Below, one piece after another: positions 1 through 44,855 of a stretch of 44,855 nucleotides of DNA (position 1 is the stretch's first letter; each line of letters starts with the position of its first letter). The notes under the pieces were generated by a model. It saw only the letters and a program-made list of their open reading frames with translations. It had not been told where the DNA came from and ran no database searches. Origin of the DNA: a phage. The position numbers were made by a program, and so were the translations under genes. The stretch lies in NCBI GenBank assembly GCA_012164735.1, contig GCA_012164735.1_4544.1. The stretch is one strand, 5' to 3'.

Positions 1-34
1 AAAAAAAAAGCGCCGAGGCAAAATGCGACGGCGC
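1..34 (-). terminator. Candidate intrinsic terminator (minus strand): GC stem 10-15/29-34 followed on the minus strand by a T9 run (plus-strand A9 at 1-9); may be truncated by the window edge
   Basis: gcgccg...cggcgc inverted repeat with 13-nt loop, then 9 consecutive T on minus strand. Confidence 0.35.
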
Positions 35-87
35 TAACCAATAAGAGACAATGAGACGGGAATTATTATTACACGCGTGCGCGCCCG

Positions 88-135
88 TTTCAATATTCCA
101 GAGGAGTTGACACCCTGCGGTTTTAGGTGTAGTTT
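88..135. promoter_or_regulatory. Divergent promoter-like region: plus strand TTGACA (107-112) - 17 nt - TAGTTT (130-135); minus strand TTGAAA (rc of 88-93) - 17 nt - AATAAT (rc of 65-70)
   Basis: Hexamer matches to sigma70 consensus read by eye; 8-bp palindrome CACGCGTG at 72-79 lies between them. Confidence 0.35.
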
Positions 136-166
136 CATTGGTCATTAACCAACTGGGGGCAGAACA

Positions 167-496
167 ATGAATGTAAACGACGCAATCGAAATGTTAACGA
201 AGACTGTTTGCAGTGAGACTAGCCGGTCCTGGGCGTATACCGATGCCGTGGGTGCGGTGCTATTTGAAATCGAACGTCTGCGACTTACCGAAAAAGAATT
301 GCGCGCGAAGCTGGAATTACTCAACGGTACGGCAGCCAGCAAGCTGCAAAAACACAATGAAGAAATGGAAGAATACAAAAAACAGGTTATCCGTCTACGT
401 GAGGAAGGTAAATCCTGGGCGATGATTGCCGAGTTGACCGGAATTAATCAGAGCACAGTGCGCTCCTGGGTACGCAATAATAAAACTTCTAAGTAA
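167..496 (+). CDS. Small DNA-binding protein with C-terminal helix-turn-helix (possible transcriptional regulator)
   Basis: 109-aa ORF; C-terminal segment KSWAMIAELTGINQSTVRSWVR resembles an HTH; first gene downstream of promoter-like region. Confidence 0.55.
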   Translation: MNVNDAIEMLTKTVCSETSRSWAYTDAVGAVLFEIERLRLTEKELRAKLELLNGTAASKLQKHNEEMEEYKKQVIRLREEGKSWAMIAELTGINQSTVRSWVRNNKTSK

Positions 497-506
497 GGCC
501 ACGGCA

Positions 507-2771
507 ATGAGCTTAATTAAATTCGCTGTAACAAGACCCGCTAAAAAAGGCGAAAAAGCCAGGGCGGAAAACTTCCAGATGACGACCGATGAATTTTTCG
601 AATTTATCAAAGATGCGAAAGAGATATCGTCGGTGCATATCAACAAGACGGAAGATAAAGCCGAGTATGCGCGCCGCAAGCGTAAGGCCGATGGCATCGT
701 AGCGTATACCAGTGACGGCTTACGCCGCAAGACCAGTGCGGTGGACCGCTCGATCCTGTTCTTCGATATTGACCGTACCGACACCCGCACCCTACGCCGC
801 TGCCGTAAGGCTTTCATCGACGCGGGGCTGGAGCACGTATTTCACACCACAACCGGCGACCGCCACCCGCTGAAAGGCGGCACGCGTTGCGCTCGTTTCC
901 TGGTGCTAACCGATAAGCCTGTACCGGCGGAAGACCTGGGCCGCGTACAGTATGCACTATTACACCAACTGGGCCTGTCAGATGTGGACTTCGATGATTG
1001 CACGAAAGACACAAACCGCCTGATGTACCTGCCACACCAGCAGTCTGTTATTAAGTGCCACTACGGCAAGCGTGCCCGCGTCCGTCGTCTGCTTCGCCTG
1101 GCGGATAAGTTGGGCGTGGATAAGGAGGAAGTACGCCGCGAGCTTACCCAGGGCGACGACGCAGTGGCAGACGGCATTCTGGACTGGTGCTTCCAGGCAG
1201 GATTCGAGGAGTTATCTTCCGGTCGCGGTTATGAAGTGCCGTGCCCGAACGAACATCTGCACAGCGGCGAAGGGTCGACGGCTATCATGGTCAAGGATGG
1301 CGAGATCCGTTTCAAGTGTATGCACACCGGCAACGAGTGTTGCTCGGAACTGAACAGACACCAGCACCTGGCGCTACGTCTTATCGGGATCCCGGACCAC
1401 CTGAACGTCGAACCACACAACATGTCACGTAAGCAAATCGCCGCCATCCTCCCCGGACTGGACGACGAGGAAGTGGAATCGTGCTATGCGCATATCGTTG
1501 ATGCGGTCGGAGACGGCGACGAGTACGGCGGATGTACTGATGCAGACCTGGACAACGAGCCGGTTGCGCTGTTCAGTAAGCACGACCCGATCATCGAGGG
1601 GTTGATTAACTTTAAATCGACCTGGTATATGGCGGGCGAGTCGAACATCGGTAAATCGTTCTACGTGCTGGGCCAAATGGGTGCGGTTGCCGCGGGGATT
1701 CCTTTCGGTGGTGCTAAGGTCGTCCAGTCTCATTGCTTCTATTTCGATGCGGAAGGTGGCGAAGCCTCCAACCAGCGTAAGGAAGCACTGCAGATCAAAT
1801 ATGAGCACGACCTGGACAAGCTGCACATTATCGACCTGCAATCTCGCGGCTGGGATATCACCAGCAAATCCGGCTTGCGTGAAGTTATCAGCTTCATCAA
1901 CCGCACCGCTAACGGCGAACCTGTTGGCCTGGTGGCGTTCGACTCTCTCAACCAGACTGTTGCGCTGCGGTCCGCCGATGCTAAACCGTTCGACGAGAAC
2001 AACGCCAGCGATATGGGCGAAGTGGTAAAAGCGCTGAAAGCCATCGCGGAAAATACCGGCGGCAGTGCTGGCGTCATCCACCACCCGGCGAAGGGTGCAA
2101 ACGGCAGCAGATCCCCCCGCGGGTCCGGCGCGCTGCATGGTGCTGTTGATTCTGCGTTCTTCCTGGAGCAACCGGACGACAACCAGCCAGGCCAATTGAA
2201 CCTGTATCACGAAAAGGCACGTAACGGCATCAAGCAAGCGCCGCGTGGCTTCGTCCTGCTCAAGTGCAAGGTGAAGGTAGATCTCCGCAAGTCAGAAGCG
2301 TTCGCGTCGCACCAGTCCACCAGCACCGGTCCGGACTTCGGAGACGTAGTTGCCGGTTGGGACGTCAAACCAATTGCGTCCACCCCGCGCGACGAGACTT
2401 TATACCTCGTACCGGTCGCCCTGGCACCGTTCGCTATAGAACAGGCGAAGGCCGCAGGAAAAGCCGCAGTTAAGGAAGAGAACACCGCCGGACCGCGCAC
2501 CGAAAAAGAAAAGGTACTTTACGCGGCGCTGGAAAAACTGATGGAAGAGAACCCGGACCATACCGGATTCAGTAAATCGGCGATTGTCCGCCAAGCGGGA
2601 CTTGCGAAAGGTGGCACATCGACGAAGGCAATCGACGATATGATCGAGCGCGGCGTACTCGGTTTTTATACAGACCCGCACACCGGGGCCATCTACGGGT
2701 CGTCGAATATCGTCATCAAAACGAATATACCCATCACGCTTTCGGCGACCGATGATGACTTAAAAGACTAA
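507..2771 (+). CDS. Replication initiator: archaeo-eukaryotic-type primase domain fused to RecA-like (Walker A/B) helicase, with C-terminal putative winged-helix DNA-binding domain
   Basis: 754 aa; FFDIDRTD and HVFHTTTGDRH motifs (AEP-like DxD / sxH); Walker A GESNIGKSF; Walker B-like LVAFDSLN; RBS aagg upstream. Confidence 0.7.
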   Translation: MSLIKFAVTRPAKKGEKARAENFQMTTDEFFEFIKDAKEISSVHINKTEDKAEYARRKRKADGIVAYTSDGLRRKTSAVDRSILFFDIDRTDTRTLRRCRKAFIDAGLEHVFHTTTGDRHPLKGGTRCARFLVLTDKPVPAEDLGRVQYALLHQLGLSDVDFDDCTKDTNRLMYLPHQQSVIKCHYGKRARVRRLLRLADKLGVDKEEVRRELTQGDDAVADGILDWCFQAGFEELSSGRGYEVPCPNEHLHSGEGSTAIMVKDGEIRFKCMHTGNECCSELNRHQHLALRLIGIPDHLNVEPHNMSRKQIAAILPGLDDEEVESCYAHIVDAVGDGDEYGGCTDADLDNEPVALFSKHDPIIEGLINFKSTWYMAGESNIGKSFYVLGQMGAVAAGIPFGGAKVVQSHCFYFDAEGGEASNQRKEALQIKYEHDLDKLHIIDLQSRGWDITSKSGLREVISFINRTANGEPVGLVAFDSLNQTVALRSADAKPFDENNASDMGEVVKALKAIAENTGGSAGVIHHPAKGANGSRSPRGSGALHGAVDSAFFLEQPDDNQPGQLNLYHEKARNGIKQAPRGFVLLKCKVKVDLRKSEAFASHQSTSTGPDFGDVVAGWDVKPIASTPRDETLYLVPVALAPFAIEQAKAAGKAAVKEENTAGPRTEKEKVLYAALEKLMEENPDHTGFSKSAIVRQAGLAKGGTSTKAIDDMIERGVLGFYTDPHTGAIYGSSNIVIKTNIPITLSATDDDLKD

Positions 2772-2843
2772 ATTCTGCGCGCATTGGTTGCCATTTTGAG
2801 TGTTTTTATCCAGTCGCATTGGTTGCCGTGTAGTGTAAATATA

Positions 2844-3049
2844 GTGAATAGTTATGCAGTTTTATTGCATAAACTAAGCGGGACAAAAAGCGGGACAAAC
2901 AAGGGGCGGGACAAAGCGGGACAGCACCCCAGTCCCGCCCCGGATGGCGCGGCTTCCGGAGGAGCGGGACAGCGGGACAGCACCCCAGTCTTTCAGACTA
3001 GACGGGGGTCAGCGGCCCCCCTCGTCTGAGACTGAATAAAATCCGGAGA
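2844..3049. repeat. Copy 1 of a ~206-bp duplicated non-coding element: GCGGGACA iterons (direct at 2878, 2890, 2906, 2916, 2964, 2972; inverted at 2932) plus a 67-bp imperfect palindrome (2983-3049)
   Basis: Direct comparison with 20071-20276; immediately downstream of the primase-helicase gene. Confidence 0.8.
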
Positions 3050-3251
3050 TTGCAAAATACACGGCAGCATGATGCGAAGTGCGGTCATGGATGAACTAGG
3101 CAACCAATGCGGGTTGTATTATGCTGAGTGAAAAATGCGGTTTGCAGTTGCAGCAGATAGCGATCAACTTTTTCATACGCATGATTAATATTGGTTGCAT
3201 TCAGCCTAGCACCCTGCTAGATTGGTTGCACACCAACATGAGGACTGAACA

Positions 3252-3557
3252 ATGAGAGCATTAATCTGGAAATACTCACGGGCCATAGCGAAGCTGGACG
3301 AAGCGAAAAACACAAACGGCAACGTAGACTATGCGCGCCAGTTTGCGGCACGGGCACACCAACACATCATGAGTGCGCTCGACGATATGGACGCCAGCAT
3401 GGATGACCTGGGTCCGCTGCGTAAGGCTATCCATGAATACGCGCTGGCATTCTCCCGTGAGCGCCTGGCCTATCGCTTCGGTATTGGCGATAAGGCAGTG
3501 ACAAACGTCGCCCGGATTAAAGCACAGCGCGAACTATTCGCCCAGCTTGCGAAATAA
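3252..3557 (+). CDS. Hypothetical protein
   Basis: 101-aa ORF with RBS gagga 8 nt upstream. Confidence 0.5.
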   Translation: MRALIWKYSRAIAKLDEAKNTNGNVDYARQFAARAHQHIMSALDDMDASMDDLGPLRKAIHEYALAFSRERLAYRFGIGDKAVTNVARIKAQRELFAQLAK

Positions 3558-3566
3558 GGGGCCAAA

Positions 3567-3836
3567 ATGGGCCGTAGACGAGCTAATCAGCTTTCTTGGC
3601 ATATTCCCCTGCATTGCATACGAATATGGGCTAAGAACGCGATTGAGGGCGATTCCGTGTACTGGTGCTATCGCGACGATGTGAAGCCACTTACGCAGAC
3701 TCGCTACTTGCACCAGTTCGCAGCACAACATGGTTTCTATGTGCGGACTTCCTTGCAACCAATGGGAATACGTATTACATTACGCCGGAAGCCCGCCGTT
3801 GAGCGGGTAGGCAAACACTGGAGACTGAGCAAATGA
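3567..3836 (+). CDS. Hypothetical protein, probable diverged member of a tandem paralog family (C-terminus ERVGKHWRLSK)
   Basis: 89-aa ORF; RBS aagggg; 3' junction ctggagactgagcaaATGa duplicated at the next gene boundary. Confidence 0.4.
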   Translation: MGRRRANQLSWHIPLHCIRIWAKNAIEGDSVYWCYRDDVKPLTQTRYLHQFAAQHGFYVRTSLQPMGIRITLRRKPAVERVGKHWRLSK

Positions 3837-4177
3837 TTCGAGTAACCGCACGCCGCGAACAATCGGGGGCCACTTACGATGTAATCGACGTTCGCGGCGC
3901 GTTCGTCATCTTCGGACGGGGTGACGACCGGCTGGCGCTGCCGATCGGTATGCTGAGCACATACGACTATTTCAAGCATAACGTCCGGTGTGGCGATGTG
4001 CTGCGCGATAAGCGCACCGGTGAGCTATGGACGGTGGCGAGTATTTGGGTGAAAGATAAACGGCAGCACACGTTATTGCTCGCCCGCCCGGATTGCAAAC
4101 AGCAAACTATTAACACTATTGGCCTGGTGGACTACACCCGCGTAGGCCGTAACGCTACCTGGAGACTGAGAAAATGA
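3833..4177 (+). CDS. Hypothetical protein, tandem paralog family (GDVLRD ... LWTV ... VDYTRVGR motifs)
   Basis: 114-aa ORF; ATGA start/stop overlap with upstream gene; shares motifs with 4174-4746. Confidence 0.55.
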   Translation: MIRVTARREQSGATYDVIDVRGAFVIFGRGDDRLALPIGMLSTYDYFKHNVRCGDVLRDKRTGELWTVASIWVKDKRQHTLLLARPDCKQQTINTIGLVDYTRVGRNATWRLRK

Positions 4178-4746
4178 AATTACTATTCCGCCGTAAATCA
4201 GATGGCTATATCCTGAAGCCGATCCAGACCTTATCGAACTGGGTACGCCTCCACCACGTTGCAAGCGATAAAGTCTGGTGGGCGACTAAGGCAAAGCTGC
4301 CGGAGTACTACGAAATCCTCACACACGATATCGAGCACGGCGATGTGCTGCGTGATATTCGCGACGGGCAGTTGTGGGTCGTGGAATACACCTACCGGCA
4401 CGGCCTGCGTATGACGTCCCGCAAGGATGGCGTAGCGGGCAACATGGTCAAGGGCATGACGTACTTCGGGCTAATCAACTACGAACGAGTGGGCCGCAAG
4501 TACAGCAAGCGTGACCACCAGCCACATGAGCGCGTTGATTTCCGCAAGTCCCAGCCGGAATATGCGACCTACGACGCAAGCAAAGCGCAGGGTGCTATTC
4601 GCCAGGCCGCACATGAAATCGTCAATCGCTTTGATGCCGTGGCGAACGCCCAGCGCATGGCCCGTGACTACGGCGTGGCTTTCATCCGCGTGGAATACGA
4701 CGGCAGCATTACCGCAGTTCACCCGCAGAAGATTATCCAGAAATGA
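4174..4746 (+). CDS. Hypothetical protein, tandem paralog family (GDVLRD ... LWVV ... INYERVGR motifs) with C-terminal extension
   Basis: 190-aa ORF; ATGA overlap with upstream gene. Confidence 0.55.
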   Translation: MKLLFRRKSDGYILKPIQTLSNWVRLHHVASDKVWWATKAKLPEYYEILTHDIEHGDVLRDIRDGQLWVVEYTYRHGLRMTSRKDGVAGNMVKGMTYFGLINYERVGRKYSKRDHQPHERVDFRKSQPEYATYDASKAQGAIRQAAHEIVNRFDAVANAQRMARDYGVAFIRVEYDGSITAVHPQKIIQK

Positions 4747-4883
4747 GTGCGACTATCCGGGATATGCTCATGCATAACCGCTTTGAGATAGGCGGGCGAG
4801 TGTTCTGCAATTACTTCGTGGCGCGTGCTTTGGCGCGCCATATCGGAAAACCAGAAGGGGAAATACGATGCTACACGATTTGA
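4743..4883 (+). CDS. Small hypothetical protein (46 aa), translationally coupled
   Basis: ATGA overlap with upstream stop; not in ORF track because under 60 aa; hand-translated. Confidence 0.3.
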   Translation: MSATIRDMLMHNRFEIGGRVFCNYFVARALARHIGKPEGEIRCYTI

Positions 4884-5155
4884 TATATTGGTTTGGTTTG
4901 GCCTGCGGACTATGCCTGATTACGGCGGTGCTGGGCGCAATATGGGTATTCCTGGTATGGCCTGCGATGGAAGCTGCCAGCATTACCCGGATGACGTTCC
5001 AGATATACAAGCGCCGAGGCATAACGGAACACCCGACCAGGTTGCGCATGTGGTGGCTATGGTATCTGGATATGATTGGGGGCCGAAGGTTTGAGGCCGT
5101 CCGGTCATCCGGGTGGGAATGGAAAGGCGTAGGCAAGTGGTCCATTTTCGATTAA
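4868..5155 (+). CDS. Small membrane protein (hydrophobic N-terminus)
   Basis: 95-aa ORF, RBS aagggg, predicted TM segment LIYWFGLACGLCLITAVLGAIWVFLVW. Confidence 0.4.
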   Translation: MLHDLIYWFGLACGLCLITAVLGAIWVFLVWPAMEAASITRMTFQIYKRRGITEHPTRLRMWWLWYLDMIGGRRFEAVRSSGWEWKGVGKWSIFD

Positions 5156-5172
5156 ATATGCAAGCGTGATAT

Positions 5173-5207
5173 AGTCCCAGTGAGCTAAAACTTACTGGGA
5201 CTTTTTT
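5173..5207 (+). terminator. Rho-independent terminator
   Basis: Stem agtcccagt/actgggact with 12-nt loop followed by T5-6. Confidence 0.55.
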
Positions 5208-5498
5208 ATGGATAAGCTAAACGAGTGGTTATTCGCCCTCGCGTGTCTTGCAGGTGGCTTCGTTGGCGCTCGCATTCACGGGGAGGCAACGAAAGGGCCG
5301 CTAAACTTTGTGTTGTTTATCGTGGTCGGCTTCTTGTGTGCCGTGTTCGGTGCACCGGCTATTGCTGAGTGGTTTAATCTAACCGGACCGAGAACGGTTG
5401 CCGGTCTTGGCTTCGTTACTGCCATCTTCTGGATGCCGGTAGCTGCCAGAATCCGAGAAGCAATTTCCTCGTTCCGTCTGCCGGGGGGTGCAAAATGA
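5208..5498 (+). CDS. Holin candidate (multi-TM small membrane protein)
   Basis: 96 aa, several hydrophobic segments; directly upstream of second membrane protein and the endolysin. Confidence 0.45.
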   Translation: MDKLNEWLFALACLAGGFVGARIHGEATKGPLNFVLFIVVGFLCAVFGAPAIAEWFNLTGPRTVAGLGFVTAIFWMPVAARIREAISSFRLPGGAK

Positions 5499-5737
5499 TT
5501 ATCGCCATCCTGTTATTAGTGATCGGGGCTTCGTCGCTGTATAACGTATACGCGCCATCCGTCCAGGATGGCATTTGCGGACGGGTGCTCTACTTGCTTA
5601 CAGCAATGACCTGTATTATTGGCCTGATGCAAACGGGGGACGTATCGAATACAGTCTGGTCCGTGCTAATCTGGCTATTCGCATTGCGCACGCTGCGTAA
5701 TGCGGTTTTAAATGGGGTAAAACATGCGATTCAGTGA
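5495..5737 (+). CDS. Holin/antiholin candidate (small membrane protein)
   Basis: 80 aa, two hydrophobic segments, overlaps neighbours by 4 and 14 nt. Confidence 0.45.
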   Translation: MIIAILLLVIGASSLYNVYAPSVQDGICGRVLYLLTAMTCIIGLMQTGDVSNTVWSVLIWLFALRTLRNAVLNGVKHAIQ

Positions 5738-6215
5738 CAACGGTCTAAGATTTACGGCAGCCTGGGAGTCATTCAGCCCGGTGCCGTATTTCGCGACTAA
5801 GAAAGAGCAGGCCCGCGGCCTGTATACCTGGGGCTATGGTCATACTGGCACTAATCCGCCGCGGAGCATTACCCGCGCGGAAGCGCTGGATCTACTCAAG
5901 CGTGATGTGGCGTATGCTGAGAACTGGGTGAACAAGTACGCGCATTCGAGTATCAATCAGGCGCAATTCGACGCGCTGGTGGACCTGGTAATCAATGCCG
6001 GTCAGGGTCCAATCGTACCGGACAACATTGCCAACGACTTCGATGACGCGGTGCGCCTGGGTGACTGGGCGAAAGTCCGTGCTACACTGCCACAATTCCG
6101 CAAGCAAGGCGGTGAAGTGCTCAAGGGTCTGGTCCGTCGTGCAATCGGCAGACAGGCGCTATTCGATGGTAAGCAGTGGGACGTTGCCGAGAAAATCGGG
6201 CGTAACGCAGCATAA
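5724..6215 (+). CDS. Endolysin, lysozyme-like (GH24-type glycosidase)
   Basis: 163 aa; E ... GLYTWGYGHTG resembles T4-lysozyme-type catalytic Glu plus GYGH motif. Confidence 0.7.
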   Translation: MRFSDNGLRFTAAWESFSPVPYFATKKEQARGLYTWGYGHTGTNPPRSITRAEALDLLKRDVAYAENWVNKYAHSSINQAQFDALVDLVINAGQGPIVPDNIANDFDDAVRLGDWAKVRATLPQFRKQGGEVLKGLVRRAIGRQALFDGKQWDVAEKIGRNAA

Positions 6216-6230
6216 TACGAGGAACACAGT

Positions 6231-6398
6231 ATGTTAAAAAGCATTCTTGATCATAACGCGGACGCGCTTGCCGCACTGGCTAAAACCGAAGACCCAGGCG
6301 CACGCGCCATTATCGCGGACACAATCAGTCATGCGGGTGTCTTTGACGCGAAGCTGCCAAGCCCGCCACCGCCGGAAGAACCAGGCCCAGCGGCCTAA
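6231..6398 (+). CDS. Small hypothetical protein (55 aa, Pro-rich C-terminus)
   Basis: RBS gagga 7 nt upstream; followed by terminator; hand-translated. Confidence 0.35.
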   Translation: MLKSILDHNADALAALAKTEDPGARAIIADTISHAGVFDAKLPSPPPPEEPGPAA

Positions 6399-6404
6399 CC
6401 ACGC

Positions 6405-6430
6405 AAGCCCGGCTAATGTCGGGCTTTTTA
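6405..6430 (+). terminator. Rho-independent terminator
   Basis: Stem aagcccg/cgggctt, loop 8 nt, T-run. Confidence 0.55.
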
Positions 6431-6494
6431 TTGCTTGACTTGCAACCAACACAGAGGCCATACTGCAACCAATCAACGAGAGGAGTAACACACT

Positions 6495-6575
6495 ATGACA
6501 CGCAATGATATTTATGTACTGGCAATCTGGTCCGCCGCCGCATTCATCGGTATGGTTATTTGCGAATTGCTATAG
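6495..6575 (+). CDS. Candidate micro-ORF encoding a 26-aa hydrophobic peptide
   Basis: Strong RBS gagaggag 7 nt upstream of ATG; sequence MTRNDIYVLAIWSAAAFIGMVICELL; downstream of paired GCAACCAAT motifs. Confidence 0.3.
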   Translation: MTRNDIYVLAIWSAAAFIGMVICELL

Positions 6576-6636
6576 CCCGCCGCCATAGGGACCGTGGTAT
6601 ATTGTCCCCGGACCCATAATCAGGAAGTAAATTAAT

Positions 6637-7779
6637 ATGCACCCTCAAACTAAAATTACCGACGAGCAATTGATCGCTGAATTGCAATCTGGCACTACCT
6701 CGAAAGATATTGCGAAGAAATACGGCATTGCCCTTCGAAATGTCTATATGCGCAAAGCCCGCCTGTCGAAGAAAGGCATTGGACACGGCAACGATGCTGT
6801 AATCCGCAAGCGCGTTGCCGATGGCTTCGGCGTTAAGCGTGTATCAGCCCTGGTGCGCGGCAATGGCGAAGAGGTCATGTCCTGGGTCATCACCGAGCAG
6901 GACAAGGAGCGCCAACTTGAAGCAATGCGCGCCGTTGTCGAGGGTATGAACAGCGAAATCACACCGGCAGCACCAGTGAGCGCTCCGCCAGTCCCGATCC
7001 AGGCGCTTGACCTGCTTAACCTGTATACCGTGTCAGACTTCCACCTGGGAATGTTGGCGTGGGGCGAGGAGACTGGCGAGGACTGGGATATGGCAATCGC
7101 CGAAGACCTTTTTTACCGCTGGTTTGTCGAAGCCTTCGCCCGCGCGCCGGACGCTGGCACTGCTGTAATCAATATCCTCGGTGATATGGCCCACTTTGAC
7201 AGCCTTGACGCCGTCACGCCAGCCAGTGGTCACGTACTGGATGCCGATACCCGCTACCAGAAGTTGGTCCGCTACATGATTCGCATGGTGCGCAACGTGG
7301 TTGAACTGGCGCTGCAAAAACACCATAAGGTCAAACTGCTAATCGTCCAGGGTAATCATGATGAGTCCGGTATGATTTGGCTGGCTGAAATGTTCAATAC
7401 CCTGTACGAGAACGAGCCACGCGTCGATGTTGACACGTCACCTGACGTCTACAAAATGGTGCAGCACGGTAAGACAACGCTGTTCTTCCACCACGGACAC
7501 AAGGCACGCTTTGACGCCATCGAACCGGTCATGATTTCTAAATTCAGACAGGCTTTCGGGTCCAGTGAGTACAGCTACGCGCACGTAGGCCACTTGCACC
7601 ACCAGAAGATTGTTGAATCCCGCAACATGATTGTTGAACAGCACCGGACCCTTGCCGCGAAAGACGCATACGCAAGCCGCGGCGGTTGGATGTCCGGTCG
7701 CAGTGCAAACGTCATCACCTATAGCGCCAACTACGGCGAAGTAGCGCGCTTAACCATTAGCCCGGAAATGTTGAAATGA
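6637..7779 (+). CDS. Metallophosphoesterase (Mre11/SbcD-like motifs) with N-terminal HTH-like region
   Basis: 380 aa; motifs VSDFHLG, ILGDMAHFD, VQGNHDE, HHGHK typical of calcineurin-like phosphoesterases; RBS aggaag. Confidence 0.6.
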   Translation: MHPQTKITDEQLIAELQSGTTSKDIAKKYGIALRNVYMRKARLSKKGIGHGNDAVIRKRVADGFGVKRVSALVRGNGEEVMSWVITEQDKERQLEAMRAVVEGMNSEITPAAPVSAPPVPIQALDLLNLYTVSDFHLGMLAWGEETGEDWDMAIAEDLFYRWFVEAFARAPDAGTAVINILGDMAHFDSLDAVTPASGHVLDADTRYQKLVRYMIRMVRNVVELALQKHHKVKLLIVQGNHDESGMIWLAEMFNTLYENEPRVDVDTSPDVYKMVQHGKTTLFFHHGHKARFDAIEPVMISKFRQAFGSSEYSYAHVGHLHHQKIVESRNMIVEQHRTLAAKDAYASRGGWMSGRSANVITYSANYGEVARLTISPEMLK

Positions 7780-7988
7780 TTAGACAAGTATTCATGAGCA
7801 CGCAGGCCACCCGCCTGAAAGAGCTTCGCAAACAGCTTGAAGGCTTGCGCCGATTCGAACGAACGGCAGCGGCAATAGGCATGTCTATCAGTGAGCGGAT
7901 CGAGATACTATCGCAAATACGCTACACAGAAGGCGCTATAAGCGAAGTTGAAAGCATGTTGACCAGATACTACGGTCGCGCCGTTTAA
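7776..7988 (+). CDS. Hypothetical protein
   Basis: 70-aa ORF overlapping upstream stop (ATGA). Confidence 0.4.
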   Translation: MIRQVFMSTQATRLKELRKQLEGLRRFERTAAAIGMSISERIEILSQIRYTEGAISEVESMLTRYYGRAV

Positions 7989-7995
7989 CCCTCCC

Positions 7996-8021
7996 AGCCC
8001 GCCGATTTGGTGGGCTTTTTT
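7996..8021 (+). terminator. Rho-independent terminator
   Basis: Stem agcccgcc/ggtgggct (one G-U), T6. Confidence 0.5.
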
Positions 8022-8026
8022 GTGCC

Positions 8027-8035
8027 TGTTATAAT
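8027..8035 (+). promoter_or_regulatory. Extended -10 promoter candidate (TGtTATAAT) upstream of terminase genes
   Basis: TG at 8027-8028, TATAAT at 8030-8035. Confidence 0.4.
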
Positions 8036-8105
8036 CCCCCTTAGATGGCTGGGCCGTCTCCTATGTTGCCGATGGTCGGCGCATATGCATAAAAGGGCTT
8101 ATATC

Positions 8106-8657
8106 ATGGCAGAAATCAAAGTTAAGGGCCGTCGTGCCAAACTGGACGGTCGAGTAGCAGTTACCCCGCGCCGTAAACCAGGCGAGCAAACAGAACACAC
8201 CAATCTTGGACCCGAGATCGAATACGGCAAGCGTCGTAAAGGCGGCAAATGTGGACGCCCGACCGACTACCGCACCGTGTATTGTGATCAGCTTCGTCGC
8301 TATTTCGCCGATGCCGTAGCCTGGCAGATCAACTACTCTGACAAGGGTGCTGCGCAAGTCATCCCTCACAACAAGATGCCGACTCTCGGTCGCTTTGCTG
8401 CGGATATTGGCGTTGGCATCGCTTGCCTGTACCGCTGGGCGCGTGCACATGAGGAGTTCGCCGAGGCGATGGCTGACGCAATGGAGTTGCAGAAAACTTT
8501 CTTGATGGAAGCTGGCGGTGTGACCATCGCGGCGGGCTTCGCTACGTTCCTGCTTAAAGCCAACCACGGCATTCGTGACGATGCGCCGCTGGATGACGAC
8601 GAAGGTGATAACGGCGACGTCGTTGTGGAACCTACCGGCAAAGGCCAGGGCGAATAA
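8106..8657 (+). CDS. Terminase small subunit (putative; start at ATG 8106 preferred over ORF-track start 8007)
   Basis: Immediately upstream of, and overlapping, the large terminase; RBS aaaggg; synteny. Confidence 0.5.
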   Translation: MAEIKVKGRRAKLDGRVAVTPRRKPGEQTEHTNLGPEIEYGKRRKGGKCGRPTDYRTVYCDQLRRYFADAVAWQINYSDKGAAQVIPHNKMPTLGRFAADIGVGIACLYRWARAHEEFAEAMADAMELQKTFLMEAGGVTIAAGFATFLLKANHGIRDDAPLDDDEGDNGDVVVEPTGKGQGE

Positions 8658-10042
8658 TGCGTAACTATGCGGCAGAACACCGCGCACTTGAACGCGCGAT
8701 CGCAAAGCGCAACCGACCGCCACGCCCTACGCGCGTTGCGCAGGCCGTCCGCCTGTATCAGCCTGATTGCCTACCGCACCAGGTGGAACTGCTGCGCGAC
8801 ACGAAGACTAAAATCCTCGGATTGTGTTCCGGCTTCGGTGGCGGAAAGTCGTGGGTCGCGGCGCGTAAGGTCATCCAGCTTCTCACACTTAACCCTGGTC
8901 ATGATGGCATCGTGACAGAACCGACTATTCCACTCCTGGTTAAAATCATGTACCCGGAGCTTGAGAAGGCTTTCGACGAGGCCGGATTCCGGTGGAAGTT
9001 CAACAAGCAAGATAAAATCTATAGCGTGCTGGTGAAAGGCAAATGGACCCGCGTTATTTGTGAGTCAATGGAGAACTACACCCGCCTGATCGGGGTTAAC
9101 GCCGCGTGGATTGTTGCCGATGAGTTCGACACCACGAAGCAAGACGTCGCTATGGCGGCTTACCACAAACTGCTTGGTCGTCTGCGTGCGGGCCTGGTAC
9201 GCCAGTTCGTCATCGTATCCACGCCTGAAGGCTTCCGGGCGATGTACCAGATTTTCGAAGTGGAGAAGGATAGCCAGAAACGTTTGATCAGGGCGAAGAC
9301 TACCGATAATCACCACTTACCGGCAGACTTTATCGACACGCTGCGCAGCCAATACCCGGCTAACCTGATTGATGCGTACTTGAACGGCCTGTTTGTCAAC
9401 CTTACGTCGGGCGCGGTGTACAAGATGTTCAACCGGGAGGAGAACGCCAGCACCGAAGAAGTGCAGCCGGAAGACACGCTGATTATCGGCATGGACTTTA
9501 ACGTCACGAAGATGGCGGCGGTCGTGTATGTCAGACGGCAGCGCATCACCGAAAACAAGGAGTTCCGCGACGAGATTCACGCAGTGGATGAATTTGTGGA
9601 CCTGTTTGATACCCCGGCTATGATTGAGGCGATCGAGGAGCGATACCCCGAACATTGTGCCGCCGGTAGGGTCGTCGTTTACCCGGATAGCAGTGGCAAG
9701 TCTCGTAAGACTGTTAACGCATCGTCGTCCGATATTGCGCAACTGGAAGACGCGGGCTTCGAGGTGGAATACGACAGCGTTAACCCACCTGTGAAAGACC
9801 GATTGATCGCGATGAATACGATGATGTGCAACTCGAAGGGTGTGCGCCAGTATTTTGTCAACCTGGATAAATGCCCTACACTAGCGAAATGTCTGGAACA
9901 GCAGGTTTACGACCTGAAGAAAGGCGAGCCGGATAAAACCGCCGGTGTGGACCACATGAACGATGCCGCGGGCTATCCAATTGCGCACCTGTTCCCAGTG
10001 ATTCGCCCAATCGCCGTTGTTCCAACTGTAGACTTCTACTAA
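8657..10042 (+). CDS. Terminase large subunit
   Basis: 461 aa; Walker A-like GFGGGKSW; position before portal. Confidence 0.85.
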   Translation: MRNYAAEHRALERAIAKRNRPPRPTRVAQAVRLYQPDCLPHQVELLRDTKTKILGLCSGFGGGKSWVAARKVIQLLTLNPGHDGIVTEPTIPLLVKIMYPELEKAFDEAGFRWKFNKQDKIYSVLVKGKWTRVICESMENYTRLIGVNAAWIVADEFDTTKQDVAMAAYHKLLGRLRAGLVRQFVIVSTPEGFRAMYQIFEVEKDSQKRLIRAKTTDNHHLPADFIDTLRSQYPANLIDAYLNGLFVNLTSGAVYKMFNREENASTEEVQPEDTLIIGMDFNVTKMAAVVYVRRQRITENKEFRDEIHAVDEFVDLFDTPAMIEAIEERYPEHCAAGRVVVYPDSSGKSRKTVNASSSDIAQLEDAGFEVEYDSVNPPVKDRLIAMNTMMCNSKGVRQYFVNLDKCPTLAKCLEQQVYDLKKGEPDKTAGVDHMNDAAGYPIAHLFPVIRPIAVVPTVDFY

Positions 10043-10052
10043 GGAAACGACT

Positions 10053-11573
10053 ATGACCGTTAACGTTGACAACCAGCACCCGCTCTATGCGCGCATCGCG
10101 CCTGAGTGGAAAATGATCCGTGATTGCGTGGCAGGTGAGCGCGCCGTGAAGGCGTGCGGCCCCTTATACCTTCCACACCCAGCCAGTGGCGACAACACTG
10201 ACCCGAAAGCACGGGCGCGATACAAGGCGTATAAGCAACGCGCTGTATTCCTGAACGCCACCGCCCGCACACTTAACGCGCTGTTAGGCGTTGCCTTTGC
10301 TAAACCGGTAAGTCTGGACCTTTCCGGGGCGATGGCTGACCTGATTGACGACGTAGACGGCAGCGGGATGCCACTGCCACAACTCCTGCGCGGTGCTATG
10401 TCTGAAGTGCTGCAATCGGGACGTGCGGGCTTTATGGTCGACTACGACCGCCAGGCGCATTTTGATGAACTGGGTAACGTAGTGCCGCAGACCGCCGCCG
10501 AGATGGCGTCACACCGCCCGCTTATCCGCCTGTACACGGCAGAACAGATCATCAACTGGCGGCAGACCCACGGCGTCGATACGCTAATTGTGCTGAAGGA
10601 AACTGACGAAATCAGCACCGAAGACCCCGACGACTTCGCAAACCACGAAGTCACAATCTGGACTGAATTGCGCATGATTGACGGCAAGGCACACGCCCGC
10701 CGCTGGTTTTATAATGCGGACACGTCAGAAGTGCAAATGGACTTGCCGCGGGGATTCACCCGTACCGACCTTGTGCCACTGGTGGATGCTGCCGGTAACG
10801 CGCTTACGCAACTGCCTTTCTGTTGGTGTGGTGCGGTGGACAACAACGCAACGCCTGACGCCGCTCCGCTGGCGGATATCGCATCCATCAACATTAAGCA
10901 CTACAACGCCGAAGCGGACGTCGCCGAGATTGCGCACATCGTGGGCCAACCTACACTCATTGCGACTGGTCTGACCCAATCATGGGCGGACAAGAACCTG
11001 AAAGGAGGCATCGCGCTCGGGGCAACTAAGGGCGTTATCCTGGGCCAGAACATGGACGCCAAACTGCTTCAGGCGGAGGAGCGCAACTTGTCTGTTGCAC
11101 TGTGTGAGCGCCGCGAATTGCAAATGGCTAAACTGGGCGCGGCCCTTGTCGAGAAAGGGACCGCACCTAAGACGGCAACAGAGGCGGCTTATGATGCGCA
11201 GACTGATAACAGTATCCTGTCTCTGATTGCCGGTAACGTTGAGAAGGCTTTCAACCGTGCGCTGCAAATCGTCAAGCTGTTCACTGGCGACACCGCAGAT
11301 CAACGCGTAACGCTGAATAAGTTCTACACCGAAATCACGGTTGACGCACAGCTTATGACCGCAATGATGGCGGGTGTGCAGACCGGTACTGTCCGTCTGG
11401 CGGACTTTATCAAGTGGATGATGGCCCAGGGCGTTATTGATGACTCGCAAACCGTCGAGCAGGTGGAAGACGAACTGCGAAATCAGAATCCATTGCCTCA
11501 AATGTCCCCTGATGCGGTAGAATCTACCGAAGAAGACCCGGACAAGGTAGCGGACGATGGCGAGAACAATTAA
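10053..11573 (+). CDS. Portal protein
   Basis: 506 aa, strong RBS aagga, follows terminase; synteny. Confidence 0.7.
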   Translation: MTVNVDNQHPLYARIAPEWKMIRDCVAGERAVKACGPLYLPHPASGDNTDPKARARYKAYKQRAVFLNATARTLNALLGVAFAKPVSLDLSGAMADLIDDVDGSGMPLPQLLRGAMSEVLQSGRAGFMVDYDRQAHFDELGNVVPQTAAEMASHRPLIRLYTAEQIINWRQTHGVDTLIVLKETDEISTEDPDDFANHEVTIWTELRMIDGKAHARRWFYNADTSEVQMDLPRGFTRTDLVPLVDAAGNALTQLPFCWCGAVDNNATPDAAPLADIASINIKHYNAEADVAEIAHIVGQPTLIATGLTQSWADKNLKGGIALGATKGVILGQNMDAKLLQAEERNLSVALCERRELQMAKLGAALVEKGTAPKTATEAAYDAQTDNSILSLIAGNVEKAFNRALQIVKLFTGDTADQRVTLNKFYTEITVDAQLMTAMMAGVQTGTVRLADFIKWMMAQGVIDDSQTVEQVEDELRNQNPLPQMSPDAVESTEEDPDKVADDGENN

Positions 11574-12660
11574 TCAATATATGGCGGACCGCATGATCCG
11601 CCGACACATCTTCACCCAGCGCCTGAGTAATGACCAGGCGCGAAGGGTGCTGTCCATGTGGGAGAAGTTCCGGCCTACATTACTGGGAAAGCTGACCGAG
11701 TTGCTTGATGGCAAATCGTCAATGAACAACAAGGCACTTTCCACCCTGCTAACGCAAATCGACAAGACCGTAAAAACGGAACTGCGCACCGAGTTTAAGG
11801 CGTTGGCTGAAAGCCTTCAGGAGTTTGCAGACACGGAGGCTGATTATCTCGCCGACACATTAACGGCAGCGATCCAGCCGGTGGTCGCCGTACCTGCGGT
11901 CGAGGTGGTTGGTGTAGTGACCGGTGCGCAGATCGCAGCGACGGCTATGAAAAACCCGTTCCAGGGTAATACTATGATGCAATGGCCTGACTCACTTTCA
12001 GAGTGGACAAGGACGCAGATCGGTAACCAGGTGCGAGCGGGATTCATCCAGGGCAAGCCAACGATGGAAATTATTGCGGACGTGAGGCGCGCGCTAGGCG
12101 GTCGTAGTGCGCAAGCGATCTCAAGCGTCGTTAAGTCCGCGGTCAACCACTATGCGGCGACCGCCCGCGAATTAATGGTAAAAGCTAATGACGATATTCT
12201 CGAAGGCCGCCAATGGTTGGCTACATTGGACACGCATACTTCTCCCATGTGCCAGCTACGCGATCGCCTGTTTTATCCGGTTGATGTTACTCCCGACACC
12301 AAAGGAAAGCGCGGCGGGAAAGTGGTGGCTGGATCACAATATGGCGCTGGTCCGGGCAAGTTGCATTATTGCTGCCGTTCGACGGAGACGTGGAAAGTCA
12401 AAGGTATGGAAGATTGGCCCAGTGGTAAGCGTCCGGCACTGAAGGCTGACGCGGGTCGATTGCTTAGTGAGCAGGTCGACGCGCAGACTGATTTCTTCTC
12501 CTGGGTGCAGCGCCAGCCTCGCCATATTCTGGAGGAATTATATGGGGTGCAGCGCGCTGACCAGATTATGCGCGGCGTGAAAGTGCCGAAGATGTTTACC
12601 GATTCTGGCGAACTGATGACTATCGCACAGCTTAAAAACCGGGGGTTATGGCGTGATTAA
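11557..12660 (+). CDS. Head morphogenesis protein (Mu F / SPP1 gp7-like)
   Basis: 367 aa following portal; synteny. Confidence 0.6.
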   Translation: MARTINQYMADRMIRRHIFTQRLSNDQARRVLSMWEKFRPTLLGKLTELLDGKSSMNNKALSTLLTQIDKTVKTELRTEFKALAESLQEFADTEADYLADTLTAAIQPVVAVPAVEVVGVVTGAQIAATAMKNPFQGNTMMQWPDSLSEWTRTQIGNQVRAGFIQGKPTMEIIADVRRALGGRSAQAISSVVKSAVNHYAATARELMVKANDDILEGRQWLATLDTHTSPMCQLRDRLFYPVDVTPDTKGKRGGKVVAGSQYGAGPGKLHYCCRSTETWKVKGMEDWPSGKRPALKADAGRLLSEQVDAQTDFFSWVQRQPRHILEELYGVQRADQIMRGVKVPKMFTDSGELMTIAQLKNRGLWRD

Positions 12661-12982
12661 ATATGCAGCGATTGGGCTGGTTATCGGTCTGGCGGTAGGA
12701 TTCTGGCTAGGTGACTCCTATCGCGCTGGCGTAGTGGCGGAGGCGGCGCAAGAAGCGCAAGCCGAAGCCCAACGGCAGCAAACTAAAGTTGTTGAGCGCT
12801 CCGTGCAGGCAGAACAGGCCCGCGACGTAGAATACCGGACTATCACGAAAGAGGTTGTTAAATATGTTACGCGCCCTAACCGCCCTGATTGTAGTTTTGA
12901 TTCTGAGCGCGTGCGGATCAAGCAACGTGCCGTTGATGCCGCTAACGGAGTCGGCACTGCGACCGCCGTGCAAGTTCGATAG
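12653..12982 (+). CDS. i-spanin (Rz-like): N-terminal TM anchor plus coiled-coil periplasmic domain; GTG start
   Basis: MIKYAAIGLVIGLAVGFWLG TM segment then Ala/Gln/Glu-rich helix; embedded lipoprotein gene in +1 frame. Confidence 0.55.
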   Translation: MIKYAAIGLVIGLAVGFWLGDSYRAGVVAEAAQEAQAEAQRQQTKVVERSVQAEQARDVEYRTITKEVVKYVTRPNRPDCSFDSERVRIKQRAVDAANGVGTATAVQVR

Positions 12983-13094
12983 CCCGTCCGCAGACCCCGA
13001 CGAGGATTTGATGATTGACGTGAAAAATATGGAATGCGGGGCGAAGCTAAGGGCGCAGGTGCTGGAGTTGCAGCAAATAATTAAGGGGCCGTAA
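12864..13094 (+). CDS. o-spanin (Rz1-like outer-membrane lipoprotein), overlapped with and extending beyond the i-spanin gene
   Basis: MLRALTALIVVLILSAC lipobox (LSAC), Pro-rich mature part; RBS agagg; ATG 12864 in frame with ORF-track TTG start at 12855. Confidence 0.55.
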   Translation: MLRALTALIVVLILSACGSSNVPLMPLTESALRPPCKFDSPSADPDEDLMIDVKNMECGAKLRAQVLELQQIIKGP

Positions 13095-13107
13095 TGGCCC
13101 CTTTTTC
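13084..13107. terminator. Bidirectional rho-independent terminator between convergent genes
   Basis: Stem aggggcc/ggcccct, loop gtaat, T5 on plus; A/T flank on minus. Confidence 0.6.
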
Positions 13108-13108
13108 G

Positions 13109-13873
13109 TTATCGCGGAATACCGCAAATCTCGTTGAGAGTTTTCACATCCAGCGCCACCGCCGTGGATTTTGGCTTGTCCGGGTATGGGATGAATTGCT
13201 CAACTTCAGGCCATGCCTTAATCAGCTTTTTGTCAGTATTGTGCAGATCCAGCACACCGGTAACGGTGAGTTTGAACGCATCATACTTCGCGCGCAACTC
13301 GCGACGGGCCTTGTCGTTACGGTCCAGGCGCTTACAGAAGTCGTGGTCTGCCGGGTAGTCCGCGCGACAGCGCGGCTTATAGATCGGCAGCGCTTTCCCG
13401 TCCTCGTCCACTTCGCACACAGAAGCCAGCATTACTTCTTCGTACCCTGGTACAATATCGCCGAGATCGGGAGATAGCTTATTCATGTATTTATATTCCC
13501 AGTATCCGCGATGTACTCGGTATTGTCGTCCGTCGCCGCTCAATGACAGTGTGCGCACATTTCCGCCTGCGTTGATTTCGAAAGTGGCGTCGTAAACGCT
13601 GCCGATGCCTTTTGGGCGGTCAGCGTTATAACTATACGTCGCCTTGTTGGTGTATACGCTTACTCCGTACATCTGCGACGGGTTATCGCCGATTGCTTTA
13701 ATGCGCGCGAGTAGCTCGGCGAAAGTGCGAATGCCTTCCGGCATACAGTCCAGCGTAATGGCGTACGCCAGGTCGCGCGAGTCCATCATGATGGATTTGG
13801 CTTCGGTCGCGATTTCATGGTCGCGCAGGATGTTAGCCAGAATCCGGTTTTTAATGTCTTTCGTCAGTCTCAT
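13109..13873 (-). CDS. Hypothetical protein (254 aa) encoded opposite to the structural operon
   Basis: ATG with RBS gagga; no recognisable domain by inspection. Confidence 0.6.
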   Translation of the reverse strand: MRLTKDIKNRILANILRDHEIATEAKSIMMDSRDLAYAITLDCMPEGIRTFAELLARIKAIGDNPSQMYGVSVYTNKATYSYNADRPKGIGSVYDATFEINAGGNVRTLSLSGDGRQYRVHRGYWEYKYMNKLSPDLGDIVPGYEEVMLASVCEVDEDGKALPIYKPRCRADYPADHDFCKRLDRNDKARRELRAKYDAFKLTVTGVLDLHNTDKKLIKAWPEVEQFIPYPDKPKSTAVALDVKTLNEICGIPR

Positions 13874-13916
13874 TATTGTGTCCTCATTGTTGGGGCTTTC
13901 GCCCCTGTTGGTTTAG

Positions 13917-14324
13917 TTAAAGTGCTTCGAGAATCTCGTAAAACTTATTCGCCAGCGCCTGGCGTCGTTCGAATTTTTCAGTGATAACCAATTCCGGGCG
14001 GTTAAATAGCTTTGCGTGGGTGTTCCAATTGAGGATTTCCGTTTCCATTATTTTCTTCCTGTTGTAATCGGTGTTTTTGATGCTGAATTCCTTGATAGCG
14101 TTATTAAGAAAATCAGTCATACACTCAACGTCTGTTCTCTTAACTTCGAACGTACGGGCCTCGATTGGGCTATTTGTGCGAAGTACGACGACTCCGCCGT
14201 GGTAGGTGTCGACTACCATATACTTATAAGTCACCCCATCCCACTCCGGGTCGAAAGGGCGCCCAAATACGTCGTCGGCTTTCCATACTTTCTGGTACGG
14301 TGTTTCTTTGATTAATGTTGGCAT
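13917..14324 (-). CDS. Hypothetical protein (136 aa), start moved to internal ATG 14324 with RBS aaggaa
   Basis: N-terminal 151 codons of the ORF-track call are low-complexity antisense of the scaffold gene; RBS precedes MPTLIKE. Confidence 0.5.
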   Translation of the reverse strand: MPTLIKETPYQKVWKADDVFGRPFDPEWDGVTYKYMVVDTYHGGVVVLRTNSPIEARTFEVKRTDVECMTDFLNNAIKEFSIKNTDYNRKKIMETEILNWNTHAKLFNRPELVITEKFERRQALANKFYEILEAL

Positions 14325-14352
14325 CTTGTTTTCCTTCATATCTCTGTTGGTG

Positions 14353-14375
14353 TGCAACCAATATATGCAACCAAT
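14353..14375 (+). promoter_or_regulatory. Paired TGCAACCAAT motifs (14353-14362, 14366-14375) in a divergent intergenic region
   Basis: Two perfect 10-mers 13 bp apart. Confidence 0.5.
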
Positions 14376-14414
14376 ACGAGGATTGCAAGCGAATTTTGCG
14401 ATTATTTTTATCGC

Positions 14415-14423
14415 TGATAATAT
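14415..14423 (+). promoter_or_regulatory. Extended -10 promoter candidate (TGaTAATAT) preceded by TCGCTGATA, upstream of scaffold and capsid genes
   Basis: Same TCGCTGATA-extended -10 arrangement recurs at 20281-20293. Confidence 0.35.
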
Positions 14424-14478
14424 TAGAAGCGTGAAGTCGAGCGGGTGGCCTGCTCTGCCACAATCCCAGGGGGATAGC

Positions 14479-15180
14479 ATGAAACTTACTAAAGCAGAAT
14501 ATGACGCGTTGCCGGAAGGTATGAAGGCGCTTTTTGTTGCCGATGGCGACGGGTATAAATCAACTTTCATGACCGCAGAAGAAGTACAGGCGGAAATCAA
14601 GGGTCTGAAAGACAACAACGCGAAGCTGGTGAGCGAGAAGAAAGCAGAAGCTGAACGCCGCGCCGAAGCCGAGCGACTTGCGAAAGAGAAAGAGGAAGCC
14701 GCTGCGCGCAAAAATGGCGACCTCGAAGCGATCGACAAGTCCTGGAAAGATAAGTTTGCGAAACACGAAGCAGACACATCGGGAAAAATCGAAGCCTACC
14801 GCAAGCAGATCCACGATCTCACCATCGGCAGCGCCGCCAAAGACCTGGCGTCGAAGCTGTTCGGTAAGAATGCGGGCATCATGCAACGTCACGTTATGGA
14901 CCGCCTGACGCTGGAAGACGGCGAAGACGGCAGCTTGAAAGTGCGTGTCTTGCAGGATGGCAAACCGTCCGCGCTGACTATGGAAGAGCTTGAAAAAGAG
15001 TTCCGTAATAACGCCGATTTTGCATCCGTCCTGGCTGGCACGCCAGCCGGTGGCGCGCCTAGCAAACCGACGCAGGTTGTCGAAGATGTGAAGTCTAAAA
15101 TTACGATGGGCCATAGCTTCGGTATCACCGATCTCACCAAACAGGCCGGGGATATCATCGCTAAAATGGGCGACGAGTAA
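14479..15180 (+). CDS. Scaffolding protein (putative), start at ATG 14479
   Basis: 233 aa, charged coiled-coil-like sequence; RBS aggggga; immediately upstream of major capsid gene. Confidence 0.5.
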   Translation: MKLTKAEYDALPEGMKALFVADGDGYKSTFMTAEEVQAEIKGLKDNNAKLVSEKKAEAERRAEAERLAKEKEEAAARKNGDLEAIDKSWKDKFAKHEADTSGKIEAYRKQIHDLTIGSAAKDLASKLFGKNAGIMQRHVMDRLTLEDGEDGSLKVRVLQDGKPSALTMEELEKEFRNNADFASVLAGTPAGGAPSKPTQVVEDVKSKITMGHSFGITDLTKQAGDIIAKMGDE

Positions 15181-15185
15181 GCAGA

Positions 15186-15209
15186 TTGCCCGCGAAAGCG
15201 GGCAATTTT
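15186..15209 (+). terminator. Rho-independent terminator
   Basis: Stem ttgcccgc/gcgggcaa, GAAA loop, T4. Confidence 0.5.
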
Positions 15210-15277
15210 GCGAGCGCGTAAAACTAAGGTAACATTAATGCCACTGGGCGAATGCTCACAACTCAAAGGATTTCGAT

Positions 15278-16378
15278 ATGTCTTTAACAGTGTTCCAGCG
15301 TAAACTCGTTACCGCGGTTACGCAAATGATCCCCGACAACCTGAACGTTTTCAACGCCGCCGCCAATGGCGCTATTGTTCTCGGTACTGGTGAAGTGCTG
15401 AAGGATGTTGTTGAGAAAATGTCCGTAGGCTTGATCGCCAACCTTGTTACCGACCGTAACGCCTACGCCCCTGTCGGTACTCCGGCAACCGCTAAAGTGC
15501 TGGCGCGTATGTTGACCAACTCGGTTAACCTTTCCGCTAAAGTGGGTCCGGTAGCAATCACGAAGGCCATGATGGCTAAAATCGAAACCAACGTTAATAG
15601 CGTTGCGGCTGAGATTGCGGCACAGGCTACTCAAGCGATTATGCTGCACTACCTAAAAGCGGGTATCGGTGCGGGTAAAGCGGCGATCGAAAGCAACGCA
15701 GCGGCAAAATACACCCAACCGGCGCGCGTTGACGGCGTTGGCGGTCGTACCTTCCCGACCCTGGCAGACTTCCCGCTGGCGGCTTCTAAGTTCGGCGATC
15801 AGGCGTCTTTGATTAAGTCCTGGTTTATGGACGGCGTTACCTGGGCAAACTTCATTGCGTACCAGGCACTCCCTTCCGCTGAACAGGTATTCGCAATTGG
15901 CGATCTACAGGTAATGGGTGATGGCCTGGGCCGTCGCTTCATTATCTCCGATGCCGCTGCCGATGCTATGGGCGCTGGTAACATGCTGGGTCTGGTCCCC
16001 GGCGCGGTTGCAGTTACCACCAACGGCCTCGATATGCTGGCGCAGGAGAAAGGCGGTAACGAGAACATCGAACGCTGGTGGCAGGGCGAGTTCGACTTCA
16101 ACGTGGCCGTTAAAGGCTACCGTCTGAAGGCGTCCGCTCGTACCCCGATCGAAGGTGTGCGCTCGTTCAAACTGGACGATATTACCACTTCCGCTAACTG
16201 GGAACTGGACCAGGGCCAGGTAGACAACGCACCGGCAACCGTGCAGGACGTTGGCGCTGTGGGTGATGGTGATACTAAAGGTCGTCGTAAGACCCAGGCC
16301 GCACAGGCAGTGCCTACCCGTCACATCAAGGAAACCGCTGGCGTACTGGTTACGCTGACTGCGACTACCGCGTCTTAA
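15278..16378 (+). CDS. Major capsid protein
   Basis: 366 aa, RBS aagga, followed by strong terminator; synteny. Confidence 0.75.
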   Translation: MSLTVFQRKLVTAVTQMIPDNLNVFNAAANGAIVLGTGEVLKDVVEKMSVGLIANLVTDRNAYAPVGTPATAKVLARMLTNSVNLSAKVGPVAITKAMMAKIETNVNSVAAEIAAQATQAIMLHYLKAGIGAGKAAIESNAAAKYTQPARVDGVGGRTFPTLADFPLAASKFGDQASLIKSWFMDGVTWANFIAYQALPSAEQVFAIGDLQVMGDGLGRRFIISDAAADAMGAGNMLGLVPGAVAVTTNGLDMLAQEKGGNENIERWWQGEFDFNVAVKGYRLKASARTPIEGVRSFKLDDITTSANWELDQGQVDNAPATVQDVGAVGDGDTKGRRKTQAAQAVPTRHIKETAGVLVTLTATTAS

Positions 16379-16396
16379 CGGGCGCACATCCCAAAG

Positions 16397-16421
16397 GGGC
16401 GGGCTTATGCCCGCCTTTTTT
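16397..16421 (+). terminator. Rho-independent terminator after capsid gene
   Basis: Stem gggcgggc/gcccgcc, loop ttat, T6. Confidence 0.65.
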
Positions 16422-16436
16422 ATAGGAGTGAATACA

Positions 16437-16937
16437 ATGTATGGCGACCCGCAAACCTTTGTCGATTATGCCGCTGCGCGAGGCGTTGAAATTACGCTAG
16501 GCGATGCAACGCGACACCTTACCATCGTTAACGACTTTCTTAACGGCATCAACTGGATCGGCGAACCGGCGGACCAGACAGGAATAGACGCATGGCCCCG
16601 CATCAATTACCCATCGGACGGGAAGCCGGTGCGCGACACGCTAACCGAAGTCGTGGCGGTAGTGCCTGTCGGGCAAATCGTAGACTTTGCATCAATCCCC
16701 GTTGCCGTTGAGCAAGCTGTTTACCGGCTGGCGCTGTTGGTGGCGGACGAGATCGATATTTCTCCGGTCGGCGATGGTAAAGAGACTATCCGCGAAACGG
16801 TCGGCCCGATCACGATGGAATATGACCCGGCGTCGATTGGTAGCGGGGTGTCGTTCCCGTGGTGGGATGGCTTGTTAGGGCACTGGGTTGATTCAGGCGG
16901 CAACGCCGCAGGCAATTTCGACGTATTCAGGGGGTGA
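16437..16937 (+). CDS. Hypothetical structural protein (possible head-tail connector), start at ATG 16437
   Basis: RBS aggag; ORF-track start 16407 lies inside the terminator. Confidence 0.45.
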   Translation: MYGDPQTFVDYAAARGVEITLGDATRHLTIVNDFLNGINWIGEPADQTGIDAWPRINYPSDGKPVRDTLTEVVAVVPVGQIVDFASIPVAVEQAVYRLALLVADEIDISPVGDGKETIRETVGPITMEYDPASIGSGVSFPWWDGLLGHWVDSGGNAAGNFDVFRG

Positions 16938-17041
16938 TATGAATCCTGCATTACTCGCGGCGATTATCGCCGCCAACGCTAAACGGCAACCAGAACAACC
17001 GGAGCCAGAACCAGTACCACCGGCACAGGAGAGTGAAGAAG

Positions 17042-17395
17042 ATGGCGGGCTTTAATTACGCAGGATTAAAGCGGAAAGTTAATCCGCTGATTAAAAAATT
17101 CGGCATGACCGTTACGGTTACGCGTCCGGGATCGGTTGACCGCGTAGACGGCGAAGAAGTGGTCATCCCGCCGACCTCGTTTGACGTCATCGGTCTTCGC
17201 GAGGAGTACAAGCCTAGCGAGATCGACGGGACGCGTATCGTTGCCGGTGATGTGAAGTTTTTATGTCGGGCGGTTGAGCAATTGCGGGTGGGCGACCTTG
17301 TTAACCTGAACGGCACTGACTACCGGGTCGTCAACCCTAACCCACTGCAACCGGCGGGCACTACCATGCTGTTTCAACTACAGCTAAGGGGCTAA
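17042..17395 (+). CDS. Head-tail joining protein (putative)
   Basis: Position between capsid and tail genes; RBS aggag. Confidence 0.4.
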   Translation: MAGFNYAGLKRKVNPLIKKFGMTVTVTRPGSVDRVDGEEVVIPPTSFDVIGLREEYKPSEIDGTRIVAGDVKFLCRAVEQLRVGDLVNLNGTDYRVVNPNPLQPAGTTMLFQLQLRG

Positions 17396-17396
17396 C

Positions 17397-17990
17397 GTGG
17401 CTGAAGTCTACTCATTCGCCGCCACTATTGCTACGTGGGTGGATAAGACGAAGGAGAACAACGATAAGGCGGTGCGGGCGTACGGGATGCAAATACTAGG
17501 ACGCCTGATCGAGATCTCCCCAGTAGGCGACCCCCGCCGGTGGAAAATTAACAGGGCTTACGCGCTGGCCCGCCAGCACGCGAACAAGGTGAACGCCGCG
17601 CAGCGTCGCAAGAATGGTGGCAAACTGAAGCGCGGGCAGAAAAAGCACGCCAGCGTGCTGGTATCATTCAAAACTAAAAACGGCAACGTCACGTTCCGCC
17701 AGCGTGGCTGGGCTGCGAAGAATTACACCGGCGGGCGCTTCCGTGGTAACTGGCAGGTGACGTTTGATCGCCCGGCTGTCGGCGCTATTGATCGCGTTGA
17801 CAAGGCCGGAACGGCAACATTAGCCGCGGGGCGTGAAGTGCTGGCGCATTACGATTCGAGTGAATACGGGTCGATCTGGTTTACTAACAACGTGCCATAC
17901 GCGCAGCGACTTGAGTATGGCTGGAGTAAACAAGCGCCCGCGGGGATTGTTCGCGTCGTAGCGGCAGAAATTAATTCGAAGGTGAAATAA
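17397..17990 (+). CDS. Head-tail connector / tail completion protein (putative), GTG start
   Basis: 197-aa ORF, synteny. Confidence 0.4.
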   Translation: MAEVYSFAATIATWVDKTKENNDKAVRAYGMQILGRLIEISPVGDPRRWKINRAYALARQHANKVNAAQRRKNGGKLKRGQKKHASVLVSFKTKNGNVTFRQRGWAAKNYTGGRFRGNWQVTFDRPAVGAIDRVDKAGTATLAAGREVLAHYDSSEYGSIWFTNNVPYAQRLEYGWSKQAPAGIVRVVAAEINSKVK

Positions 17991-18412
17991 TGAGCAATAC
18001 CGCAATCCGCAAAGCGCTTAACAGCGTGGTTGAAGAGTTATCGGCAAGCCTGAGCACAAGCCAGCGTCCGATTATGGTTAACTGGGAGAACGTGAGCGGC
18101 GACCACGCAAACGGCAGCGGTGTCTACCTGGAGCCGTACCTGCTACCGGCCCCGACCCAGTTTGTGGGCTTACAGCAGAAGGGCCGGATCTATGCTGGCG
18201 TATATCAGGTTGCCGTGGTGTTCCCGGCGGGCACAGGCACACAGTACGCGAGCGAACTGGCGGACGCCATCGCTACATCGGATAAGTGGTCGGCGGTGAA
18301 GATTTCCGGCGCGTCATTTCAGCTTCAGGACGCGCCATACACCAGTTCAGTGATTGAAGACGTTGATCGCGCCCGCATCGTGGTTACAGTCCCCTACACC
18401 TGTTGCGCCTGA
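17990..18412 (+). CDS. Tail terminator / tail completion protein (putative)
   Basis: 140 aa, ATGA overlap, immediately upstream of major tail protein. Confidence 0.4.
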   Translation: MSNTAIRKALNSVVEELSASLSTSQRPIMVNWENVSGDHANGSGVYLEPYLLPAPTQFVGLQQKGRIYAGVYQVAVVFPAGTGTQYASELADAIATSDKWSAVKISGASFQLQDAPYTSSVIEDVDRARIVVTVPYTCCA

Positions 18413-18473
18413 TTTGGCGCAATTCTGCGCGTGCTGTATCATTAAACCGTATATCTAAACAGGAGCGTTCATT

Positions 18474-19199
18474 ATGGGTTATCAACTTCCTAACGGGTCC
18501 AGCGTGCAGATCGGGTCCGTATTGGGTGCAGGCATCGCAGTTACGGCAGCGACCAACGCCGCGGCGTCAATCTCCGATCTTACGCAAGGATGCGTTATCA
18601 CCTGCGCGGCGTCGCATGGTCTTGCTGTGGGAGACGTGGTTATGTTCACTAAAACCCCGTGGGTACGTGCGCTTAACCGCGCGTTCATCGTGGGTAAAGT
18701 GGATACTAACGACGTGACGCTGGCGCGCTTCGATACTCAAGACGTAACCAAATACCCGACCGGTGCTTTCGGAGTAGGCACACCGGGTGAGGTGGTGAAG
18801 GTGTCGAGCTTTATCGACTTCCCGTTTATCACTAACGTTGCCGTGTCGGGTGGCGACCAGCAGACCACCACCTTCCAGCCGTTGCAGGTGAATACCGCGA
18901 TCAGTCTGAACACCACGAAAAACCCGTTGGTCCAGACCTACACTTTCACCCACGACGAAGAAGACCCGATCCGCCCGATTCTGGAAGACCTGGACGACAC
19001 ACAGAAAACCACTGTGATTAAGTTCACCAACCCGGCAGCGGCAAGCGGCAAAGGTGAGATCCGCATTTACCCGGCTAAGGTGTCTTTCCAGAAGATTCCA
19101 TCTGCTGAAGTAAATAACGTGGAGACGGTGGAGTCCACCCTCACTATGCAGTCCGATATGGTTATTTACCGTAAGGACTTGGTCGAGGCGCTGTCGTAA
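18474..19199 (+). CDS. Major tail protein (tube)
   Basis: 241 aa, strong RBS, followed by terminator then the G/GT chaperone pair. Confidence 0.6.
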   Translation: MGYQLPNGSSVQIGSVLGAGIAVTAATNAAASISDLTQGCVITCAASHGLAVGDVVMFTKTPWVRALNRAFIVGKVDTNDVTLARFDTQDVTKYPTGAFGVGTPGEVVKVSSFIDFPFITNVAVSGGDQQTTTFQPLQVNTAISLNTTKNPLVQTYTFTHDEEDPIRPILEDLDDTQKTTVIKFTNPAAASGKGEIRIYPAKVSFQKIPSAEVNNVETVESTLTMQSDMVIYRKDLVEALS

Positions 19200-19229
19200 T
19201 TTGGTCGCTTAAATAGCGGGTGTTAATAT

Positions 19230-19252
19230 GGGGCCAGTACGGCCCCTTTTTT
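19230..19252 (+). terminator. Rho-independent terminator
   Basis: Stem ggggcc/ggcccc, loop agtac, T6. Confidence 0.6.
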
Positions 19253-19269
19253 ATTGGAGAATTACATAA

Positions 19270-19631
19270 TGGCTAAATCACCACTCTTCACACTTGACCC
19301 TAAACCGACATTTAAGCTGCCGATTGAGATCCCGCGCCCTGGTGAGAACGAACCGGGCAAAATGACGTTTACCGTGCGCCACCGCCCTATCGACGAATTT
19401 TCGCAGACCATGCAGGACACTGAGCGCAAATTGTCGGAGTATGACGACAATGACCCGGAAGGATTTAACGTTATGGTCGAGGCCATCATGCACGTCGCTG
19501 AAGGCTGGAATTTGCCGGACGAATTTAATGCTGCCAACGTCCGCCGCCTGGTGGTCAACTACCCGCGCGCGTTCGGCGTGTTCCATACGTCGTACTATCT
19601 CGAACTGATGGGGTTGCGTGAAAAAAACTAA
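19270..19631 (+). CDS. Tail assembly chaperone (lambda G-like), zero-frame product
   Basis: Position before tape measure; ends at a slippery site. Confidence 0.65.
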
Positions 19632-19945
19632 TTGAGGCGGCGCGACGCTTTTATGGCCCGCCGCCACCCTCCGAAGATTTAGCTGCGAGTTTATGGGGCG
19701 CGACCCCTGAAGATGTTTGCCCGCCGGTTGCGCTATGGCCTGACAACGCGAAGGTAGTCGCCGTCTTCACTGATTGCTCCACGCAATGGCGCACCGGATT
19801 CGGTGGCGCATACGGCATCGACTACGGTGTACTGGAATGGCTATTTAAGATGCACGGCATCGAAAACGCGCAACGTGCGTTTAAAGATATCAAGCTAATG
19901 GAACGCGTTGCGCTGGATGAAATGGCGCGGCAGAACCACGCATAG
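19270..19945 (+). CDS. Tail assembly chaperone GT-like fusion via programmed -1 frameshift at A_AAA_AAC (19622-19628)
   Basis: Open -1 frame from 19628 to stop TAG 19943-19945 (105 codons) directly after a canonical slippery heptamer. Confidence 0.55.
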
Positions 19946-19949
19946 CGGA

Positions 19950-20276
19950 GCGGGACAGGCGGGACGTCCCGTTTTGTCCCGCCACAATTAAACCGCATAT
20001 ATACTCACTTTCATTGCATAAACTAAAAGCGGGACAGGGGAGCTGTCCCGATCTGTCCCGCACCCAAAATGTGAATATCTATTCAGTTTTCGTGCATAAA
20101 GTAAGCGGGACAAAAAGCGGGACAGAATGAGGCGGGACAAAGCGGGACAGCACCCCTGTCCCCGTCAGTGCTGCCGCGGGTTTTAGCCGATCGGGACTGG
20201 CGGGACAAACCCCAGTCTTTCAGACTAGACGGGGGTCAATGGCCCCCCTCGTCTGAGACTGAATAAGGTTTGTTTT
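19950..20276. repeat. Copy 2 of the duplicated element and additional iterons: GCGGGACA direct at 19950, 19959, 20029, 20105, 20117, 20132, 20142, 20200; inverted at 19975, 20044, 20054; 67-bp palindrome at 20210-20276
   Basis: Counted directly; 20071-20276 aligns with 2844-3049. Confidence 0.8.
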
Positions 20277-20284
20277 AAATTCGC

Positions 20285-20293
20285 TGATACAAT
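20285..20293 (+). promoter_or_regulatory. Extended -10 promoter candidate (TGaTACAAT) preceded by TCGCTGATA, upstream of tape measure gene
   Basis: TG 20285-20286, TACAAT 20288-20293. Confidence 0.35.
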
Positions 20294-20329
20294 GACCGAC
20301 GGCAACTGCATAAAAAGGGGGACTGCATA

Positions 20330-22975
20330 ATGGCAGATCAGGCAGCGGGCATCACGCTCAAGGCGGACGTCGCGCAAATCAAAACGGCTAATACTGTGCT
20401 GGACACATTTGCGCAGAAATCCGAGAACACAGAACAGAAAGTAAAGAAGTTAAACGACACACTCGGCAAGTCGAAAAAGGTTACTGGCGACGCCGCTGGC
20501 GGAATGGAAAAGTTAGCGACTGAATCGCAGCGCGCCGCCGACGGCATGACGAAACAGGAGCGACTCGCCAGCCGATTAGGCATGTCGACCAAAAACCTGG
20601 GATTTGCATCGCGGAACGCCGCATTCCAGTTACAGGATATCGCGGTGACGCTTGAAATGGGTATGCCGGTGCATCGAGTCATGCTTCAGCAGCTACCACA
20701 GCTTACGGGGGCGTTTGGCGGGTTGGGGAATACGCTGCGTTATGTCGTCGGCACCCTCGGCCCGTTAGGGATCGGCATCGCTGCATTAACGGCAACGATG
20801 GGCGTTGGCGTGTCGATTATGTCCCGCGCGGAAAACCAAGTGGCGGCGCTTAACAAGACGCTGGCACTGTCCGGTAATATTTCTGGCCTCACCGCTAACC
20901 AGATCCTGGTGCTATCCGAGAACGCCGAGCGGATGGGCGGATCATTCCGCAAGACGCGTGACACCATTCAGTCACTGGCGGCGGCTGGTGTGAAAGCGGG
21001 TGCGGACTTCGGCGCACTGGCGAAGGTGGTGAATGACTTCTCGAAGGTGTCCAGCCAGCCGATCGAAGATGTGGTCGCGGCGGTGGCGAAGCTGTCAACC
21101 GACCCGGTAGGCGGCTTGCGCGCACTGGCGGATAAGTATCACGTTGTAAACGAAGCGCAGATCCAGCAGGTGCAGTCGTTGGTGGATATGGGGCGCGAGA
21201 CAGATGCGGTTGCGTTGGCTAACAAAACCGCCGCCGCGTCGTTCACCACTATGACCAACGATATCAAGGCGAACATGGGTACGCTTGAGCGATCTATGAA
21301 CGTCGTCACATCGGCAGCTAAATCCATGTGGGACGCCATCCTGGATGTGGGTCGCGCGCAGTCCTCCAATGAGTCAGAGATGAAAGCGCGTGAATCCTTG
21401 CAGCGCATGACCACTGCTTACTATGCCGAGATGAAAGCGGTAAACGCTGCCGGTGGGGTAATGACTGAAGCGCAGAAAGCACGTATTAACATGCTTTATA
21501 GCGAACTGGTCGCCCAGGAGAAAGTAGTGGCGTCGCTCACCATGCGTAACCGTGCGGAGCGTGACAACGCCCGTTCCGCGGACGAATCCGCAAAGGCGAA
21601 CGAGGAGGCCAACCGCACCGCCCGCGACCGCGCTGCGTTCGAGAAGGAGTACGCGACCAACGCGAAGAAGCGCGCAGACGAGATCGCCCGCCTCAATTTG
21701 CTGAATAAACGCGGCGTAATTGATGAGAAAGAACTAGCCGAGGCGGTGAAGCAGGTAAACGAGCGCTACAAAGACCCGGCCCCGAAAAAGGCCGCGGCTG
21801 TTCGCGTGGATGCCGGTATGAAAATGCTGGAGGTTGCACGGAGCGAACTGGCCCAGCTTCGAGAATCCGGCAAGCAGATCGAAGCCAACGCGTCTACGCA
21901 GACCCGCACGCAACGCGCTCAAGCGGCCTTAAACAAGCTGATCGCCGACAATGAGCAGTTAATCGTCGCGAGCAAAGAAAGGGCGCTAACGGCAGCAGAG
22001 AAGCAGCAGATGGTCGAATTCGGACGCGTGAAGGAAGTGCGCGAGCAGATCGTCGAAGAAGCCAAATTGCTGGACGCGAAAGAGAAGCAGGTTAAGGCGC
22101 ACGCGCAGATCGATGCCTTCGTTAAGAACCAGAACGCCGAGCTAAAAGCCACCGCGGCTGGCTATGCGCTTTCCACTCGAGAAGCGGCAAACCTGCGTGA
22201 AGAATTGCAGCTAATCGACCGCCTGAAGCGTGTAGGCGCTAACGATACCGATATTGACAAGGCGGTGTCTAAGCTGCGGGAAGTGCAGGAGGCGCAGACC
22301 GGCGCTAACGCCTCGCTATGGGATGGATTCAGTCGCGGGCTTAAGGATAGCGTGGATGAGATGGGTAACGGATATACGCAGATGACGTCACTCACAAAAT
22401 TCACGTTCAGCGCTATGCAGGACACGATGAACGAATTTTTCGAGACGGGCAAGCTGAGCGCGAAGGATATGGTTAAGTCCATCCTGAGCGAATTAATCAA
22501 GCTAGCTACCTCGCAGGCGTTCAAATCCGTCGTTAGCGCTTTCGGCGGTGACGGCGGCAAAAACGGATTGTTCGGCGCTATCTTCTCCGGCCTCACTAAG
22601 AACGCAGACGGCGGAGCGTACGCAGGAGGCAACCTCGCGGCCTATTCGGGGCAAGTGGTAAGCCAGCCTACCTTTTTCAGCTATGGCGTCCAGGCGTTCG
22701 CGAAGGGCGCAGGATTGATGGGTGAGGCTGGACCCGAGGCAATCATGCCACTGAAGCGCGGGCCGGATGGGAAACTGGGCGTTGCCGCTGCCGGTGTTGG
22801 TGGGGGTGGGATGATTGTAACGACCAACGTGAACATGGGGACCGGTAAAACGGACACCAGTGTGAGCGGACCGGACCCACGCACCGCGCAGGCGTTCGGC
22901 AAGCAAATCACCGAGTCGGTCAAGGCTGAGATCGTGAAAGCGACGAAACCGGGTGGAGTACTTTACAAACGATGA
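20330..22975 (+). CDS. Tail tape measure protein
   Basis: 881 aa, Ala/Gln-rich helical; follows G/GT; length implies a tail of roughly 130 nm at about 0.15 nm per residue. Confidence 0.85.
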   Translation: MADQAAGITLKADVAQIKTANTVLDTFAQKSENTEQKVKKLNDTLGKSKKVTGDAAGGMEKLATESQRAADGMTKQERLASRLGMSTKNLGFASRNAAFQLQDIAVTLEMGMPVHRVMLQQLPQLTGAFGGLGNTLRYVVGTLGPLGIGIAALTATMGVGVSIMSRAENQVAALNKTLALSGNISGLTANQILVLSENAERMGGSFRKTRDTIQSLAAAGVKAGADFGALAKVVNDFSKVSSQPIEDVVAAVAKLSTDPVGGLRALADKYHVVNEAQIQQVQSLVDMGRETDAVALANKTAAASFTTMTNDIKANMGTLERSMNVVTSAAKSMWDAILDVGRAQSSNESEMKARESLQRMTTAYYAEMKAVNAAGGVMTEAQKARINMLYSELVAQEKVVASLTMRNRAERDNARSADESAKANEEANRTARDRAAFEKEYATNAKKRADEIARLNLLNKRGVIDEKELAEAVKQVNERYKDPAPKKAAAVRVDAGMKMLEVARSELAQLRESGKQIEANASTQTRTQRAQAALNKLIADNEQLIVASKERALTAAEKQQMVEFGRVKEVREQIVEEAKLLDAKEKQVKAHAQIDAFVKNQNAELKATAAGYALSTREAANLREELQLIDRLKRVGANDTDIDKAVSKLREVQEAQTGANASLWDGFSRGLKDSVDEMGNGYTQMTSLTKFTFSAMQDTMNEFFETGKLSAKDMVKSILSELIKLATSQAFKSVVSAFGGDGGKNGLFGAIFSGLTKNADGGAYAGGNLAAYSGQVVSQPTFFSYGVQAFAKGAGLMGEAGPEAIMPLKRGPDGKLGVAAAGVGGGGMIVTTNVNMGTGKTDTSVSGPDPRTAQAFGKQITESVKAEIVKATKPGGVLYKR

Positions 22976-22982
22976 TAAAATG

Positions 22983-23011
22983 GCCCTCACATACAACGTG
23001 GGGGCTTTTTT
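22983..23011 (+). terminator. Rho-independent terminator abutting the next start codon
   Basis: Stem gccctcac/gtgggggc (one mismatch), T6 ending 1 nt before ATG 23012. Confidence 0.45.
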
Positions 23012-23611
23012 ATGGCGCAAGGTACAATCACACTAACGAACGGAAGTAAGACCGTCACGGGCGCGGGGACGGCGTTCCTGAGCGAGATCGGGAAGGTCCG
23101 CGTATTTGCCCGCATCGACGGCAACGACTACACCGGTAAAATCGCTGCATTCAACTCTGACACCGTCATCACCCTGGTGGATAACTGGGCCGGTCCGACA
23201 AAAGCCGGTGCAGCCTACGAGCTAATCGAAGCGCACGACCCGCGATCAAACGAATGGCCCTATTACTGGCACATGCAATTGCAGGGCGGCGGCGACGTGC
23301 AATTGGCTTTCCGGTCGGAGGAATTGCAATTCGGTAACGGCTATGGTCAGAACATCGCAGACGGCCCGAACGCCGAGACGAAACAGTTCCCCGTGCAATT
23401 CATCGGACTGACTACGGACAAGTGGTGTGACCCTAAACTGGTGTACAACTTCCTTCGCGGGCACTTCGTCAAGCCGTTTGTCGTCACCGCGCCGGATGGC
23501 GAAACAGGTTTATTCGTGGTCGAGCGTTCGAGCTTGTCGTACACTGACAACGGACACTACACGGCAACTGTATCAGCCACCCTTAAGACTGCTATTGGAT
23601 TCGTAAGATGA
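23012..23611 (+). CDS. Minor tail protein (lambda M-like)
   Basis: Synteny in M-L-K-I-J block. Confidence 0.65.
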   Translation: MAQGTITLTNGSKTVTGAGTAFLSEIGKVRVFARIDGNDYTGKIAAFNSDTVITLVDNWAGPTKAGAAYELIEAHDPRSNEWPYYWHMQLQGGGDVQLAFRSEELQFGNGYGQNIADGPNAETKQFPVQFIGLTTDKWCDPKLVYNFLRGHFVKPFVVTAPDGETGLFVVERSSLSYTDNGHYTATVSATLKTAIGFVR

Positions 23612-24396
23612 ATAAACTATATCGCGAGGCGACGCGCTTTGACCCATCGGGCCGCGTTCGCCTGATTCACATTGACGCGCAGGACGTGGAGCCGGGCGAC
23701 GGCGCGATCGGCGCGGGCCACCACTATTTTCATTACTGCTTTATTCCGCATACTGCCGAAGATATTGCTGCCGCTGGTGGAGACGAGGACAAGCTGAAGC
23801 CAAAATCTATCTTCTTTGGCGGGCAGGAGTTCGAATTTTGGCCCTTCGATTTGTCCGGCCTCAACTTCTCCACATCAACGGCAGCAGAACCGCAGCTAAC
23901 TATCGTCGATATTGGCGGGATTATTACCCGGCTATCGCTGAATCACGACCAGCTACTTGGCGCGAAGGTTGAAATCATAGACACGTTTGCTAAGTTCCTG
24001 GACAACGGGCCAGATCCAGACCCAACGCAAAAACGTGTACAGGAGTTTTACATCGACTCCCAGGTGGGCCGAAATCCGGGCAAACAAATCACCTTCGCAT
24101 TATCCTCGCCCGCGGATATGGAGGGGCAAGTAGTCCCGCGCCGCCAAATCATGAACATGTGCGAATGGGCGCTCAATGGGAAGTACGCCAGCGGGGACGG
24201 GTGCACGTGGAACCTTGCACAGCCAGGCATCAAGTATTATGACGAGCGCGGTAATGAAGTCATCGCGATGGATATGGACCGGTGCGGCGGCTGTTTGTCC
24301 GACTGTTATCTTCGATTTGGACAAGGGCTTGCAGATCCGAAAGCGGCGGTACTGGACTACGGCGGCTTTCCGGGGTCCAGATTAATTAAGGGGTAG
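23608..24396 (+). CDS. Minor tail protein (lambda L-like) with C-terminal Cys cluster
   Basis: 262 aa; CGGCLSDC Cys motif; synteny. Confidence 0.65.
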   Translation: MNKLYREATRFDPSGRVRLIHIDAQDVEPGDGAIGAGHHYFHYCFIPHTAEDIAAAGGDEDKLKPKSIFFGGQEFEFWPFDLSGLNFSTSTAAEPQLTIVDIGGIITRLSLNHDQLLGAKVEIIDTFAKFLDNGPDPDPTQKRVQEFYIDSQVGRNPGKQITFALSSPADMEGQVVPRRQIMNMCEWALNGKYASGDGCTWNLAQPGIKYYDERGNEVIAMDMDRCGGCLSDCYLRFGQGLADPKAAVLDYGGFPGSRLIKG

Positions 24397-24398
24397 TC

Positions 24399-25139
24399 AT
24401 GTTAACGAAAAAGGTTAAGAGCGATATCGCCGCACACGTTGCGGCATGTCTGCCTGAAGAAGCGTGCGGCCTGGTCGTCATGGTGGGCCGTAAGCAAGTA
24501 TTTATCCCGTGCCTGAACGTGTTCGAAGACCCGACCGGCGCGCGATCGCGTAAGGACGCGTTTACAATTAGTGATATGGCATGGATGGACGCCGAGGATA
24601 TTGGCGACGTCGTGCGCGTAGTCCACTCACATCCAGGTCAGCGGGAGTTAACCCCATCATTGGGCGACGTTAACGGATGCAACGGCAGCGGCATAGTGTG
24701 GACCATTACCAACGAGTACGGCGACTTTATCGAGATCGACCCTGAAGACCCACCACTGGTAGGTCGCCGATTTGTTCTCGGAATTACGGATTGCTATGGC
24801 CTCGTCATGGACTGGCACAAAAAGCAGGGCGTGAATCTGCCTGACTTCCGCGTGCCGTACAACTGGTGGGAGATGGGCGAAAGCCTGTACATGGATAACT
24901 GGTATGATGCGGGATTCAGGGAGTGCGCGGAGAATACGCCGGGGGCAATGGTCATCATGCAGATTAGCGCACCAGTGCCAAACCATGCTGGGATCTTCCT
25001 TCCGGGCAACCAACTACTACACCATATCTACGGCAGCCTGTCGAGCGTGGTCCCCTTCCGGGCAGGATTTTTCCGCGACAATGTGGTTAAATGGGTACGT
25101 CATAAAGACTTACCTGGGGAAATCACAGAATGGCAATGA
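24399..25139 (+). CDS. Tail assembly protein (lambda K-like; MPN/JAB plus NlpC/P60-like)
   Basis: VVHSHPG ... S ... D JAB-like motif; synteny. Confidence 0.75.
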   Translation: MLTKKVKSDIAAHVAACLPEEACGLVVMVGRKQVFIPCLNVFEDPTGARSRKDAFTISDMAWMDAEDIGDVVRVVHSHPGQRELTPSLGDVNGCNGSGIVWTITNEYGDFIEIDPEDPPLVGRRFVLGITDCYGLVMDWHKKQGVNLPDFRVPYNWWEMGESLYMDNWYDAGFRECAENTPGAMVIMQISAPVPNHAGIFLPGNQLLHHIYGSLSSVVPFRAGFFRDNVVKWVRHKDLPGEITEWQ

Positions 25140-25747
25140 CCACATTTAAATTGTACGGCGTCTTAGGACGTCGTTTTGGTAAAGTGCATAAGCTGGACTG
25201 CTTCACACCTGGCGAGGGTATCACCGGCCTATGCGTGAAGTTGCCAGGCTTACAGGACTTTCTAATGTCGGCCCACCTGGAAAACATGATGTTCAAGGTG
25301 CGCAAGGGTAATCACACAATGACCGGCTACGACGAGTTGGGTGAGTTCCACGGCGACCGCGTAGTTACCATCGCGCCGGTTATGACTGGTGCTAAAAGCG
25401 GACTTGGACAATTGCTGGCTGGCGTAGCTATCGTGGTGGCGTCGTTCTACACTGGCGGGCTTGCCGCTGCCGCTTTCGGGGCTTCCGCTGCGACCGCCGC
25501 CGCTATCGGAACGGCGACGTTTTCGTTCGGTATGTCGCTTGCGCTGGGCGGCGCTATGCAATTGCTGTCACCGCAACCGAAAGGATTGCAGACACGGCAG
25601 GACGTGGATAACAAGGCGTCGTATGCGTTCGGCGGGCCGGTAAACACGACCGCGCAAGGCACAGCACTTGGTGTATTATGGGGCGAGCGTGAGATCGGCG
25701 GCGCTATTATTTCAGCCGGAATTGTAACCGAGGATTTGAACGAATGA
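25130..25747 (+). CDS. Tail assembly protein (lambda I-like)
   Basis: 205 aa with Gly/Ala-rich hydrophobic C-terminal half; synteny. Confidence 0.7.
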   Translation: MAMTTFKLYGVLGRRFGKVHKLDCFTPGEGITGLCVKLPGLQDFLMSAHLENMMFKVRKGNHTMTGYDELGEFHGDRVVTIAPVMTGAKSGLGQLLAGVAIVVASFYTGGLAAAAFGASAATAAAIGTATFSFGMSLALGGAMQLLSPQPKGLQTRQDVDNKASYAFGGPVNTTAQGTALGVLWGEREIGGAIISAGIVTEDLNE

Positions 25748-28700
25748 CGATTATCTACGACGTCACGGGCCATAAAGGCGGCGGTGGCAAACAGCACACC
25801 CCACAGGAGACGCCTGATAGCCTGCATTCGCTGGCTAAAATCCGCATCTTGCTCGCACTGGGCGAGGGCGAATTTGAAGGCATCCCCGACCCTAACGAAT
25901 TACGGCAGCGTGTATACCTGGACGGCACACCGATCCAGAACGCCGACCTGTCGGATAACTTCCCCGGCGCGCGCGTGGAGTTCCGCCCCGGCACGCAGCA
26001 CCAGGATGTGATTCACGGTTTTTCAGCGGTGGAAAGCGAGCAAACAGTAGGCGTAAAACTGGAACAGGGACAGCCGTGGGTCCGCCAGATTTCGGACACC
26101 AGTCTGGACGCGGTGCGTATTCGAATCGGTATTCCGGCCCTGTACACCAACGAAGATAACGGCGACCTGGTGGGCGGGCGCATCGACTATAAAATCGTTG
26201 TGTATACAGATAACGCCGATCCGCGCGAGTTCACATTCGCTGCCGTTGGTAAAACAATGTCGCTGTACGAGCGAGATCACCGCATCGAATTACCGTCTAA
26301 CGTTAACACCGGCTGGCGCGTGGAGGTGATCCGCACAACGGCAGACTCCACATCGGCGAAAGTGGTCAACGATATCCAGGTACAATCCATTACTGAGATT
26401 ATCGACGCCCGCCTGCGATACCCGCTAACCGCGCTGTTGTTCGTGGAGTTCGATGCTAAGGCGTTCCAGAACATCCCGCGTGTGTCCATCAAGTGCAAAG
26501 GCCGCAAAGTGCTGGTCCCGAACAACTATGACCCCGTGAATCATACCTATTCTGGTAACTGGGACGGCACATTTAAACGCGCCTGGACGGATAACCCTGC
26601 GTGGCACTGGTACGATATTTGTATTACTGAGCGCTTCGGCCTCGGTCGTCGTGTCAAACCACAAATGCTAAACCGTTACGCGCTCTACCAGATTGCGCAG
26701 CGCTGCGACCAGATGGTCAGTGACGGCAACGGCGGTCAGGAAATCCGATTTAAGAATGATATGTACATTCAATCGCAGACCGACGCCTGGACCGTGCTGA
26801 AGGATTTAGCGGCTATCTTTGCCGGTATGACCTGGTGGGGCAACCAGATGCTGAATATCGTCAGTGATCAGCCGGTCGCAGCGGTATCGCATACTATCAC
26901 CAACGCCTCGGTTATTGATGGTCGATTCGACTACGCATCGGGGAGCCAGAAAACTCGGTATTCCACGTTCTCGGTAGCCTACGGCAACCCGAAAAACCAT
27001 TACGAGGACGCCATCGCAACGGGCCAGCGTGTCGAACTGGTGCGCCGCCATAAGATTAACCGCCTTGATATTACGGCGATCGGCTGTACGCGTGAATCTG
27101 AAGCGCAACGCCGCGGACACTGGGCGCTAATCTCCAACCAGCTTGATCAGCAAGTTAGCTTTAAGGTTGGCATGGAGGGGTTATTCTTTATTCCGGGGAG
27201 CGTAGTCGCGATCGCAGATACTAACATTTCTGGCGGCTTCGAGACACGCGGCGGACGTCTGTTGTCAGATCCGGGCACGCGCACCGTGCTGAACACGGAC
27301 AGCGAAATCACGTTCCGCCCTGGCGATAAATTCCTGGTGCGCACCGATAGCGGTAATGTGGAGACTCGCGAGATTGCCAGCGTCAACGGCAACCAGGTCA
27401 CGCTAAAAACCGCACTGGACGCCGACCCAATTCCTGATCAGCCGTTTTGCGTTGATGGCGATGATATCCAGTTGCAGAAGTTCCGCATCACCGACCTGGA
27501 ATATGACGACGCTACCAGCACTTTCTCGGTGCGCGGGATTGAGTACAATGACAGCAAATATGATGCCGTTGATAATGGCGCGCGTCTTGATCCGGGTATC
27601 TTCACGCAAGTGCCGGACGGTGTAATGAAGGGGCCAGAATCCGTTACCATCACCCCGTCGCAGATCTCATCACAAGGCCAGCTAATCACCAACGTGGATA
27701 TTGTTTTTCCGCCGGTGAAGGATGCCGTTGTGTACGAAATCCAGTGGCGACGTACCAGCTTGCAGAATCTGGAAATCCAGTGGGGCAACGACTGGGTTAA
27801 CATCCCCCGCACGGCGTCGAATGGTGCGCATATCCCGAACGTGTTTTCTGGTAACTACCAGGCACGCGTCCGCGCTATCGGTATGGGCGAGATTTCATCC
27901 CCGTGGGTGTCGTCCGCCATCACGCCGGTGGAGGGTCGTCTTGGTGGGCTTAACGCGCCTATCATCACCAACGCGATTTCGGGCCTTCACCAAATTTTGT
28001 GGAAGTGGAATCACAACAACGCCGCAACGGATATTTCGTATACCGAGCTTGAAGTACGCAAGCTGGGCGAAACGGAATGGAAATTCCTAACCAACGTCCC
28101 ATATCCGGGGTCGGACTATGCGCAAACGTCGCTGGAGTTCGGGGTCTACCAGCAGTTGCGCGCACGCGTAGCGGATAAAATCGGCAACCTGTCAGACTGG
28201 TCCGATCCGTTCGACGGGCAGGTGAGTGACAAAGTTGACGAGTACATGCAGGGGCTTGATGACGAGTTCTTGACTTCCGAGGACGGTAAACACTTCCAGG
28301 AAGCAATCGACACCATTCCGCAAGGCATCTATGAGTCAATGCTTACGGACGCCCAGCAGTTATTCAACGCCCGCGCCGAGTATAAAGGGATTTATGCAGA
28401 AATTACGGTGGCGTATAACGTGGCGGCGGACGCTCACGAAGCCGTAGCGCAACTGGAAACGTTAATCGGCACGCGCCTTGACGACGCCGAAGCGTCAATC
28501 CACACGTTGCAGACCGCGCAAAGCACGCATGAGCAAGCATTCGCCCAGTACCAACAAACTGTTGCCGCTAAGTTCGGGGAGCAGGAAGCTGCCATCCAGC
28601 AGGTACAAACGGCAACGGCAGACGTAGCGGGCGCGCTGGCGGAGTATAAGACCCAGGTCGCGGCACAGTTCGGTCAGCAGTCCGCAGCTATCGAGCAGAA

Positions 28701-29190
28701 GATGACGTCCTCGTTTAACCATGCTGGCGGTAGCGCCACATACAGCCTTAAGGCTGGCGTGACGTATAACGGGACTTACTATGATGCCGGTATGCAGCTT
28801 TCCGTCGTGGCGGAAGGTGGCGCGGTTAAATCACGCATCGCGTTCAAGGCGGACCAGTTCTACATCATGCACCCATCTAACGGGTCGCTCTCGTCCGCGT
28901 TTATCGTTGACGGCGGGCAGGTGTATATTGACACGGCACGCATCAAGAACGCGTCTATTAACTTCGCGCAGATCACGGACACGCTGCAATCCAATAACTG
29001 GAATCCAGGTAACAGCGGCTGGCGTATCGCGAAGGATGGCGGGGCGGAGTTCAACAACGTTACGGTACGCGGCAACTTGTTCGCAACTACGGGTAACTTT
29101 GGATTCTCCGGCGGGTCAGTGACTATCGACGCAACGGGCGTCAACGTGCCATTACCTGGAGGGGGCAGGGTGAAAGTCGGGACGTGGTAA
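25744..29190 (+). CDS. Tail tip / host specificity protein (lambda J-like central fiber)
   Basis: 1148 aa following the I-like gene. Confidence 0.85.
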   Translation: MTIIYDVTGHKGGGGKQHTPQETPDSLHSLAKIRILLALGEGEFEGIPDPNELRQRVYLDGTPIQNADLSDNFPGARVEFRPGTQHQDVIHGFSAVESEQTVGVKLEQGQPWVRQISDTSLDAVRIRIGIPALYTNEDNGDLVGGRIDYKIVVYTDNADPREFTFAAVGKTMSLYERDHRIELPSNVNTGWRVEVIRTTADSTSAKVVNDIQVQSITEIIDARLRYPLTALLFVEFDAKAFQNIPRVSIKCKGRKVLVPNNYDPVNHTYSGNWDGTFKRAWTDNPAWHWYDICITERFGLGRRVKPQMLNRYALYQIAQRCDQMVSDGNGGQEIRFKNDMYIQSQTDAWTVLKDLAAIFAGMTWWGNQMLNIVSDQPVAAVSHTITNASVIDGRFDYASGSQKTRYSTFSVAYGNPKNHYEDAIATGQRVELVRRHKINRLDITAIGCTRESEAQRRGHWALISNQLDQQVSFKVGMEGLFFIPGSVVAIADTNISGGFETRGGRLLSDPGTRTVLNTDSEITFRPGDKFLVRTDSGNVETREIASVNGNQVTLKTALDADPIPDQPFCVDGDDIQLQKFRITDLEYDDATSTFSVRGIEYNDSKYDAVDNGARLDPGIFTQVPDGVMKGPESVTITPSQISSQGQLITNVDIVFPPVKDAVVYEIQWRRTSLQNLEIQWGNDWVNIPRTASNGAHIPNVFSGNYQARVRAIGMGEISSPWVSSAITPVEGRLGGLNAPIITNAISGLHQILWKWNHNNAATDISYTELEVRKLGETEWKFLTNVPYPGSDYAQTSLEFGVYQQLRARVADKIGNLSDWSDPFDGQVSDKVDEYMQGLDDEFLTSEDGKHFQEAIDTIPQGIYESMLTDAQQLFNARAEYKGIYAEITVAYNVAADAHEAVAQLETLIGTRLDDAEASIHTLQTAQSTHEQAFAQYQQTVAAKFGEQEAAIQQVQTATADVAGALAEYKTQVAAQFGQQSAAIEQKMTSSFNHAGGSATYSLKAGVTYNGTYYDAGMQLSVVAEGGAVKSRIAFKADQFYIMHPSNGSLSSAFIVDGGQVYIDTARIKNASINFAQITDTLQSNNWNPGNSGWRIAKDGGAEFNNVTVRGNLFATTGNFGFSGGSVTIDATGVNVPLPGGGRVKVGTW

Positions 29191-29196
29191 ATGAGA

Positions 29197-29219
29197 AGGG
29201 GCCATCCGGCCCCTTTTTT
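29197..29219. terminator. Bidirectional terminator between J-like gene and the minus-strand cassette
   Basis: Stem aggggcc/ggcccct, loop atcc, T6. Confidence 0.6.
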
Positions 29220-30183
29220 AATAGATATTAGGAATGACGAGTAACGGGGTGGGTACGGCAATATTTTTGCCCGGCATTTGGAATTGCTGCCGTGAGTAGT
29301 TGCCAATAACGCGGTTTTTAGCGATGCGCACATTATTACCCGCCATTCGTATCCCGTTCATGCGCACATGGTTATAGCCGCTGTTGTTCTCAATGAGCGC
29401 ACCGGTATATGAAAGCTGGATCAGACTATTACCGATGTGCTGGTCGCCGCCACCGATATTAATCGTGCGGTCGTAGACAAACGGCTTGTTTACCGTCGAG
29501 AACGTGACCTGCCCCTGGTTGTTAGTCATGGTGATACCGGTCCCCGGTGAGGGCGGCGTATTGTTGAATATCACCAGGTCCATATCAACGGCAGCGCCTA
29601 CGTCGTCAATCCCGCCATAGGACGCATTACGGACAATGATACTTCCGCCATCGAAGCCAACCGATACGTTGCCGTCGTCCCAGCGCGCGAACGGGACACC
29701 GCCGACGGGAAGCGGCATACTTCCGTTTACATGCACGCGCTGCGCATATCGGCAGGTCATTAGCCGTGCGACGTTGGATATTGCGGTGAAGTCCGTTGCG
29801 TTAGCTACCAGTAAGCCCGCATTGCGTGACCCCACCGGCAGCACTTCCATAATCACCCCGCCCCATGTTGGAAGCCCGCTGTATGCGTTATAGGCATCCT
29901 CACCGCGCAAGGTGATTCCGCCATCCCCGTTACGTTGTATCGACGTCACATAAAACGGGTCTGGCAAGACCAGGGTCTGGTCGAATACTTCCATCACTTC
30001 TACCGGATTAGTTAGGGCAACGACCAGTTCGGACCCCGGTGTCAGCGGTGTGTTAATGGTCAGCGTCTTGTCAGACTGACAGCGCTGATTAAAGGTAGTG
30101 CAGAACGACGGAGCGCGAAGGCCCGCGGTTATCTCCATGACAGGTCTACCGTCGTTGTAGTCGATAAGTATTCCAGCACCCAT
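29218..30183 (-). CDS. Hypothetical Gly/Asn-rich beta-rich protein (321 aa; ATG 30183 preferred over GTG 30192)
   Basis: RBS gggag 9 nt upstream of the ATG; no signal peptide; repeat-like beta-strand composition. Confidence 0.55.
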   Translation of the reverse strand: MGAGILIDYNDGRPVMEITAGLRAPSFCTTFNQRCQSDKTLTINTPLTPGSELVVALTNPVEVMEVFDQTLVLPDPFYVTSIQRNGDGGITLRGEDAYNAYSGLPTWGGVIMEVLPVGSRNAGLLVANATDFTAISNVARLMTCRYAQRVHVNGSMPLPVGGVPFARWDDGNVSVGFDGGSIIVRNASYGGIDDVGAAVDMDLVIFNNTPPSPGTGITMTNNQGQVTFSTVNKPFVYDRTINIGGGDQHIGNSLIQLSYTGALIENNSGYNHVRMNGIRMAGNNVRIAKNRVIGNYSRQQFQMPGKNIAVPTPLLVIPNIY

Positions 30184-30185
30184 TA

Positions 30186-30407
30186 TTACCACTCCCGTGA
30201 TTTAACTGATACAGTACCTGAGAAATTGCCGTCGCTATCGGCAGATAGGCCAGTGAAGCGCATGTCCACGCCTCCGGCAGGGACTTTTTGCCCGTCAACA
30301 TAACGCAACATGCAGCTTCCGTAAGCCACCGTAATGCAATCACCGTTGTTGCGTTCTACGGCACAACCGGACAAAAGAACAGCACAAATCATAATTAAAG
30401 TTTTCAT
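30186..30407 (-). CDS. Small lipoprotein (73 aa), candidate superinfection-exclusion protein (Cor/Llp-like)
   Basis: MKTLIMICAVLLSGC signal peptide with lipobox LSGC; strong RBS aggag; location between tail tip and fiber genes. Confidence 0.6.
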   Translation of the reverse strand: MKTLIMICAVLLSGCAVERNNGDCITVAYGSCMLRYVDGQKVPAGGVDMRFTGLSADSDGNFSGTVSVKSREW

Positions 30408-30487
30408 GTTATCATCTCCTATATTTGGTTGAGTTTTAGTATTACACCGCTCGATCAAGAATGCAACCAATTTATGAGGATTTAGCT

Positions 30488-32242
30488 ATGGCAGCGGGTA
30501 CACTATCCGTAACGAATAACAGCACCGCGGTGACTGGAGACGGCACAACGCTTACCGCGCTGAAGGCGGGCGACTTCCTGTCGCTGGTAGTAGGGCAAGT
30601 CCCTTACACTATTGCTATTGCATCCATTGAGAGCGACACCGCGCTTACACTGGCGCTGCCGTTCGACGGCCCAACGGCAACCGGCCTCGCATGGGATAGC
30701 GTGGCGCGCGATACCATGTCCCTTGCAACGATGGGCGTAACCGTCCAGGCGCAGAAAGCACTACGCTTGATGATCGCGGATGAGAACAACTGGCGCGCAA
30801 TCTTCGGCGACGATGAAGAAATCACAGTGACGTTACCTAACGGGCAGGTTATGCAGGGCATGTCATGGGGCTATCTGTCACAGTTGATGAAACAGATCGA
30901 CCCCGTTGAGATGCGCAACCTGCAACAACAAGCCGCCGCATCTGAAGCAGCCGCGCAAGGATTTCGTAACGAGGCTGAAGGATTTCGAGACGGCGCGCAA
31001 GGATACCGCAACGAGGCGCTCCAATTCCGCACCGACTGCGAAGGGCTGAAGAACGAAACGACAAACCTTCGCAACGATGCGCTCCAATTCCGCACCGACT
31101 GCGAAGGGCTGAAGAACGAAACGACAAACCTTCGCAACGATGCTAACACAGCTAAGACTGGCGCGGAGACGGCACGCGATCAGGCGCAGAACATCGCCGA
31201 CGGTATGGACCCTGGACAGTATATGCAGAAATCTGCAAACCTGAGCGATGTAGTGGATAAGGCGCAAGGCCGCGCGAATATGGGTCTTGGCACTACAGAT
31301 GCCGTGGAGTTTGGTGGGGCCACCCTCAATGGTCCCACCCGCATCAATGGCTCGTTGCTGTTGGGGCGTAACCAGTGGGATGGGTCTAGCTGGGGGGTCT
31401 ACGGACTACAATCGTCATTCGTCATCATGTCGCCGGATGGAGACTCCGAGCCGGGATTTTACATCAGGCCGCTATCGGGTGCGCCTGGGTACGCAACGTC
31501 GTTCACCTATAATCTCGCGATTAATCTTTTCAGCACCGGTGCTCGCATCAAGGCGGTTAACTTCGCATCCAGCACTACGACTATGGGATATAACGAGATG
31601 TGGTCACGTGCATGTTTCCAGGGGCAGCCATACGAAGCCCAGGCGGGGGTTGAGAACTACCAATCGCTTGTCGCAGGTACTTGCGGTACGGTATCACACG
31701 GATTTTACGGTGGCGTTGCGTTCGGCATGATGACTGCTGGCAGGGCTGGGTGGCCTGTCGGTCAGATCTCGATCGGCACGCAGGACAGAGCCGCTGACGG
31801 CACTATCGGATTACAAATGCACTTCCGTTTCCATGCATCCGGTAACATTACGTATACGGGGCCGGCGGGGAAGGGGTCATTCCAGCGAATCCCGGCATCT
31901 GACCGCAACATTAAGCATGATATTAAAGACGATAAATCCAGCACAGCATACGATAACATTCGAGCCATTCGATTCCGTAATTTCGTATTTAATGATGACG
32001 AGCAGGAGCGTATTCGTCGCGGGGTTATCGCACAGGAGCTTGAAGAAATCGACCCGCTTTATGTTAAGCACCGCGAATACCACAACATGGAGCTTAACGG
32101 GCCGAAGATTACGCGACTGGAGCTTGACACGACGCCGCTGTTACTGGACACAATGCGAGCGTTGCAGGATACGATTAAGCAGGTGGAGGAGTTGAAGGCG
32201 GAGATCGCGGCGTTGAAGCAGGCGGAAGAGTTGAAGAAATAG
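30488..32242 (+). CDS. Tail fiber with coiled-coil repeat region and C-terminal intramolecular chaperone (self-cleaving, peptidase S74-like) domain
   Basis: Start at ATG 30488 with RBS gagga; 63-bp perfect tandem repeat 31018-31143; C-terminal SDRNIKHDIKD motif from 31898. Confidence 0.75.
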   Translation: MAAGTLSVTNNSTAVTGDGTTLTALKAGDFLSLVVGQVPYTIAIASIESDTALTLALPFDGPTATGLAWDSVARDTMSLATMGVTVQAQKALRLMIADENNWRAIFGDDEEITVTLPNGQVMQGMSWGYLSQLMKQIDPVEMRNLQQQAAASEAAAQGFRNEAEGFRDGAQGYRNEALQFRTDCEGLKNETTNLRNDALQFRTDCEGLKNETTNLRNDANTAKTGAETARDQAQNIADGMDPGQYMQKSANLSDVVDKAQGRANMGLGTTDAVEFGGATLNGPTRINGSLLLGRNQWDGSSWGVYGLQSSFVIMSPDGDSEPGFYIRPLSGAPGYATSFTYNLAINLFSTGARIKAVNFASSTTTMGYNEMWSRACFQGQPYEAQAGVENYQSLVAGTCGTVSHGFYGGVAFGMMTAGRAGWPVGQISIGTQDRAADGTIGLQMHFRFHASGNITYTGPAGKGSFQRIPASDRNIKHDIKDDKSSTAYDNIRAIRFRNFVFNDDEQERIRRGVIAQELEEIDPLYVKHREYHNMELNGPKITRLELDTTPLLLDTMRALQDTIKQVEELKAEIAALKQAEELKK

Positions 32243-32245
32243 GAG

Positions 32246-32269
32246 AGGGGCCATACGGCCCCTTTTTTT
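32246..32269. terminator. Bidirectional terminator at the convergence point of the plus and minus transcription blocks
   Basis: Stem aggggcc/ggcccct, loop atac, T7. Confidence 0.65.
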
Positions 32270-32843
32270 AGTTTGAGTTTTCCCAGTCCATTTTGCGCCG
32301 CACCAGCGGGCTTTCGTAATACTCCTTTCCCTCCACTTCCACTAAGGGCCAGTCATTAACAATCACGTATGGCTCCGCGATATCCTCGATCACGCCGTGC
32401 GCACTATGTTGTCCGAAATCTACGCCCACCAGGATAACCCCAGCAACGCGACGAGTGAGATACTCGCGAGCGCAACGAGCCTCTACCAGTCCGCGACGGA
32501 TGCCGCTGGTGGCCTTAACCTCATAGGTCCAGACGGCATCAATCATGTGTTCCCGGAAGTCGGGACCGGACTTAACCTTGCGCTTACCGACCATGATAAT
32601 ATCGCCGCGGTCGATTGTATTAGCGCTAAACAGGCCGGTACGCATTAGCAAACCTTGCGGGATACAGCTACGCCCGCCCGCCTGCCCTTCGAGGTACATG
32701 CCTGCAAACATTTCGCCCAGCACACCGACGAGCCTGCTTTGCTTGCACGCGTCGGACTTATACCGCCACTGGTCAAACTCTATGCTTGCGATCATTGCCG
32801 CCAGGTGGAATTGTTTACCTGTTATTTCATATTCGCCGTACAT
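32268..32843 (-). CDS. Putative PD-(D/E)xK-type nuclease
   Basis: 191 aa; GDIIMVG ... TYEVK arrangement; RBS gaggg. Confidence 0.45.
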   Translation of the reverse strand: MYGEYEITGKQFHLAAMIASIEFDQWRYKSDACKQSRLVGVLGEMFAGMYLEGQAGGRSCIPQGLLMRTGLFSANTIDRGDIIMVGKRKVKSGPDFREHMIDAVWTYEVKATSGIRRGLVEARCAREYLTRRVAGVILVGVDFGQHSAHGVIEDIAEPYVIVNDWPLVEVEGKEYYESPLVRRKMDWENSN

Positions 32844-32885
32844 TGTGAATCCCTCATTGATGCGGGCCGAAGCCCGCGATTAGAA

Positions 32886-33407
32886 TTATTTCAGTGCGCC
32901 AGTCACCAGTGTTTTTTCCATGTTGCGGAAGTCTTCCGGCGTCATGAGGATTTTGGAACCGTCTTCGCCAGTGAGCACGACCATAGGCTGGACTTCTTGA
33001 TCTACCACACCGAAATTAGCGGCTTTAACATTCTTACCCGCAGATGACGAAGGATGCCACGTCCCTGCGGTGGCGATGGGCCAACCTTTAAGGCTATCGT
33101 ATTGCGCTGCCGTCGTATCGACCTGAATCTCATCATGAACGGTCATGTAAGACTCGCCCAGCAAGGCCGCATACGCTACCAGGTCGACGATGTTATCTTC
33201 CTGGTGCTTACGGTGCTGGCGCACCAGCTTCAGGCAGATCAGGAATGTCCAGGCTTCTTGCTCGGTAAGATCGCGCCCGGTAAGCGCGTTAAACACGGCG
33301 GCGATCTGTTTAGCGCTGCGTTCTTCTTTCGCGTTGTCATAGCCGTTTTCTTTCCCGCGCTGTTCCATAGTGGTGGCGGCGTTTTTGCAGTATTCGTATG
33401 CTTTCAT
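32886..33407 (-). CDS. Hypothetical protein (start at ATG 33407)
   Basis: 173 aa; RBS aagga; ORF-track N-terminal extension rejected. Confidence 0.45.
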   Translation of the reverse strand: MKAYEYCKNAATTMEQRGKENGYDNAKEERSAKQIAAVFNALTGRDLTEQEAWTFLICLKLVRQHRKHQEDNIVDLVAYAALLGESYMTVHDEIQVDTTAAQYDSLKGWPIATAGTWHPSSSAGKNVKAANFGVVDQEVQPMVVLTGEDGSKILMTPEDFRNMEKTLVTGALK

Positions 33408-33459
33408 TATGTTTTCCTTTTTAGTGGGGGCGGTATTGCCCCCGACGTGATTAAGATAC

Positions 33460-33481
33460 TGCAACCAACCTATTGGTTGCA
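33460..33481. promoter_or_regulatory. Palindromic motif pair TGCAACCAA-cct-ATTGGTTGCA
   Basis: Inverted repeat of the recurring 9-mer. Confidence 0.5.
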
Positions 33482-33940
33482 AGTGAATTTTGCAACGTTT
33501 ATCGCATAAATTTTCGGGACTAGATCGCCGCACGCCCGACGAATTGCCGCGATGTTCTTCTCGCAATCTTCAATGATGACCAGTTCCGACACGTCAGCAT
33601 AGCAGACCATTTTGAACACGGCGCACGCCTTAAACTCTGGCGGCGGGGTGTCGTCCAGCATGTGGCGCATAAACAACCGGCCTGTCGGGAATACTTCCAG
33701 TTGTTCGGCGGTGGTGTCCCAACATTCTCGCTGCCGGTTTGTCAGATACGCGATCTCGAAGCCTTGCGCTTTATACATGCGCAACAGCGGCAGCATATCC
33801 ATGTTCAGATCTTCGCGTGTATGCGCTTTGTGCCACTTCGCCCAAAAGGTGGATTTAGTTTTTATGTCAGGCACCAGGTCGGCACGCGCATCGCTTGAAC
33901 CGTTAATAACGCCATCCAAATCGCAAATCAGTAATTTCAT
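33470..33940 (-). CDS. HAD-superfamily phosphatase-like protein
   Basis: N-terminal LLICDLDGVI (DxDG motif I). Confidence 0.5.
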   Translation of the reverse strand: MKLLICDLDGVINGSSDARADLVPDIKTKSTFWAKWHKAHTREDLNMDMLPLLRMYKAQGFEIAYLTNRQRECWDTTAEQLEVFPTGRLFMRHMLDDTPPPEFKACAVFKMVCYADVSELVIIEDCEKNIAAIRRACGDLVPKIYAINVAKFTCNQ

Positions 33941-34161
33941 TTTAAGCTCTCAATAAGGGTCTGTCGGGCGCTTCGCGCAGTAACGGAGTTGCATACGAAA
34001 TGGCAACGCTGAGTCATGACAAGCCAACCGGTGAGGTCAAGGCCCATGATGCGTCCTGGACAAGACGCGCGCACCACATGATTGCGCCGCGGGTCAATGC
34101 CGTAGTCTTTTTGCATTTGGTTTACGACCGCCGGGTCGCGGTCAACGATTAAGATATTCAC
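33937..34161 (-). CDS. Small hypothetical protein (GTG start with strong RBS aaggag)
   Basis: 74-aa ORF overlapping upstream gene end. Confidence 0.35.
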   Translation of the reverse strand: MNILIVDRDPAVVNQMQKDYGIDPRRNHVVRASCPGRIMGLDLTGWLVMTQRCHFVCNSVTARSARQTLIESLK

Positions 34162-34627
34162 GCAATTCTCCTTCGCTCATTATTTCAATTTGTGCGCTGC
34201 CGATGGGCGGCGCTTCGTCAAATATTATTAATTGCTGGCACTTGTTATTGCTCGGCCCGACTTCACCGGTGACTGCATGTATGAATCGGATCCGCCAGTC
34301 CAGAAGAATTATCAGATTTGCAGTCTTCCGGGCCAGCTTCGCCCACTTCGTCGACGTGTCCTGATTCAGTAGCATGACGGTCCGACGGCCATGCGCTGCG
34401 CACTCAACCCACGGCAGCGGATCGGAATATGGCGGGTTGCACCATTTCCACCCTTTCAACTCGGACCAGTCAGCATCAAGCGCGCTGTGCTCCGCAGTGA
34501 AGTAACGCGGTAGCAGGTGGTTGGTGTCGCTTGCCGCCATATCGTAACGGAATCGGTATTTCCGGCGCAGTGGTTTAAATAAAGCTGGCGGCGTGCGCCA
34601 GCTATCTTTTTGCTCACTCTTCGTCAT
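34142..34627 (-). CDS. DNA N6-adenine methyltransferase (phage Dam-like); start uncertain (34627, 34645 or 34654)
   Basis: WCNPPYSD motif IV; W ... TPP near N-terminus. Confidence 0.7.
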   Translation of the reverse strand: MTKSEQKDSWRTPPALFKPLRRKYRFRYDMAASDTNHLLPRYFTAEHSALDADWSELKGWKWCNPPYSDPLPWVECAAHGRRTVMLLNQDTSTKWAKLARKTANLIILLDWRIRFIHAVTGEVGPSNNKCQQLIIFDEAPPIGSAQIEIMSEGELREYLNR

Positions 34628-35078
34628 TCTGCGGGTCCAGTGCATATAGGGCAATCTTTTCGTATTTGCCGACTATGCGATGCACGCGCTTTGCGTCCTC
34701 TTCACTACGTGGGCGCGCATCCGTGTAGTAGCTACCAGTTTGAGTATTGTGCCACGCCATAAGCACCAAATCTTTCCGGGCGATCGAAGACTGGCGGCCC
34801 TTCGGACGCACGTACTCCTCCGCACGTTTACAGTGCTCCCGCAACGCATCGGCAGTGATGCGGTTTAGTGCAACGCTGGTGGTGTATCCGGTGCGCTGCA
34901 TAATCCCCATCAGTTCGAAAAGCAGTTCGAAGCGCTCCTCTAACTCCATGCGGCGCTTTTCTTCCGTTTCATAGCTTGACAGGTAGGTATCTGCCAGCGC
35001 GCTGACGCGTTCTGCCTGTTCGCGGGCTTCGAGGCATTGCGCGGCCCAGTAGTTTTTCTCTTCTTGTAAAATTTTCAT
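34614..35078 (-). CDS. Hypothetical protein
   Basis: 154 aa, RBS ggaga. Confidence 0.45.
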   Translation of the reverse strand: MKILQEEKNYWAAQCLEAREQAERVSALADTYLSSYETEEKRRMELEERFELLFELMGIMQRTGYTTSVALNRITADALREHCKRAEEYVRPKGRQSSIARKDLVLMAWHNTQTGSYYTDARPRSEEDAKRVHRIVGKYEKIALYALDPQNDEE

Positions 35079-35098
35079 CGTGTTGTCTCCGGGTATTA

Positions 35099-35127
35099 AA
35101 AAGGGCGTCCAAACCGGACACCCTCAA
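35099..35127 (-). terminator. Minus-strand intrinsic terminator lying between paired motifs and the next start codon
   Basis: rc: gggtgtcc ggttt ggacgccc then TTTTTA. Confidence 0.45.
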
Positions 35128-35132
35128 TATAA

Positions 35133-35159
35133 TGCAACCAATATGACTATGCAACCAAT
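35133..35159. promoter_or_regulatory. Paired TGCAACCAAT motifs (35133-35142, 35150-35159); on the minus strand they give TTGCAT - 17 nt - TATATT
   Basis: Two perfect 10-mers; hexamers read by eye. Confidence 0.45.
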
Positions 35160-35477
35160 TTACGCATAAAAGTTAGGGTCGCGTGCAACGTCTACCAAAT
35201 ACAGATTGCTCATGCGGTTGCCGTAGTGTCCTGGAGTGCGCTGGCGGCACACAACGGCGAAGCCTGGGGGGATTGTATTACCCGTCTCAATAATCCACGC
35301 CACGCGTGCGCCAGACAGCGTCTTGCCGTTGTATTCGATACGTGTTCCACCATCGGCAGTGTTGATGTTGCCAATTTTGCAGCCGGTGGACTTCAGACGA
35401 ATGACGCCGGTTTTGCTGTCGTAGGAGAATAACTGGTTAGTCATTGCAACCGAAAAATCGATGGCTTCGAATGTCAT
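35160..35477 (-). CDS. HNH-like endonuclease-fold protein with non-consensus catalytic positions
   Basis: 105 aa; NGK ... RVAWIIETGNTIPPGF ... NRMSNL aligns by eye with HNH_3-type proteins but the expected His positions are replaced. Confidence 0.4.
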   Translation of the reverse strand: MTFEAIDFSVAMTNQLFSYDSKTGVIRLKSTGCKIGNINTADGGTRIEYNGKTLSGARVAWIIETGNTIPPGFAVVCRQRTPGHYGNRMSNLYLVDVARDPNFYA

Positions 35478-36184
35478 TTTAAATTTTCCTCATTGACCGC
35501 TATTGCAAAGCCGCGCGGAGTGAGCGACCGGATTAATTTGGTGCGGGCGGATTTACCACCGAGGCGACTATACTGCTTCGAGTACCCATTTTCAACGAAT
35601 ACAGGCTTTTTCTCTGGCATACGAAAGCCGTTGCCGGTCCATAAGCAGGTCCGCTTCGGATATGAATCGCGGGCGTTGATGTATTCCGGGAAGAGCGGGT
35701 GTACGTCATCCTCCGGCAGATAGCCCCCATACTCCCACGGGTCGAACGAGTAGTCTGGCTTGCGCCACTGGGTGGAAAGCACACTGCGCGGATTCTCAAT
35801 CATATATGGCACTTCGAAGAAGTCACCCAGGTAAGCTGCGATCTTCGCGGTGCGCACCGCCTTAAGCTGGAAGGCGGGGTCTTTAGCTCGCTTGCGCGGG
35901 AAAGCTGGTGCACCGCTCACTGCCAGATCCGTGCACGGAGGAAACGCATAGATGATATCTGGCGTACCGAAATCGCCATTCATCGCGCGGTCAACGAAGT
36001 CCAGATCGATAAACTCATTGCGATAGCGGATTCCGCGACCATAAATCCGGTAGTCAAGGTATGACCCGTGATCAGCTTCGGAGTAGTTAAAACAGTAGCA
36101 CTTATGCCCCATCTCGGCAGCACGCTCAATCATCAAGCCGCTGCCGTCAAACAGTGACCAGATTGTCATTTTAGCAATAGTCAT
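35474..36184 (-). CDS. DNA cytosine-5 methyltransferase (Dcm-like, compact)
   Basis: LFDGSG (motif I), PPC (motif IV), ENP/ENV-like (motif VI); ATGA overlaps on both sides. Confidence 0.7.
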   Translation of the reverse strand: MTIAKMTIWSLFDGSGLMIERAAEMGHKCYCFNYSEADHGSYLDYRIYGRGIRYRNEFIDLDFVDRAMNGDFGTPDIIYAFPPCTDLAVSGAPAFPRKRAKDPAFQLKAVRTAKIAAYLGDFFEVPYMIENPRSVLSTQWRKPDYSFDPWEYGGYLPEDDVHPLFPEYINARDSYPKRTCLWTGNGFRMPEKKPVFVENGYSKQYSRLGGKSARTKLIRSLTPRGFAIAVNEENLK

Positions 36185-37605
36185 TTGCGCGCCTTTTTAG
36201 CTTTCATGTATTCCATCAAGTCGTCCTGAATGTCTCGCTTACTGTCGCGACGCTCGGCGACCAATTCGTCCAGTGTCCCGCGAGCCTGGATAATGTAGAC
36301 GAATACTGGTCGAGGGTGTCCGGCCTGCATCTGGCGAACCGGCCCGATACGTTCAACGATCTGCGAAAAGTGCTCAAAGTTCCAGGTATCGGAGAAGATT
36401 GCCAGGTGATGCCCGCCGTCCTGCAAGTTAAGGCCGTGTCCCGCCGATGCCGGATGTGCAAACATGATGGGGATCTCGCCTCTGTTCCACGCTTCCATAT
36501 CCTTATTGCCCTGCTTACCTTTACCCAACGCAACTCCGTGCGGAAATTTCTTCTTAAGACGTGCCAGGTCATGCTTATACTGATACGCAACGAGCAACGG
36601 CGCGCCGTTCAACTCCTCCACGATACTTTCCAGCGCGTCCAGCTTCGCGTCGTGAATCTTCACCCACTCGTCGGTCCGTTCGCCGTCTTCGTCCACCTTA
36701 TACACAGCGCCGGAAGCAAGCTGAAGGCACTTAATTGTCTTCGATGCCGCGTTCGCCGCCTCCACTGTTCCGCTTTCCAGTTCGGCAAACAGCTCGCTTT
36801 CAAACTGGTCGTAAATCTTGCGGGCTTTCTTCGGCAGGTCCACAACAACCGGCGTATAGATTGGCTTGTCGCACCCGAAGTATTCAGCCGCGTCAACGGT
36901 TAGTGATACGTCAGACAGGCGTTGTTGTATTTCTTTCTCAGAGTTCTTTAGCGGAGCGTGCTGCATCGTGAAGCTGCCAGGCTTAACAGGCTTGCTAATG
37001 AACCAGCGATCGGTAAACGCCTTATAGCTACTGCCGAGGCGTTCGCCGCCGTCGACAAACCACGTCTGACCCCATAAGTCTTTCAAGCCATTTGGCGCGG
37101 GTGTGCCGGTCAGGTTAATCCAGCGCTTGACGTGCTTATGCGCAATCGCTGCCAGTGCGCGGGCGCGCTTACTCCCCTGCTTACTCCTGTAGCCTTTCAG
37201 CTTAGTCGATTCATCGGCAACAACGACCGTAAATGGCCACGCATCGCCGTAATAATCAACCAGCCACTCAACCACATCGTAGTTAACACAAACCACGTTA
37301 GCGTCGCTCTCCAGCGCGGCTATGCGGTCTTTTTCTGATCCTGTGCCGTCTACTACCAGCAGGGATGAGAACCGCCATTTCTCCTGCTCCGGGGGCCATG
37401 TACCGGACGCAACACGCAGCGGGGCCAGCACCAGTACGCGGTCCTCATGATGGGACAGGACGCCAGTCTGGAACATTTTATTCAGCGCCCACATTGTCGC
37501 GCCGGTTTTACCGGATCCCATTGTCGCCCATATATTACATCGCTTATGCTTGAGGATGAACGCGGTTATCAACTTCTGATATTCGCGGCGTCGGAATCTT
37601 GCCAT
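36181..37605 (-). CDS. Superfamily 2 helicase (start at ATG 37605)
   Basis: Walker A MGSGKTG, DExx VVADES. Confidence 0.7.
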   Translation of the reverse strand: MARFRRREYQKLITAFILKHKRCNIWATMGSGKTGATMWALNKMFQTGVLSHHEDRVLVLAPLRVASGTWPPEQEKWRFSSLLVVDGTGSEKDRIAALESDANVVCVNYDVVEWLVDYYGDAWPFTVVVADESTKLKGYRSKQGSKRARALAAIAHKHVKRWINLTGTPAPNGLKDLWGQTWFVDGGERLGSSYKAFTDRWFISKPVKPGSFTMQHAPLKNSEKEIQQRLSDVSLTVDAAEYFGCDKPIYTPVVVDLPKKARKIYDQFESELFAELESGTVEAANAASKTIKCLQLASGAVYKVDEDGERTDEWVKIHDAKLDALESIVEELNGAPLLVAYQYKHDLARLKKKFPHGVALGKGKQGNKDMEAWNRGEIPIMFAHPASAGHGLNLQDGGHHLAIFSDTWNFEHFSQIVERIGPVRQMQAGHPRPVFVYIIQARGTLDELVAERRDSKRDIQDDLMEYMKAKKARK

Positions 37606-37609
37606 GTCT

Positions 37610-37834
37610 TTATTCCGCCTTTTTCCAGACTTCAGTTTCACTATCCCAGTTCCTCTTTGTGGCGTCGTAGTTGGTGGCGTGCCCGACGTGGACACCGGTA
37701 GCCCGGAAGCTCTTAAATTTTTGCCAACACACCGTCAACGGCAGCGGATCATTCATGCCTGCGATAAACCATACGCGATCGCCTGGTTTGCATTCGCCCA
37801 GCTTGGTGAGTCGGTAATGTTCTTTCATCGTCAT
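37610..37834 (-). CDS. Small hypothetical protein (start at ATG 37834)
   Basis: RBS gggag; ORF-track N-terminal extension rejected. Confidence 0.35.
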   Translation of the reverse strand: MTMKEHYRLTKLGECKPGDRVWFIAGMNDPLPLTVCWQKFKSFRATGVHVGHATNYDATKRNWDSETEVWKKAE

Positions 37835-37871
37835 GTCTCCCAAAAATGGCGGGACAAGCCCGCCATATTGA

Positions 37872-38045
37872 TTATTCTTGTTCTGCACGATAGCGGCGCT
37901 GCCGTTCGCGCTCTTTTTTATTGCGGCACGATTTGCACTCGGCCCGATGCCCGTCCGGGCTGCGCGCAGTCTTACCGGTGTATTTGTGGAACTGGGACAG
38001 CGGCTTGATGCAGCCGCAATTACTACAACGTTTTTCTTCAATCAT
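37872..38045 (-). CDS. Zinc-ribbon protein (57 aa; CxxC ... CxxC), start at ATG 38045
   Basis: CSNCGC ... CKSC; RBS gagga. Confidence 0.45.
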   Translation of the reverse strand: MIEEKRCSNCGCIKPLSQFHKYTGKTARSPDGHRAECKSCRNKKERERQRRYRAEQE

Positions 38046-38085
38046 TTCTAAAATCCTCGATAGTGCCAACCTGCACACTATACCG

Positions 38086-38364
38086 CTACGCGACCAATTC
38101 AGCAACCAATAAATCGCAGTCGGCTATGTTGTCGATAACACGAACGTCCGCACCGCGGCGGGCCATTCGCTCATGTTCACGTACCTGGTGCGGCTTCGGC
38201 TTTCCTCCGGGGCGCTTCACTTCGACGAACACTATTTTGCCGTTGATGATAATAATCAGGTCGGGCGCACCCGCGCGCCCCTCCCATGCCATTTTGCGGC
38301 AGAATCCGCCGACCTCTTTCACCCGTTTCATCAGGTGACTTTGAATCTTGCCTTCTGGTGTCAT
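38086..38364 (-). CDS. VRR-NUC domain nuclease
   Basis: 92 aa; GAPDLIII ... FVEVK core. Confidence 0.6.
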   Translation of the reverse strand: MTPEGKIQSHLMKRVKEVGGFCRKMAWEGRAGAPDLIIIINGKIVFVEVKRPGGKPKPHQVREHERMARRGADVRVIDNIADCDLLVAELVA

Positions 38365-38552
38365 TTGGTCTGCAATTCCACGTTACGCAGACGAAGGTCT
38401 ACCGGTATATCCGATCGACCGGTTAGTGCCAGCGCCAGGTTTTCAGGAGTGACGAGTGCCGTAATGGTCTTGCCACGTTCCAGTCTAATGACGATTCGAA
38501 TCTCGTCATTGTCTGTCGCGCCCGCGCGCATAATGCTCATTTCTGCTTTCAT
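38361..38552 (-). CDS. Small hypothetical protein (start at ATG 38552)
   Basis: RBS aggaag. Confidence 0.35.
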   Translation of the reverse strand: MKAEMSIMRAGATDNDEIRIVIRLERGKTITALVTPENLALALTGRSDIPVDLRLRNVELQTK

Positions 38553-38556
38553 AATC

Positions 38557-40848
38557 TTACTTCCTGTACCTGTACATAATGTCGCCTTCGGCGGCAAGTG
38601 GGAAGCCTTTCGCCCAAATAGGCAGGTCGCACATCAGCGCGCAAAGCTCCTCTGTCGTGTAGTCGTCGGTGTCCGGCACTTCTGTGATCAATTCATCATG
38701 CACCGATAGAACGATTTCATAGCCCGCAGCTTCAACGCCAGGCATTGACCAGGCGAGAATATCACGGCACAACGCCTGTACTATGTTCTCCGTCAGTTTG
38801 CCGCCGTAGGTATACTGGAAGCCCCACTGGCGCGTCGTCTGATTCTCGCCCTGATATTTAATGCGTGTGCTGGTGCGCTTCTTGCCGGTGTCTTCGTCAA
38901 TCTCGGTCGTGACAGACAGCGCGATGCCCGGGTAGCTCATGATGCGCCCCGACGGCAACTCAATTTTCAACCACCACCCCGCGGCGTTCGGATCGTCGCG
39001 CTCCTCGTCGAAGGTTGGGTCGTGCTTCGCCTTCGTGCGCACAATCTTGAGCGCTTTCCTACCGTCCGGGCGAACGTTCGCGCCAGCCCAGTATGCTTTG
39101 CCCGGATTGCGGATTGCACACAACACCGCGTCCTCAAGCTCGGCCCAAAAGGCGACCGTCTTCGGGTGAGCCTCGCGCCACATGCGTTTGATTGCGTCAC
39201 AAGTCAGCCATACGTTTTTCGGAAGTATGTATGTTGGGCGCTCGTCTTTCTTGCCTGGCCTCGGTGGGCGTTTCGCTTCGTTAATACGAGCGTACTCATA
39301 ACCGCGTTTAGCTGCCGCCCAAATGTGATCGGGGAATGTACCCTTCATCACGTCCGCCATAGCGTAAAGGTCGAGGCCCAGGTTTTTAGCGAACTGCAAG
39401 AACGCCGCGACGCCGCCACCATAGCCCAGTCCCAATTCACACGCCTTACCGATCTGGCGCAAGTCTTTGCGGTTGGCTTTAATGTAGTCCGGGTCCAGGC
39501 CGAACATCTTACCGGCAGTCTCACAATAGATATCGCGACCGGCCCTAAACACCATTAGCGCGGTTTTCTCGCCCGCGATCCAGGCAAGTCCACGCCCTTC
39601 CACGTTGGAGTAGTCCGCTACGACAAACTTCTTGCCCTTAGCCGGGATAATGCACCCGCGAACGGTCGAGGCTGTTAGCTTAGATATGTCATACGCCCAG
39701 TGCGCGGTCCCGCGTAACAGGGAATTGATGCCGTTGGTGAGCATGTGCGACCGGACCCAAAAAGCAACGTCGCTCTCGCCTTCGCGGCGCTTAATCTTCC
39801 CTTCGTGATCGTCGCTATACTCGCCGCGTGCCAGGTTTTGAGGCTGGAAGCCTTTGCCCGCCCAGCGCAGCGTGCGCTTTGCGCCGCCATACTGAAGACA
39901 CCCACGGCGGCGACCATCTGCGGATAAGCCGTTAACTAGCGGATTGTACTTAGTCGATGCCGTTGATGACGCGCCGAGGCGCATTTCGATAAGCGCTTTG
40001 CCTTCGTCGGGGAAGTCCGGGTCTTCAAGCAGGTCGTTAAGTGTGGATTTCTGCGCGTTGTGGATCGTGAACGCCGGGGCGATATCACGTAGGATTGGCA
40101 GGAAGTCATTGCCGGTCAGCTTACCGCCAAATCGCTCCCAGGCTTCCTCCTTCAATTCTTCCTTATGCGCCTGCACCGCTTTGATCGCGGCGTTCGCCAG
40201 GTCAACGTCGACATAGAAGCCGCGGTCGTTGATCAACTGGTCAATAAGCAGTATCTCGTCTTCCTTCGGAGTATTACCCCAGTCCGGTATGCGCCAGTAG
40301 ACCTCACGCATCGCGATAATATCCAGCGCGGCATATCGCAGAAATTTGGCCCATTCTTCAGGGTGAGTCTCGCGCGTGTAACGGCGTATTTTGTAGGTCT
40401 TAGGGGTAGGCTTACAGAATCGTTTAATCAGCGCCTTGCCTGCCTTATCCTTCGCGTGTTCTGCGTCAACACCCAACACCTGGCATTGCATATCGAGGCT
40501 ACCCGGCAGCGCGTGTCGAAAGGCCATAATCATGGTATCTTCGATCTGGCACACTGGCAGGTCAATACCCCACTTCTCGCGAATAACCAGGCGGTCAAAC
40601 AGGAGGCCGTTAGCCATCACGATTTTTGCTTTCTTGCGGGAGACACGGCGGAGCGCCTTGCGCAGTTCCCGCGGCATTGTGGGGGACTCGGTGCAATCCC
40701 ACGTCTGCACGCGGCCCTCGTCGATGGCGTAGGTGCAGATCATAATCTCGGTTGTCGGGTGCTCTGCGTAGGCGTATGCGCCAACTTTCTTCAGATCCAC
40801 CCCGCTAAATGTCTCGGTATCGAGAAACAGGCGTTCGAAGTCTTTCAT
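38557..40848 (-). CDS. DNA polymerase, family A, with N-terminal 3'-5' exonuclease domain
   Basis: DTET (exo I), DYSNVEGR (motif A), HDE (motif C). Confidence 0.9.
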   Translation of the reverse strand: MKDFERLFLDTETFSGVDLKKVGAYAYAEHPTTEIMICTYAIDEGRVQTWDCTESPTMPRELRKALRRVSRKKAKIVMANGLLFDRLVIREKWGIDLPVCQIEDTMIMAFRHALPGSLDMQCQVLGVDAEHAKDKAGKALIKRFCKPTPKTYKIRRYTRETHPEEWAKFLRYAALDIIAMREVYWRIPDWGNTPKEDEILLIDQLINDRGFYVDVDLANAAIKAVQAHKEELKEEAWERFGGKLTGNDFLPILRDIAPAFTIHNAQKSTLNDLLEDPDFPDEGKALIEMRLGASSTASTKYNPLVNGLSADGRRRGCLQYGGAKRTLRWAGKGFQPQNLARGEYSDDHEGKIKRREGESDVAFWVRSHMLTNGINSLLRGTAHWAYDISKLTASTVRGCIIPAKGKKFVVADYSNVEGRGLAWIAGEKTALMVFRAGRDIYCETAGKMFGLDPDYIKANRKDLRQIGKACELGLGYGGGVAAFLQFAKNLGLDLYAMADVMKGTFPDHIWAAAKRGYEYARINEAKRPPRPGKKDERPTYILPKNVWLTCDAIKRMWREAHPKTVAFWAELEDAVLCAIRNPGKAYWAGANVRPDGRKALKIVRTKAKHDPTFDEERDDPNAAGWWLKIELPSGRIMSYPGIALSVTTEIDEDTGKKRTSTRIKYQGENQTTRQWGFQYTYGGKLTENIVQALCRDILAWSMPGVEAAGYEIVLSVHDELITEVPDTDDYTTEELCALMCDLPIWAKGFPLAAEGDIMYRYRK

Positions 40849-41015
40849 TGCTTAATCCTCACTACGGCGTCAGCGCTGCCGATCATGGAGAAGATGCCGT
40901 CTGACAGGGCGATCTCTTCGCCGTTGTTGCGAATCTCGGCAACTGTGAAATATTCCCCCAGTAGCTTGGACCATACTTGCATTCCGACTTTTACTTCGCT
41001 GGCTTTAATACGCAT
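40845..41015 (-). CDS. Small ORF (56 aa) translationally coupled to the polymerase gene
   Basis: Stop overlaps polymerase ATG (ATGA); hand-translated. Confidence 0.3.
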   Translation of the reverse strand: MRIKASEVKVGMQVWSKLLGEYFTVAEIRNNGEEIALSDGIFSMIGSADAVVRIKQ

Positions 41016-41030
41016 TTTTCATTGTCCTAT

Positions 41031-41054
41031 TAAAAAGCCCGCATTAAGCGGGCT
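41031..41054 (-). terminator. Minus-strand intrinsic terminator downstream of the SSB-like gene
   Basis: rc: agcccgc ttaat gcgggct then TTTTTA. Confidence 0.55.
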
Positions 41055-41073
41055 TGAATAGTGGGCTTTGCCC

Positions 41074-41856
41074 TTAACGGCGGCGACGTTTACGTGGCGC
41101 TTCGTCTTCGTCGTCGTCCTCATCTTCGTCATCGCGTGGCTTACGACGTTTGCGAGGTTTTTCATCTTCCTCATCGTCGTCGTCATCGCGGCGCTTGGAT
41201 TTCTTGGACTTGCGCGGCTTGTCATCTTCATCATCGTCATCACGACGTTTTGACTTTTTGGACTTGCGCGGTGCTTCGTCTTCGTCGTCGTTGTCCAGGT
41301 CTTCATCGGAGCAAGAAGACCCGCCACCTCCGAAGGCTTCGCCGTCTTCACGGAATCGCAGACCCAGCAAGCCAGCCCCGAGACCCTTGCCGTTGGTATT
41401 GTTCCATGCCCAAATATCAAGGGACACGTTGCAATAACAACCGGAGTAGATCTCCTGGCCTTCAATCTCGTCGCCGTCGATGGTCAGACCTTGTTCAGTC
41501 TGCTTCTCGCCGAGTGACGTTTGAATGATTGGTTGTTTGAACGATTTGGCGTTGATATACAACATGCCTTCGAATTCTTCGGTTACTTCATCGCGCTCGT
41601 CGCCGTCGCGAACTGCACATTCCTTAGAATCCTGGGCGTAGTGGCGGTCCATCCACTTATCGGCATTCTTCTCGGATTTCAGCTTATCGGTGAGCACTGC
41701 GCGCGCTGCCGCTTCCACTTTATCCACCTGCGGATCTTCTTTATCCAGAAGAATCACGGCACGGTATGCCGGTTTTTGTCCATCCTGTTTAGGGGTATCA
41801 CGTTCCCAAATTTTCAGGAAGCATACGCGCACATTTTTCAGGTTGACTTTAGCCAT
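41074..41856 (-). CDS. Single-stranded DNA-binding protein-like (phage SSB-type fold) with long alternating basic/acidic repeat C-terminal tail
   Basis: MAKVNLKNVRV ... YSGCYCNVSLDIWAWNN ... FGGG core; C-terminus of PRKSKKSKRRDDDD-type repeats; RBS gagga. Confidence 0.55.
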   Translation of the reverse strand: MAKVNLKNVRVCFLKIWERDTPKQDGQKPAYRAVILLDKEDPQVDKVEAAARAVLTDKLKSEKNADKWMDRHYAQDSKECAVRDGDERDEVTEEFEGMLYINAKSFKQPIIQTSLGEKQTEQGLTIDGDEIEGQEIYSGCYCNVSLDIWAWNNTNGKGLGAGLLGLRFREDGEAFGGGGSSCSDEDLDNDDEDEAPRKSKKSKRRDDDDEDDKPRKSKKSKRRDDDDDEEDEKPRKRRKPRDDEDEDDDEDEAPRKRRRR

Positions 41857-41911
41857 TTTCCAATTCCTCATTTTCACATGTATCGGGGTTATTGTGAGCC
41901 ACCCCGTCCGG

Positions 41912-41936
41912 CTTGGTTGCTAATCTACTTGGTTGC
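41912..41936. promoter_or_regulatory. Paired CTTGGTTGC motifs (41912-41920, 41928-41936) upstream of the SSB-like gene
   Basis: Two copies 16 bp apart. Confidence 0.45.
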
Positions 41937-41946
41937 GCCTGAGCGG

Positions 41947-42189
41947 TCAAGCATTTTCATTAAAAAGATTTCTGGTAACGTAGTTGGTAGCGTTCTCGAT
42001 CCAGCTTAACGGCGGGCGGTCGCCATGTCTCGCGATCCACGCCACGGCAATGGTGCTGTATCCATCGTCCAGCCAGCGGGTCGGATGGCGAATCATCCAC
42101 GCCACCATTAACACGCCTTGCACGCAATGCAGGATAAAGCCCAGCGCTCCGAGCAAAAACATCAATAAGATTGCGAATACTTTATTCAT
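41947..42189 (-). CDS. Small membrane protein
   Basis: 80 aa; two hydrophobic segments; RBS gagga. Confidence 0.4.
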   Translation of the reverse strand: MNKVFAILLMFLLGALGFILHCVQGVLMVAWMIRHPTRWLDDGYSTIAVAWIARHGDRPPLSWIENATNYVTRNLFNENA

Positions 42190-43612
42190 TGCTTAAGTCC
42201 TCGTCAGTAGCTTCCGACCACGCAGGGCGCGGGTCGTCGATTGGTGCTAACACCGGTTTGGCAGGTGCGCGCGTGATTTTATCACACAGCTTCGCCCACA
42301 CTTTCGGTTTTTCGTCCTTCAGTACCTTCTCGGCATCCGTAGGGCTGAGCAATGTTTCTTTGTACATCACATCGCGCTTGATCCTGGCCTTCGTGAAGAT
42401 TTCAATCACTTCGCTCTCGTCCGCCCACTTGCGGATTCCTTCCTTACCGGCAACCATCTTGAGGCCCAGCGATTCGCCATCACCAGCCATTACGGCCTTG
42501 AATACCGCGGACTCGATAGCCTTGATGTGCTGGCGCATTGCGTCAAGACCTTCATATGCCTTGCGCAGTTCCGCGGCGGTCATAGCGCCGGGGGCCGCTT
42601 CTTTCTTGCCACGCTTCGCACGTCGGGCCGCCTTCCGGGCTTCGCGGGCCATATTGCGGTCGTGATTGGCGCATTCTTCCTCGGTCGCCACGCTCACGTC
42701 GTCGCCCAGGTCTTCGTCGGTTGCCGTTGGAGGTGTCATCGTGTCGATTGCGGCTTTAGCGCGGGCACTACACTGATCCGCAAATCGACACCACTGGCAC
42801 GCATCAACGCTGGGCCGGAAGTCTGCGCGGGTGAGTCCCTTCTTGCCTCGGGAATACGCCTCCAGTGCGGCAATAGCGCGCTTGGATGCAAACTTCGCGA
42901 ATATCTCCAGCGCTTCTACCGAAATATCCCACTCCGACGCCCCGCCGCAATACGGCTGGAAGATAACCAGGCGCACGGTCGTGATGTCGTACATGGATTG
43001 CAGCTTGCGCAGCAGGCCTAGCGCGTACAACATAAGCTGTTTGTTTTCTTTCGCCTCGACCTTATGCCGCCCCGTCTTCAGGTCGCCAACAATCAGCATG
43101 TACGTGCCGTCGGTCTTCTTCATGACCATGACCATATCCGCAGTCCCGAACGTCTTAACCCGGTTGCCGTCGATCTCGAAGCCCGAGTGTAGGACGCGGG
43201 TAAGATCGGCGCGCATCTCAAGCTGAACAAACTCCGCCACTTCGAGGAGCGGTCGCCAGTGGTCGATGTACGCGTCGCACTGTTTCACCATGTCGTCGTT
43301 GACCAGTACGCCGCCTTTCGGTGCTTTCGGGTGTGCCTTTACTGGCCCCTTACCTTCGTTCTCGACGTAACACCCTTTGTACGTCTTGGCGGTTATCAGC
43401 TTTTCCCCGGCAATGATGCGGTTGAGCACTACCTCTGATACGGTGTGCATACTCGTACCGTTAATAGCCGCTTGCCCGGATTCGTTCGGGATACCTTGTT
43501 CTACCACCAGGGCGGCAGGGCAACCCATCCATTTTTTAGCACCGGACGGCCCGAGTAATGAGTGTTCGGTATTGCTACCGGATTGCGTCTTACGTTTTGG
43601 TTTAATCGCCAT
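42182..43612 (-). CDS. PD-(D/E)xK exonuclease (Cas4/RecB-nuclease-like, with Cys cluster) carrying a C-terminal extension
   Basis: N-terminal HSLLGPSGAKKWMGCP; CQWCRFADQC cluster; 476 aa. Confidence 0.6.
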   Translation of the reverse strand: MAIKPKRKTQSGSNTEHSLLGPSGAKKWMGCPAALVVEQGIPNESGQAAINGTSMHTVSEVVLNRIIAGEKLITAKTYKGCYVENEGKGPVKAHPKAPKGGVLVNDDMVKQCDAYIDHWRPLLEVAEFVQLEMRADLTRVLHSGFEIDGNRVKTFGTADMVMVMKKTDGTYMLIVGDLKTGRHKVEAKENKQLMLYALGLLRKLQSMYDITTVRLVIFQPYCGGASEWDISVEALEIFAKFASKRAIAALEAYSRGKKGLTRADFRPSVDACQWCRFADQCSARAKAAIDTMTPPTATDEDLGDDVSVATEEECANHDRNMAREARKAARRAKRGKKEAAPGAMTAAELRKAYEGLDAMRQHIKAIESAVFKAVMAGDGESLGLKMVAGKEGIRKWADESEVIEIFTKARIKRDVMYKETLLSPTDAEKVLKDEKPKVWAKLCDKITRAPAKPVLAPIDDPRPAWSEATDEDLSNE

Positions 43613-43800
43613 TATTCCACCCTTGTAAACTGAGCAATGTAATAATCGTGTTCAACATTGGCCCGCTTAGCGGCATTGTTCATGGTGGCCGCCAGTCCTC
43701 GGGCTTGCATCCAGCAGCAATTCCAGTTTTGATTCATAACAATTTCCGGTTGCTCGTCGCCGGTGATACGGCAACGAAATAAAACAAAGAATATAGCCAT
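43612..43800 (-). CDS. Small hypothetical protein
   Basis: RBS gggaga. Confidence 0.35.
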   Translation of the reverse strand: MAIFFVLFRCRITGDEQPEIVMNQNWNCCWMQARGLAATMNNAAKRANVEHDYYIAQFTRVE

Positions 43801-44052
43801 TTATTTCGTCTCCCAGCGGTCAATCGTTCTTGCTTCGGATGCAACCGCAAAGCGAACATATTCCAGATTGGAGTCCGCCCAAATATAAAAGTCGGGGTTA
43901 GTAAAGGTGGTGCGCTTAATTTGCGCGGGCGTGTTACGGCGTTTATCTATTACGGCAACGCGGGATTGAAAGCTGCCGATGCGTTCGAATAGCCAATAAT
44001 AAGGGCGCTGGTCGCGGGAATCCACCGCCTCGATTAGCGTGAATCGTGCCAT
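43801..44052 (-). CDS. Hypothetical protein
   Basis: 83 aa, RBS gagga, directly after a terminator. Confidence 0.4.
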   Translation of the reverse strand: MARFTLIEAVDSRDQRPYYWLFERIGSFQSRVAVIDKRRNTPAQIKRTTFTNPDFYIWADSNLEYVRFAVASEARTIDRWETK

Positions 44053-44055
44053 TGT

Positions 44056-44082
44056 CTCGTCCTCTAAAAAGAGGCCCGCAGA
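44056..44082 (-). terminator. Minus-strand intrinsic terminator between the first and second early genes
   Basis: rc: ggcccgc taatct gcgggcc then TCTTTTT. Confidence 0.55.
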
Positions 44083-44100
44083 TTAGCGGGCCGGAATATA

Positions 44101-44619
44101 TTAATCTTCCAGTTCGAAATAGGTTTCGACGATTTCTTTTAACTCTGTGTGGAAGTCTTCGACGTCGTCATCTTCCAGCTTGGCGATTGATTTGATCTCG
44201 AACGATTCCAGCAGGTCGTCGAATTCGTCGTTCGCATCGTCGTCATCACCACCGGCGATAATCGCGGCATACTGTTTGATTTCGTCGCGCATCTCCGCCA
44301 GCGGATCGGCATCTTTCTTACCTTTGCCTTTCGCCGGTGCTTTTTTAGCCTTAGCCGGTTTTTCGTCTTCGGCTTCTTCGTCGTCGTCATCTTCTACGAC
44401 TTCTTTTTTGGCCTTACCTTTCGCCGGTGCTTTTTTAGATTTAGCCGGTTTTTCGTCTTCAGCTTCATCGTCGTCATCTTCGACAACTTCTTTTTTGGCC
44501 TTAGACGGCTTCTTGTCTTCCTGTTTACCAACGGCAGCGCCAACGGTTTCATAATGCTTTGCAATGGTTTCCAGTGCTACTACGCCGCGAGTGATCAGGT
44601 TTACGATTTGCTCAAACAT
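44101..44619 (-). CDS. Highly acidic protein with two ~34-aa tandem repeats (start at ATG 44619); first gene of the minus-strand block
   Basis: RBS ggag; KKEVVEDDDDE ... KPAK ... KKAPAKGK repeated twice; ~100-bp DNA direct repeat 44320-44520. Confidence 0.55.
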   Translation of the reverse strand: MFEQIVNLITRGVVALETIAKHYETVGAAVGKQEDKKPSKAKKEVVEDDDDEAEDEKPAKSKKAPAKGKAKKEVVEDDDDEEAEDEKPAKAKKAPAKGKGKKDADPLAEMRDEIKQYAAIIAGGDDDDANDEFDDLLESFEIKSIAKLEDDDVEDFHTELKEIVETYFELED

Positions 44620-44814
44620 GGTATATCTCCGATTGGTTAAGTTTAGGTGTCGGCAGTTAACTTCGTCGGTGGCCTTAACATATTGCCAGGTTACGCGTTC
44701 TCCCGTTCGGGTAGTGGACCTGGTTATATAATCACGGTTGGGAATCCTGACACTTCGATCCGGCCCCTGCGTTGCCCCTCTCCAGTTTGCGTCCTGCATC
44801 CTGTCGACGGAGTG

Positions 44815-44845
44815 AATGATAGATTGGTTGCAGGATAGGTGTCAA
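44815..44845 (-). promoter_or_regulatory. Candidate promoter for the minus-strand block (TTGACA - 18 nt - TATCAT), with ATTGGTTGCA motif in the spacer
   Basis: Hexamers read on the minus strand; motif at 44823-44832. Confidence 0.35.
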
Positions 44846-44855
44846 CAACTAATTT

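Follow-up and report, generated by a model that had tools for sequence, protein, structure and literature searches.

The stretch of DNA analysed here (the window, 44,855 bp) is the whole genome of a Dhillonvirus, an HK578-like coliphage, which is circularly permuted and has been linearised within an intergenic region. Dhillonviruses are the HK578-like virulent siphophages of E. coli. When the first 3 kb of the window were used as the query, 164 phage records were matched, nearly all of them Dhillonvirus, and 151 of the 164 cover most of the query at 90-95% identity. In the relatives Over9000, bob and Envy, the end of the window (...CAACTAATTT; ...GGTGTCAACAACTAATTT) continues directly into the A-run and the hairpin with which the window starts. 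Since the genome is circularly permuted and this junction is continuous in the relatives, the element at positions 1-93, which is the subject of the present analysis, is not cut by the window edge, contrary to the concern raised in the initial annotation. These positions are located within a control region of about 400 bp that separates the leftward and rightward early operons. The leftward operon begins with a gene of unknown function on the minus strand (phrog_3127, ATG at 44619; leftward gene 1 hereafter), while the rightward operon on the plus strand begins with an HTH gene (167-496), followed by a primase-helicase gene (507-2771). The sign of the GC skew switches at the control region, tracking gene orientation, and the minimum of the cumulative GC skew is found there as well. 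A scan for tRNA and tmRNA genes found none, and the 190-nt leftward 5' UTR, in which structured RNA was looked for, shows no excess folding stability (z = +1.2).

Three putative promoters can be recognized around the element. The first, termed Ps, was identified on the minus strand by sequence scan and conservation, and is composed of the -35 hexamer TTGAAA (88..93), a spacer of 17 nt (71..87) and the -10 hexamer AATAAT (65..70), all of them placed as in the initial annotation. The spacer carries an extended -10 TG at 73-72 and an invariant CACGCGTG palindrome at 72-79. Ps matches the sigma-70 consensus at 10 of 12 positions, in addition to the TG, and its spacer falls within the usual range of 16-18 nt. 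In a promoter scan of about 43 kb (the window with positions 23000-24855 left out), only five sites reach 10/12, two of which, Ps and the leftward promoter PL, flank the hairpin described below on the minus strand. PL, the promoter of the leftward early operon, consists of TTGACA, 18 nt and TATCAT (44816..44845, minus strand, 11/12) and directly follows the terminator on the other side of the circular junction, where U9 of the minus strand is succeeded by AAATTAGTTG and then by these two hexamers with their spacer. Extending the sequence beyond position 1, as had been advised, therefore brings in a second strong promoter, that of the leftward operon, and no competing feature. The -10 hexamer of PL is TATCAT, TATTAT or TAATAT in the relatives, all of which keep TAnnAT. 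The third promoter, PR, was read from the sequence on the plus strand (TTGACA, 17 nt, TAGTTT; 107..135) and would serve the HTH/primase operon. It is arranged back-to-back with Ps; its -35 hexamer is invariant, and its -10 hexamer is weak and absent from the list of the scan.

Downstream of Ps, the putative RNA would begin with a 5' body of 22 nt (GUCUCAUUGUCUCUUAUUGGUU(A), 36..57, minus strand), which is predicted to be unpaired and is proposed to be the seed region that pairs with the targets. The body carries two GUCUC motifs, which resemble anti-Shine-Dalgarno sequences, and UUGGUUA; the core motif ATTGGTTA lies at 42-35 on the minus strand. Then follows a hairpin (9..35, minus strand), supported by folding and covariation, with a 7-bp stem AGCGCCG/CGGCGCU, in which A35-G29 pair with C15-U9 through six G-C pairs and one A-U pair. 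The initial annotation, whose GC hairpin, nine-T run and ATTGGTT-type core are all found in place, described a stem of only 6 bp with a large loop. The loop is indeed large, with 13 nt, yet it is partly structured and folds into an inner helix of 3 bp with a 3-nt loop, and the stem has 7 bp instead of 6. Textbook terminators typically have loops of 3-8 nt, and the hairpin was missed by a consensus terminator scanner with a loop limit of 8. The folding energy of the predicted transcript is -16.7 kcal/mol (z = -3.9), which was equalled by 0 of 200 shuffles. At the 3' end, the hairpin is followed by a U9 tail (1..9, minus strand), which corresponds to 8-12 T in the relatives, and the T9 run is the sole A/T homopolymer of at least 8 nt in the genome. 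That is, a GC-rich 7-bp stem is directly followed by nine U, where at least six are required for an intrinsic terminator, and the hairpin together with U9 is most likely an intrinsic (Rho-independent) terminator, judging from these features. In two GenBank records the hairpin is annotated as a terminator, in one of them on the minus strand. The stretch preceding the hairpin, CUCUUAUUGGUUA, is U/A-rich, and with the hairpin and the U9 tail (at least seven U being required) it has the composition of an Hfq-type module.

The T-run could have a second role. Relative to PL, it occupies about -54 to -46 by itself and about -54 to -37 together with AAATTA. By the consensus of Estrem and Gourse, an UP element would be expected at this position, and the T-run is probably also the distal half of an UP element of PL. 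This role does not refute the terminator reading, as the run would be shared by both; the initial annotation had considered that the A/T run might belong to another feature instead.

The region is conserved throughout the genus. A query of 226 bp over the region matched all 155 Dhillonvirus records, with 83-100% identity. For the comparison, 28 loci with the element were taken from GenBank phages, IMG/VR and metagenomes; the only fetched locus lacking it, L026, is an adapter chimera and was dropped. Three types of the hairpin stem, described below, can be distinguished. Over the 22 distinct sequences of types I and II, the -35 hexamer, TG-n-AATAAT and the 22-nt body are invariant, with the exception of one -35 change (TTGAAC, L024) and a 1-nt deletion of the body in the type II clade. 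TTGAAA is found in 26 of the 28 loci, L018 (TTGCGC) being the exception besides L024; AATAAT is invariant in every locus of types I and II and becomes TATTAT in type III. The spacer has 17 nt in all loci except L015 (15 nt), and its sequence is also largely conserved. Even in the divergent type III, the 10-mer CUCAUUGUCU of the RNA body is retained. Four parts vary, namely the discriminator, the loop of the hairpin, the spacer of PR and the 13 bp that separate its -35 element from that of Ps. Among them, the discriminator (58..64, minus strand), which extends from the -10 hexamer to the predicted start, is hypervariable in both sequence and length (6-7 nt from the -10 to an invariant GT), and at least nine variants occur between two invariant blocks, namely the -10 hexamer and the RNA body. 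Based on this succession of an invariant -10, a hypervariable discriminator and an invariant body, we infer that transcription would start at about G57. An invariant -10, a free discriminator and a further invariant block have the look of a promoter in use together with its transcript.

The stem is AGCGCCG/CGGCGCU in most phages (type I), AUCCCCG/CGGGGAU in the LM40P1 clade (type II; L015, L022 and L023) and AUCCCCA/UGGGGAU in the IMG/VR contig 3300045988_050407 (type III; L018/L056). Each of them folds well, with z from -3.0 to -5.4. In the alignment of types I and II, 50 of 50 pair cells are paired, and two pairs are changed on both sides in type II. Since MAFFT placed the 3' arm of type III out of register with types I and II, the covariance-model alignment was used for this type, in which all seven outer pairs are kept and three are changed on both sides. 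No stem change disrupts pairing, which is maintained by compensatory change. In one control of the covariation, 17 of 500 shuffles reach the observed values; the sample is thin, that is, three lineages or stem types in a shallow genus where most loci are more than 90% identical. When trained on types I and II, the covariance model has one hit in the window (2-57, minus strand, 90.6 bits) and recovers type III at E = 0.069. Protein-anchored scans of IMG/VR and metagenomes, made to widen the search, and a scan with a DNA pattern yielded no contigs other than Dhillonvirus-like ones, apart from AT-rich chance matches to the DNA pattern that lack the GC hairpin.

In the locus comparison, no conserved ORF was found over the element on either strand. 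The conservation pattern, the stem covariation and this result together support the small RNA of about 55-60 nt on the minus strand that was suggested initially, and we consider it likely that the element is a real, independent small-RNA gene conserved across the genus. With Rfam in gathering mode, no family reaches its threshold in the whole window, including oop, sar, c4 and DicF. In E-value mode, the locus gives only sub-threshold matches to generic terminator shapes, the best of which scores 19.6 bits against a threshold of 72. No homology was found in 5,426 E. coli genomes. In the records examined, the locus carries no RNA feature annotation, only terminator or spurious-ORF labels, and a search of the literature on Dhillonvirus/HK578 and on the element sequence found no transcriptome, small RNA or promoter study.

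The RNA body is complementary to the start regions of the neighbouring early genes. For leftward gene 1, the candidate target is the initiation region UUAACCAAUCGGAGAUAUACCAUG (44617..44640, minus strand), which forms with the RNA an inverted repeat (I1, 14 nt, 86%) and a predicted duplex of -17.9 kcal/mol. For the HTH gene, it is the initiation region UUAACCAACUGGGGGCAGAACAAUGA (145..170, plus strand), found by duplex ranking, and for the primase-helicase gene the start-codon region GGCAAUGAG (503..511, plus strand), which is complementary to nt 3-11 of the RNA. When the 64 annotated starts of Over9000 are ranked, the HTH gene comes first, leftward gene 3 third, leftward gene 1 fifth and the primase gene tenth. 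Among the 54 starts of the window, which were mapped by blastn, the ranks are 3 for leftward gene 3, 4 for the HTH gene, 5 for leftward gene 1, 8 for the primase gene and 9 for leftward gene 2. When the neighbours are compared with the other 59 start regions of Over9000, the Mann-Whitney p-values are 0.0004, 0.003 and 0.07 for types I, II and III, respectively; these values are optimistic, since the a-priori set of neighbours comprised leftward gene 1 and the HTH gene alone, and it was enlarged by the primase gene and leftward genes 2 and 3 once the data had been inspected. Taken as a trio, leftward gene 1, the HTH gene and the primase gene have a mean duplex energy 6.75 kcal/mol lower than that of the other starts in Over9000, which is reached by 0 of 400 shuffles; the composition-preserving seed shuffles give -0.27 +/- 1.39 and the reversed seed gives -1.86. 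In the window the corresponding value is 5.9 kcal/mol, again reached by 0 of 400 composition-preserving shuffles. In a sliding-window duplex scan of both strands, the adjacent ribosome-binding site falls outside the top 60 windows; consequently, energy alone does not single it out.

The complementarity to the primase start changes in form among the stem types: the helix is formed with GGCAAUGAG in type I (9 bp, one G-U), with the 12-mer GAGACAAUGAGA in type II and with the 10-mer GACAAUGAGC in type III. At the position 5' of CUCAUUG, type II has U, which pairs with A, where type III has G, which pairs with C. Neither the middle of the type III RNA nor the ribosome-binding site of leftward gene 1 in this type is related in sequence to its type I counterpart, and yet ACUCCUGAA is complementary to UUUAGGAGU, at -20.2 kcal/mol. 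In CHD5UKE2, the place of the HTH gene is taken by a different one, whose start complements the seed perfectly over a 10-mer. Two narrower or broader target sets were tried and rejected. Leftward gene 1 alone is weak as a conserved target, for it ranks 4, 33 and 12 of 126 heuristic starts with types I, II and III, respectively. A global regulon of start codons matching the CAU-centred seed has 3 genes with a match of at least 7 nt, compared with 3.1 expected from shuffled seeds; 13-mer complementarity with up to 3 mismatches is mildly enriched (16 vs. 8.8).

The reverse complement of the RNA body, TAACCAAT-AAGAGA-CA-ATG-AGAC, resembles both divergent initiation regions, which read TTAACCAAT-CGGAGA-TATACC-ATG for leftward gene 1 and TTAACCAAC-TGGGGGCAGAACA-ATG for the HTH gene. 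TAACCAA precedes the first start codon of each divergent operon by 20-21 nt, and three of the six genomic copies of TTGGTTA/TAACCAA fall inside the 400-bp control region. Because the reverse complement looks like a decayed initiation region, the comparison suggests that the RNA gene arose by inverted duplication of the initiation region of a target (UUAACCAAY, a purine-rich Shine-Dalgarno sequence and AUG). It should be noted that the inverted motifs TAACCAA/TTGGTTA could also be protein operator sites in DNA.

Then, how could the element work? We propose that the host sigma-70 RNA polymerase would start at about G57 from the extended -10 promoter (93-65), transcribe the unstructured segment of 22 nt (57-36), and stop at the intrinsic terminator formed by the hairpin (35-9) and the U9 tail. 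In each of the two divergent early operons, the 5' segment would base-pair around the Shine-Dalgarno sequence or the start codon of the first genes, that is, the starts at 44619, 167 (HTH) and 507 (primase-helicase), and possibly those of leftward genes 2 and 3. The accumulating RNA would lower the translation of these targets, and could thereby restrain early and replication functions in dosage or timing. By analogy, the architecture, in which a free 5' seed is followed by a U/A-rich stretch, a GC hairpin and a long U tail, would be that of an Hfq-type trans-acting sRNA. As a whole, a self-contained ncRNA gene of about 54-57 nt that brakes the early genes by pairing is the best explanation of the sequence features, and we put its probability at roughly 0.55. 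Taken by itself, the pairing of the 5' segment with the initiation regions of leftward gene 1, the HTH gene and the primase-helicase gene, with repression of their translation, falls somewhat short of even odds. The fullest form of the proposal is more tentative and rather doubtful at present: one RNA, derived from a duplicated initiation region, may co-repress both early operons and the primase-helicase as an early shut-off or replication-dosage timer.

Among the alternatives, the one that survives best takes the conserved sequences as DNA-level elements only. They may comprise the UP element of PL (the T-run plus AAATTAG) and protein-binding sites, in which the GC palindrome and the ATTGGTT/AACCAAT repeats would bind the HTH protein or a host factor; Ps would give a functionless product, and its match would insulate PR or compete with it. 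The place of the T-run relative to PL is consistent with such a role, and an HTH protein is encoded adjacent. The ATTGGTT-type motifs cluster in 400 bp, including a copy inside the PL spacer, and a 5-5-5 palindrome TTGGTcattaACCAA is found at 138-152 just downstream of PR; the cluster and the palindrome make this alternative a serious, though partial, rival. However, the compensatory changes that keep the stem paired are not expected of a palindrome recognised by protein, and all 22 nt of the body are invariant, not merely a motif. The hypervariable discriminator between the invariant -10 and body is the signature of a used promoter, and two start codons are each preceded by TAACCAA at an equal distance and in the same orientation, indicative of a role at the mRNA level. 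We therefore regard an explanation by DNA-level elements only as unlikely.

Slightly less probable still is a terminated leader of the lambda PR'/6S RNA/tR' kind, in which Ps is an upstream promoter of the leftward operon and its transcripts stop at the hairpin and are read into the leftward genes only after a phage antiterminator acts, the conserved 22 nt being a pause or loading site. It would suit the contiguity of Ps, the terminator and the leftward operon on one strand, as well as the strong conservation of the initial transcribed region. However, the stronger promoter PL (11/12) is located directly after the terminator, so read-through is unneeded for leftward expression, and a hairpin followed by U9-12 is a strong stop. 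An unsystematic look revealed no antiterminator-like gene, and the preferential complementarity to start regions on both sides is left unexplained.

An element of a replication origin, in which the short transcript primes synthesis or activates an origin beside the primase-helicase gene, appears improbable. It would place the origin at the minimum of the cumulative GC skew, where transcription diverges, with the primase-helicase gene 450 bp away and with an A-tract and GC-rich palindromes present. Against this, the GC skew simply mirrors gene orientation, the region showed neither iterons nor DnaA boxes nor an AT-rich unwinding element, and the predicted RNA ends at a strong terminator instead of an R-loop-type site.

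Finally, a minus-strand ORF of 34 aa (138-34) is annotated as the hypothetical protein bas16_0049 in the BASEL phage GeorgBuechner, and a longer form of it as gp39 in CHD5UKE2. A functional small protein with the hairpin as its terminator, for which these two GenBank CDS annotations and the end of the ORF 1 nt ahead of the hairpin could be cited, is very improbable and was rejected, as neither start codon nor frame is conserved among the loci: the ATG at 138-136 is confined to the lineage of the window and Envy (with the IMG/VR copy of Envy) and is ACG (reverse complement CGT) in all other loci, 1-nt indels at 58-64 and 94-106 break both candidate reading frames, and the ORF lacks a Shine-Dalgarno sequence and crosses the PR promoter.

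Among the siphophages of E. coli, Dhillonviruses belong to those isolated most often, and some are candidates for phage therapy. The phage collection searched contains 155 Dhillonvirus genomes, and the BASEL collection includes some. To our knowledge, early regulation in Dhillonvirus is uncharacterised. The proposed RNA would offer a short and easily mutated handle on early timing and primase-helicase expression. If the RNA is not made, the locus still shows three promoters and one terminator packed closely together, an arrangement mis-called by annotation pipelines.

Temperate phages and prophages are well known to carry regulatory small RNAs, which are scarce in virulent coliphages. The element is new as an RNA locus, but its kind is already familiar. 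The lambda oop and P22 sar RNAs are likewise short phage RNAs (about 69-77 nt) with a dedicated sigma-70 promoter and an intrinsic terminator, and they control an early regulator post-transcriptionally, as is proposed here. However, oop and sar are cis-antisense RNAs that overlap their targets, whereas the Dhillonvirus RNA would be wholly intergenic, with no conserved gene opposite and no Rfam match to either: it would occupy positions 1-57, while the nearest plus-strand gene begins at 167 and the promoter of this gene at 107. In the lambda PR'/6S RNA/tR' system, a strong constitutive promoter is also followed by a strong terminator tens of nucleotides later, with an operon downstream on the same strand; the differences are that a separate strong promoter follows the terminator here, that the phage is not known to have a Q-like antiterminator, and that the predicted transcript has only about 56 nt.

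The c4 antisense RNA of P1/P7 is similar in being located on the same strand as its target gene and just upstream of it. Its action in trans relies on short blocks of complementarity, by which a ribosome-binding site is masked, and the RNA and its target resemble the products of a duplication, both of which are proposed here likewise. However, c4 is processed by RNase P from the transcript of its own target and belongs to an immunity system of temperate phages, whereas the Dhillonvirus element would have its own promoter and terminator, resides in a virulent phage, has candidate targets on both operons, and shows no match to the c4 family of Rfam.

The Hfq-dependent sRNAs of enterobacteria, including the prophage-encoded DicF (53 nt), are alike in their small size, conserved single-stranded seed, U/A-rich stretch, GC hairpin and long U tail. 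The last three are reportedly the Hfq-binding module, as described by Otaka in 2011 and Ishikawa in 2012. Such sRNAs form short, imperfect duplexes with the Shine-Dalgarno or start regions of several mRNAs, as the Dhillonvirus RNA may do. In contrast, the phage element has no Rfam match in sequence or structure and belongs to a virulent phage rather than to a host or prophage; DicF is processed from a longer transcript, and the Dhillonvirus element has its own predicted promoter.

As a functional analogy only, the proposal also recalls RegA of T4, with which it would share the shut-down of translation from several early mRNAs by occlusion of their initiation regions, RegA being a protein and the Dhillonvirus factor an RNA. 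If the proposal is true, an RNA of 56 nt does the job of early shut-off that T4 gives to the RegA protein, and the notable point would be the logic, in which a virulent phage uses one RNA to brake its replicase along with both early operons.

The leader of the leftward operon varies among the Dhillonvirus relatives. An optional segment of about 150 nt (window 44655-44800, minus strand), which lies in the 5' UTR of this operon, is found in the window, Over9000, bob, L027 and L028, and is missing from Envy, CHD5UKE2 (L024), L025 and the LM40P1 clade. Consequently, the first leftward gene has a leader of either about 190 nt or about 55 nt. In the annotation of Over9000, the segment is included in gp49 as an N-terminal extension, giving a protein of 231 aa vs. 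172 aa, and this extension is probably wrong. Within the segment, a predicted hairpin (44686-44723, minus strand) is composed of CCAGG and CCUGG arms, which are separated by 27 nt and enclose an inner stem-loop, CCCGAACGGG. The middle pair is A-U in the window, U-A in L028 and C-G in bob, a clean case of covariation. The stability of the leftward leader as a whole is not out of the ordinary (z = +1.2).

The first leftward gene (44101-44619, minus strand) encodes a low-complexity protein of 172 aa, which belongs to phrog_3127 and is without a Pfam domain. The protein contains tandem KKAPAKGK(A/G)KK repeats together with acidic D/E runs, the number of repeats differs from phage to phage, and the C-terminal half is acidic and conserved. 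Its possible roles are those of a DNA mimic or of a nucleoid-associated protein. Between this gene and the second leftward gene, a terminator is predicted at 44073-44092 (minus strand), that is, GGCCCGC...GCGGGCC followed by a T-run. Well-formed intrinsic terminators are also predicted between single early genes at several other sites in the window, among them the plus-strand sites 5173-5202, 6405-6426 and 7996-8016. Such terminators between individual early genes suggest that early transcription is finely segmented.

In the control region between the two divergent operons, direct repeats of the families D1-D3 occur with a periodicity of about 191 bp (2264-2645 of locus L001, corresponding to window 44620-44855 plus 1-150). 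The unit near the ribosome-binding site appears to be a tandem duplicate, now decayed, of the unit formed by the small RNA and the leftward promoter PL. The paralogy is clear over the first 45 nt, the alignment is weak further on, and this copy has neither the A-run nor the left arm of the stem. The metagenome contig OQVL01056812.1 (L026) was rejected as a natural variant of the region: the Illumina adapter ACACTCTTTCCCTACACGACGCTCTTCCGATCT, at positions of about 420-470 in the upstream segment as printed, replaces the terminator and the PL region, and the locus is an assembly chimera.

GAGAC, the complement of the GUCUC that is present twice in the proposed small RNA, occurs in the Shine-Dalgarno regions of six Over9000 genes (gp34, gp38, gp47, gp48, gp56 and gp57), all non-structural and early or middle, and in none of gp1-gp28. 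It may be a mere flavour of the Shine-Dalgarno sequence.

Two palindromes accompany the other promoters. A short way downstream of the -10 element of the rightward promoter PR, where the HTH mRNA begins, lies the perfect 5-5-5 palindrome TTGGTcattaACCAA (138-152, plus strand). It looks like an operator, and is possibly a site for autoregulation by the HTH protein. It also overlaps TAACCAA, the motif proposed as a target of the small RNA. Within the spacer of the small-RNA promoter Ps, the invariant palindrome CACGCGTG (72-79), which includes an MluI site, could be bound by a regulator controlling Ps.

The HTH gene itself (167-496, plus strand) encodes a protein of 109 aa, in which the only Pfam match is a C-terminal HTH_23/sigma-70 region-4-like helix-turn-helix. 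Depending on the GenBank record, it is named 'DNA recombination nuclease inhibitor gamma', 'transposase' or 'resolvase', and these names look like propagated mis-annotation. In phage CHD5UKE2 (NC_073059.1), an unrelated gene of 149 aa (925-1374) takes its place. The mosaic boundary is located within the PR spacer, just 3' of the -35 element, and the small-RNA gene, PL and the PR -35 element are all kept.

Follow-up and report, generated by a model that had tools for sequence, protein, structure and literature searches.

Why does a phage of E. coli carry about 20 copies of the same ten-letter word, most of them between its genes? The window analysed here (44,855 nucleotides) is a complete, circularly permuted Dhillonvirus genome. 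The core of its recurrent word is the 10-mer TGCAACCAAT, and no published description of it was found in the literature. A first-pass annotation of the sequence had described the word as strongly over-represented at operon starts and had suggested a phage-specific promoter or operator family. Several functions can be proposed for such a word. They make different demands on where its copies stand, which way they face and which phages share them.

The motif and its copies

A pattern search of the window finds 15 exact copies of the 9-mer ATTGGTTGC/GCAACCAAT on the two strands. Dinucleotide-preserving shuffles contained on average 0.50 copies of ATTGGTTGC and 4 at most; the observed number was reached in 0 of 100, which bears out the claimed over-representation. 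If up to one mismatch to ATTGGTTGC is allowed, there are 27 hits where 12.5 are expected. Five one-mismatch copies (6442, 33461, 38090, 41912 and 41928) are counted as real members because each lies 11-23 nt from another copy. The remaining ones (9345, 16836, 18521, 25006, 36257, 41528 and 43520) are unpaired, and their number is close to the chance level. The T that precedes the word is conserved, and the resulting 10-mer, ATTGGTTGCA/TGCAACCAAT, is the commonest of the genome, with 11 copies. Enrichment is seen from 7-mers upward only. Neither base composition nor a short sub-word can therefore explain it, and the worry that nucleotide composition was the cause can be set aside.

As had been noticed, the copies are mostly intergenic. 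By the gene annotation of close relatives this is true of 13 of the 15 exact copies (binomial P = 8.6e-12, the non-coding share of the genome being about 9-10%), the exceptions being those at 3755 and 38102. Copies stand in both orientations and are frequently paired; the start-to-start spacing within pairs is 11-35 nt, a little wider than the 13-31 given earlier. All positions in the first list were real to within 1 nt (the conserved T was sometimes included), but the list lacked the exact copy at 3755-3763 and the one-mismatch partner at 38090-38098. Both special cases that it singled out, the palindrome at 33460-33481 and the copy in the 3' end of the VRR-NUC gene, are as described. Inverted repeats of the form ATTGGT-N5-ACCAAY occur at three places in the window. 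The sites are collected in the table.

Table. Motif sites of the window and neighbouring elements; promoters (P) are consensus predictions of sigma-70 type
Position	Strand	Site	Context
137..153	+	degenerate inverted half-sites ATTGGTcattAACCAAC	just past -10 of predicted rightward early P107 (TTGACA 107-112, N17, TAGTTT 130-135), for HTH and helicase-primase genes
2783..2791	+	ATTGGTTGC, extended form CGCATTGGTTGCC	12 nt past helicase-primase stop codon; left flank of iteron region; no promoter found on site
2818..2826	+	CGCATTGGTTGCC	weak promoter-like TTGCCG (2823-2828)-N18-AATAGT (2847-2852), directed into iterons
2878..2980	+	GCGGGACA iteron cluster, "region B"	probable replication origin; context, not motif
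3100..3108	-	inverted orientation, GGCAACCAATGCG	right flank of iteron region; 13-nt perfect inverted repeat with sites at 2780-2792 and 2815-2827
3190..3198	+	-35 of predicted P3196 (TTGCAT, 3195-3200)	spacer 17 nt, -10 TAGATT (3218-3223); upstream of gene 3252-3557
3221..3229	+	second P3196 site, over -10 and +1, centre ~-5	within inverted repeat ATTGGTtgcacACCAAc
3755..3763	-	exact copy inside gene 3567-3836	with preceding TT: TTGCAA (3753-3758)-N17-TACATT (3776-3781), possible internal promoter for gene 3833-4177
6442..6450	-	one mismatch (GCAACCAAC on + strand), P6435 spacer	just past terminator 6405-6426; predicted P6435: TTGACT 6435-6440, N18, CATACT 6459-6464
6465..6473	-	right behind P6435 -10, ~-6 to +3	upstream of small ORF at 6497 and phosphoesterase gene 6637-7779
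14354..14362	-	over -10/+1 of P14388	within inverted repeat TTGGTgtgcAACCAA
14367..14375	-	P14388 spacer	predicted leftward P14388: TTGCAA 14388-14383, N17, TATATT 14365-14360; would drive minus-strand genes 14324->13109
30463..30471	-	-35 (TTGCAT 30466-30461)	N17, AATACT (30443-30438); predicted leftward promoter for Cor-like/membrane-protein genes 30417->29218
33461..33469	-	one mismatch, left arm of palindrome TGCAACCAAcctATTGGTTGCA	spacer of leftward P33482
33472..33480	+	right arm of palindrome TGCAACCAAcctATTGGTTGCA	predicted P33482 (minus strand): TTGCAA (33482-33477), N18, TATCTT (33458-33453); upstream of gene 33410->32886
35134..35142	-	P35159 spacer	abuts -10 (TATATT, 35131-35126)
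35151..35159	-	-35 of P35159 (TTGCAT 35154-35149)	predicted P35159 upstream of gene 35078->34614 and Dam methyltransferase gene
38090..38098	-	one-mismatch partner ATTGGTCGC	P38110 spacer
38102..38110	-	within VRR-NUC gene 3' end (ORF 38086-38364)	predicted P38110: TTGCTG (38105-38100), N17, TATAGT (38082-38077); upstream of Lar-like gene starting 38041
41912..41920	+	one mismatch, CTTGGTTGC; right behind P41950 -10, ~-6 to +3	upstream of SSB/annealing-protein gene 41877->41074
41928..41936	+	one mismatch, P41950 spacer	predicted P41950: TTGACC 41950-41945, N17, TAGATT 41927-41922
44823..44831	+	P44845 spacer	strongest predicted promoter, P44845: TTGACA 44845-44840, N18, TATCAT 44821-44816 (11/12 matches); leftward early, before gene 44799->44101

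Conservation within Dhillonvirus and in other genera

When four Dhillonviruses are compared, 12 of 171 columns differ within the motif and 190 of 845 in the flanks (Fisher P = 6e-7). At 14320-14420 two genomes have an entirely different upstream flank next to an intact site pair. The distance within this pair (14354/14367) is 13 nt or 14 nt, depending on the Dhillonvirus, so strict helical phasing is not required. The copy at 3755 is kept in three other Dhillonviruses. SECphi18 and SO-1 conserve the half-sites at 137 and HK578 does not, which leaves their membership uncertain.

The word TGCAACCAAY is also over-represented in three further lineages: Edwardsiella phage eiAU-183 (about 20 copies), Klebsiella phage VLCpiS11a (12) and Serratia phage Tsm2 (12). 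An identical core is thus kept in phages of Escherichia, Sodalis, Klebsiella, Serratia and Edwardsiella. A sister clade lacks it, as do Jersey and Kagunavirus phages and T1. Among IMG/VR relatives its density is 4.0-7.3 per 10 kb, versus 0-1.1 in motif-free loci that are full-length (over 7 kb). The comparison with related phages that had been proposed as a check therefore comes out in favour of the motif: sites are kept across Dhillonviruses and at orthologous promoters in other genera. The two-site promoter in the 3' end of the VRR-NUC gene is found at the same place in VLCpiS11a and eiAU-183, and the predicted promoter of the SSB gene in VLCpiS11a contains a site in its spacer, as P41950 does. 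In Tsm2 four copies lie within the helicase-primase coding sequence, and two neighbours among them, 9373 and 9386, were checked and do not share a reading frame. Judged from the sequence, such copies suggest selection at the DNA level.

Placement on predicted promoters and around the origin-like region

No mapped transcription starts of these phages were found in the literature searched, and the promoters are consensus predictions. Sites are present on nearly every predicted early or middle promoter, and the structural genes from 8 to 29 kb have none except for a leftward two-gene island at 14.3 kb, whose pair (14354/14367) is also upstream of the rightward scaffold-gene promoter region. Three placements on sigma-70-type promoters can be distinguished: as the -35 element, in the spacer of strong TTGACx promoters, and over -10/+1. 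The -35 class has the form RTTGG[TTGCAW]-N17-TATAGT-like and comprises 9 sites in the window, VLCpiS11a and eiAU-183, each followed by a gene on the same strand. This agrees with two earlier suggestions, that the motif marks the starts of transcription units and that in several places it supplies a TTGCA(T/A) -35 hexamer. TTGCAW is followed by a -10-like hexamer after a spacer of 16-18 at 11 sites (2.4 at random positions), and such a hexamer is found at offset +28 for 9 of 63 sites (background 1.6).

Relative to the predicted start, sites occur at -36, -25, -18 and -5 to +1. Pairs occur at -36/-5, -36/-19, -25/-2 and -17/-1, so that each end of the core promoter is usually covered. P44845 and P41950, which match the consensus better than any other promoter in 29-45 kb, have spacer sites, and P6435 does likewise.

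For about one third of the copies, namely the origin-proximal ones, no promoter is predicted, so control of transcription alone cannot account for all of them. Five copies at 2783-3229 bracket the GCGGGACA iterons directly after the helicase-primase gene, and the three extended copies, CGCATTGGTTGCC, do so as an inverted pair. At the equivalent place eiAU-183 has nine copies in 800 bp, and VLCpiS11a, eiAU-183 and Tsm2 all have copies inside the 3' end of the helicase-primase gene. The second iteron module of the window (region A, 19950-20260) has no motif copy.

What the motif may do

The explanation that we favour, with a probability of roughly 0.55, is that TGCAACCAAY is an asymmetric, dispersed operator for one sequence-specific protein, which would act mainly as a repressor and would also mark the origin. 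Of the two functions offered by the first-pass annotation, operator fits better than phage-specific promoter, because copies occur in both orientations and varying registers, pairs cover core promoters, and promoter-less arrays lie by the helicase-primase gene. If this is correct, a single DNA-binding protein would recognise the word as a monomer or a flexible oligomer, and the sites would be operators scattered over promoters that the phage offers to host RNA polymerase (sigma-70-type). Most regulated promoters would have two copies. On weak-35 promoters the TTGCAW of the upstream copy (centre about -36) would double as the -35, with a second copy at about -19 or -5; on strong TTGACx early promoters, copies of opposite orientation would sit at about -25 or -17, within the spacer, and at about -1, over the start. 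Since the copies bracket or fill core promoters, occupancy would turn early and middle transcription units off or down in a Cro-like manner. The same protein may bind the arrays at the helicase-primase gene 3' end that flank the origin-like iterons, and in that case origin function would be linked to transcription.

Parallels exist. Phage P1 is temperate and has a known repressor, C1, whose 17-bp operator (ATTGCTCTAATAAATTT) is asymmetric and scattered over many loci. In both phages asymmetric words stand genome-wide, single or paired, direct or inverted, over promoters of many unrelated operons, with replication functions among the targets. Unlike P1, the phage considered here is virulent, its word has 10 bp and doubles as a -35, and no C1-like protein was detected in it. 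The likeness to lambda Cro and CI at PR and PL lies in small operators over the -35 and -10 of early promoters and in the likely effect, early transcription turned down during lytic growth. However, lambda operators are 17-bp pseudo-palindromes in only two control regions, whereas the present word is asymmetric and occupies about 11 loci; moreover, lineages that share the motif have different small HTH genes at the Cro-like position.

Alternatively, the 10-mer at -40 to -31 might be the binding site of an activator, or of a factor that appropriates sigma, and weak-35 promoters would be switched on by it as a temporal class; copies elsewhere would be secondary. The model would be the T4 MotA box, also a phage-specific word, which replaces or occupies the -35 and keeps a constant distance to the sigma-70 -10. 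The -35 class does have a fixed orientation and register in three genera, and plausible middle genes lie downstream (Lar-like, SNF2 helicase, methyltransferases, lysis-region genes). TTGCAT matches TTGACA at only 3 of 6 positions, yet good -10 elements follow (TATAGT five times). Such promoters could hence need an activator, and at least the -36 copies would then be activating. We nevertheless consider this unlikely as a general account. Opposite-orientation copies lie in spacers and over starts where the promoter is already equipped with a consensus TTGACx -35, and most -35-class promoters have a second copy at -19 or -5, where a bound protein would obstruct polymerase. Such obstruction by a copy over -10/+1 is what a repressor would cause, not an activator. 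The MotA box, which needs MotA and AsiA, has a single orientation and register, unlike the present word, which faces either way and stands at several registers. A scan of 30 window proteins against Pfam or PHROGs revealed no homologue of MotA or AsiA, and the motif-bearing lineages have no MotA, AsiA or sigma-like protein in common.

We are more doubtful about two other proposals, to which we give equal weight. One makes the word an origin box read by a replication initiator such as the helicase-primase, with promoter copies serving autoregulation or transcription-coupled origin firing. Sites for initiators (DnaA, SV40 T antigen, P4 alpha iterons) are known to regulate promoters too, and DnaA boxes are likewise asymmetric 9-10-mers, arrayed at an origin and single or paired at promoters in either orientation, although their sequence (TTATCCACA) is unrelated. 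Copies begin at or within the 3' end of the helicase-primase gene in all four lineages; in eiAU-183, 13 of about 20 stand in two iteron-type non-coding regions as the dominant direct repeat; and the extended copies form their inverted pair around the iterons. In this genome, however, 15 of 20 copies are at dispersed promoters, and region A has none. The initiator candidate does not co-vary with the motif: the helicase-primase is 42-45% identical to that of the motif-free clade and 46-48% to those of eiAU-183 and VLCpiS11a, and the putative DNA-binding region at its C-terminus shows hardly any conservation between the genera that bear the motif. The other proposal is an Enterobacterales-wide host protein through which the phage would tie its promoters and origin to the state of the host. 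The core is identical in phages of five host genera, yet no common phage regulator was found, and part of the word resembles host half-sites: ATTGGT of the GntR/FadR-type regulators PdhR, ExuR and LldR, and GTTGCA of CytR. None of these host motifs fits the full 10-mer, its asymmetry or its spacings. The TGCA extension is not part of those boxes, most copies are lone 10-mers lacking a second half-site, and the palindromic instances are N5-spaced against N2-3 in PdhR and ExuR boxes. Related phages that infect these hosts lack the motif. When 100,044 species genomes were scanned for the 10-mer in direct pairs, no Enterobacterales locus was among the matches listed, which is a weak negative.

It is quite improbable that the word is a methylation-linked switch, in which promoter or origin activity would change once the phage's adenine methyltransferase of the Dam family had methylated an adenine within the word or beside it. 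The Dam gene (34142-34654, Pfam PF05869), itself behind the motif-type predicted promoter P35159, is the only window gene that tracks the motif: it has homologues in all three other motif-bearing lineages and in 0 of 5 motif-free genomes, and it is the only real gene separating VLCpiS11a and Tsm2 from their motif-free sister clade. By helicase-primase similarity, however, the motif-free genomes are one clade, so the co-occurrence amounts to about one evolutionary event and is weak evidence. The family is found very widely, in 1754 phage records, and T1 carries a distant homologue but not the motif. An enzyme of 170 aa is not likely to recognise a 10-bp word, and sub-words of the motif show neither enrichment nor depletion of their own. 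Characterised members of the family generally target GATC, which the motif lacks. As for a non-functional origin, as a compositional artefact or as remnants of a short mobile or duplicated element, there are duplicated contexts (TGTTGGTGTGCAACCAAT at 3221 and 14345; a shared stretch after 14376 and 33478). This idea is effectively refuted by the shuffles, by flanks that are unrelated at most sites, by the footprint within Dhillonvirus and by the retention of sites at orthologous promoters across genera whose surrounding DNA cannot be aligned.

Which protein might then occupy the proposed operators? XRE-type HTH proteins of other motif-bearing phages occur in motif-free relatives too, and their recognition helices are not conserved. 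The first-pass annotation had pointed to the HTH protein at 167-496 (Pfam HTH_23 and Sigma70_r4_2 hits); in no other protein of the genome is an HTH recognisable. The protein at 167-496 is an unlikely binder, because it is lineage-specific and eiAU-183, VLCpiS11a and Tsm2 lack a homologue. Its distribution matches instead that of the lineage-specific GCGGGACA iterons.

Abundance and conservation of the motif

The word TGCAACCAAY (complement RTTGGTTGCA) is far more frequent in the window than composition would predict. There are 15 exact copies of ATTGGTTGC on the two strands, against a mean of 0.50, and never more than 4, in shuffles that preserve dinucleotides, so that the over-representation reported by the first-pass annotation survives a composition-controlled background. 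With 11 copies, the TGCAACCAAT 10-mer is the commonest 10-mer of the genome; enrichment starts no shorter than with 7-mers, and alignment of the copies reveals that T is favoured just before GCAACCAAT. For the five copies with one mismatch (6442, 33461, 38090, 41912 and 41928), another copy is always found at a distance of 11-23 nt. The positions reported at first were all right to within 1 nt, with one exact copy, at 3755, overlooked. The copies, single or paired and in both orientations, span about 11 loci. As had been noticed, they are mostly intergenic: judged by the annotation of close relatives, 13 of the 15 exact ones lie between genes in a genome that is about 9-10% non-coding (binomial P = 8.6e-12). 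Two ORFs of a simple gene caller that hold three sites (3121-3255 and 34969-35154) are spurious according to the relatives' annotation.

Over its first 25 kb the window is about 90-92% identical to at least 150 Dhillonvirus genomes, including SECphi18, YD-2008.s, SO-1 and HK578 (megablast), its 44,855 bp agree with the size of those genomes, and in relatives its end (…CTAATTT) runs on into the A-run that opens it. Hence we regard it as a complete genome, circularly permuted, of a virulent siphophage of E. coli. Rightward genes (167 to about 32.2 kb) encode a helix-turn-helix (HTH) protein, helicase-primase, small products, lysis, terminase, head and tail proteins. Leftward genes (44.8 to 32.3 kb) comprise recombination and replication genes and methyltransferases, and two small leftward islands occupy 13.1-14.3 kb and 29.2-30.4 kb. 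The leftward early operon opens with 44101-44799 (-), which belongs to PHROG 3127, a family that assigns no function; its product has tandem repeats with lysine/alanine/proline-rich and strongly acidic stretches (KKEVVEDDDDE…KPAKAKKAPAKGK), a histone-H1-like or DNA-mimic-like composition. In relatives, homologues of 13109-13873 (-) and 32886-33410 (-) are annotated or detected as nucleotide-modification-associated domains, which hints at DNA base modification in these phages; eiAU gp32 matches Pfam Nmad5 and eiAU gp27 matches DUF6378.

Comparison with related phages, which had been proposed as a check, shows that the sites are kept within the genus and that the same promoters are marked across genera. 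Among the window, SECphi18, SO-1 and HK578, 12 of 171 motif columns vary, compared to 190 of 845 flanking columns (P = 6e-7), and a single replaced segment in SECphi18 accounts for most of the 12. At 14320-14420 two of these four Dhillonviruses have a wholly different upstream flank, with the site pair and the downstream sequence intact; the spacing of the two sites is 13 nt in half of the genomes and 14 nt in the other half. Three phages of other lineages also carry the motif. The 9-mer GCAACCAAC ranks first in Edwardsiella phage eiAU-183 (15 copies, plus 5 of GCAACCAAT) and third in Klebsiella phage VLCpiS11a (10 copies, plus 2 of GCAACCAAT); it is not among the top 12 9-mers of Serratia phage Tsm2, which has 12 copies of GCAACCAA. 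In these genera the DNA around the sites can no longer be aligned with the window, and of the four Tsm2 copies within coding sequence the adjacent pair that was checked lies in different reading frames. Since the copies outlast their alignable surroundings and that pair differs in frame, selection acts on the DNA word itself.

The motif is absent from Salmonella phages Jersey, GRNsp27 and vB_STM-ZS, Hafnia phage TS33, Kagunavirus Golestan and T1. For uncultivated relatives, 31 IMG/VR loci retrieved by way of their helicase-primase, the motif density is either 4.0-7.3 per 10 kb or, in loci longer than 7 kb, 0-1.1. An IMG/VR scan for TTGGTTGC pairs tells nothing of the distribution, because its matches are mostly collagen-like coding repeats (G-N-Q) and chance occurrences. 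Conservation in phages of five host genera makes the motif useful for annotation and raises the question of its reader.

Sites on predicted promoters and at the putative origin

Sigma-70-like hexamers were located around every copy in five genomes, a promoter being predicted where a TTGACA-like hexamer, a 16-18 nt spacer and a TATAAT-like hexamer precede a same-strand gene. A subset of sites satisfies this description, in three arrangements. In what we call the -35 class, RTTGG[TTGCAW] is followed after exactly 17 nt by TATAGT, TATATT, TAGATT or AATACT, and a gene on the same strand, with its Shine-Dalgarno sequence and start codon, begins 20-60 nt further on. In the spacer class, promoters with a consensus -35 carry the word inside the spacer in the opposite orientation. 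In the start-site class, a second copy lies over the -10/+1 region. The usual positions of a pair relative to the predicted start are -36/-5, -36/-19, -25/-2 and -17/-1.

Sites on predicted promoters
Class	Genome	Site or promoter	Arrangement
-35	window	3190(+), 30471(-), 35159(-), 38110(-)	TTGCAW-N17-(-10)
-35	VLCpiS11a	15419, 19000, 34811	TTGCAW-N17-(-10)
-35	eiAU-183	18156, 42954	TTGCAW-N17-(-10)
spacer	window	P44845	TTGACA-N18-TATCAT; best promoter match in 29-45 kb
spacer	window	P41950	TTGACC-N17-TAGATT
spacer	window	P6435	TTGACT-N18-CATACT
spacer	VLCpiS11a	11392	word within promoter spacer
start site	window	3221, 14354, 6465, 41912	over -10/+1
start site	VLCpiS11a	15453	over -10/+1
start site	eiAU-183	18116	over -10/+1

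A -10 at spacer 16-18 accompanies 11 sites, compared to 2.4 (maximum 8) at random positions, and a -10-like hexamer at offset +28 accompanies 9 of 63 sites, where the background is 1.6. The motif thus does provide a -35-like hexamer, as had been suggested, and does so generally, with nine such sites in three genera. A copy had also been seen within the 3' end of the VRR-NUC gene; it is indeed there, in a predicted two-site promoter preceding a Lar-like gene, and VLCpiS11a and eiAU-183 have one at the same place. The predicted promoter of the SSB gene bears a site in the same three phages. The structural-gene block (8-29 kb) has no site except in the leftward island at 14.3 kb, which argues that the motif is a mark of early and middle units. 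At 12 of 63 sites a -10-like hexamer immediately precedes GCAACCAA; this was rejected as a signal, since part of it follows from the conserved T, part from AT-rich intergenic flanks, and part is antisense to genes. At the RNA level, no Rfam family and no tRNA was found, and the occurrence of copies in both orientations argues against an RNA motif.

Several neighbouring elements may be mentioned. The stretches 14376-14425 and 33478-33520 have TTGCAAG(C/T)GAATTTTGC…TTTATCGC in common, in both cases right behind a motif copy. The former lies upstream of the scaffold gene, and the latter would be antisense over the 3' end of a minus-strand gene; this may be a duplicated promoter module. Between two divergent early promoters lies a promoter-like TTGAAA-N17-AATAAT with an upstream TG (93->65, minus strand), and downstream of it a strong terminator hairpin with a T9 run (35->1, minus strand; -16.7 kcal/mol, z = -3.6). 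Judging from sequence, 93->1 (-) could yield a transcript of about 55 nt containing AUUGGUU. Another terminator-like hairpin, at 35100-35123 (-) (GGGTGTCCGGTTTGGACGCCC, then TTTTT), separates the predicted P35159 from the start codon at 35078. This hairpin may end the preceding unit, from a position past the promoter of the following one, or act as an attenuator.

A non-coding region of 480 bp follows immediately on the helicase-primase stop codon. Besides a long hairpin it contains GCGGGACA iterons, six of them exact (2878-2980) and others degenerate; the SO-1 GenBank record labels the repeats at this place 'region B'. Five motif copies bracket the iterons: 2783 and 2818 pointing rightward, 3100 leftward, then 3190 and 3221. 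Like origin iterons or initiator boxes, these motif copies form an array in non-coding DNA beside the candidate initiator gene. The first three have the extended form CGCATTGGTTGCC and make perfect 13-nt inverted repeats. In the equivalent region of eiAU-183 the motif is the dominant repeat: nine copies, six direct and three inverted, fall within 800 bp, and four further copies lie in a second iteron region upstream of the tape-measure gene. VLCpiS11a, eiAU-183 and Tsm2 also have copies within the 3' end of the helicase-primase gene (four in Tsm2). No promoter is predicted at 2783, at 3100 or at most eiAU-183 origin copies, which suggests that the protein reading the motif also acts at, or marks, the putative origin.

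A module of about 200 bp is duplicated with 89% identity (2840-3050 and 20070-20280; regions B and A, respectively, of the SO-1 record), once after the helicase-primase gene and once upstream of the tape-measure gene. It contains GCGGGACA iterons (2878-2980; 19950-20207) and a long imperfect hairpin (CAGTCTTTCAGACTAGACGGGGGTCA..GGCCCCCCTCGTCTGAGACTG). The two modules could be two origins, or an origin and another cis site.

Competing explanations and candidate readers

A protein occupying the -10 or the start site blocks polymerase. Start-site copies, both orientations and several registers argue that the sites act as operators rather than as core promoter elements or activator sites. Of the 'phage-specific promoter or operator family' suggested initially, the operator part fits better, for the same reasons. 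We would put at about 0.55 the probability that the motif is a dispersed asymmetric operator of one sequence-specific protein, mainly repressing sigma-70-type early and middle promoters, with arrays at the origin. The operator would be built so that TTGCAW can double as a -35 hexamer.

If the word were instead an activator site or a -35 specificity element, the -35 class would be its natural expression; the variety of orientations and registers makes this unlikely. A primary role as an initiator box is quite unlikely, and it would be compatible with the operator reading. That the motif has no function at all is hardly conceivable. A further alternative, quite improbable, is a host-factor site, which concerns the identity of the reader and not the role. 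The PdhR/ExuR (GntR-FadR) box is an ATTGGT-N2-3-ACCAAT palindrome and CytR binds GTTGCATT octamer pairs; the half-site ATTGGT and the core GTTGCA of the motif resemble these. However, spacing, asymmetry and conserved positions do not fit: palindromic instances in the window are N5-spaced, most copies are without a second half, and the bases following GTTGCA are not conserved. Among the matches listed for direct 10-mer pairs in 100,044 species genomes there was no Enterobacterales locus, hence no sign of a host regulon, but scattered unrelated taxa and one Anaerolineales repeat family. Sigma-54, IHF, DnaA, Tus/Ter, NtrC, NarL and marbox consensus sites, compared by eye, do not fit the conserved positions either.

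An epigenetic mark linked to Dam (PF05869, 34142-34654, minus strand) is very unlikely. This adenine methyltransferase is the only real window gene present in 3/3 other motif-bearing lineages and in 0/5 motif-free genomes, and no other gene sets VLCpiS11a and Tsm2 apart from the motif-free clade that is their sister. We give this little weight: as the motif-free genomes cluster together, the co-occurrence amounts to about one evolutionary event and may simply reflect shared ancestry; besides, members of the family occur very widely, and there is a distant one in T1, which has no motif. In a comparison of nine other genomes from related genera, no gene but Dam is present in step with the motif. 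A bolder suggestion, decidedly improbable, is that the motif is the read-out of one master switch common to several virulent siphophage genera. Its reader would be a hijacked host protein or a DNA-binding fold that is not recognisable, and occupation of nearly all early and middle promoters and the origin would couple shut-off to the start of replication. Methylation of new DNA might then lock the switch irreversibly, which would explain why Dam tracks the motif.

Whatever reads the motif, it is probably not the 109-aa protein at 167-496. The C-terminal HTH of this protein (HTH_23 5.9e-7, Sigma70_r4_2 2.3e-6) had made it a possible binder, a proposal abandoned here, as eiAU-183, VLCpiS11a and Tsm2 lack a homologue. 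Sigma-r4-like HTH and GCGGGACA iterons occur together in Dhillonviruses and their divergent relative L146, and other motif-bearing genera have other iterons; from this sequence pattern the protein is more likely an iteron binder. The GCGGGACA iteron is lineage-specific and co-occurs with this protein. At its position eiAU-183, VLCpiS11a and Tsm2 carry XRE-type HTH proteins. These were rejected as readers, being equally present in the motif-free clade and differing in their recognition helices among motif-bearing phages. The protein eiAU gp54, which has a weak HTH_7 match, has no detectable homology to the window HTH. Motif presence is not in step with helicase-primase similarity (identity to the window protein 42-45% in the motif-free clade, 46-48% in eiAU-183 and VLCpiS11a). 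The C-terminal region of helicase-primase, which by its appearance could be a winged helix, shows little conservation from one motif-bearing genus to another, and the nine residues that separate motif-bearing from motif-free groups, the latter a single clade, are all in the ATPase domain. Twenty further window proteins scanned contain no further DNA-binding domain, and none of the window proteins scanned matched a repressor family. An RNA polymerase gene is neither annotated in close relatives nor found among the window proteins scanned; the eiAU genome paper likewise reports no phage transcription factor and no RNA polymerase.

Known systems offer partial parallels. Promoters of phage-encoded RNA polymerases are long motifs in fixed orientation upstream of genes, unlike this 10-bp word, which occurs in both orientations and for which a polymerase gene was not found. 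Cro/CI-type operators are two-fold symmetric sites for a dimeric HTH protein, whereas the 10-mer is asymmetric; the palindrome noticed earlier at 33460-33481 is real and is the one place where two copies make a true palindrome, and just two copies have a second half-site at N5. The T4 MotA box lies at about -30 in a single orientation and works with MotA and AsiA; here there are both orientations and several registers, and MotA/AsiA homologues were not found among the proteins scanned. P1 C1 also has scattered asymmetric operators, comparable to our roughly 11 loci with single and paired sites in both orientations, but a C1-like repressor was not found among the window proteins scanned, where the sole HTH protein is HTH_23/sigma-r4-like. 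Cro likewise turns down early promoters, and the DnaA box has a similar dual use at origin and promoters. The motif lacks at least one defining feature of each of the P1 C1, Cro and DnaA-box classes.

Significance and other repeated words

Dhillonviruses and related phages are common coliphages that serve in work on phage therapy and on anti-phage defence (including BASEL, SECphi and Tmn); to our knowledge their gene regulation is essentially undescribed. What makes the motif of interest is that it is kept across genera and organises almost the whole early and middle map, with a reader that cannot be found by sequence. Marking nearly every early or middle promoter and the origin, it provides a ready map of transcription units, a bait with which DNA pull-down could isolate the regulator, and a simple engineering lever, as mutated sites should deregulate timing. 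The kind of element is already familiar; this particular motif was not found described in the literature on motif strings, Dhillonvirus, HK578, Jersey-like phages and eiAU, and neither the BASEL nor the eiAU paper mentions it.

Other words are over-represented in these phages. T1 (NC_005833.1) has about 16 copies of AACCA(G/A)TCAGGA, which may be a conserved translation-initiation region, and 5-6 copies of TAGCACGAATTGCTAAA. In the window the heptamer CGGCARC occurs 105 times on both strands, against about 26 expected, mostly within genes (e.g. 329, 2101, 9535, 18111 and 25030). The excess may be due to codon or peptide bias (N-G-S, T-A-A) or to a second DNA-level signal; the related k-mers ACGGCAGC and AACGGCAGC head the k-mer lists of all relatives, with or without TGCAACCAAY.

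What the first reader, a model, noticed from the sequence alone, without database searches (positions are those of the whole stretch)
2844..20276. Two paralogous ~206-bp non-coding elements carrying GCGGGACA iterons, 17 kb apart
2844-3049 and 20071-20276 align along their whole length, with one diverged internal segment (2924-2982 versus 20151-20209). Both are packed with direct and inverted copies of GCGGGACA: at least 6 direct and 1 inverted in copy 1, and at least 8 direct and 3 inverted across 19950-20207. Copy 1 sits directly 3' of the primase-helicase gene, which has a possible C-terminal DNA-binding domain. Copy 2 fills an unusual ~385-bp gap between the G/GT chaperone and the tape measure gene. 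This resembles an initiator with a primary and an auxiliary iteron site, as in the phage P4 ori/crr arrangement. A transcriptional regulator binding array is the alternative.
Basis: partly seen in the sequence, partly recalled or inferred. Interest (0 to 1): 0.85.

Follow-up and report, generated by a model that had tools for sequence, protein, structure and literature searches.

The report
Twin iteron-type replication origin modules
An E. coli Dhillonvirus phage carries two copies of a ~200-bp non-coding module (AT-rich head, CGGGAC repeats, conserved hairpin) that is most likely the binding and loading site for its primase-helicase, so it is a probable pair of replication origins, an arrangement already known from phages SPP1 and P4.

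Summary
2844-3039 and 20071-20266 are 82% identical. GCGGGACA occurs 19 times against 2.2 expected, and 15 of those lie in the two loci. The window is a Dhillonvirus (HK578-like). Essentially all of the 159 public genomes carry both copies, and each copy is 204-207 nt long. The Sodalis phage SO-1 GenBank record already annotates them as repeat "region A" and "region B".

I found no evidence for coding, for a known RNA family, for structural covariation, or for sigma-70 promoter or terminator signals inside the element.

Comparative data favour an origin. Every relative of the primase-helicase that I examined (44-68% identity) has a 350-650 bp gap directly after the gene, and that gap holds a lineage-specific short-repeat array (GGGGGAGA, GGGGATC, ACTCGCAA, TCGCAA, TTCCGCACA). 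The protein models as an AEP primase (RepB'-like), a RepA-type helicase and a C-terminal winged helix. The winged helix diverges fastest, and its similarity between lineages tracks repeat similarity. CGGGACA arrays in unrelated viral contigs again sit just 3' of distant AAA_25 helicase genes or inside an O-like initiator gene.

Best reading (about 0.6): these are iteron origins with RSF1010- and P4-like logic, arranged at two loci like SPP1 oriL/oriR. It is not a P4 alpha family member. This is a new member of a known kind, of moderate interest, and it is untested experimentally.

The parts
507..2771 (+). Primase-helicase gene (754 aa), the putative initiator: N-terminal AEP primase, central AAA_25/RepA-type helicase, C-terminal winged helix.
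2499..2726 (+). Region encoding the C-terminal winged-helix domain (about aa 665-740), the candidate reader of the CGGGAC repeats.
2830..2877 (.). Copy 1 AT-rich head: GTGAATAG box (2844-2851) and palindrome TTATGCA-N7-TGCATAA (2852-2872). Candidate DNA unwinding element.
   Evidence: 72% AT against 45% for the genome; only 0.47% of 40-nt windows reach 70% AT. The GAATAGTTAT box is also conserved in Salmonella phage vB_STM-ZS. The palindrome loop occurs in both orientations among genomes.
2878..2979 (+). Copy 1 repeat array: direct GCGGGACA at 2878, 2890, 2906, 2916, 2964 and 2972; inverted core GTCCCG at 2932-2937; diverged middle at 2939-2963.
   Evidence: CGGGAC is invariant at the four 5' positions in 28 distinct copies, while the spacers vary.
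2986..3034 (.). Copy 1 terminal irregular hairpin: CAGTCT..AGACG-G5 / loop / C5-(bulge)-CGTCT..AGACTG. Candidate single-strand initiation (ssi-like) or loading structure.
   Evidence: DNA fold -13.4 kcal/mol, z = -3.2. Stems are invariant; the loop (TCAGCGG, TCAATGG, GTCTGGCA, GTATTGTC) and the bulge (T, G, TC) vary. vB_STM-ZS has a double hairpin of different sequence at the same place. There is no T-run after it, and the scan called no terminator.
2783..3229 (.). Five copies of a second motif, ATTGGTTGC, bracket copy 1 (2783+, 2818+, 3100-3108 on the minus strand, 3190+, 3221+). This is a promoter- or operator-type motif, not specific to the element.
   Evidence: 16 exact copies genome-wide. 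Several sit in a TTGCAT-17-nt-(-10 hexamer) arrangement upstream of genes.
19946..20070 (.). Extra material at locus 2: a palindromic octamer module at 19950-19982 (two direct plus two inverted cores) and a partial head-plus-octamer module at 20014-20061.
   Evidence: The 19950-19982 hairpin folds at -12.9 kcal/mol, z = -3.6. The modules are conserved in other Dhillonviruses.
20071..20266 (+). Copy 2 of the full module: head 20071-20104; direct octamers at 20105, 20117, 20132, 20142 and 20200 (plus a core at 20192); hairpin 20213-20261.
   Evidence: Present between the chaperone and tape measure genes in 159 phage records.
20285..20293 (+). Extended -10-like promoter element TGATACAAT between copy 2 and the tape measure gene start (20330).
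   Evidence: Read directly from the sequence; CTGATACAAT is conserved in the region A copies of other genomes. It is a consensus match only and function is not shown. A single occurrence is not significant on its own.

Best explanation
Each ~200-bp element is an iteron-type replication origin module, and the cis site for the phage's own primase-helicase.

Inferred mechanism:
1. The C-terminal winged helix of the 754-aa protein binds the CGGGAC repeats.
2. Oligomerisation of the RepA-type helicase ring melts the adjacent 72%-AT head.
3. The conserved terminal hairpin, and the hairpins formed by direct and inverted octamers, extrude in single-stranded DNA and act as a loading or priming signal for the AEP primase domain. 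This parallels ssiA/ssiB for RepB' in RSF1010.

Copy 1, directly 3' of the gene, is the ancestral site, because every related lineage has one there. Copy 2 is a Dhillonvirus-specific duplicate inserted between the tail chaperone and tape measure genes. It is kept under selection and partly homogenised with copy 1. It acts either as a second origin or as an initiator-bound auxiliary or barrier site, as proposed for SPP1 oriR or P4 crr.

Shown here: the anatomy, its conservation, the protein domain folds, and the comparative associations.
Inferred: binding, melting, priming, and any role for copy 2.
For: - Position. The array starts 73-107 nt after the primase-helicase stop. All six relatives examined (44-68% identity) also have a 350-650 bp non-coding gap there, carrying a dense array of a short repeat in direct and inverted copies. 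The repeat differs by lineage: CGGGACA (L035), GGGGGAGA (vB_STM-ZS, 5 of 5 genome copies), GGGGATC (L036), ACTCGCAA (L037, 6 of 6), TCGCAA (L038), TTCCGCACA (L039).
- Shared module plan. ZS has the same layout as the window: GAATAGTTAT head box, direct repeats, inverted repeat, about 30 nt of middle, another repeat, then a double hairpin. Only the repeat and hairpin sequences differ.
- Winged-helix divergence. The winged-helix part diverges faster than the rest of the protein and tracks the motif. The two same-motif pairs have the highest C-part identities, 59% and 55%. L037 is 63/64/61% identical to L038/L039/L036 in the N-part but 55/43/32% in the C-part.
- Small HTH gene. The small HTH gene upstream is non-homologous between Dhillonvirus and ZS, even though their modules are homologous.
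- Independent contigs. A search for CGGGACA-N4-CGGGACA in viral contigs found arrays directly 3' of three distant AAA_25 helicase genes of about 730-760 aa (one truncated at its locus edge; 24-27% identity to the window's protein). It also found arrays inside an O-like initiator ORF in three contigs.
- Selection. Element length is 204-207 nt in 32 distinct copies, CGGGAC is invariant, and spacers vary.
- AT-rich head. It is in the top 0.5% of 40-nt windows for AT content.
- Concerted evolution. In the 5' part, copies A and B within a genome are more alike than copies between genomes (78.0% against 73.7%, permutation p about 0.002).
- Precedent. SPP1 has a two-origin layout in a 44-kb siphovirus (PMC6316719).
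Against: - There is no experimental datum. No origin has been mapped in any Dhillonvirus that I could find.
- GC skew simply follows transcription direction and does not point to either locus.
- Both copies have the same orientation as the flanking genes and are followed by promoter-like signals, which also fits a transcriptional role.
- The winged-helix/motif correlation rests on 7 lineages and is partly confounded by phylogeny. The distant helicases with CGGGAC arrays have C-termini that do not align with the Dhillonvirus winged helix.
- A second origin in the middle of a tail operon is unusual, and the sister lineage ZS manages without one.
Confidence: 0.6

Rival explanations
1. Transcriptional control module. 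The CGGGAC array binds a phage regulator, possibly the same winged helix or another protein. The hairpins attenuate or insulate read-through from the upstream operon, and the promoter just downstream is switched on or off. The effect would be to set the early-to-late boundary after the primase gene and to lower or re-time tape measure and distal tail gene expression.
For: - Both copies sit at operon-type boundaries, in the same orientation as the flanking genes.
- Promoter-like elements follow both copies: ATTGGTTGC/TTGCAT-17-TAGATT at 3190-3229 and TGATACAAT at 20285-20293. ZS has TTGCAA-17-TAATAT after its array.
- Some public records annotate a hairpin in the element as a 'terminator'.
- A partial stop between highly expressed tail tube/chaperone genes and low-copy tape measure genes would make stoichiometric sense (inference).
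Against: - No CGGGAC clusters occur at any other promoter. The 4 remaining octamers are scattered singles, close to the chance expectation of 2.15.
- No hairpin is followed by a T-run, and the scans call no + strand terminator or sigma-70 promoter in the elements.
- This reading does not explain why arrays of lineage-specific repeats always sit next to the primase-helicase gene, or inside O-like initiator genes, in unrelated phages.
- It also does not explain the AT-rich head or the strict 206-nt length.
- The two roles are not mutually exclusive, since initiators often autoregulate.
Confidence: 0.22
2. Structured RNA. The element acts as RNA, either as a ~200-nt non-coding RNA or as a leader. 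Examples would be a cis-acting antitermination RNA like HK022 putL/putR, a protein sponge with repeated GGA-containing motifs, or an RNase processing/stability site in the polycistronic mRNA.
For: - The two paralogous copies are co-oriented with transcription, and copy 2 must be transcribed as part of the tail operon unless transcription terminates upstream.
- Stable hairpins are present (z = -3.0 to -4.8).
- The G-rich strand is always the coding strand of the adjacent helicase gene in Dhillonvirus, ZS, L050, L047 and L043.
- Paired put RNAs are a precedent in E. coli HK phages (my own knowledge, not checked here).
Against: - No Rfam family or tRNA/tmRNA match.
- RNAalifold on 28 distinct copies gives a covariation term of 0 and 0 of 30 pairs with compensatory change. 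This is weak evidence, because the stems never vary.
- No convincing promoter is found immediately upstream.
- Inverted copies and the flip of the head palindrome loop between genomes fit double-stranded DNA symmetry better than a strand-specific RNA.
- The association with replication initiator genes across unrelated phages is unexplained by this reading.
Confidence: 0.08
3. Selfish or neutral repeat. The element is a small mobile or recombination-spread sequence (MITE-like), or a recombination hotspot, with no role in replication or expression.
For: - There are two dispersed copies bounded by TGAATA boxes at both ends.
- There are signs of gene conversion between the copies.
- Public assemblies break inside it.
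Against: - There are exactly two copies, at the same two positions, in all of about 159 genomes, and none in 5,426 E. coli genomes or 72,556 plasmids.
- Core motifs are invariant and length is fixed to within 1-2 nt despite diverged spacers.
- There are homologous modules with different repeats in other genera at the same gene.
Confidence: 0.03

Closest known systems
Bacillus phage SPP1 oriL / oriR with origin-binding protein gp38
   Same: SPP1 is a ~44-kb virulent siphovirus with two similar origin sequences made of direct repeats plus an AT-rich unwinding element. One is at the initiator gene. The other is in an intergenic segment that interrupts the conserved late structural gene order and is bracketed by transcription signals. 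They are about 13 kb apart (17 kb here). oriR is proposed to stall forks and trigger the theta-to-concatemer switch (PMC6316719, PMC3485210).
   Different: - The SPP1 initiator is a separate origin-binding protein working with a helicase loader and a DnaB-type helicase plus host DnaG. Here a single AEP primase/RepA-helicase/winged-helix fusion is the candidate.
- SPP1 oriL lies inside gene 38; here the site is 3' of the gene.
- The repeat sequences are unrelated.
- Nothing here has been tested experimentally.
Satellite phage P4 ori / crr with alpha protein
   Same: One polypeptide carries primase, helicase and a C-terminal winged-helix domain that binds short repeats at the origin (PMC2777425, PMC4234260). 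There are two cis sites kilobases apart that carry the same octamer-type repeat. (The P4 crr details are from my own knowledge.)
   Different: - P4 alpha has a DnaG/TOPRIM-type primase and an SF3 helicase. This protein has an AEP primase fold and an AAA_25/RepA-type helicase.
- There is no sequence similarity, and the repeat sequence is different.
- Both Dhillonvirus copies are complete modules rather than an origin plus a repeat-only enhancer.
IncQ plasmid RSF1010 oriV with RepC, RepA and RepB'
   Different: - Three separate proteins in RSF1010 against one fusion here.
- RSF1010 has 20-bp iterons and two ssi sites on opposite strands. Here there are 8-bp repeats and one major hairpin per module.
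- The strand-displacement replication mode is not shown here.
Archaeal plasmid pRN1 ORF904 and its downstream stem-loop origin (also Bordetella phage BIP-1)
   Same: The operon has a small DNA-binding protein followed by a prim-pol/helicase/winged-helix replication protein. The origin lies directly 3' of that gene and contains an essential stem-loop (PMC4234260, PMC2777425).
   Different: pRN1 has an SF3 helicase, no iterons and a 100-nt stem-loop. Here there is a RepA-type helicase, a prominent iteron array and a ~49-nt hairpin.
Lambda-type ori iterons inside the O initiator gene
   Same: Arrays of short repeats bound by a winged-helix initiator, next to an AT-rich region. CGGGACA arrays were found at exactly this position inside O-like ORFs in three viral contigs.
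   Different: The Dhillonvirus array is intergenic, the initiator is a primase-helicase fusion rather than an O-type organiser, and there are two loci.

Membership tests
Iteron-type replication origin (generic) | Cluster of short, sequence-specific repeats present far above chance | tested here: met
   19 GCGGGACA against 2.15 expected, with 15 in the two loci. CGGGAC is invariant across 28 distinct copies.
Iteron-type replication origin (generic) | Adjacent AT-rich region that could serve as an unwinding element | tested here: met
   2830-2879 is 72% AT and 19990-20029 is 70% AT, against 45% for the genome. Only 0.47% of 40-nt windows reach 70%.
Iteron-type replication origin (generic) | Linkage to the gene of a replicon-specific initiator, with repeat sequence specific to the lineage | tested here: met
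   Arrays lie directly 3' of the primase-helicase gene in all 7 lineages, with 6 different motifs. C-terminal winged-helix similarity tracks the motif.
Iteron-type replication origin (generic) | Initiator protein binds the repeats | not testable with these tools
   Needs EMSA, footprinting or ChIP. Only a winged-helix fold prediction is available.
Iteron-type replication origin (generic) | DNA synthesis initiates at the site, or the site confers replication in cis | not testable with these tools
   No marker-frequency or origin-mapping data for Dhillonvirus were found in the literature searched. GC skew is uninformative.
P4 alpha / ori-crr system | Initiator with a DnaG/TOPRIM-type primase and an SF3 (D5/P4-type) helicase | tested here: not met
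   The helicase is Pfam AAA_25, RepA-type. The N-terminal model has an AEP fold: S-2L PrimPol, RepB', LigD. There is no PDB sequence hit to P4 alpha.
P4 alpha / ori-crr system | C-terminal winged-helix origin-binding domain | tested here: met
   Winged-helix fold at about aa 665-740. This is an analogous architecture, not demonstrated homology. P4 1KA8 was not among the listed top hits.
P4 alpha / ori-crr system | Two cis sites carrying the same octamer repeat, both needed for replication | tested here: inconclusive
   Two loci with the same octamer are present. Whether both are required is untestable here.
SPP1-type dual origin (oriL/oriR) | Two similarly organised repeat-plus-AT-rich sequences, one at the initiator gene and one interrupting the late genes | tested here: met
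   Copy 1 at 2844-3039 lies after the initiator gene. Copy 2 at 20071-20266 lies in a 384-bp gap in the tail operon that the ZS relative lacks (PMC6316719).
SPP1-type dual origin (oriL/oriR) | Homology to gp38, or to the gp38/39/40 initiation module | not tested
   Not compared directly. The candidate initiator is a single primase-helicase fusion, so family membership is unlikely.
IncQ (RSF1010) oriV | Iterons plus ssi stem-loops used by an AEP primase and a RepA helicase | tested here: inconclusive
   The protein folds and Pfam family match RepB' and RepA, and a conserved hairpin is present. Priming at the hairpin is untested, and only one major hairpin per module was seen.
Known structured RNA families (Rfam), tRNA/tmRNA | Match to a curated covariance model, or covariation-supported structure | tested here: not met
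   0 Rfam hits at gathering threshold. 0 tRNA/tmRNA. RNAalifold covariation term 0.

The most novel reading that the evidence does not exclude
Copy 2 is not just a spare origin. It is an initiator-bound checkpoint placed inside the tail operon. When the primase-helicase binds there, it either stalls the first replication forks, switching theta replication to recombination-driven concatemer synthesis as proposed for SPP1 oriR, or it physically couples tape measure and distal tail gene expression to replication. In either case the hairpin-rich, melted iteron modules would be the DNA structure that defence sensors such as P2 OLD detect in HK578 infection. That would explain why OLD escapers map to the primase-helicase gene and its promoter (bioRxiv 10.64898/2026.07.10.737580).
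Probability: 0.2. Interest if true: 0.65.

Novelty: new member of a known kind. Interest (0 to 1): 0.5.

Why it matters
Dhillonviruses (HK578 and several BASEL phages) are now widely used to probe anti-phage defence, yet I could find no report of a mapped replication origin for them.

A concrete prediction with coordinates makes several things directly testable:
- where replication starts;
- whether a single AEP-primase/RepA-helicase/winged-helix fusion carries out the whole RSF1010- or P4-type initiation programme in a virulent phage;
- whether a second origin-like site in the tail operon acts as an origin, a barrier or a regulator;
- whether origin hairpins are what OLD- or Lamassu-type sensors see in these phages.

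The lineage-specific repeats paired with variable winged helices also offer a natural set of orthogonal initiator/origin pairs. The kind of system itself is well known, so the finding is useful rather than surprising.

Tried and rejected
- **Known RNA.** Rfam and tRNA/tmRNA found nothing.
- **RNA structure by covariation.** RNAalifold on 28 distinct copies gave no compensatory pairs. The Dhillonvirus copies are too similar for this to be decisive.
- **Sigma-70 promoters and intrinsic terminators.** The scans found none in either locus apart from one minus-strand terminator-like match, about what chance gives.
- **Coding potential.** Stop codons occur in all + strand frames in nearly all copies, with no codon periodicity. 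The 81-aa ORF at 2784-3029, and the 'hypothetical protein' calls in some public records, are therefore spurious.
- **GC skew as an origin indicator.** It mirrors gene orientation only.
- **Small HTH protein (167-496) as the repeat binder.** Judged less likely. It is non-homologous between Dhillonvirus and ZS, although their modules are homologous.
- **Second motif ATTGGTTGC as the iteron.** Rejected for this phage. There are 16 dispersed copies in promoter-like arrangements.
- **Satellite or host mimicry.** The element has no match in E. coli genomes or plasmids.
- **Physical genome ends in region A.** Three public records break there. This is best explained by assembly breaks at a repeat.
- **DnaA-box resemblance.** TGTGAATAT is 8/9 to the box complement, but roughly 30 such near-matches are expected by chance (my own estimate). 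Not pursued.
- **Considered from the sequence only and left as speculation.** A Rho utilisation site on the C-rich minus strand, G-quadruplex or R-loop priming, and primase recognition-site arrays. None explains the invariant CGGGAC together with lineage-specific replacement.
- **Profile search of PDB sequences.** No useful hit for the protein family.
- **Literature.** Searches found no paper that characterises the regions.
- **Not achieved.** I could not read the truncated end of the SO-1 note ('possible ...'). I also could not check whether the 68%-identity sister lineage (L026/L035) has a second copy, because its tail region was outside the fetched DNA.

Full report
**What the window is.** A 301-nt query around copy 1 matches 159 phage records at 80-96% identity, almost all of them Escherichia or Shigella Dhillonvirus (HK578-like siphoviruses). 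Typically there are two matching places per record. The 441-nt query around copy 2 matches the same 159 records. The gene order matches Sodalis phage SO-1. An early divergent promoter region lies at the window ends. A small HTH gene (167-496) and the primase-helicase gene (507-2771) follow. Then comes a 480-bp gap, then small genes, lysis genes and the structural operon. A 384-bp gap separates the tail chaperone frameshift product (open to 19945) from the tape measure gene (20330).

2844-3049 and 20071-20276 align with 169/206 identities. Two conserved blocks flank a diverged middle, and homology ends at about 3039 / 20266. GCGGGACA occurs 19 times against 2.15 expected, and no shuffle reaches 19. 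Fifteen of the 19 lie in the two loci. At the CGGGAC core there are 6 direct and 1 inverted in copy 1, and 9 direct and 4 inverted in 19946-20329. Locus 2 holds more than one module: a palindromic octamer block (19950-19982), a partial head-plus-octamer block (20014-20061) and then the full copy.

**It had been noticed before.** The SO-1 GenBank record (GQ502199) annotates 'region A' (chaperone/tape measure gap) and 'region B' (after the helicase/primase gene). Other records label parts of the element 'repeat_region' or 'terminator'. I found no paper that analyses the regions. A 2026 preprint on P2 OLD treats the HK578 helicase-primase as a replication-initiation gene but maps no origin.

**Anatomy and conservation.** From 17 IMG/VR Dhillonvirus genomes plus the window I extracted 32 distinct copies. 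Each is 204-207 nt long, almost always 206, even though the middle ~35 nt differs between A-type and B-type copies.
- The order is fixed: an AT-rich head (GTGAATAG box plus TTATGCA-N7-TGCATAA palindrome), four direct [A/G]CGGGACA sites, one inverted core, a variable middle, two more direct sites, and a terminal irregular hairpin.
- CGGGAC is invariant at the four 5' sites, while the spacers vary.
- The hairpin stems are invariant, while its loop and 3' bulge vary. It folds at -13.4 kcal/mol as DNA, z = -3.2.
- The head reaches 72% AT in a 45%-AT genome, which puts it in the top 0.5% of 40-nt windows.
- The head palindrome's loop occurs in both orientations in different genomes. That fits a symmetric DNA site better than a strand-specific RNA.
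- In the 5' part, A and B copies from the same genome are more alike than copies from different genomes (permutation p about 0.002, ungapped measure). This suggests gene conversion or co-evolution.

**What it is not.**
- No Rfam family, tRNA or tmRNA matches.
- RNAalifold finds no compensatory changes (covariation term 0). This neither supports nor excludes structure, because the stems never vary.
- No sigma-70 promoter or + strand intrinsic terminator is called in either locus, and no hairpin is followed by a T-run.
- Nearly all copies have stops in every + strand frame, and variation shows no codon periodicity.
- The element is absent from 5,426 E. coli genomes and 72,556 plasmids.

**The adjacent protein.**
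- Pfam finds only AAA_25 (RepA-type helicase) at aa 357-531.

The protein is not a P4 alpha homologue, since alpha has a DnaG-type primase and an SF3 helicase (PMC2777425). In effect it fuses the three RSF1010 functions: RepB' primase, RepA helicase and an iteron-reader.

**Comparative evidence.** This is the strongest part of the case. Relatives of the protein at 44-68% identity all have a 350-650 bp non-coding gap immediately after the gene. That gap carries a dense array of a short repeat in direct and inverted copies, and the repeat differs by lineage.

| Lineage | Repeat |
|---|---|
| L035 (68% identity) | CGGGACA, with the same hairpin |
| Salmonella phage vB_STM-ZS | GGGGGAGA (all 5 genome copies) |
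| L036 | GGGGATC[A/G] |
| L037 | ACTCGCAA (6 of 6 copies in the locus) |
| L038 | TCGCAA |
| L039 | TTCCGCACA |

ZS keeps the whole module plan: GAATAGTTAT head box, direct repeats, inverted repeats, middle, repeat, and a small-plus-large double hairpin. Only the repeat and hairpin sequences differ. That is conservation of architecture with replacement of the recognition sequence, as expected for a replicon-specific initiator site. ZS has no second copy, and its chaperone and tape measure genes are nearly contiguous. The tail-operon copy is therefore a Dhillonvirus innovation.

**Which protein reads the repeats?** In a 7-lineage alignment the winged-helix part is always more diverged than the rest of the protein. 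For example, ZS against L036 is 77% identical in the N-part but 46% in the C-part. The two same-motif pairs have the highest C-part identities (59% and 55%). L037 is about equally related to L038, L039 and L036 in the N-part (63/64/61%). In the C-part the figures are 55/43/32%, paralleling TCGCAA = TCGCAA, then the similar CCGCACA, then the unrelated GGGGATC. The small HTH protein encoded upstream is an HTH_23/sigma-r4-like protein in Dhillonvirus. In the other lineages it is an unrelated Cro-like HTH_3 protein. That makes it a poorer candidate for reading homologous modules. This argument is suggestive, not proof: it rests on few lineages and is partly confounded by phylogeny.

**Independent support from unrelated phages.** I scanned IMG/VR for CGGGACA-N4-CGGGACA. 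Besides Dhillonviruses, this returned arrays of 8-14 CGGGAC cores in other contigs.
- In L050/L051, L047 and L043 the array lies directly 3' of an AAA_25 helicase-type ORF of about 730-760 aa (the L047 ORF is truncated at the locus edge). These proteins are only 24-27% identical to the window's protein, and only within the helicase core.
- In L040, L049 and L053 the array lies inside an ORF matching 'replication initiation O-like / DnaD-like helicase loader' PHROGs. This is the classical position of lambda-type ori iterons.
- Two further arrays (L052, L048) lie near small-terminase genes and are unexplained.
- The remaining hits are 2-3-copy matches, probably chance.
- In all five helicase-linked cases the G-rich orientation is on the helicase coding strand.

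**Second motif.** ATTGGTTGC brackets copy 1 at 2783, 2818, 3108 (minus strand), 3190 and 3221. It is not specific to the element. There are 16 exact copies across the genome, several forming TTGCAT-17 nt-(-10 hexamer) promoters upstream of genes. I read it as the phage's promoter or operator signature. Copy 2 is followed by a conserved extended -10-like TGATACAAT (20285-20293) ahead of the tape measure gene. Both modules are thus bracketed by transcription signals, as described for SPP1 oriR (PMC6316719).

**Interpretation.** The best-supported reading (about 0.6) is that each element is an iteron-type origin module for the primase-helicase. The winged helix binds the CGGGAC repeats, the helicase ring melts the AT-rich head, and the hairpin(s) serve as loading or priming signals for the AEP domain. 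The closest functional analogues are:
- RSF1010 oriV (iterons plus ssi stem-loops; PMC4234260) for the anatomy;
- P4 alpha and pRN1 ORF904 for the all-in-one initiator, including pRN1's origin directly 3' of the gene (PMC2777425, PMC4234260);
- SPP1 oriL/oriR for the two-locus layout in a 44-kb virulent siphovirus (PMC6316719, PMC3485210).

Binding, melting, priming and origin firing are all inferred. The main rival (about 0.22) is a transcriptional control module. It is not exclusive of origin function. It accounts for the position and orientation of both copies, but not for the consistent linkage of lineage-specific arrays to initiator genes. A structured-RNA role (about 0.08) and a selfish repeat (about 0.03) are less likely.

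**Verdict.** It is a new, unmapped member of a well-known kind of system. The repeats themselves were already flagged in a 2009-era GenBank record. Interest is moderate (0.5). It gives Dhillonvirus model phages a precise, testable origin prediction and links to current work on defence systems that sense origin hairpins. A replication specialist would not be surprised by it.

Noticed in passing
window 2783-2791, 2818-2826, 3100-3108(-), 3190-3198, 3221-3229, 14354-14375(-), 35134-35159(-), 38090-38110(-), 30463-30471(-), 44823-44831 and others: A second repeated motif, ATTGGTTGC[A/C], has 16 exact copies (27 with up to 1 mismatch, against 12.5 expected). Copies often come in tandem pairs just upstream of genes, where TTGCAT acts as a -35 hexamer 17 nt before a -10-like hexamer. 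It looks like the phage's own promoter or operator signature. Related motifs (ATGTTGGCTGC, TGTTGGCAGC, GTTGGCCGC) occur in relatives, mostly in the post-primase gap.
   Followed up: partly
window 3061-3068; L033, L036, L037, L038, L039 post-primase gaps: The motif ACGGCAGC (CCGGCAGC in ZS) recurs downstream of the repeat array in every lineage examined, although the arrays themselves differ. Its function is unknown; it could be a conserved promoter-upstream site or an initiator site.
   Followed up: no
window 2852-2872 and the equivalent position in other Dhillonviruses (loci L002-L032): The loop of the head palindrome TTATGCA-N7-TGCATAA is GTTTTAT in some genomes and its reverse complement ATAAAAC in others. 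The hairpin segment has flipped, which suggests inversion through the inverted-repeat arms.
   Followed up: no
window 2844-2851 / about 3030-3039 and 20071-20078 / about 20257-20266: TGAATA-type boxes (GTGAATAG on the left, CTGAATAA on the right) bound the homologous element on both sides in both copies. ZS has GAATAGTTAT twice on the left and the inverted TTATTCA on the right. In copy 2, TGTGAATAT is 8/9 to the complement of a DnaA box, which is probably chance.
   Followed up: partly
window 107-135: A strong sigma-70-like promoter, TTGACA-17 nt-TAGTTT, lies upstream of the HTH/primase-helicase operon. It is probably the promoter region deleted in the HK578 OLD escaper esc2 described in bioRxiv 10.64898/2026.07.10.737580.
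   Followed up: no
window 167-496 and 6637-7779: Public annotations look misleading. The 109-aa HTH protein is called 'transposase' (PHROG 9366 and the SO-1 record), but it is a small HTH_23/sigma-r4-like protein in the replication operon. The 380-aa protein called 'putative transcriptional regulator' in SO-1 matches only calcineurin-like phosphoesterase families, and weakly, below Pfam's curated cut-offs.
   Followed up: partly
public records NC_073077 (Maverick), MZ234029 (CHD5UKE2), OX460974 (Kente); window-equivalent about 20156-20256: Three deposited genomes start or end inside region A, within or near the hairpins. This is most simply explained by assemblies breaking at the two-copy repeat, not by physical genome ends.
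   Followed up: no
loci L052 (4426-4787) and L048 (6421-6462): CGGGAC arrays (9 and 3 copies) in unrelated viral contigs lie near small-terminase genes rather than replication genes. They are not explained by the origin reading.
   Followed up: no
window 2784-3029: An 81-aa TTG-start ORF spans copy 1, and some public records annotate a 'hypothetical protein' there. Homologous copies carry stops in every frame, so it is almost certainly not a gene.
   Followed up: yes

Follow-up and report, generated by a model that had tools for sequence, protein, structure and literature searches.

A duplicated module of iterons and a conserved palindrome in Dhillonvirus as a candidate part of the phage replication origin

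The window analysed in this study is a 44,855-nucleotide phage sequence (GCA_012164735.1), which is assigned from its sequence to Dhillonvirus, as an HK578/SO-1-like Escherichia coli siphovirus. Its gene order agrees with that of the annotated relative Bas84. Genes on the + strand extend to ~29.2 kb and comprise an HTH gene, a helicase-primase gene, small genes, and the lysis, terminase, head and tail genes, and a T7-like replication set on the − strand (DNA polymerase A, a gp2.5-like SSB, an exonuclease and a helicase) occupies 32.3–44.8 kb. The small HTH protein gene (167–496, + strand) shows an HTH_23/Sigma70_r4_2 match. It is followed by the helicase-primase gene (507–2771, + strand), encoding a protein of 754 aa that matches Pfam AAA_25 (E 2e-19) and PHROG 3228, 'replicative helicase-primase'. 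Directly 3′ of this gene, from its stop codon onwards, lies intergenic region B (2772–3251), the putative primary origin discussed below. A second intergenic region, region A (19946–20329), carries a duplicated module specific to Dhillonvirus and lies between the tail assembly chaperone G/GT gene (19254–19945) and the tape-measure gene (20330–22975); a gap of this length, 384 bp, is unusual inside a tail operon. GC skew tracks the direction of transcription along the window and marks neither region A nor region B.

Regions B and A correspond to the repeat_region features named 'region B' and 'region A' in the GenBank record of Sodalis phage SO-1, a record of 2009 whose annotation, in the part that is visible, calls them 'direct, inverted and palindromic repeat sequences ... 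possible ...'. A BLAST search with positions 2700–3300 matched 159 phage records at 87–99% identity, mostly at two places per genome, a degree of conservation well beyond what chance would give. The matches are almost all Escherichia/Shigella Dhillonvirus, including HK578, SSL-2009a, EP23, JL1, Sodalis phage SO-1, and the BASEL phages Bas14–18 and Bas83–85. A search of the literature returned nothing that ties Dhillonvirus or Guernseyvirinae to iterons or an origin, and the repeats are not discussed in the HK578 and SO-1 literature that was searched.

The module common to the two regions is ~196 bp long and consists, from 5′ to 3′, of a conserved box, an array of GCGGGACA iterons and a palindrome. 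The two copies, at 2844–3039 and 20071–20266, are collinear without any indel at a spacing of 17227, and are 78–89% identical. The box of region B, GTGAATAGTTATGCAG...TGCATAAACTAA (2844–2877, + strand), forms the 5′ edge of the module and has two counterparts in region A, at 20071–20104 and 19986–20026; its 16-mer also precedes the iterons in Guernseyvirinae relatives. The iteron array of region B (2878–2979, + strand) contains six exact copies of GCGGGACA and one inverted degenerate copy (2931–2938), and that of region A (19950–20207) contains ~12 GCGGGACA-type repeats in both orientations (9 of them exact), including two iteron-built palindromes at 19950–19982 and 20029–20061. Outside the two regions, four exact copies of GCGGGACA are scattered over the 44.9 kb, and clustering is seen only in A and B. 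The conserved box sequence TGTGAATAG is DnaA-like, and DnaA boxes were considered and rejected, as sites with one mismatch or less are not enriched in the window and none occurs in region B. No clear AT-rich unwinding element was identified at the module.

The palindrome of copy B (2986–3034) begins 6 nt after the end of the last iteron and 215 nt past the helicase-primase stop codon. Its arms read CAGTCT-tt-CAGAC-ta-GA-c-GGGGG / CCCCC-c-TC-GTCTG-AGACTG around a variable apex (3009–3015). Copy A (20213–20261) is the same except for two apex bases, 20239–20240. The 18-mer CAGTCTTTCAGACTAGAC of the palindrome occurs at these two places only in the window even when 3 mismatches are allowed, against 0.03 expected. 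The original prediction described the element as a 67-bp sequence present twice with only two substitutions, both in the central loop. The two copies and the position of the substitutions stand, since 2983–3039 and 20210–20266 are identical at 55 of 57 positions and the differences (GC at 3012–3013, AT at 20239–20240) lie at the hairpin apex; the 67-bp span, however, is too long, as its last ~10 nt (3040–3049 vs. 20267–20276) are non-homologous, while homology runs far beyond it on the 5′ side. Beyond the hairpin, the sequence reads GAATAAAATCC in copy B and GAATAAGGTTTG in copy A.

RNA and DNA folds agree that a long imperfect hairpin lies at the 3′ end of both iteron clusters, as had been proposed. 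Positions 2986–3034 fold into one such hairpin of ~20 bp in four helices interrupted by bulges (2986–2990/3030–3034, 2993–2998/3024–3029, 3001–3002/3022–3023 and 3004–3010/3014–3020). The predicted energy is −28 to −37 kcal/mol for RNA (z −2.4 to −4.2 vs. shuffles) and −13.4 to −14.1 kcal/mol for DNA (z −3.4 to −4.1, both strands), and in the window the two strands fold about equally well. A stable, conserved hairpin would thus form inside the putative origin when the DNA is single-stranded, which is the property expected of an ssi-type site. The pairing details given originally need some adjustment: the inner stem can pair in two registers of nearly equal merit, of which gacggggg/ccccc..gtc is one, and the small AGTCT-TTC-AGACT hairpin does pair, but as a competing alternative to the long hairpin rather than alongside it.

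Since each copy stands between + strand genes that run in the same direction, and no terminator is predicted upstream of either, the element is probably transcribed, and the hairpin could act as RNA in read-through transcripts, e.g., as a terminator or attenuator lacking a U-tract, as 3′-end protection, or as an RNase III site. RNase III processing is known to separate messages between T7 genes, and a stable RNA fold with ~20 bp and bulges has the size of an RNase III substrate. However, when the window and three relatives were scanned for terminators, none was predicted at the element, there is no U-run 3′ of the hairpin, and searches of Rfam at gathering and permissive thresholds returned nothing relevant. 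The view that this is not a classical intrinsic terminator is thereby upheld. A T-rich stretch does follow the hairpin in some relatives (TTTTATTC in lineage L146, ATATTTTTT in lineage L169), but most lineages, like the window, have no U-tract. The sole terminator-like hits in the window and the three relatives are iteron-built hairpins on the − strand. In phage CS16, the feature annotated as 'terminator' is likewise an iteron hairpin and not the palindrome.

Each of the 14 Dhillonvirus genomes examined retains copy A as well as copy B. In a set of 38 distinct modules, conservation is ~100% in the 3′ arm CCCCCCTCGTCTGAGACTG but only 30–80% at the apex; the modules were located by their 5′ arm, whose 100% conservation therefore follows from the selection. 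The arms are near-invariant while the overall identity of the module has fallen to 83%, and they are still kept in a relative whose helicase-primase is only 68% identical. No neutral pair swaps are seen in the arms within the genus, which suggests sequence-specific recognition and argues against a role as RNA. Copies A and B are 83.5% identical within a genome and 82.4% identical between genomes, compared with 89–90% for A–A and B–B pairs. Concerted evolution of A and B was rejected on this ground, the A–B identity within a genome being about equal to that between genomes. The two copies therefore do not homogenise each other; the duplication is old, and purifying selection acts on both copies.

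The next-closest helicase-primases (43–46% identical) are those of Guernseyvirinae, namely phiEap-2, Cornellvirus W5/FSL SP-031, Serratia phages Tsm2/Otaku, Klebsiella phage VLCpiS11a, Hafnia phage TS33 and Pantoea phage AH01. In Guernseyvirinae relatives that carry the module, the helicase-primase gene is immediately followed by a long intergenic region built in the same way, and the B position is the only one occupied; metagenomic relatives add further lineages with a B-position module. In total, the module adjoins a helicase-primase gene in at least nine further lineages. It is missing from the B position in Jerseyvirus, Kagunavirus and Bas75-like phages, where a reverse-strand gene follows the helicase-primase gene. 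A metagenome scan with the 28-nt box returned no new lineages. In phiEap-2 there is a single iteron cluster, at the B position, and the tape-measure gene overlaps its upstream gene, leaving no region A. Region B is therefore ancestral, judging from these sequences, and region A a duplicate confined to Dhillonvirus. On an unrelated viral contig of high GC content (L128), a helicase-primase gene (752 aa) is directly followed on its 3′ side by ~13 CGGGACAA repeats, an array that includes a 49-bp palindrome made of iterons.

The comparison across lineages also bears on the downstream genes. The element had been described as lying just before the downstream promoters, and promoter-like sequences are indeed present by eye (TTGCAT-17-TAGATT at 3195–3223, TGATACAAT at 20285–20293). 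The iterons and palindrome could accordingly be operator or activator sites through which a phage regulator, e.g., the HTH_23/Sigma70_r4_2 protein encoded beside the helicase-primase gene (167–496), switches the downstream operons, i.e., the small and head genes after B and the tail genes after A. A concerted change of all four arm segments per lineage, described below, would suit the half-sites of a co-evolving dimeric regulator; an operator would not usually have such a nested, bulged layout of three helices. The placement before the tail promoters appears incidental, because copy A is an insertion in the tail operon that the sister phages lack; their iteron clusters lie only beside the helicase-primase gene and not before tail genes. 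Promoter scans found no sigma-70 consensus at or beside the element and no promoter-like site upstream of it on either strand. A separate motif associated with promoters, ATTGGTTGC, is widely dispersed (16 exact copies) but not present in region A, and would suit a transcription regulator better. In addition, the small HTH protein encoded upstream is HTH_23/sigma-r4-like in Dhillonvirus but of the HTH_3 family in Guernseyvirinae, whereas the module architecture is common to both. Control of transcription is thus a less economical and rather improbable function for the module.

While the architecture is constant, the iterons differ between lineages. The window uses GCGGGACA, in contrast to GTGTGGCA in the Dhillon-like lineage L165/L166, and the Guernseyvirinae-type iterons include CGGACAA, CCGACA, GGGGGAGA, AGGGA, TTCCGCACA and TTGCGAGT. 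A long imperfect hairpin follows the iteron array in every lineage compared. The original prediction proposed covariation across homologous phages as a check, and the arms do change sequence yet stay complementary: the outer or small-hairpin arms pair as AGTCT/AGACT, TCATC/GATGA, TCCTC/GAGGA or CTCCT/AGGAG, the inner stem pairs as GGGGG/CCCCC, GGGTG/CACCC, GGTGG/CCACC or GTGGG/CCCAC, and Tsm2-type outer arms pair as ATGCTACT/AGTAGCAT, ATGCTCAC/GTGAGCAT or CGATCAC/GTGATCG. For hand-chosen helix segments, 164 of 166 cells were paired, and pairing persists through the arm changes in nine lineages. The segments were chosen by hand because a MAFFT alignment analysed with RNAalifold misaligned the 3′ halves and recovered the small 5′ hairpin only; a permutation test on the helix segments has little power, with 3–6 variants per helix. 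Pairing that persists across lineages is expected for a functional RNA as well, and compensation in the arms alone cannot separate a DNA structure, an RNA structure, or the half-sites of a dimer-binding palindrome.

The apex of the hairpin is more informative in this respect. In four lineages it contains an exact copy of the lineage's own iteron (TGTCCG in phiEap-2, TTGTCC in L146/AH01 and TGTCGG in L149), and the single base that distinguishes the iteron of phiEap-2 (CGGACA) from that of L149 (CCGACA) is also the one difference between their apices (TCTGTCCGA and TCTGTCGGA). The hairpin in these sister lineages is therefore tied to whatever binds the iterons, and a function in RNA alone does not explain why the apex copies a DNA iteron. 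The apex of Dhillonvirus proper, the window included, varies and does not resemble an iteron, so that this argument reaches the window by homology only. Furthermore, in all Guernsey lineages the − strand folds better than the + (sense) strand by 2–8 kcal/mol, a hint against a sense-RNA function. Taken with the near-invariant arms in the genus, these observations make a role of the hairpin as RNA unlikely, though it keeps the pairing and the probable transcription of the element in its favour.

The original prediction offered two specific possibilities, an HK022 put-like antiterminator and a protein-binding cruciform. A put-like element would be a cis-acting RNA that modifies the transcribing RNA polymerase, and two near-identical copies per genome with a stable RNA structure do recall putL and putR. 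The window, however, has one hairpin per copy in place of two stem-loops, with no promoter-like site just upstream and no Rfam match, and the sister phages carry a single copy, which is tied to the replication gene and whose loop co-varies with the DNA iterons. The put-like reading can hardly be upheld. The protein-binding cruciform fits better, as the element travels with the iterons 3′ of the helicase-primase gene and the apex in sister lineages carries that lineage's iteron.

Iteron-like repeats beside a symmetric site also resemble cosB/cosN of lambda, and several deposited records and metagenomic contigs start or end at or near the element, so that a cos or pac site recognised by the terminase was considered. 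Contig breaks at the element are, however, expected from the assembly of a ~200-bp repeat, and two identical packaging sites 17 kb apart would fragment the genome. A PhageTerm analysis of Dhillonvirus EE09 identified a 5′ cos end of 10 nt, which was then made the start of the record (PMC10673088). In EE09, the helicase-primase gene lies at 31.9–34.3 kb, placing both regions several kb or more from the termini, and the EE09 cos sequence was not found near region A or region B in the window. A packaging function is thus very improbable.

If the module is an origin, the neighbouring helicase-primase is a plausible binder of the iterons. Its N-terminal domain contains primase-like DxD/H and Cys/His motifs, in which D87/D89/H120 and the Cys/His residues are invariant. 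This domain matches BT4734-like_N in one relative; searches for a RepB′ match or a primase match in the PDB returned none. The central domain is an AAA_25 (RepA-type) helicase with a weak match to RSF1010 RepA (1g8y). For the C-terminal part, AlphaFold with a 43-sequence alignment predicts an H-b-H-H-b-b topology (pLDDT 79–89), from which we infer a winged-helix domain at residues ~666–737 (2502–2717, + strand) as the candidate iteron binder. The Foldseek hits listed for it are mostly winged-helix proteins (MarR family, linker histone H1/H5, the Rio2 N-terminal domain, ORC, LexA) and are weak (E 0.014–0.4). A C-terminal profile match to TALE-like BurrH was also seen and rejected, being a sum of weak repeat matches and not homology.

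Among the Guernsey lineages, with their different iterons, the C-terminal ~100 residues are the most variable part of the protein (47–54% vs. 72–96% identity), and the lineages with CGGACA-type iterons have a C-terminal motif, GGGNxRRR...EDDRHxxFR, in common. In the Dhillon-like lineages, C-terminal identity does not separate the users of GCGGGACA from those of GTGTGGCA, and few helix residues differ. The structural model makes it plausible that the helicase-primase binds the iterons via its C-terminal winged helix. The HTH protein encoded at 167–496 is an alternative candidate, although it is more likely tied to the genome-wide promoter-associated motif ATTGGTTGC.

The arrangement can be compared with several known replication systems, and the precedents among them are experimental. 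In oriV of RSF1010 (IncQ), RepC binds the iterons, and the RepB′ primase uses ssiA/ssiB after unwinding by the RepA helicase. The iterons of this plasmid lie beside the ssiA/ssiB hairpins, which its primase recognises (PMC4234260). The module likewise places an iteron array beside conserved hairpin DNA in a phage with a RepA/AAA_25-type helicase and its own primase, and the strong sequence conservation of the hairpin is what would be expected for sequence- and structure-specific recognition as in RSF1010. The differences are that the initiator, helicase and primase functions here seem to be fused in one 754-aa protein whose primase domain has no RepB′ match, and that RSF1010 has two ssi sites on opposite strands, whereas each module here has one palindrome that folds on both strands.

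In pRN1, the origin is a stem-loop that must be intact for replication and that stands immediately 3′ of the gene for a protein combining primase, helicase and winged helix; a similar stem-loop lies 3′ of the replication gene in the Bordetella phages BIP-1/BPP-1 (PMC4234260). The module shares with these a structured element 3′ of a multifunctional replication gene, with pairing conserved among relatives (here in nine lineages). However, the pRN1 stem-loop is ~100 nt long and has no iterons, while a 49-nt hairpin stands behind a ~100-nt iteron array here, and pRN1 encodes an SF3 helicase in contrast to the AAA_25/RepA-type helicase found here, for which a winged helix is predicted.

The alpha primase-helicase of satellite phage P4 binds its iterons at two loci, ori and crr. 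Alpha contacts iterons through a winged helix at its C-terminus (PMC4234260). As in P4, a primase-helicase with a (here predicted) C-terminal winged helix is combined with one short iteron clustered at two loci in direct and inverted orientation. The primase of P4 is, however, of the Toprim type, and the loci in the window are 17 kb apart, one of them inside the tail operon. A conserved long palindrome at the end of P4 ori or crr is not known. More distantly, lambda-type ori has iterons together with an AT-rich region and a palindrome next to them, and the core origins of SV40 and papillomaviruses are palindromic arrays of initiator sites at which a helicase double hexamer assembles. The likeness consists of initiator repeats beside a dyad, with an iteron at the dyad centre in the sister lineages studied here, but these systems use other initiator families and the module has no evident AT-rich block, so that this is a resemblance only.

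Based on the sequence comparisons, the structural model and these analogies, the palindrome is probably a DNA-level part of the phage replication origin, a reading in which we place moderate confidence. What was found includes short repeats clustered in the putative origin (six exact copies in region B and nine in region A), adjacency to a replication gene, and a predicted DNA-binding domain, all features by which iteron-type origins beside an initiator gene (P4 ori/crr, RSF1010 oriV, SaPI ori) are recognised. We infer that replication would start in region B, the ancestral origin 3′ of the helicase-primase gene. The GCGGGACA iterons would recruit the helicase-primase through its C-terminal winged-helix domain, and the adjacent palindrome would be the site of complex assembly and duplex opening, where an extruded cruciform, or a hairpin on the freed strand, may give the enzyme's own helicase and primase domains a structured place at which to enter or to prime. 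Region A, the old duplicate of the module, may be a further origin or an enhancer acting in cis, as crr is in P4.

A more specific form of this origin reading, which we put forward only tentatively, is that the palindrome is a self-recognised loading and priming hairpin: the DNA-binding domain of the fused enzyme would read an iteron at or beside the hairpin tip, and Dhillonviruses would have two origins, one of which would sit within the tail operon. Origin specificity would then evolve by exchange of the tip iteron along with the array. We would place the element, as an uncharacterised member, in the known class of iteron-plus-hairpin origins beside a primase-helicase gene; it is of moderate interest there for the duplicate in the tail operon, the lineage-specific iterons on a conserved scaffold, and the tip iteron of the sister lineages.

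Dhillonviruses and Guernseyvirinae are among the most commonly isolated phages of E. coli and Salmonella and are used in the BASEL collection, in phage therapy and in phage engineering. To our knowledge, their replication origins have not been defined. If the self-recognised loading and priming hairpin is real, the module would represent a compact 'iteron-in-hairpin' type of origin, common to Dhillonvirus and Guernseyvirinae and not yet described. A defined origin module of ~200 bp, comprising iterons, a hairpin and a cognate winged-helix helicase-primase, would provide a handle for phage-derived replicons and could help to explain incompatibility or exclusion between related phages. It would also offer a way to study how origin specificity co-evolves with the initiator.

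The two copies of the 49-nt hairpin (cores at 2986-3034 and 20213-20261) are embedded in modules whose flanking boxes are kept in every lineage regardless of iteron type. Downstream of the palindrome lies the box CACGGCA(G/A)C, found at 3040-3075 in the window and at equivalent positions in all relatives (e.g., about 4040-4085 in L131, and also in L146 and L149), and upstream lies GTGAATAGTTATGCAG. Both may serve as sites for a factor, whether the host's or a conserved one of the phage; a reading of the boxes around the palindrome as DnaA boxes was not supported. The palindrome itself is replaced in the Tsm2, Otaku and VLCpiS11a lineages by a larger, GC-rich structured palindrome of 67-112 nt (L130, 3935-4050; L154, 3270-3340; L153; L169); the block GCCAAGCGAACGCA is common to these larger structures, whose outer arms are compensatory. 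A third AGTCT-N4-AGACT palindrome, at 9699-9712 within the 461-aa ORF 8657-10042, probably occurs by chance.

Some assemblies and deposited records start or end at or within the element, e.g., contig L118, which begins 96 nt ahead of the tape-measure gene, and record PP759150 (HH3), which terminates within the palindrome. These breaks are most simply explained as an assembly artefact of the two-copy repeat of about 200 bp, rather than as a physical end.

Arrays of the CGGGACAA repeat were also found in two unrelated high-GC viral contigs from IMG/VR, namely 3300015606_000838 (L128, 11490-11740) and 3300043399_000952 (L129, 4600-4800). In the former, the array immediately follows, on the 3′ side, a gene for a 752-aa helicase-primase, which is just 26% identical to that of the window, the identity being confined to the ATPase core; similarity between their C-terminal regions was not detectable in that comparison. 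A profile of the C-terminal domain of the window's protein (encoded at 2424-2768) matches the repeats of BurrH (PDB 4cj9), a TALE-like DNA-binding protein, the shared motif being GFSxSxIVKxAGxxGG. Although the repeat matches sum to an E-value of 2e-20, every single one is weak, and the similarity may reflect no more than a common helix-loop-helix motif.

Repeats were also observed inside other ORFs of the window. The 593-aa ORF 30461-32242, a tail-fibre homologue, contains a 63-bp tandem duplication in perfect register (31007-31132, 98% identical). The minus-strand ORFs 41074-41877 and 44101-44799 contain many short acidic/basic repeats with GTC/GTCATC-type periodicity (families D1, D3 and D4), and one of the two gives a weak BUD22-like low-complexity match.

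The second repeated motif of the window, ATTGGTTGC, occurs in 16 exact copies at scattered intergenic, promoter-like sites, with positions at 2783, 2818, 3190, 3221, 33472 and 44823 and, on the minus strand, at 3100, 3755, 6465, 14354, 14367, 30463, 35134, 35151 and 38102. Allowing one mismatch at most, the window holds 27 matches against 12.5 expected, a number reached in none of 100 shuffles. Two copies flank the promoter-like TTGCAT-17-TAGATT at 3195-3223, one on each side, and the Guernseyvirinae relatives carry a counterpart, ATGTTGGCTG, at equivalent places. ATTGGTTGC is probably an operator for some phage regulator, possibly the small HTH_23/Sigma70_r4_2 protein encoded at 167-496.

Follow-up and report, generated by a model that had tools for sequence, protein, structure and literature searches.

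The stretch analysed here, a phage DNA of 44,855 nucleotides hereafter called the window, comes from a Dhillonvirus, an HK578-like coliphage with 91-94% nucleotide identity to many isolates. Phage records matching it number 158, and 96 of these cover at least 80% of positions 5000-13500 at 90-94% identity. Its lysis genes are found in two places, with holin-like and endolysin genes at 5208-6215 and a spanin pair at 12653-13094, placed among the head genes. The stop of the endolysin gene and the start of the i-spanin gene are 6437 nt (6.4 kb) apart, confirming the separation of the two clusters that an earlier note on this DNA had described.

Holin-like and endolysin genes

The first block, on the plus strand, begins just 3' of a terminator-like hairpin (5173-5202, plus strand) with a 12-pair stem and a T run, whose homologue in phage WFI is annotated as a terminator. 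Two genes for small membrane proteins follow. The first encodes 96 aa (5208-5498; phrog_2359 'holin', E=1.8e-32), its product is 27% identical to the Ent1 holin gp50, and its counterpart is labelled holin in the records of Pandora71, HH3 and Sponge. The second encodes 80 aa (5495-5737; phrog_2508 'holin', E=6e-25), shares 4 nt with the gene before it and 14 nt with the gene after it, and its product is 37% identical to Ent1 gp51. Both genes adjoin the endolysin gene, and their PHROG matches and hydrophobic segments point, at the level of sequence, to holins. The endolysin itself (163 aa, 5724-6215) is of the GH24, T4-lysozyme type, matching PF00959 (Phage_lysozyme) with 76.4 bits (cut-off 22.3; E=3.2e-21) and the endolysin family phrog_7 (E=2.1e-35). 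No hydrophobic window was found in it, hence no signal or SAR segment; by its profile and the absence of such an N-terminal segment it would be a canonical soluble GH24 phage lysozyme.

Downstream of the endolysin lies a 55-aa ORF with a match to phrog_11068, function unassigned (6231-6398, plus strand), in a slot that varies among relatives, phage WFI annotating a 137-aa Big_2-domain protein there. A further terminator-like hairpin (6405-6426, plus strand), annotated in WFI, closes this holin-holin-endolysin-orf55 block. The 55-aa product is ruled out as a spanin, having no transmembrane segment, lipobox or Cys, and a unimolecular spanin of the T1 gp11 type beside the endolysin was likewise rejected, with no lipobox ORF near 4800-6700 in any frame. 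The earlier note had reported two small membrane proteins and a GH24 lysozyme at 5208-6215 with no spanin next to them, and had named a spanin beside the endolysin as one finding that would overturn its view; the ORFs lie where it placed them, and neither a six-frame lipobox scan nor the transmembrane check of the 55-aa ORF brought such a spanin to light.

The spanin pair among the head genes

The second block follows the head-morphogenesis (minor capsid) gene (11557-12660, plus strand; phrog_241 'head morphogenesis', E=3e-116). Here the i-spanin gene (109 aa, 12653-12982, plus strand) starts at a GTG with a GGGGG Shine-Dalgarno upstream, its first 8 nt being shared with the end of the head-morphogenesis gene, TAA stop included, and the two genes are probably translationally coupled. 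Its product matches phrog_2536 'Rz-like spanin' (E=1.4e-36) across residues 1-108, and the record of the BASEL phage Oekolampad labels this gene 'i-spanin'. An N-terminal transmembrane segment at about residues 1-19 (Kyte-Doolittle peak 1.9) with no second hydrophobic segment is consistent with a type II inner-membrane protein, of which the orientation is a prediction. The single Cys80 is invariant across the genera compared. A coiled-coil periplasmic domain is typical of i-spanins, albeit not universal. The coiled coil that the earlier note had ascribed to this protein was not borne out: a single-sequence AlphaFold model of low confidence (pLDDT 61.5) shows helices at residues 5-72 and 84-97, thus only a long helix, and Pepcoil finds no coiled coil in the HK578 orthologue (Kongari et al. 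2018, Table S3, PMC6139136).

Mechanically called, the ORF of the partner protein begins at TTG 12855; we place the o-spanin gene at 12864-13094 (plus strand), because an AGAGG Shine-Dalgarno (12850-12854) lies 9 nt before ATG 12864. It encodes a lipoprotein precursor of 76 aa in the +1 frame, matching phrog_5672 (E=4.6e-26) and phrog_1267 (E=5.7e-11), and overlaps the i-spanin gene by 119 nt, which places the pair in the 'overlapped' class. The predicted signal MLRALTALIVVLILSAC is followed by GS, and the lipobox LSAC has its cysteine at position 17 with Gly at +2; carrying a lipobox for signal peptidase II and lacking Asp at +2, the protein shows the features expected of an outer-membrane lipoprotein. 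In a six-frame scan of the whole window, only two lipobox candidates appeared, the o-spanin and an ORF at 30186-30407 on the minus strand; the latter is unrelated to the o-spanin. The earlier note had described an LSAC lipoprotein in the +1 frame that overlaps its partner and passes its stop, and had proposed signal, lipobox and transmembrane prediction as a check; the description is upheld, with ATG 12864 as the real start, and the check returned both the i-spanin segment and the Cys17 lipobox.

Many GenBank records of relatives omit the o-spanin ORF or give a short 3' part, as is the case for Sponge, HH3 and WFI, which could suggest that the +1 frame is an untranslated chance ORF and that the outer membrane is disrupted otherwise. 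Missing annotation of overlapped o-spanins is, however, a general gene-caller artefact (Kongari et al. 2018, PMC6139136), and Oekolampad labels the equivalent 231 nt 'o-spanin'. The ORF is intact in 20/20 Dhillonvirus sequences, and Cys17 of the lipobox, Cys36, Cys58 and a DEDL motif are invariant in an alignment of seven sequences that includes relatives from other genera at 32-46% identity. Both reading frames of the pair are conserved and intact in these 20 loci, and in the non-overlapping part of each spanin gene most of the diversity falls at third codon positions (0.20-0.21 against 0.03-0.09). Given the intact ORF, the invariant cysteines and this excess of third-position diversity, the pair is more than a product of chance, and with a good Shine-Dalgarno 9 nt before its ATG as well, an untranslated o-spanin frame is scarcely credible.

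The pair ends at a hairpin terminator on the plus strand (13083-13103; AAGGGGCC-GTAAT-GGCCCCTT, then a T run), annotated in WFI, which encloses the o-spanin stop and abuts a convergent minus-strand Nmad5 gene. Read on the minus strand, the hairpin is a stem without a T-rich tail.

Spanin family and known systems

The gene pair has the architecture of a two-component spanin, with overlapped genes and the o-spanin in the +1 frame, and the earlier claim of a spanin-type pair at 12653-13094 is supported by the PHROG matches, the transmembrane segment, the lipobox and the overlap. The further description as 'Rz/Rz1-type' is retained for topology and gene architecture and dropped for lambda family membership, since neither protein matches the Pfam families of lambda Rz (Phage_lysis) and Rz1 (Rz1 lipoprotein) at E<=0.1 and no NCBIfam model matches either of them. 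By sequence, the pair instead belongs to the 'Jersey' spanin family (PHROG 2536; PHROG 5672/1267), with 37-48% identity to the spanins of Ent1 and K1H.

The closest known system is that of HK578, whose orthologues are listed as 'Jersey' family overlapped spanins of 109 and 76 aa with a 119-bp overlap, HK578_005 being the overlapped i-spanin (Kongari et al. 2018, PMC6139136). Belonging to the same genus, HK578 shares with the window the genes, their sizes and overlap, the Shine-Dalgarno context agcttaaaaaccGGGGGttatggc and the slot after the head-morphogenesis gene. The proteins are about 95% identical (L010, one of the loci compared, appears HK578-like), differing in a few substitutions, e.g. 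in the transmembrane segment and at A/T25. Oekolampad likewise annotates an i-spanin and an o-spanin at the same position. More distantly, Guernseyvirinae (Ent1 gp07/gp08 and K1H gp06/gp07) encode homologous overlapped spanins with 37-41% (i-spanin) and 42-48% (o-spanin) identity, in a matching slot that follows head morphogenesis/decoration and precedes the genes for scaffold and major capsid, and with homologous holin-holin-endolysin genes upstream of the terminase. Their spanin genes do not overlap the preceding gene, because a head-decoration gene and a non-coding gap intervene after head morphogenesis; furthermore, their i-spanins are longer (128 aa) and other cargo genes lie nearby.

Lambda Rz/Rz1 resembles the window's pair in combining a type II inner-membrane protein with a +1-frame outer-membrane lipoprotein, both with periplasmic cysteines, and the presumed mechanism, outer-membrane disruption after peptidoglycan removal, is the same. 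Unlike the overlapped pair of the window, however, Rz1 is fully embedded, and the lambda pair directly follows holin S and endolysin R instead of lying 6.4 kb away. Moreover, the window's i-spanin is 44 aa shorter than lambda Rz (109 versus 153 aa), and its HK578 orthologue has no predicted coiled coils. Precedents for spanins away from holin and endolysin are T7 18.5/18.7 and T4 pseT.3/pseT.2, whose sequence families are unrelated to that of the window; the T7 pair is embedded and the T4 pair separated, whereas the window's is overlapped. The lysis genes of T7 are scattered, its spanin pair reportedly lying between two terminase genes. The general expectation of the earlier note, that lysis genes usually lie together, has well-known exceptions; T4-like phages, whose lysis genes do not form a cluster, are another (Kongari et al. 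2018, PMC6139136).

The location among head genes, the missing match to the lambda families and the lack of a predicted coiled coil in the HK578 orthologue would also suit a membrane protein and a lipoprotein with a role outside lysis, such as superinfection exclusion, receptor masking or head assembly. Exclusion-type phage lipoproteins do exist, and the window holds a second lipoprotein ORF (that at 30186-30407). We nevertheless consider this highly improbable, as the genome, that of a phage infecting a Gram-negative host, offers no other spanin candidate and the pair carries the full spanin signature of a type II transmembrane protein, an overlapping +1-frame lipoprotein and conserved periplasmic cysteines. 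The Young laboratory catalogue curated it as a spanin. In addition, homologues from PHROGs 2536/5672 fill the spanin slot directly after the endolysin in the contiguous lambdoid cassette of an environmental contig, L021 (Q, holin, holin, endolysin, spanins, TerS, TerL), and in L023 the same spanin PHROGs occur about 1 kb downstream of the endolysin. In the literature searched, experiments on members of this spanin family were not found, and statements on the function of the pair follow lambda Rz/Rz1 and T4 PseT.3/PseT.2 by analogy.

Gene order and the proposed course of lysis

The same split layout occurs in 20/20 Dhillonvirus loci examined, and Jerseyvirus vB_SenS-Ent1 and Kagunavirus K1H share it with homologous holins, endolysin and spanins. 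In all of these, the spanins are placed after the head-morphogenesis gene. This distribution indicates an old conserved order and argues against a recent rearrangement, so that the modular rearrangement proposed in the earlier note may be kept in a deep evolutionary sense, consistent with the contiguous cassette of L021, and not as a recent event. The split is therefore an inherited gene order, fixed in a large phage lineage and common to Dhillonvirus and Guernseyvirinae (Jerseyvirus, Kagunavirus), and not a peculiarity of the window's genome. The arrangement is also already known: it was described in words for the Kagunavirus fBC-Eco01 (PMC9825357), and four lysis genes were given for a Dhillonvirus, the spanin seven genes away (PMC12677095).

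The spanin pair, which has a terminator at its end and lies on the strand of the late packaging and head genes, would comprise the last cistrons of a late packaging/head unit running from TerS to the o-spanin. Because the promoter and terminator scan overall was not enriched over shuffled sequence (15 terminator-like sites versus 12.2 +/- 3.3), such transcription units are putative. Between the two blocks lie terminator-like hairpins at 6405-6426 and at 7996-8016, the latter also annotated in WFI; together with the overlap of the i-spanin start and the head-morphogenesis stop, and with a placement kept across genera that could reflect selection, they might suggest that the head-gene position gives the spanins a separate control of timing or dosage of functional importance, for example an earlier or stoichiometrically coupled accumulation. 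Inheritance, however, explains the conserved gene order equally well, both blocks belong to the late genes of one strand, and the distance between them is not conserved, since a 1.1-kb phosphoesterase gene located between them is missing in L011 and L013. Established spanin biology also speaks against such control: the holin sets the timing of lysis, while spanins accumulate in a state kept inactive by the peptidoglycan and come into action only once the endolysin has removed it. A functionally important timing or dosage control is thus unlikely; a special timing role for the split, such as the different timing control raised in the earlier note, is not needed and is without support, and the physical split has no demonstrated functional meaning.

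Taken as an inherited arrangement, the two blocks would together encode a complete lysis system of the conventional four-step Gram-negative type. At a programmed time, the holin or holins of the first block would permeabilise the inner membrane, letting out the endolysin to degrade the peptidoglycan. The i-spanin would sit in the inner membrane via its N-terminal transmembrane segment, with its helical domain in the periplasm, and the o-spanin would be lipidated at Cys17 and, as it has no Asp at +2, sorted to the outer membrane. Together they would form a periplasm-spanning complex, probably stabilised by disulfides, for which i-spanin Cys80 and o-spanin Cys36 and Cys58, invariant across genera, are available. 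With the peptidoglycan gone, this complex would disrupt the outer membrane, probably through fusion of the outer and inner membranes. The locus is very probably best explained as a conventional Dhillonvirus lysis system in two blocks, its split being inherited gene order; common to hundreds of related phages and already catalogued, the layout is an ordinary one.

Layout of the two lysis blocks

The region 5000-13500 matches 158 phage records, 96 of which align over at least 80% of the query with 90-94% nucleotide identity, and the matching records are nearly all Escherichia/Shigella siphophages of the genus Dhillonvirus (HK578-like). The first lysis block, on the plus strand, consists of two holin-like genes (5208-5498 and 5495-5737), which match PHROG holin families 2359 and 2508 and encode several hydrophobic segments, and a GH24 endolysin gene (5724-6215). 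The endolysin matches PF00959 with 76.4 bits (cut-off 22.3) and its N-terminus is not hydrophobic, so that it is a canonical soluble endolysin. Downstream on the same strand follow a 55-aa ORF, orf55 (6231-6398), a hairpin (6405-6426), a metallophosphoesterase or ‘DNA repair exonuclease’ gene (6637-7779; phrog_704), a 70-aa ORF, a second hairpin (7996-8016), TerS (starting between 8007 and ~8100 and ending at 8657), TerL (8657-10042), the portal gene (10053-11573) and a head-morphogenesis gene (11557-12660). The second block, the plus-strand spanin pair (12653-13094), is succeeded by a hairpin terminator (13083-13103) and a convergent Nmad5-domain gene (13109-13873, minus strand; PF18757, E=2.2e-57). 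All the elements described in the earlier note, namely holin-like genes, endolysin, i-spanin and a +1-frame lipoprotein ORF, are thus present, and its distance of ~6.5 kb between the blocks measures 6437 nt from endolysin stop to i-spanin start.

That no spanin adjoins the endolysin also holds: orf55 lacks a transmembrane segment, a lipobox and cysteines, and a six-frame lipobox scan of the entire 44.9-kb window recovered only 12855/12864-13094 and an unrelated minus-strand ORF at 30186-30407. The same scan, together with the hydropathy of orf55 and of a 95-aa membrane protein upstream, yielded no candidate for a second spanin or other outer-membrane disruptor beside the endolysin.

Several neighboring genes deserve separate mention. 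The 95-aa protein (4868-5155, plus strand; phrog_2531, unknown function) is conserved, carries one strong N-terminal transmembrane segment and is encoded immediately upstream of the holin genes, with a strong terminator-like hairpin (5173-5202) in between; a 33%-identical homologue in the Salmonella Jerseyvirus Ent1 lies downstream of the Ent1 endolysin block, and a link to lysis regulation is possible. The interval between endolysin and terminase varies among relatives (6231-6398 and 6637-7779), with phage WFI annotating a 137-aa Big_2-domain protein at the position of orf55, and the Jerseyvirus/Kagunavirus homologue of the phrog_704 metallophosphoesterase being encoded in the tail region, on the opposite strand. 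The Nmad5 (nucleotide modification associated domain 5) gene, directly beyond the spanin terminator, has a lower local G+C (0.49-0.52) and appears to be variable cargo between spanins and scaffold gene, because tblastn finds no homologue in 4 of 19 Dhillonvirus loci (L006, L010, L014 and L015). Finally, the window's only other lipobox ORF (30186-30407, minus strand; MKTLIMICAVLLSGC..., 73 aa counted from ATG) is flanked by the central tail fibre gene (25744-29190) on one side and a 593-aa tail-fibre-like gene (30461-32242) on the other, and a 324-aa minus-strand ORF lies downstream of it; the position resembles that of Cor/Llp-type receptor-blocking exclusion lipoproteins.

An overlapped spanin pair under dual coding

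The i-spanin gene starts at GTG 12653, preceded by a GGGGG Shine-Dalgarno sequence, and overlaps the head-morphogenesis gene by 8 nt; its product has one N-terminal transmembrane segment. The o-spanin ORF lies in the +1 frame relative to the i-spanin, and the two genes overlap by 119 nt. Mechanically, this ORF runs from TTG 12855, which abuts an AGAGG Shine-Dalgarno sequence (12850-12854), whereas ATG 12864 stands 9 nt downstream of AGAGG; on this spacing the gene is 12864-13094 (76 aa), and the start formerly placed at 12855 is corrected. The same size is annotated in phages Oekolampad and Pandora71 and listed for HK578. The lipobox LSAC (Cys17), noted earlier on the overlapping lipoprotein and recovered by the six-frame scan, is followed by Gly-Ser. 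In E. coli, the Lol-avoidance rule holds that Asp at +2 retains a lipoprotein in the inner membrane; with Gly at this position, outer-membrane sorting is predicted for the o-spanin.

PHROG profiles alone recognized the two proteins, through the ‘Rz-like spanin’ families phrog_2536 (E=1.4e-36), phrog_5672 (E=4.6e-26) and phrog_1267 (E=5.7e-11), while Pfam and NCBIfam profile searches of both gave no family match. The label ‘Rz/Rz1-type’ is therefore apt for topology and gene architecture but does not extend to the lambda Rz or Rz1 sequence families. The coiled coil ascribed to the i-spanin finds no backing in Pepcoil, for which zero regions are published for the HK578 orthologue. A single-sequence AlphaFold model of the i-spanin, of low confidence (pLDDT 61.5) and serving solely as a secondary-structure hint, shows one long helix (5-72), transmembrane segment included, then a Pro-rich linker with Cys80 and a short helix (84-97).

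An alignment of 20 Dhillonvirus sequences (the window, 15 IMG/VR loci and 4 GenBank phages) retains the 76-codon +1 ORF intact in every sequence, with the lipobox Cys and two more o-spanin cysteines unvarying. Diversity in the non-overlapping part of either gene falls mostly at third codon positions (pi 0.068, 0.035 and 0.202 at positions 1, 2 and 3 of the i-only part; 0.088, 0.025 and 0.210 in the o-only part). Within the overlap, the most constrained position is the i-frame second/o-frame first (0.033), as expected under dual coding. Among homologues of 32-46% identity from Jerseyvirus, Kagunavirus and three environmental contigs, the o-spanin retains Cys17, Cys36, Cys58 and a DEDL motif, and the i-spanin retains Cys80 and a TITKEVVKY..P.R..C motif. 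Judged by intact ORFs, invariant cysteines, codon-position diversity and distant homologues, the predicted ORF pair is beyond chance.

The pair also falls into diverged allele groups: compared with five loci (L009, L015, L016, L017 and L024), i-spanin identity is 75-86% and o-spanin identity 74-79%, and the i-spanin of the diverged group is 7 aa shorter. The flanking head-morphogenesis, portal and TerL genes of L009, L015, L016 and L024 are 96-99% identical, a pattern suggesting that the spanin module, as a unit, has been exchanged by recombination or has evolved faster. It is very improbable, in our estimate, that the conserved placement or coupling has a function of its own, or that i/o partner or host-envelope co-adaptation underlies the two allele groups. 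If so, selection could be keeping the pair at the end of the packaging/early-head unit, overlapping the head-morphogenesis stop, where it might tie spanin dosage to head production, or might instead uncouple spanin supply from the holin/endolysin transcript, a layout conserved from Dhillonvirus to Guernseyvirinae; the allele groups (74-86% identity against 96-99% for head genes) could then mark co-evolving i/o specificity or host-envelope adaptation.

Distribution and age of the split arrangement

Dhillonvirus loci spanning both blocks all have the same gene order, and the inter-block distance varies among them because L011 and L013 are missing the phosphoesterase gene. In Jerseyvirus vB_SenS-Ent1 the order is TerS, TerL, portal, (amidase), head morphogenesis, decoration, spanin, spanin, scaffold and major head protein, and holin-holin-endolysin (gp50-52) are found toward the opposite end of the linear map; read across the map ends, they precede the terminase genes. 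Identity between Ent1 and the window is 27% and 37% for the holins, 48% for the endolysin and 37% and 42% for the spanins. The Kagunavirus K1H carries a spanin pair in the same slot, and tblastn with the i-spanin matches 674 phage records, mostly of Salmonella and Escherichia phages. Since it is shared by Dhillonvirus loci, Ent1 and K1H, the split is an ancient gene order inherited within a large lineage of siphophages.

The same spanin families occur elsewhere in other contexts. Environmental contig L021 has the order Q-like antiterminator, methyltransferase, holin, holin, endolysin and overlapped i/o-spanin, with TerS and TerL ~1.8 kb further, so that both families of the window occupy the textbook lysis-cassette place. 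In L023, a more distant i-spanin relative (8941-9444; 167 aa; weak similarity, 34%; phrog_2536 E=7.6e-13) shares a TRTITKEVVKY motif, contains a fully embedded +1-frame lipoprotein ORF (MPKILTSAIAVLLLSSGC...) and lies ~1 kb downstream of a GH24 endolysin; the i-spanin match in L022 is weak and partial. The contexts in L021 and L023 support a lysis role for the putative spanin family, and the weakly similar L023 protein hints at a possible embedded-architecture member of the i-spanin family; no families mixing spanin architectures were observed by Kongari et al. (2018; PMC6139136).

From these contexts it follows that the spanin module has held different genomic positions in different phage lineages. 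The modular rearrangement proposed earlier is accordingly borne out as a difference among lineages (the L021 cassette versus head genes), but not as a recent event specific to this genome, which is ruled out by an order kept in 20 Dhillonvirus loci and two other genera. Unclustered lysis genes have precedents. The T7 18.5/18.7 spanin pair is located between the T7 terminase genes. T4-like phages have non-clustered lysis genes (PMC6139136).

Expression, lysis and annotation

The four hairpins (5173-5202, 6405-6426, 7996-8016 and 13083-13103) have 9-12-pair stems with T runs, all four are intergenic, and phage WFI has terminators annotated at homologous positions. A sigma-70 promoter scan of 11368-12653, ahead of the spanin pair, found none, and promoter-like matches overall were no more frequent than in shuffled sequence. 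The layout suggests one transcription unit for the lysis block and another reaching from TerS to the o-spanin, in which the spanin genes come last and translation of the i-spanin may be coupled to that of the head-morphogenesis gene; we infer these units, as the terminator scan as a whole gave no enrichment relative to shuffled sequence.

Spanins do not set lysis timing, which makes the ‘different timing control’ of the earlier note unnecessary. By the lambda and T4 paradigms summarized in PMC6139136, the holin(s) would permeabilize the inner membrane and the soluble endolysin would then degrade murein. I-spanin/o-spanin complexes, preassembled across the periplasm and probably disulfide-linked via conserved cysteines, would be freed from the peptidoglycan mesh by murein loss and would destroy the outer membrane through its fusion with the inner membrane.

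The split is real and the earlier note read it correctly, but in this phage group it is an ordinary arrangement that has been catalogued before. Kongari et al. (PMC6139136) place both subunits of HK578, EK99P-1, EP23, JL1, SSL-2009a and SO-1 in the overlapped two-component ‘Jersey’ spanin family, and their supplementary tables list the HK578 i-spanin (HK578_005, 109 aa, Shine-Dalgarno context as in the window) at 4569-4899 and the 76-aa o-spanin at 4780-5011, overlapping by 119 bp. Moreover, BASEL phage Oekolampad (NC_073089) has ‘i-spanin’ and ‘o-spanin’ annotated straight after the minor capsid gene, spanin annotations are present in HH3, SM_S22, Over9000, JLBYU37 and Pandora71, and for Dhillonvirus vB_EcoS_P78 a published gene list has holins as 31 and 32, the endolysin as 33 and the spanin as 40 (PMC12677095).

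The o-spanin is absent or 5'-truncated in several GenBank/RefSeq records of relatives: Ent1 gp08 (6252-6500) is annotated from 6327, with homology and lipobox starting at 6252; Sponge has only a 159-nt 3' fragment; and the gene is left out altogether in HH3 and WFI. These gaps are the bias of gene callers against overlapped genes that Kongari et al. (PMC6139136) described.

Beyond correct annotation the significance is small, with no new biological principle. With the spanin pair the phage's lysis system is complete, spanin searches should be genome-wide rather than confined to the endolysin vicinity, and the result is usable for engineering Dhillonvirus/Jerseyvirus therapeutic phages. One spanin module can reside in a classic lysis cassette or among head genes, depending on the phage lineage.
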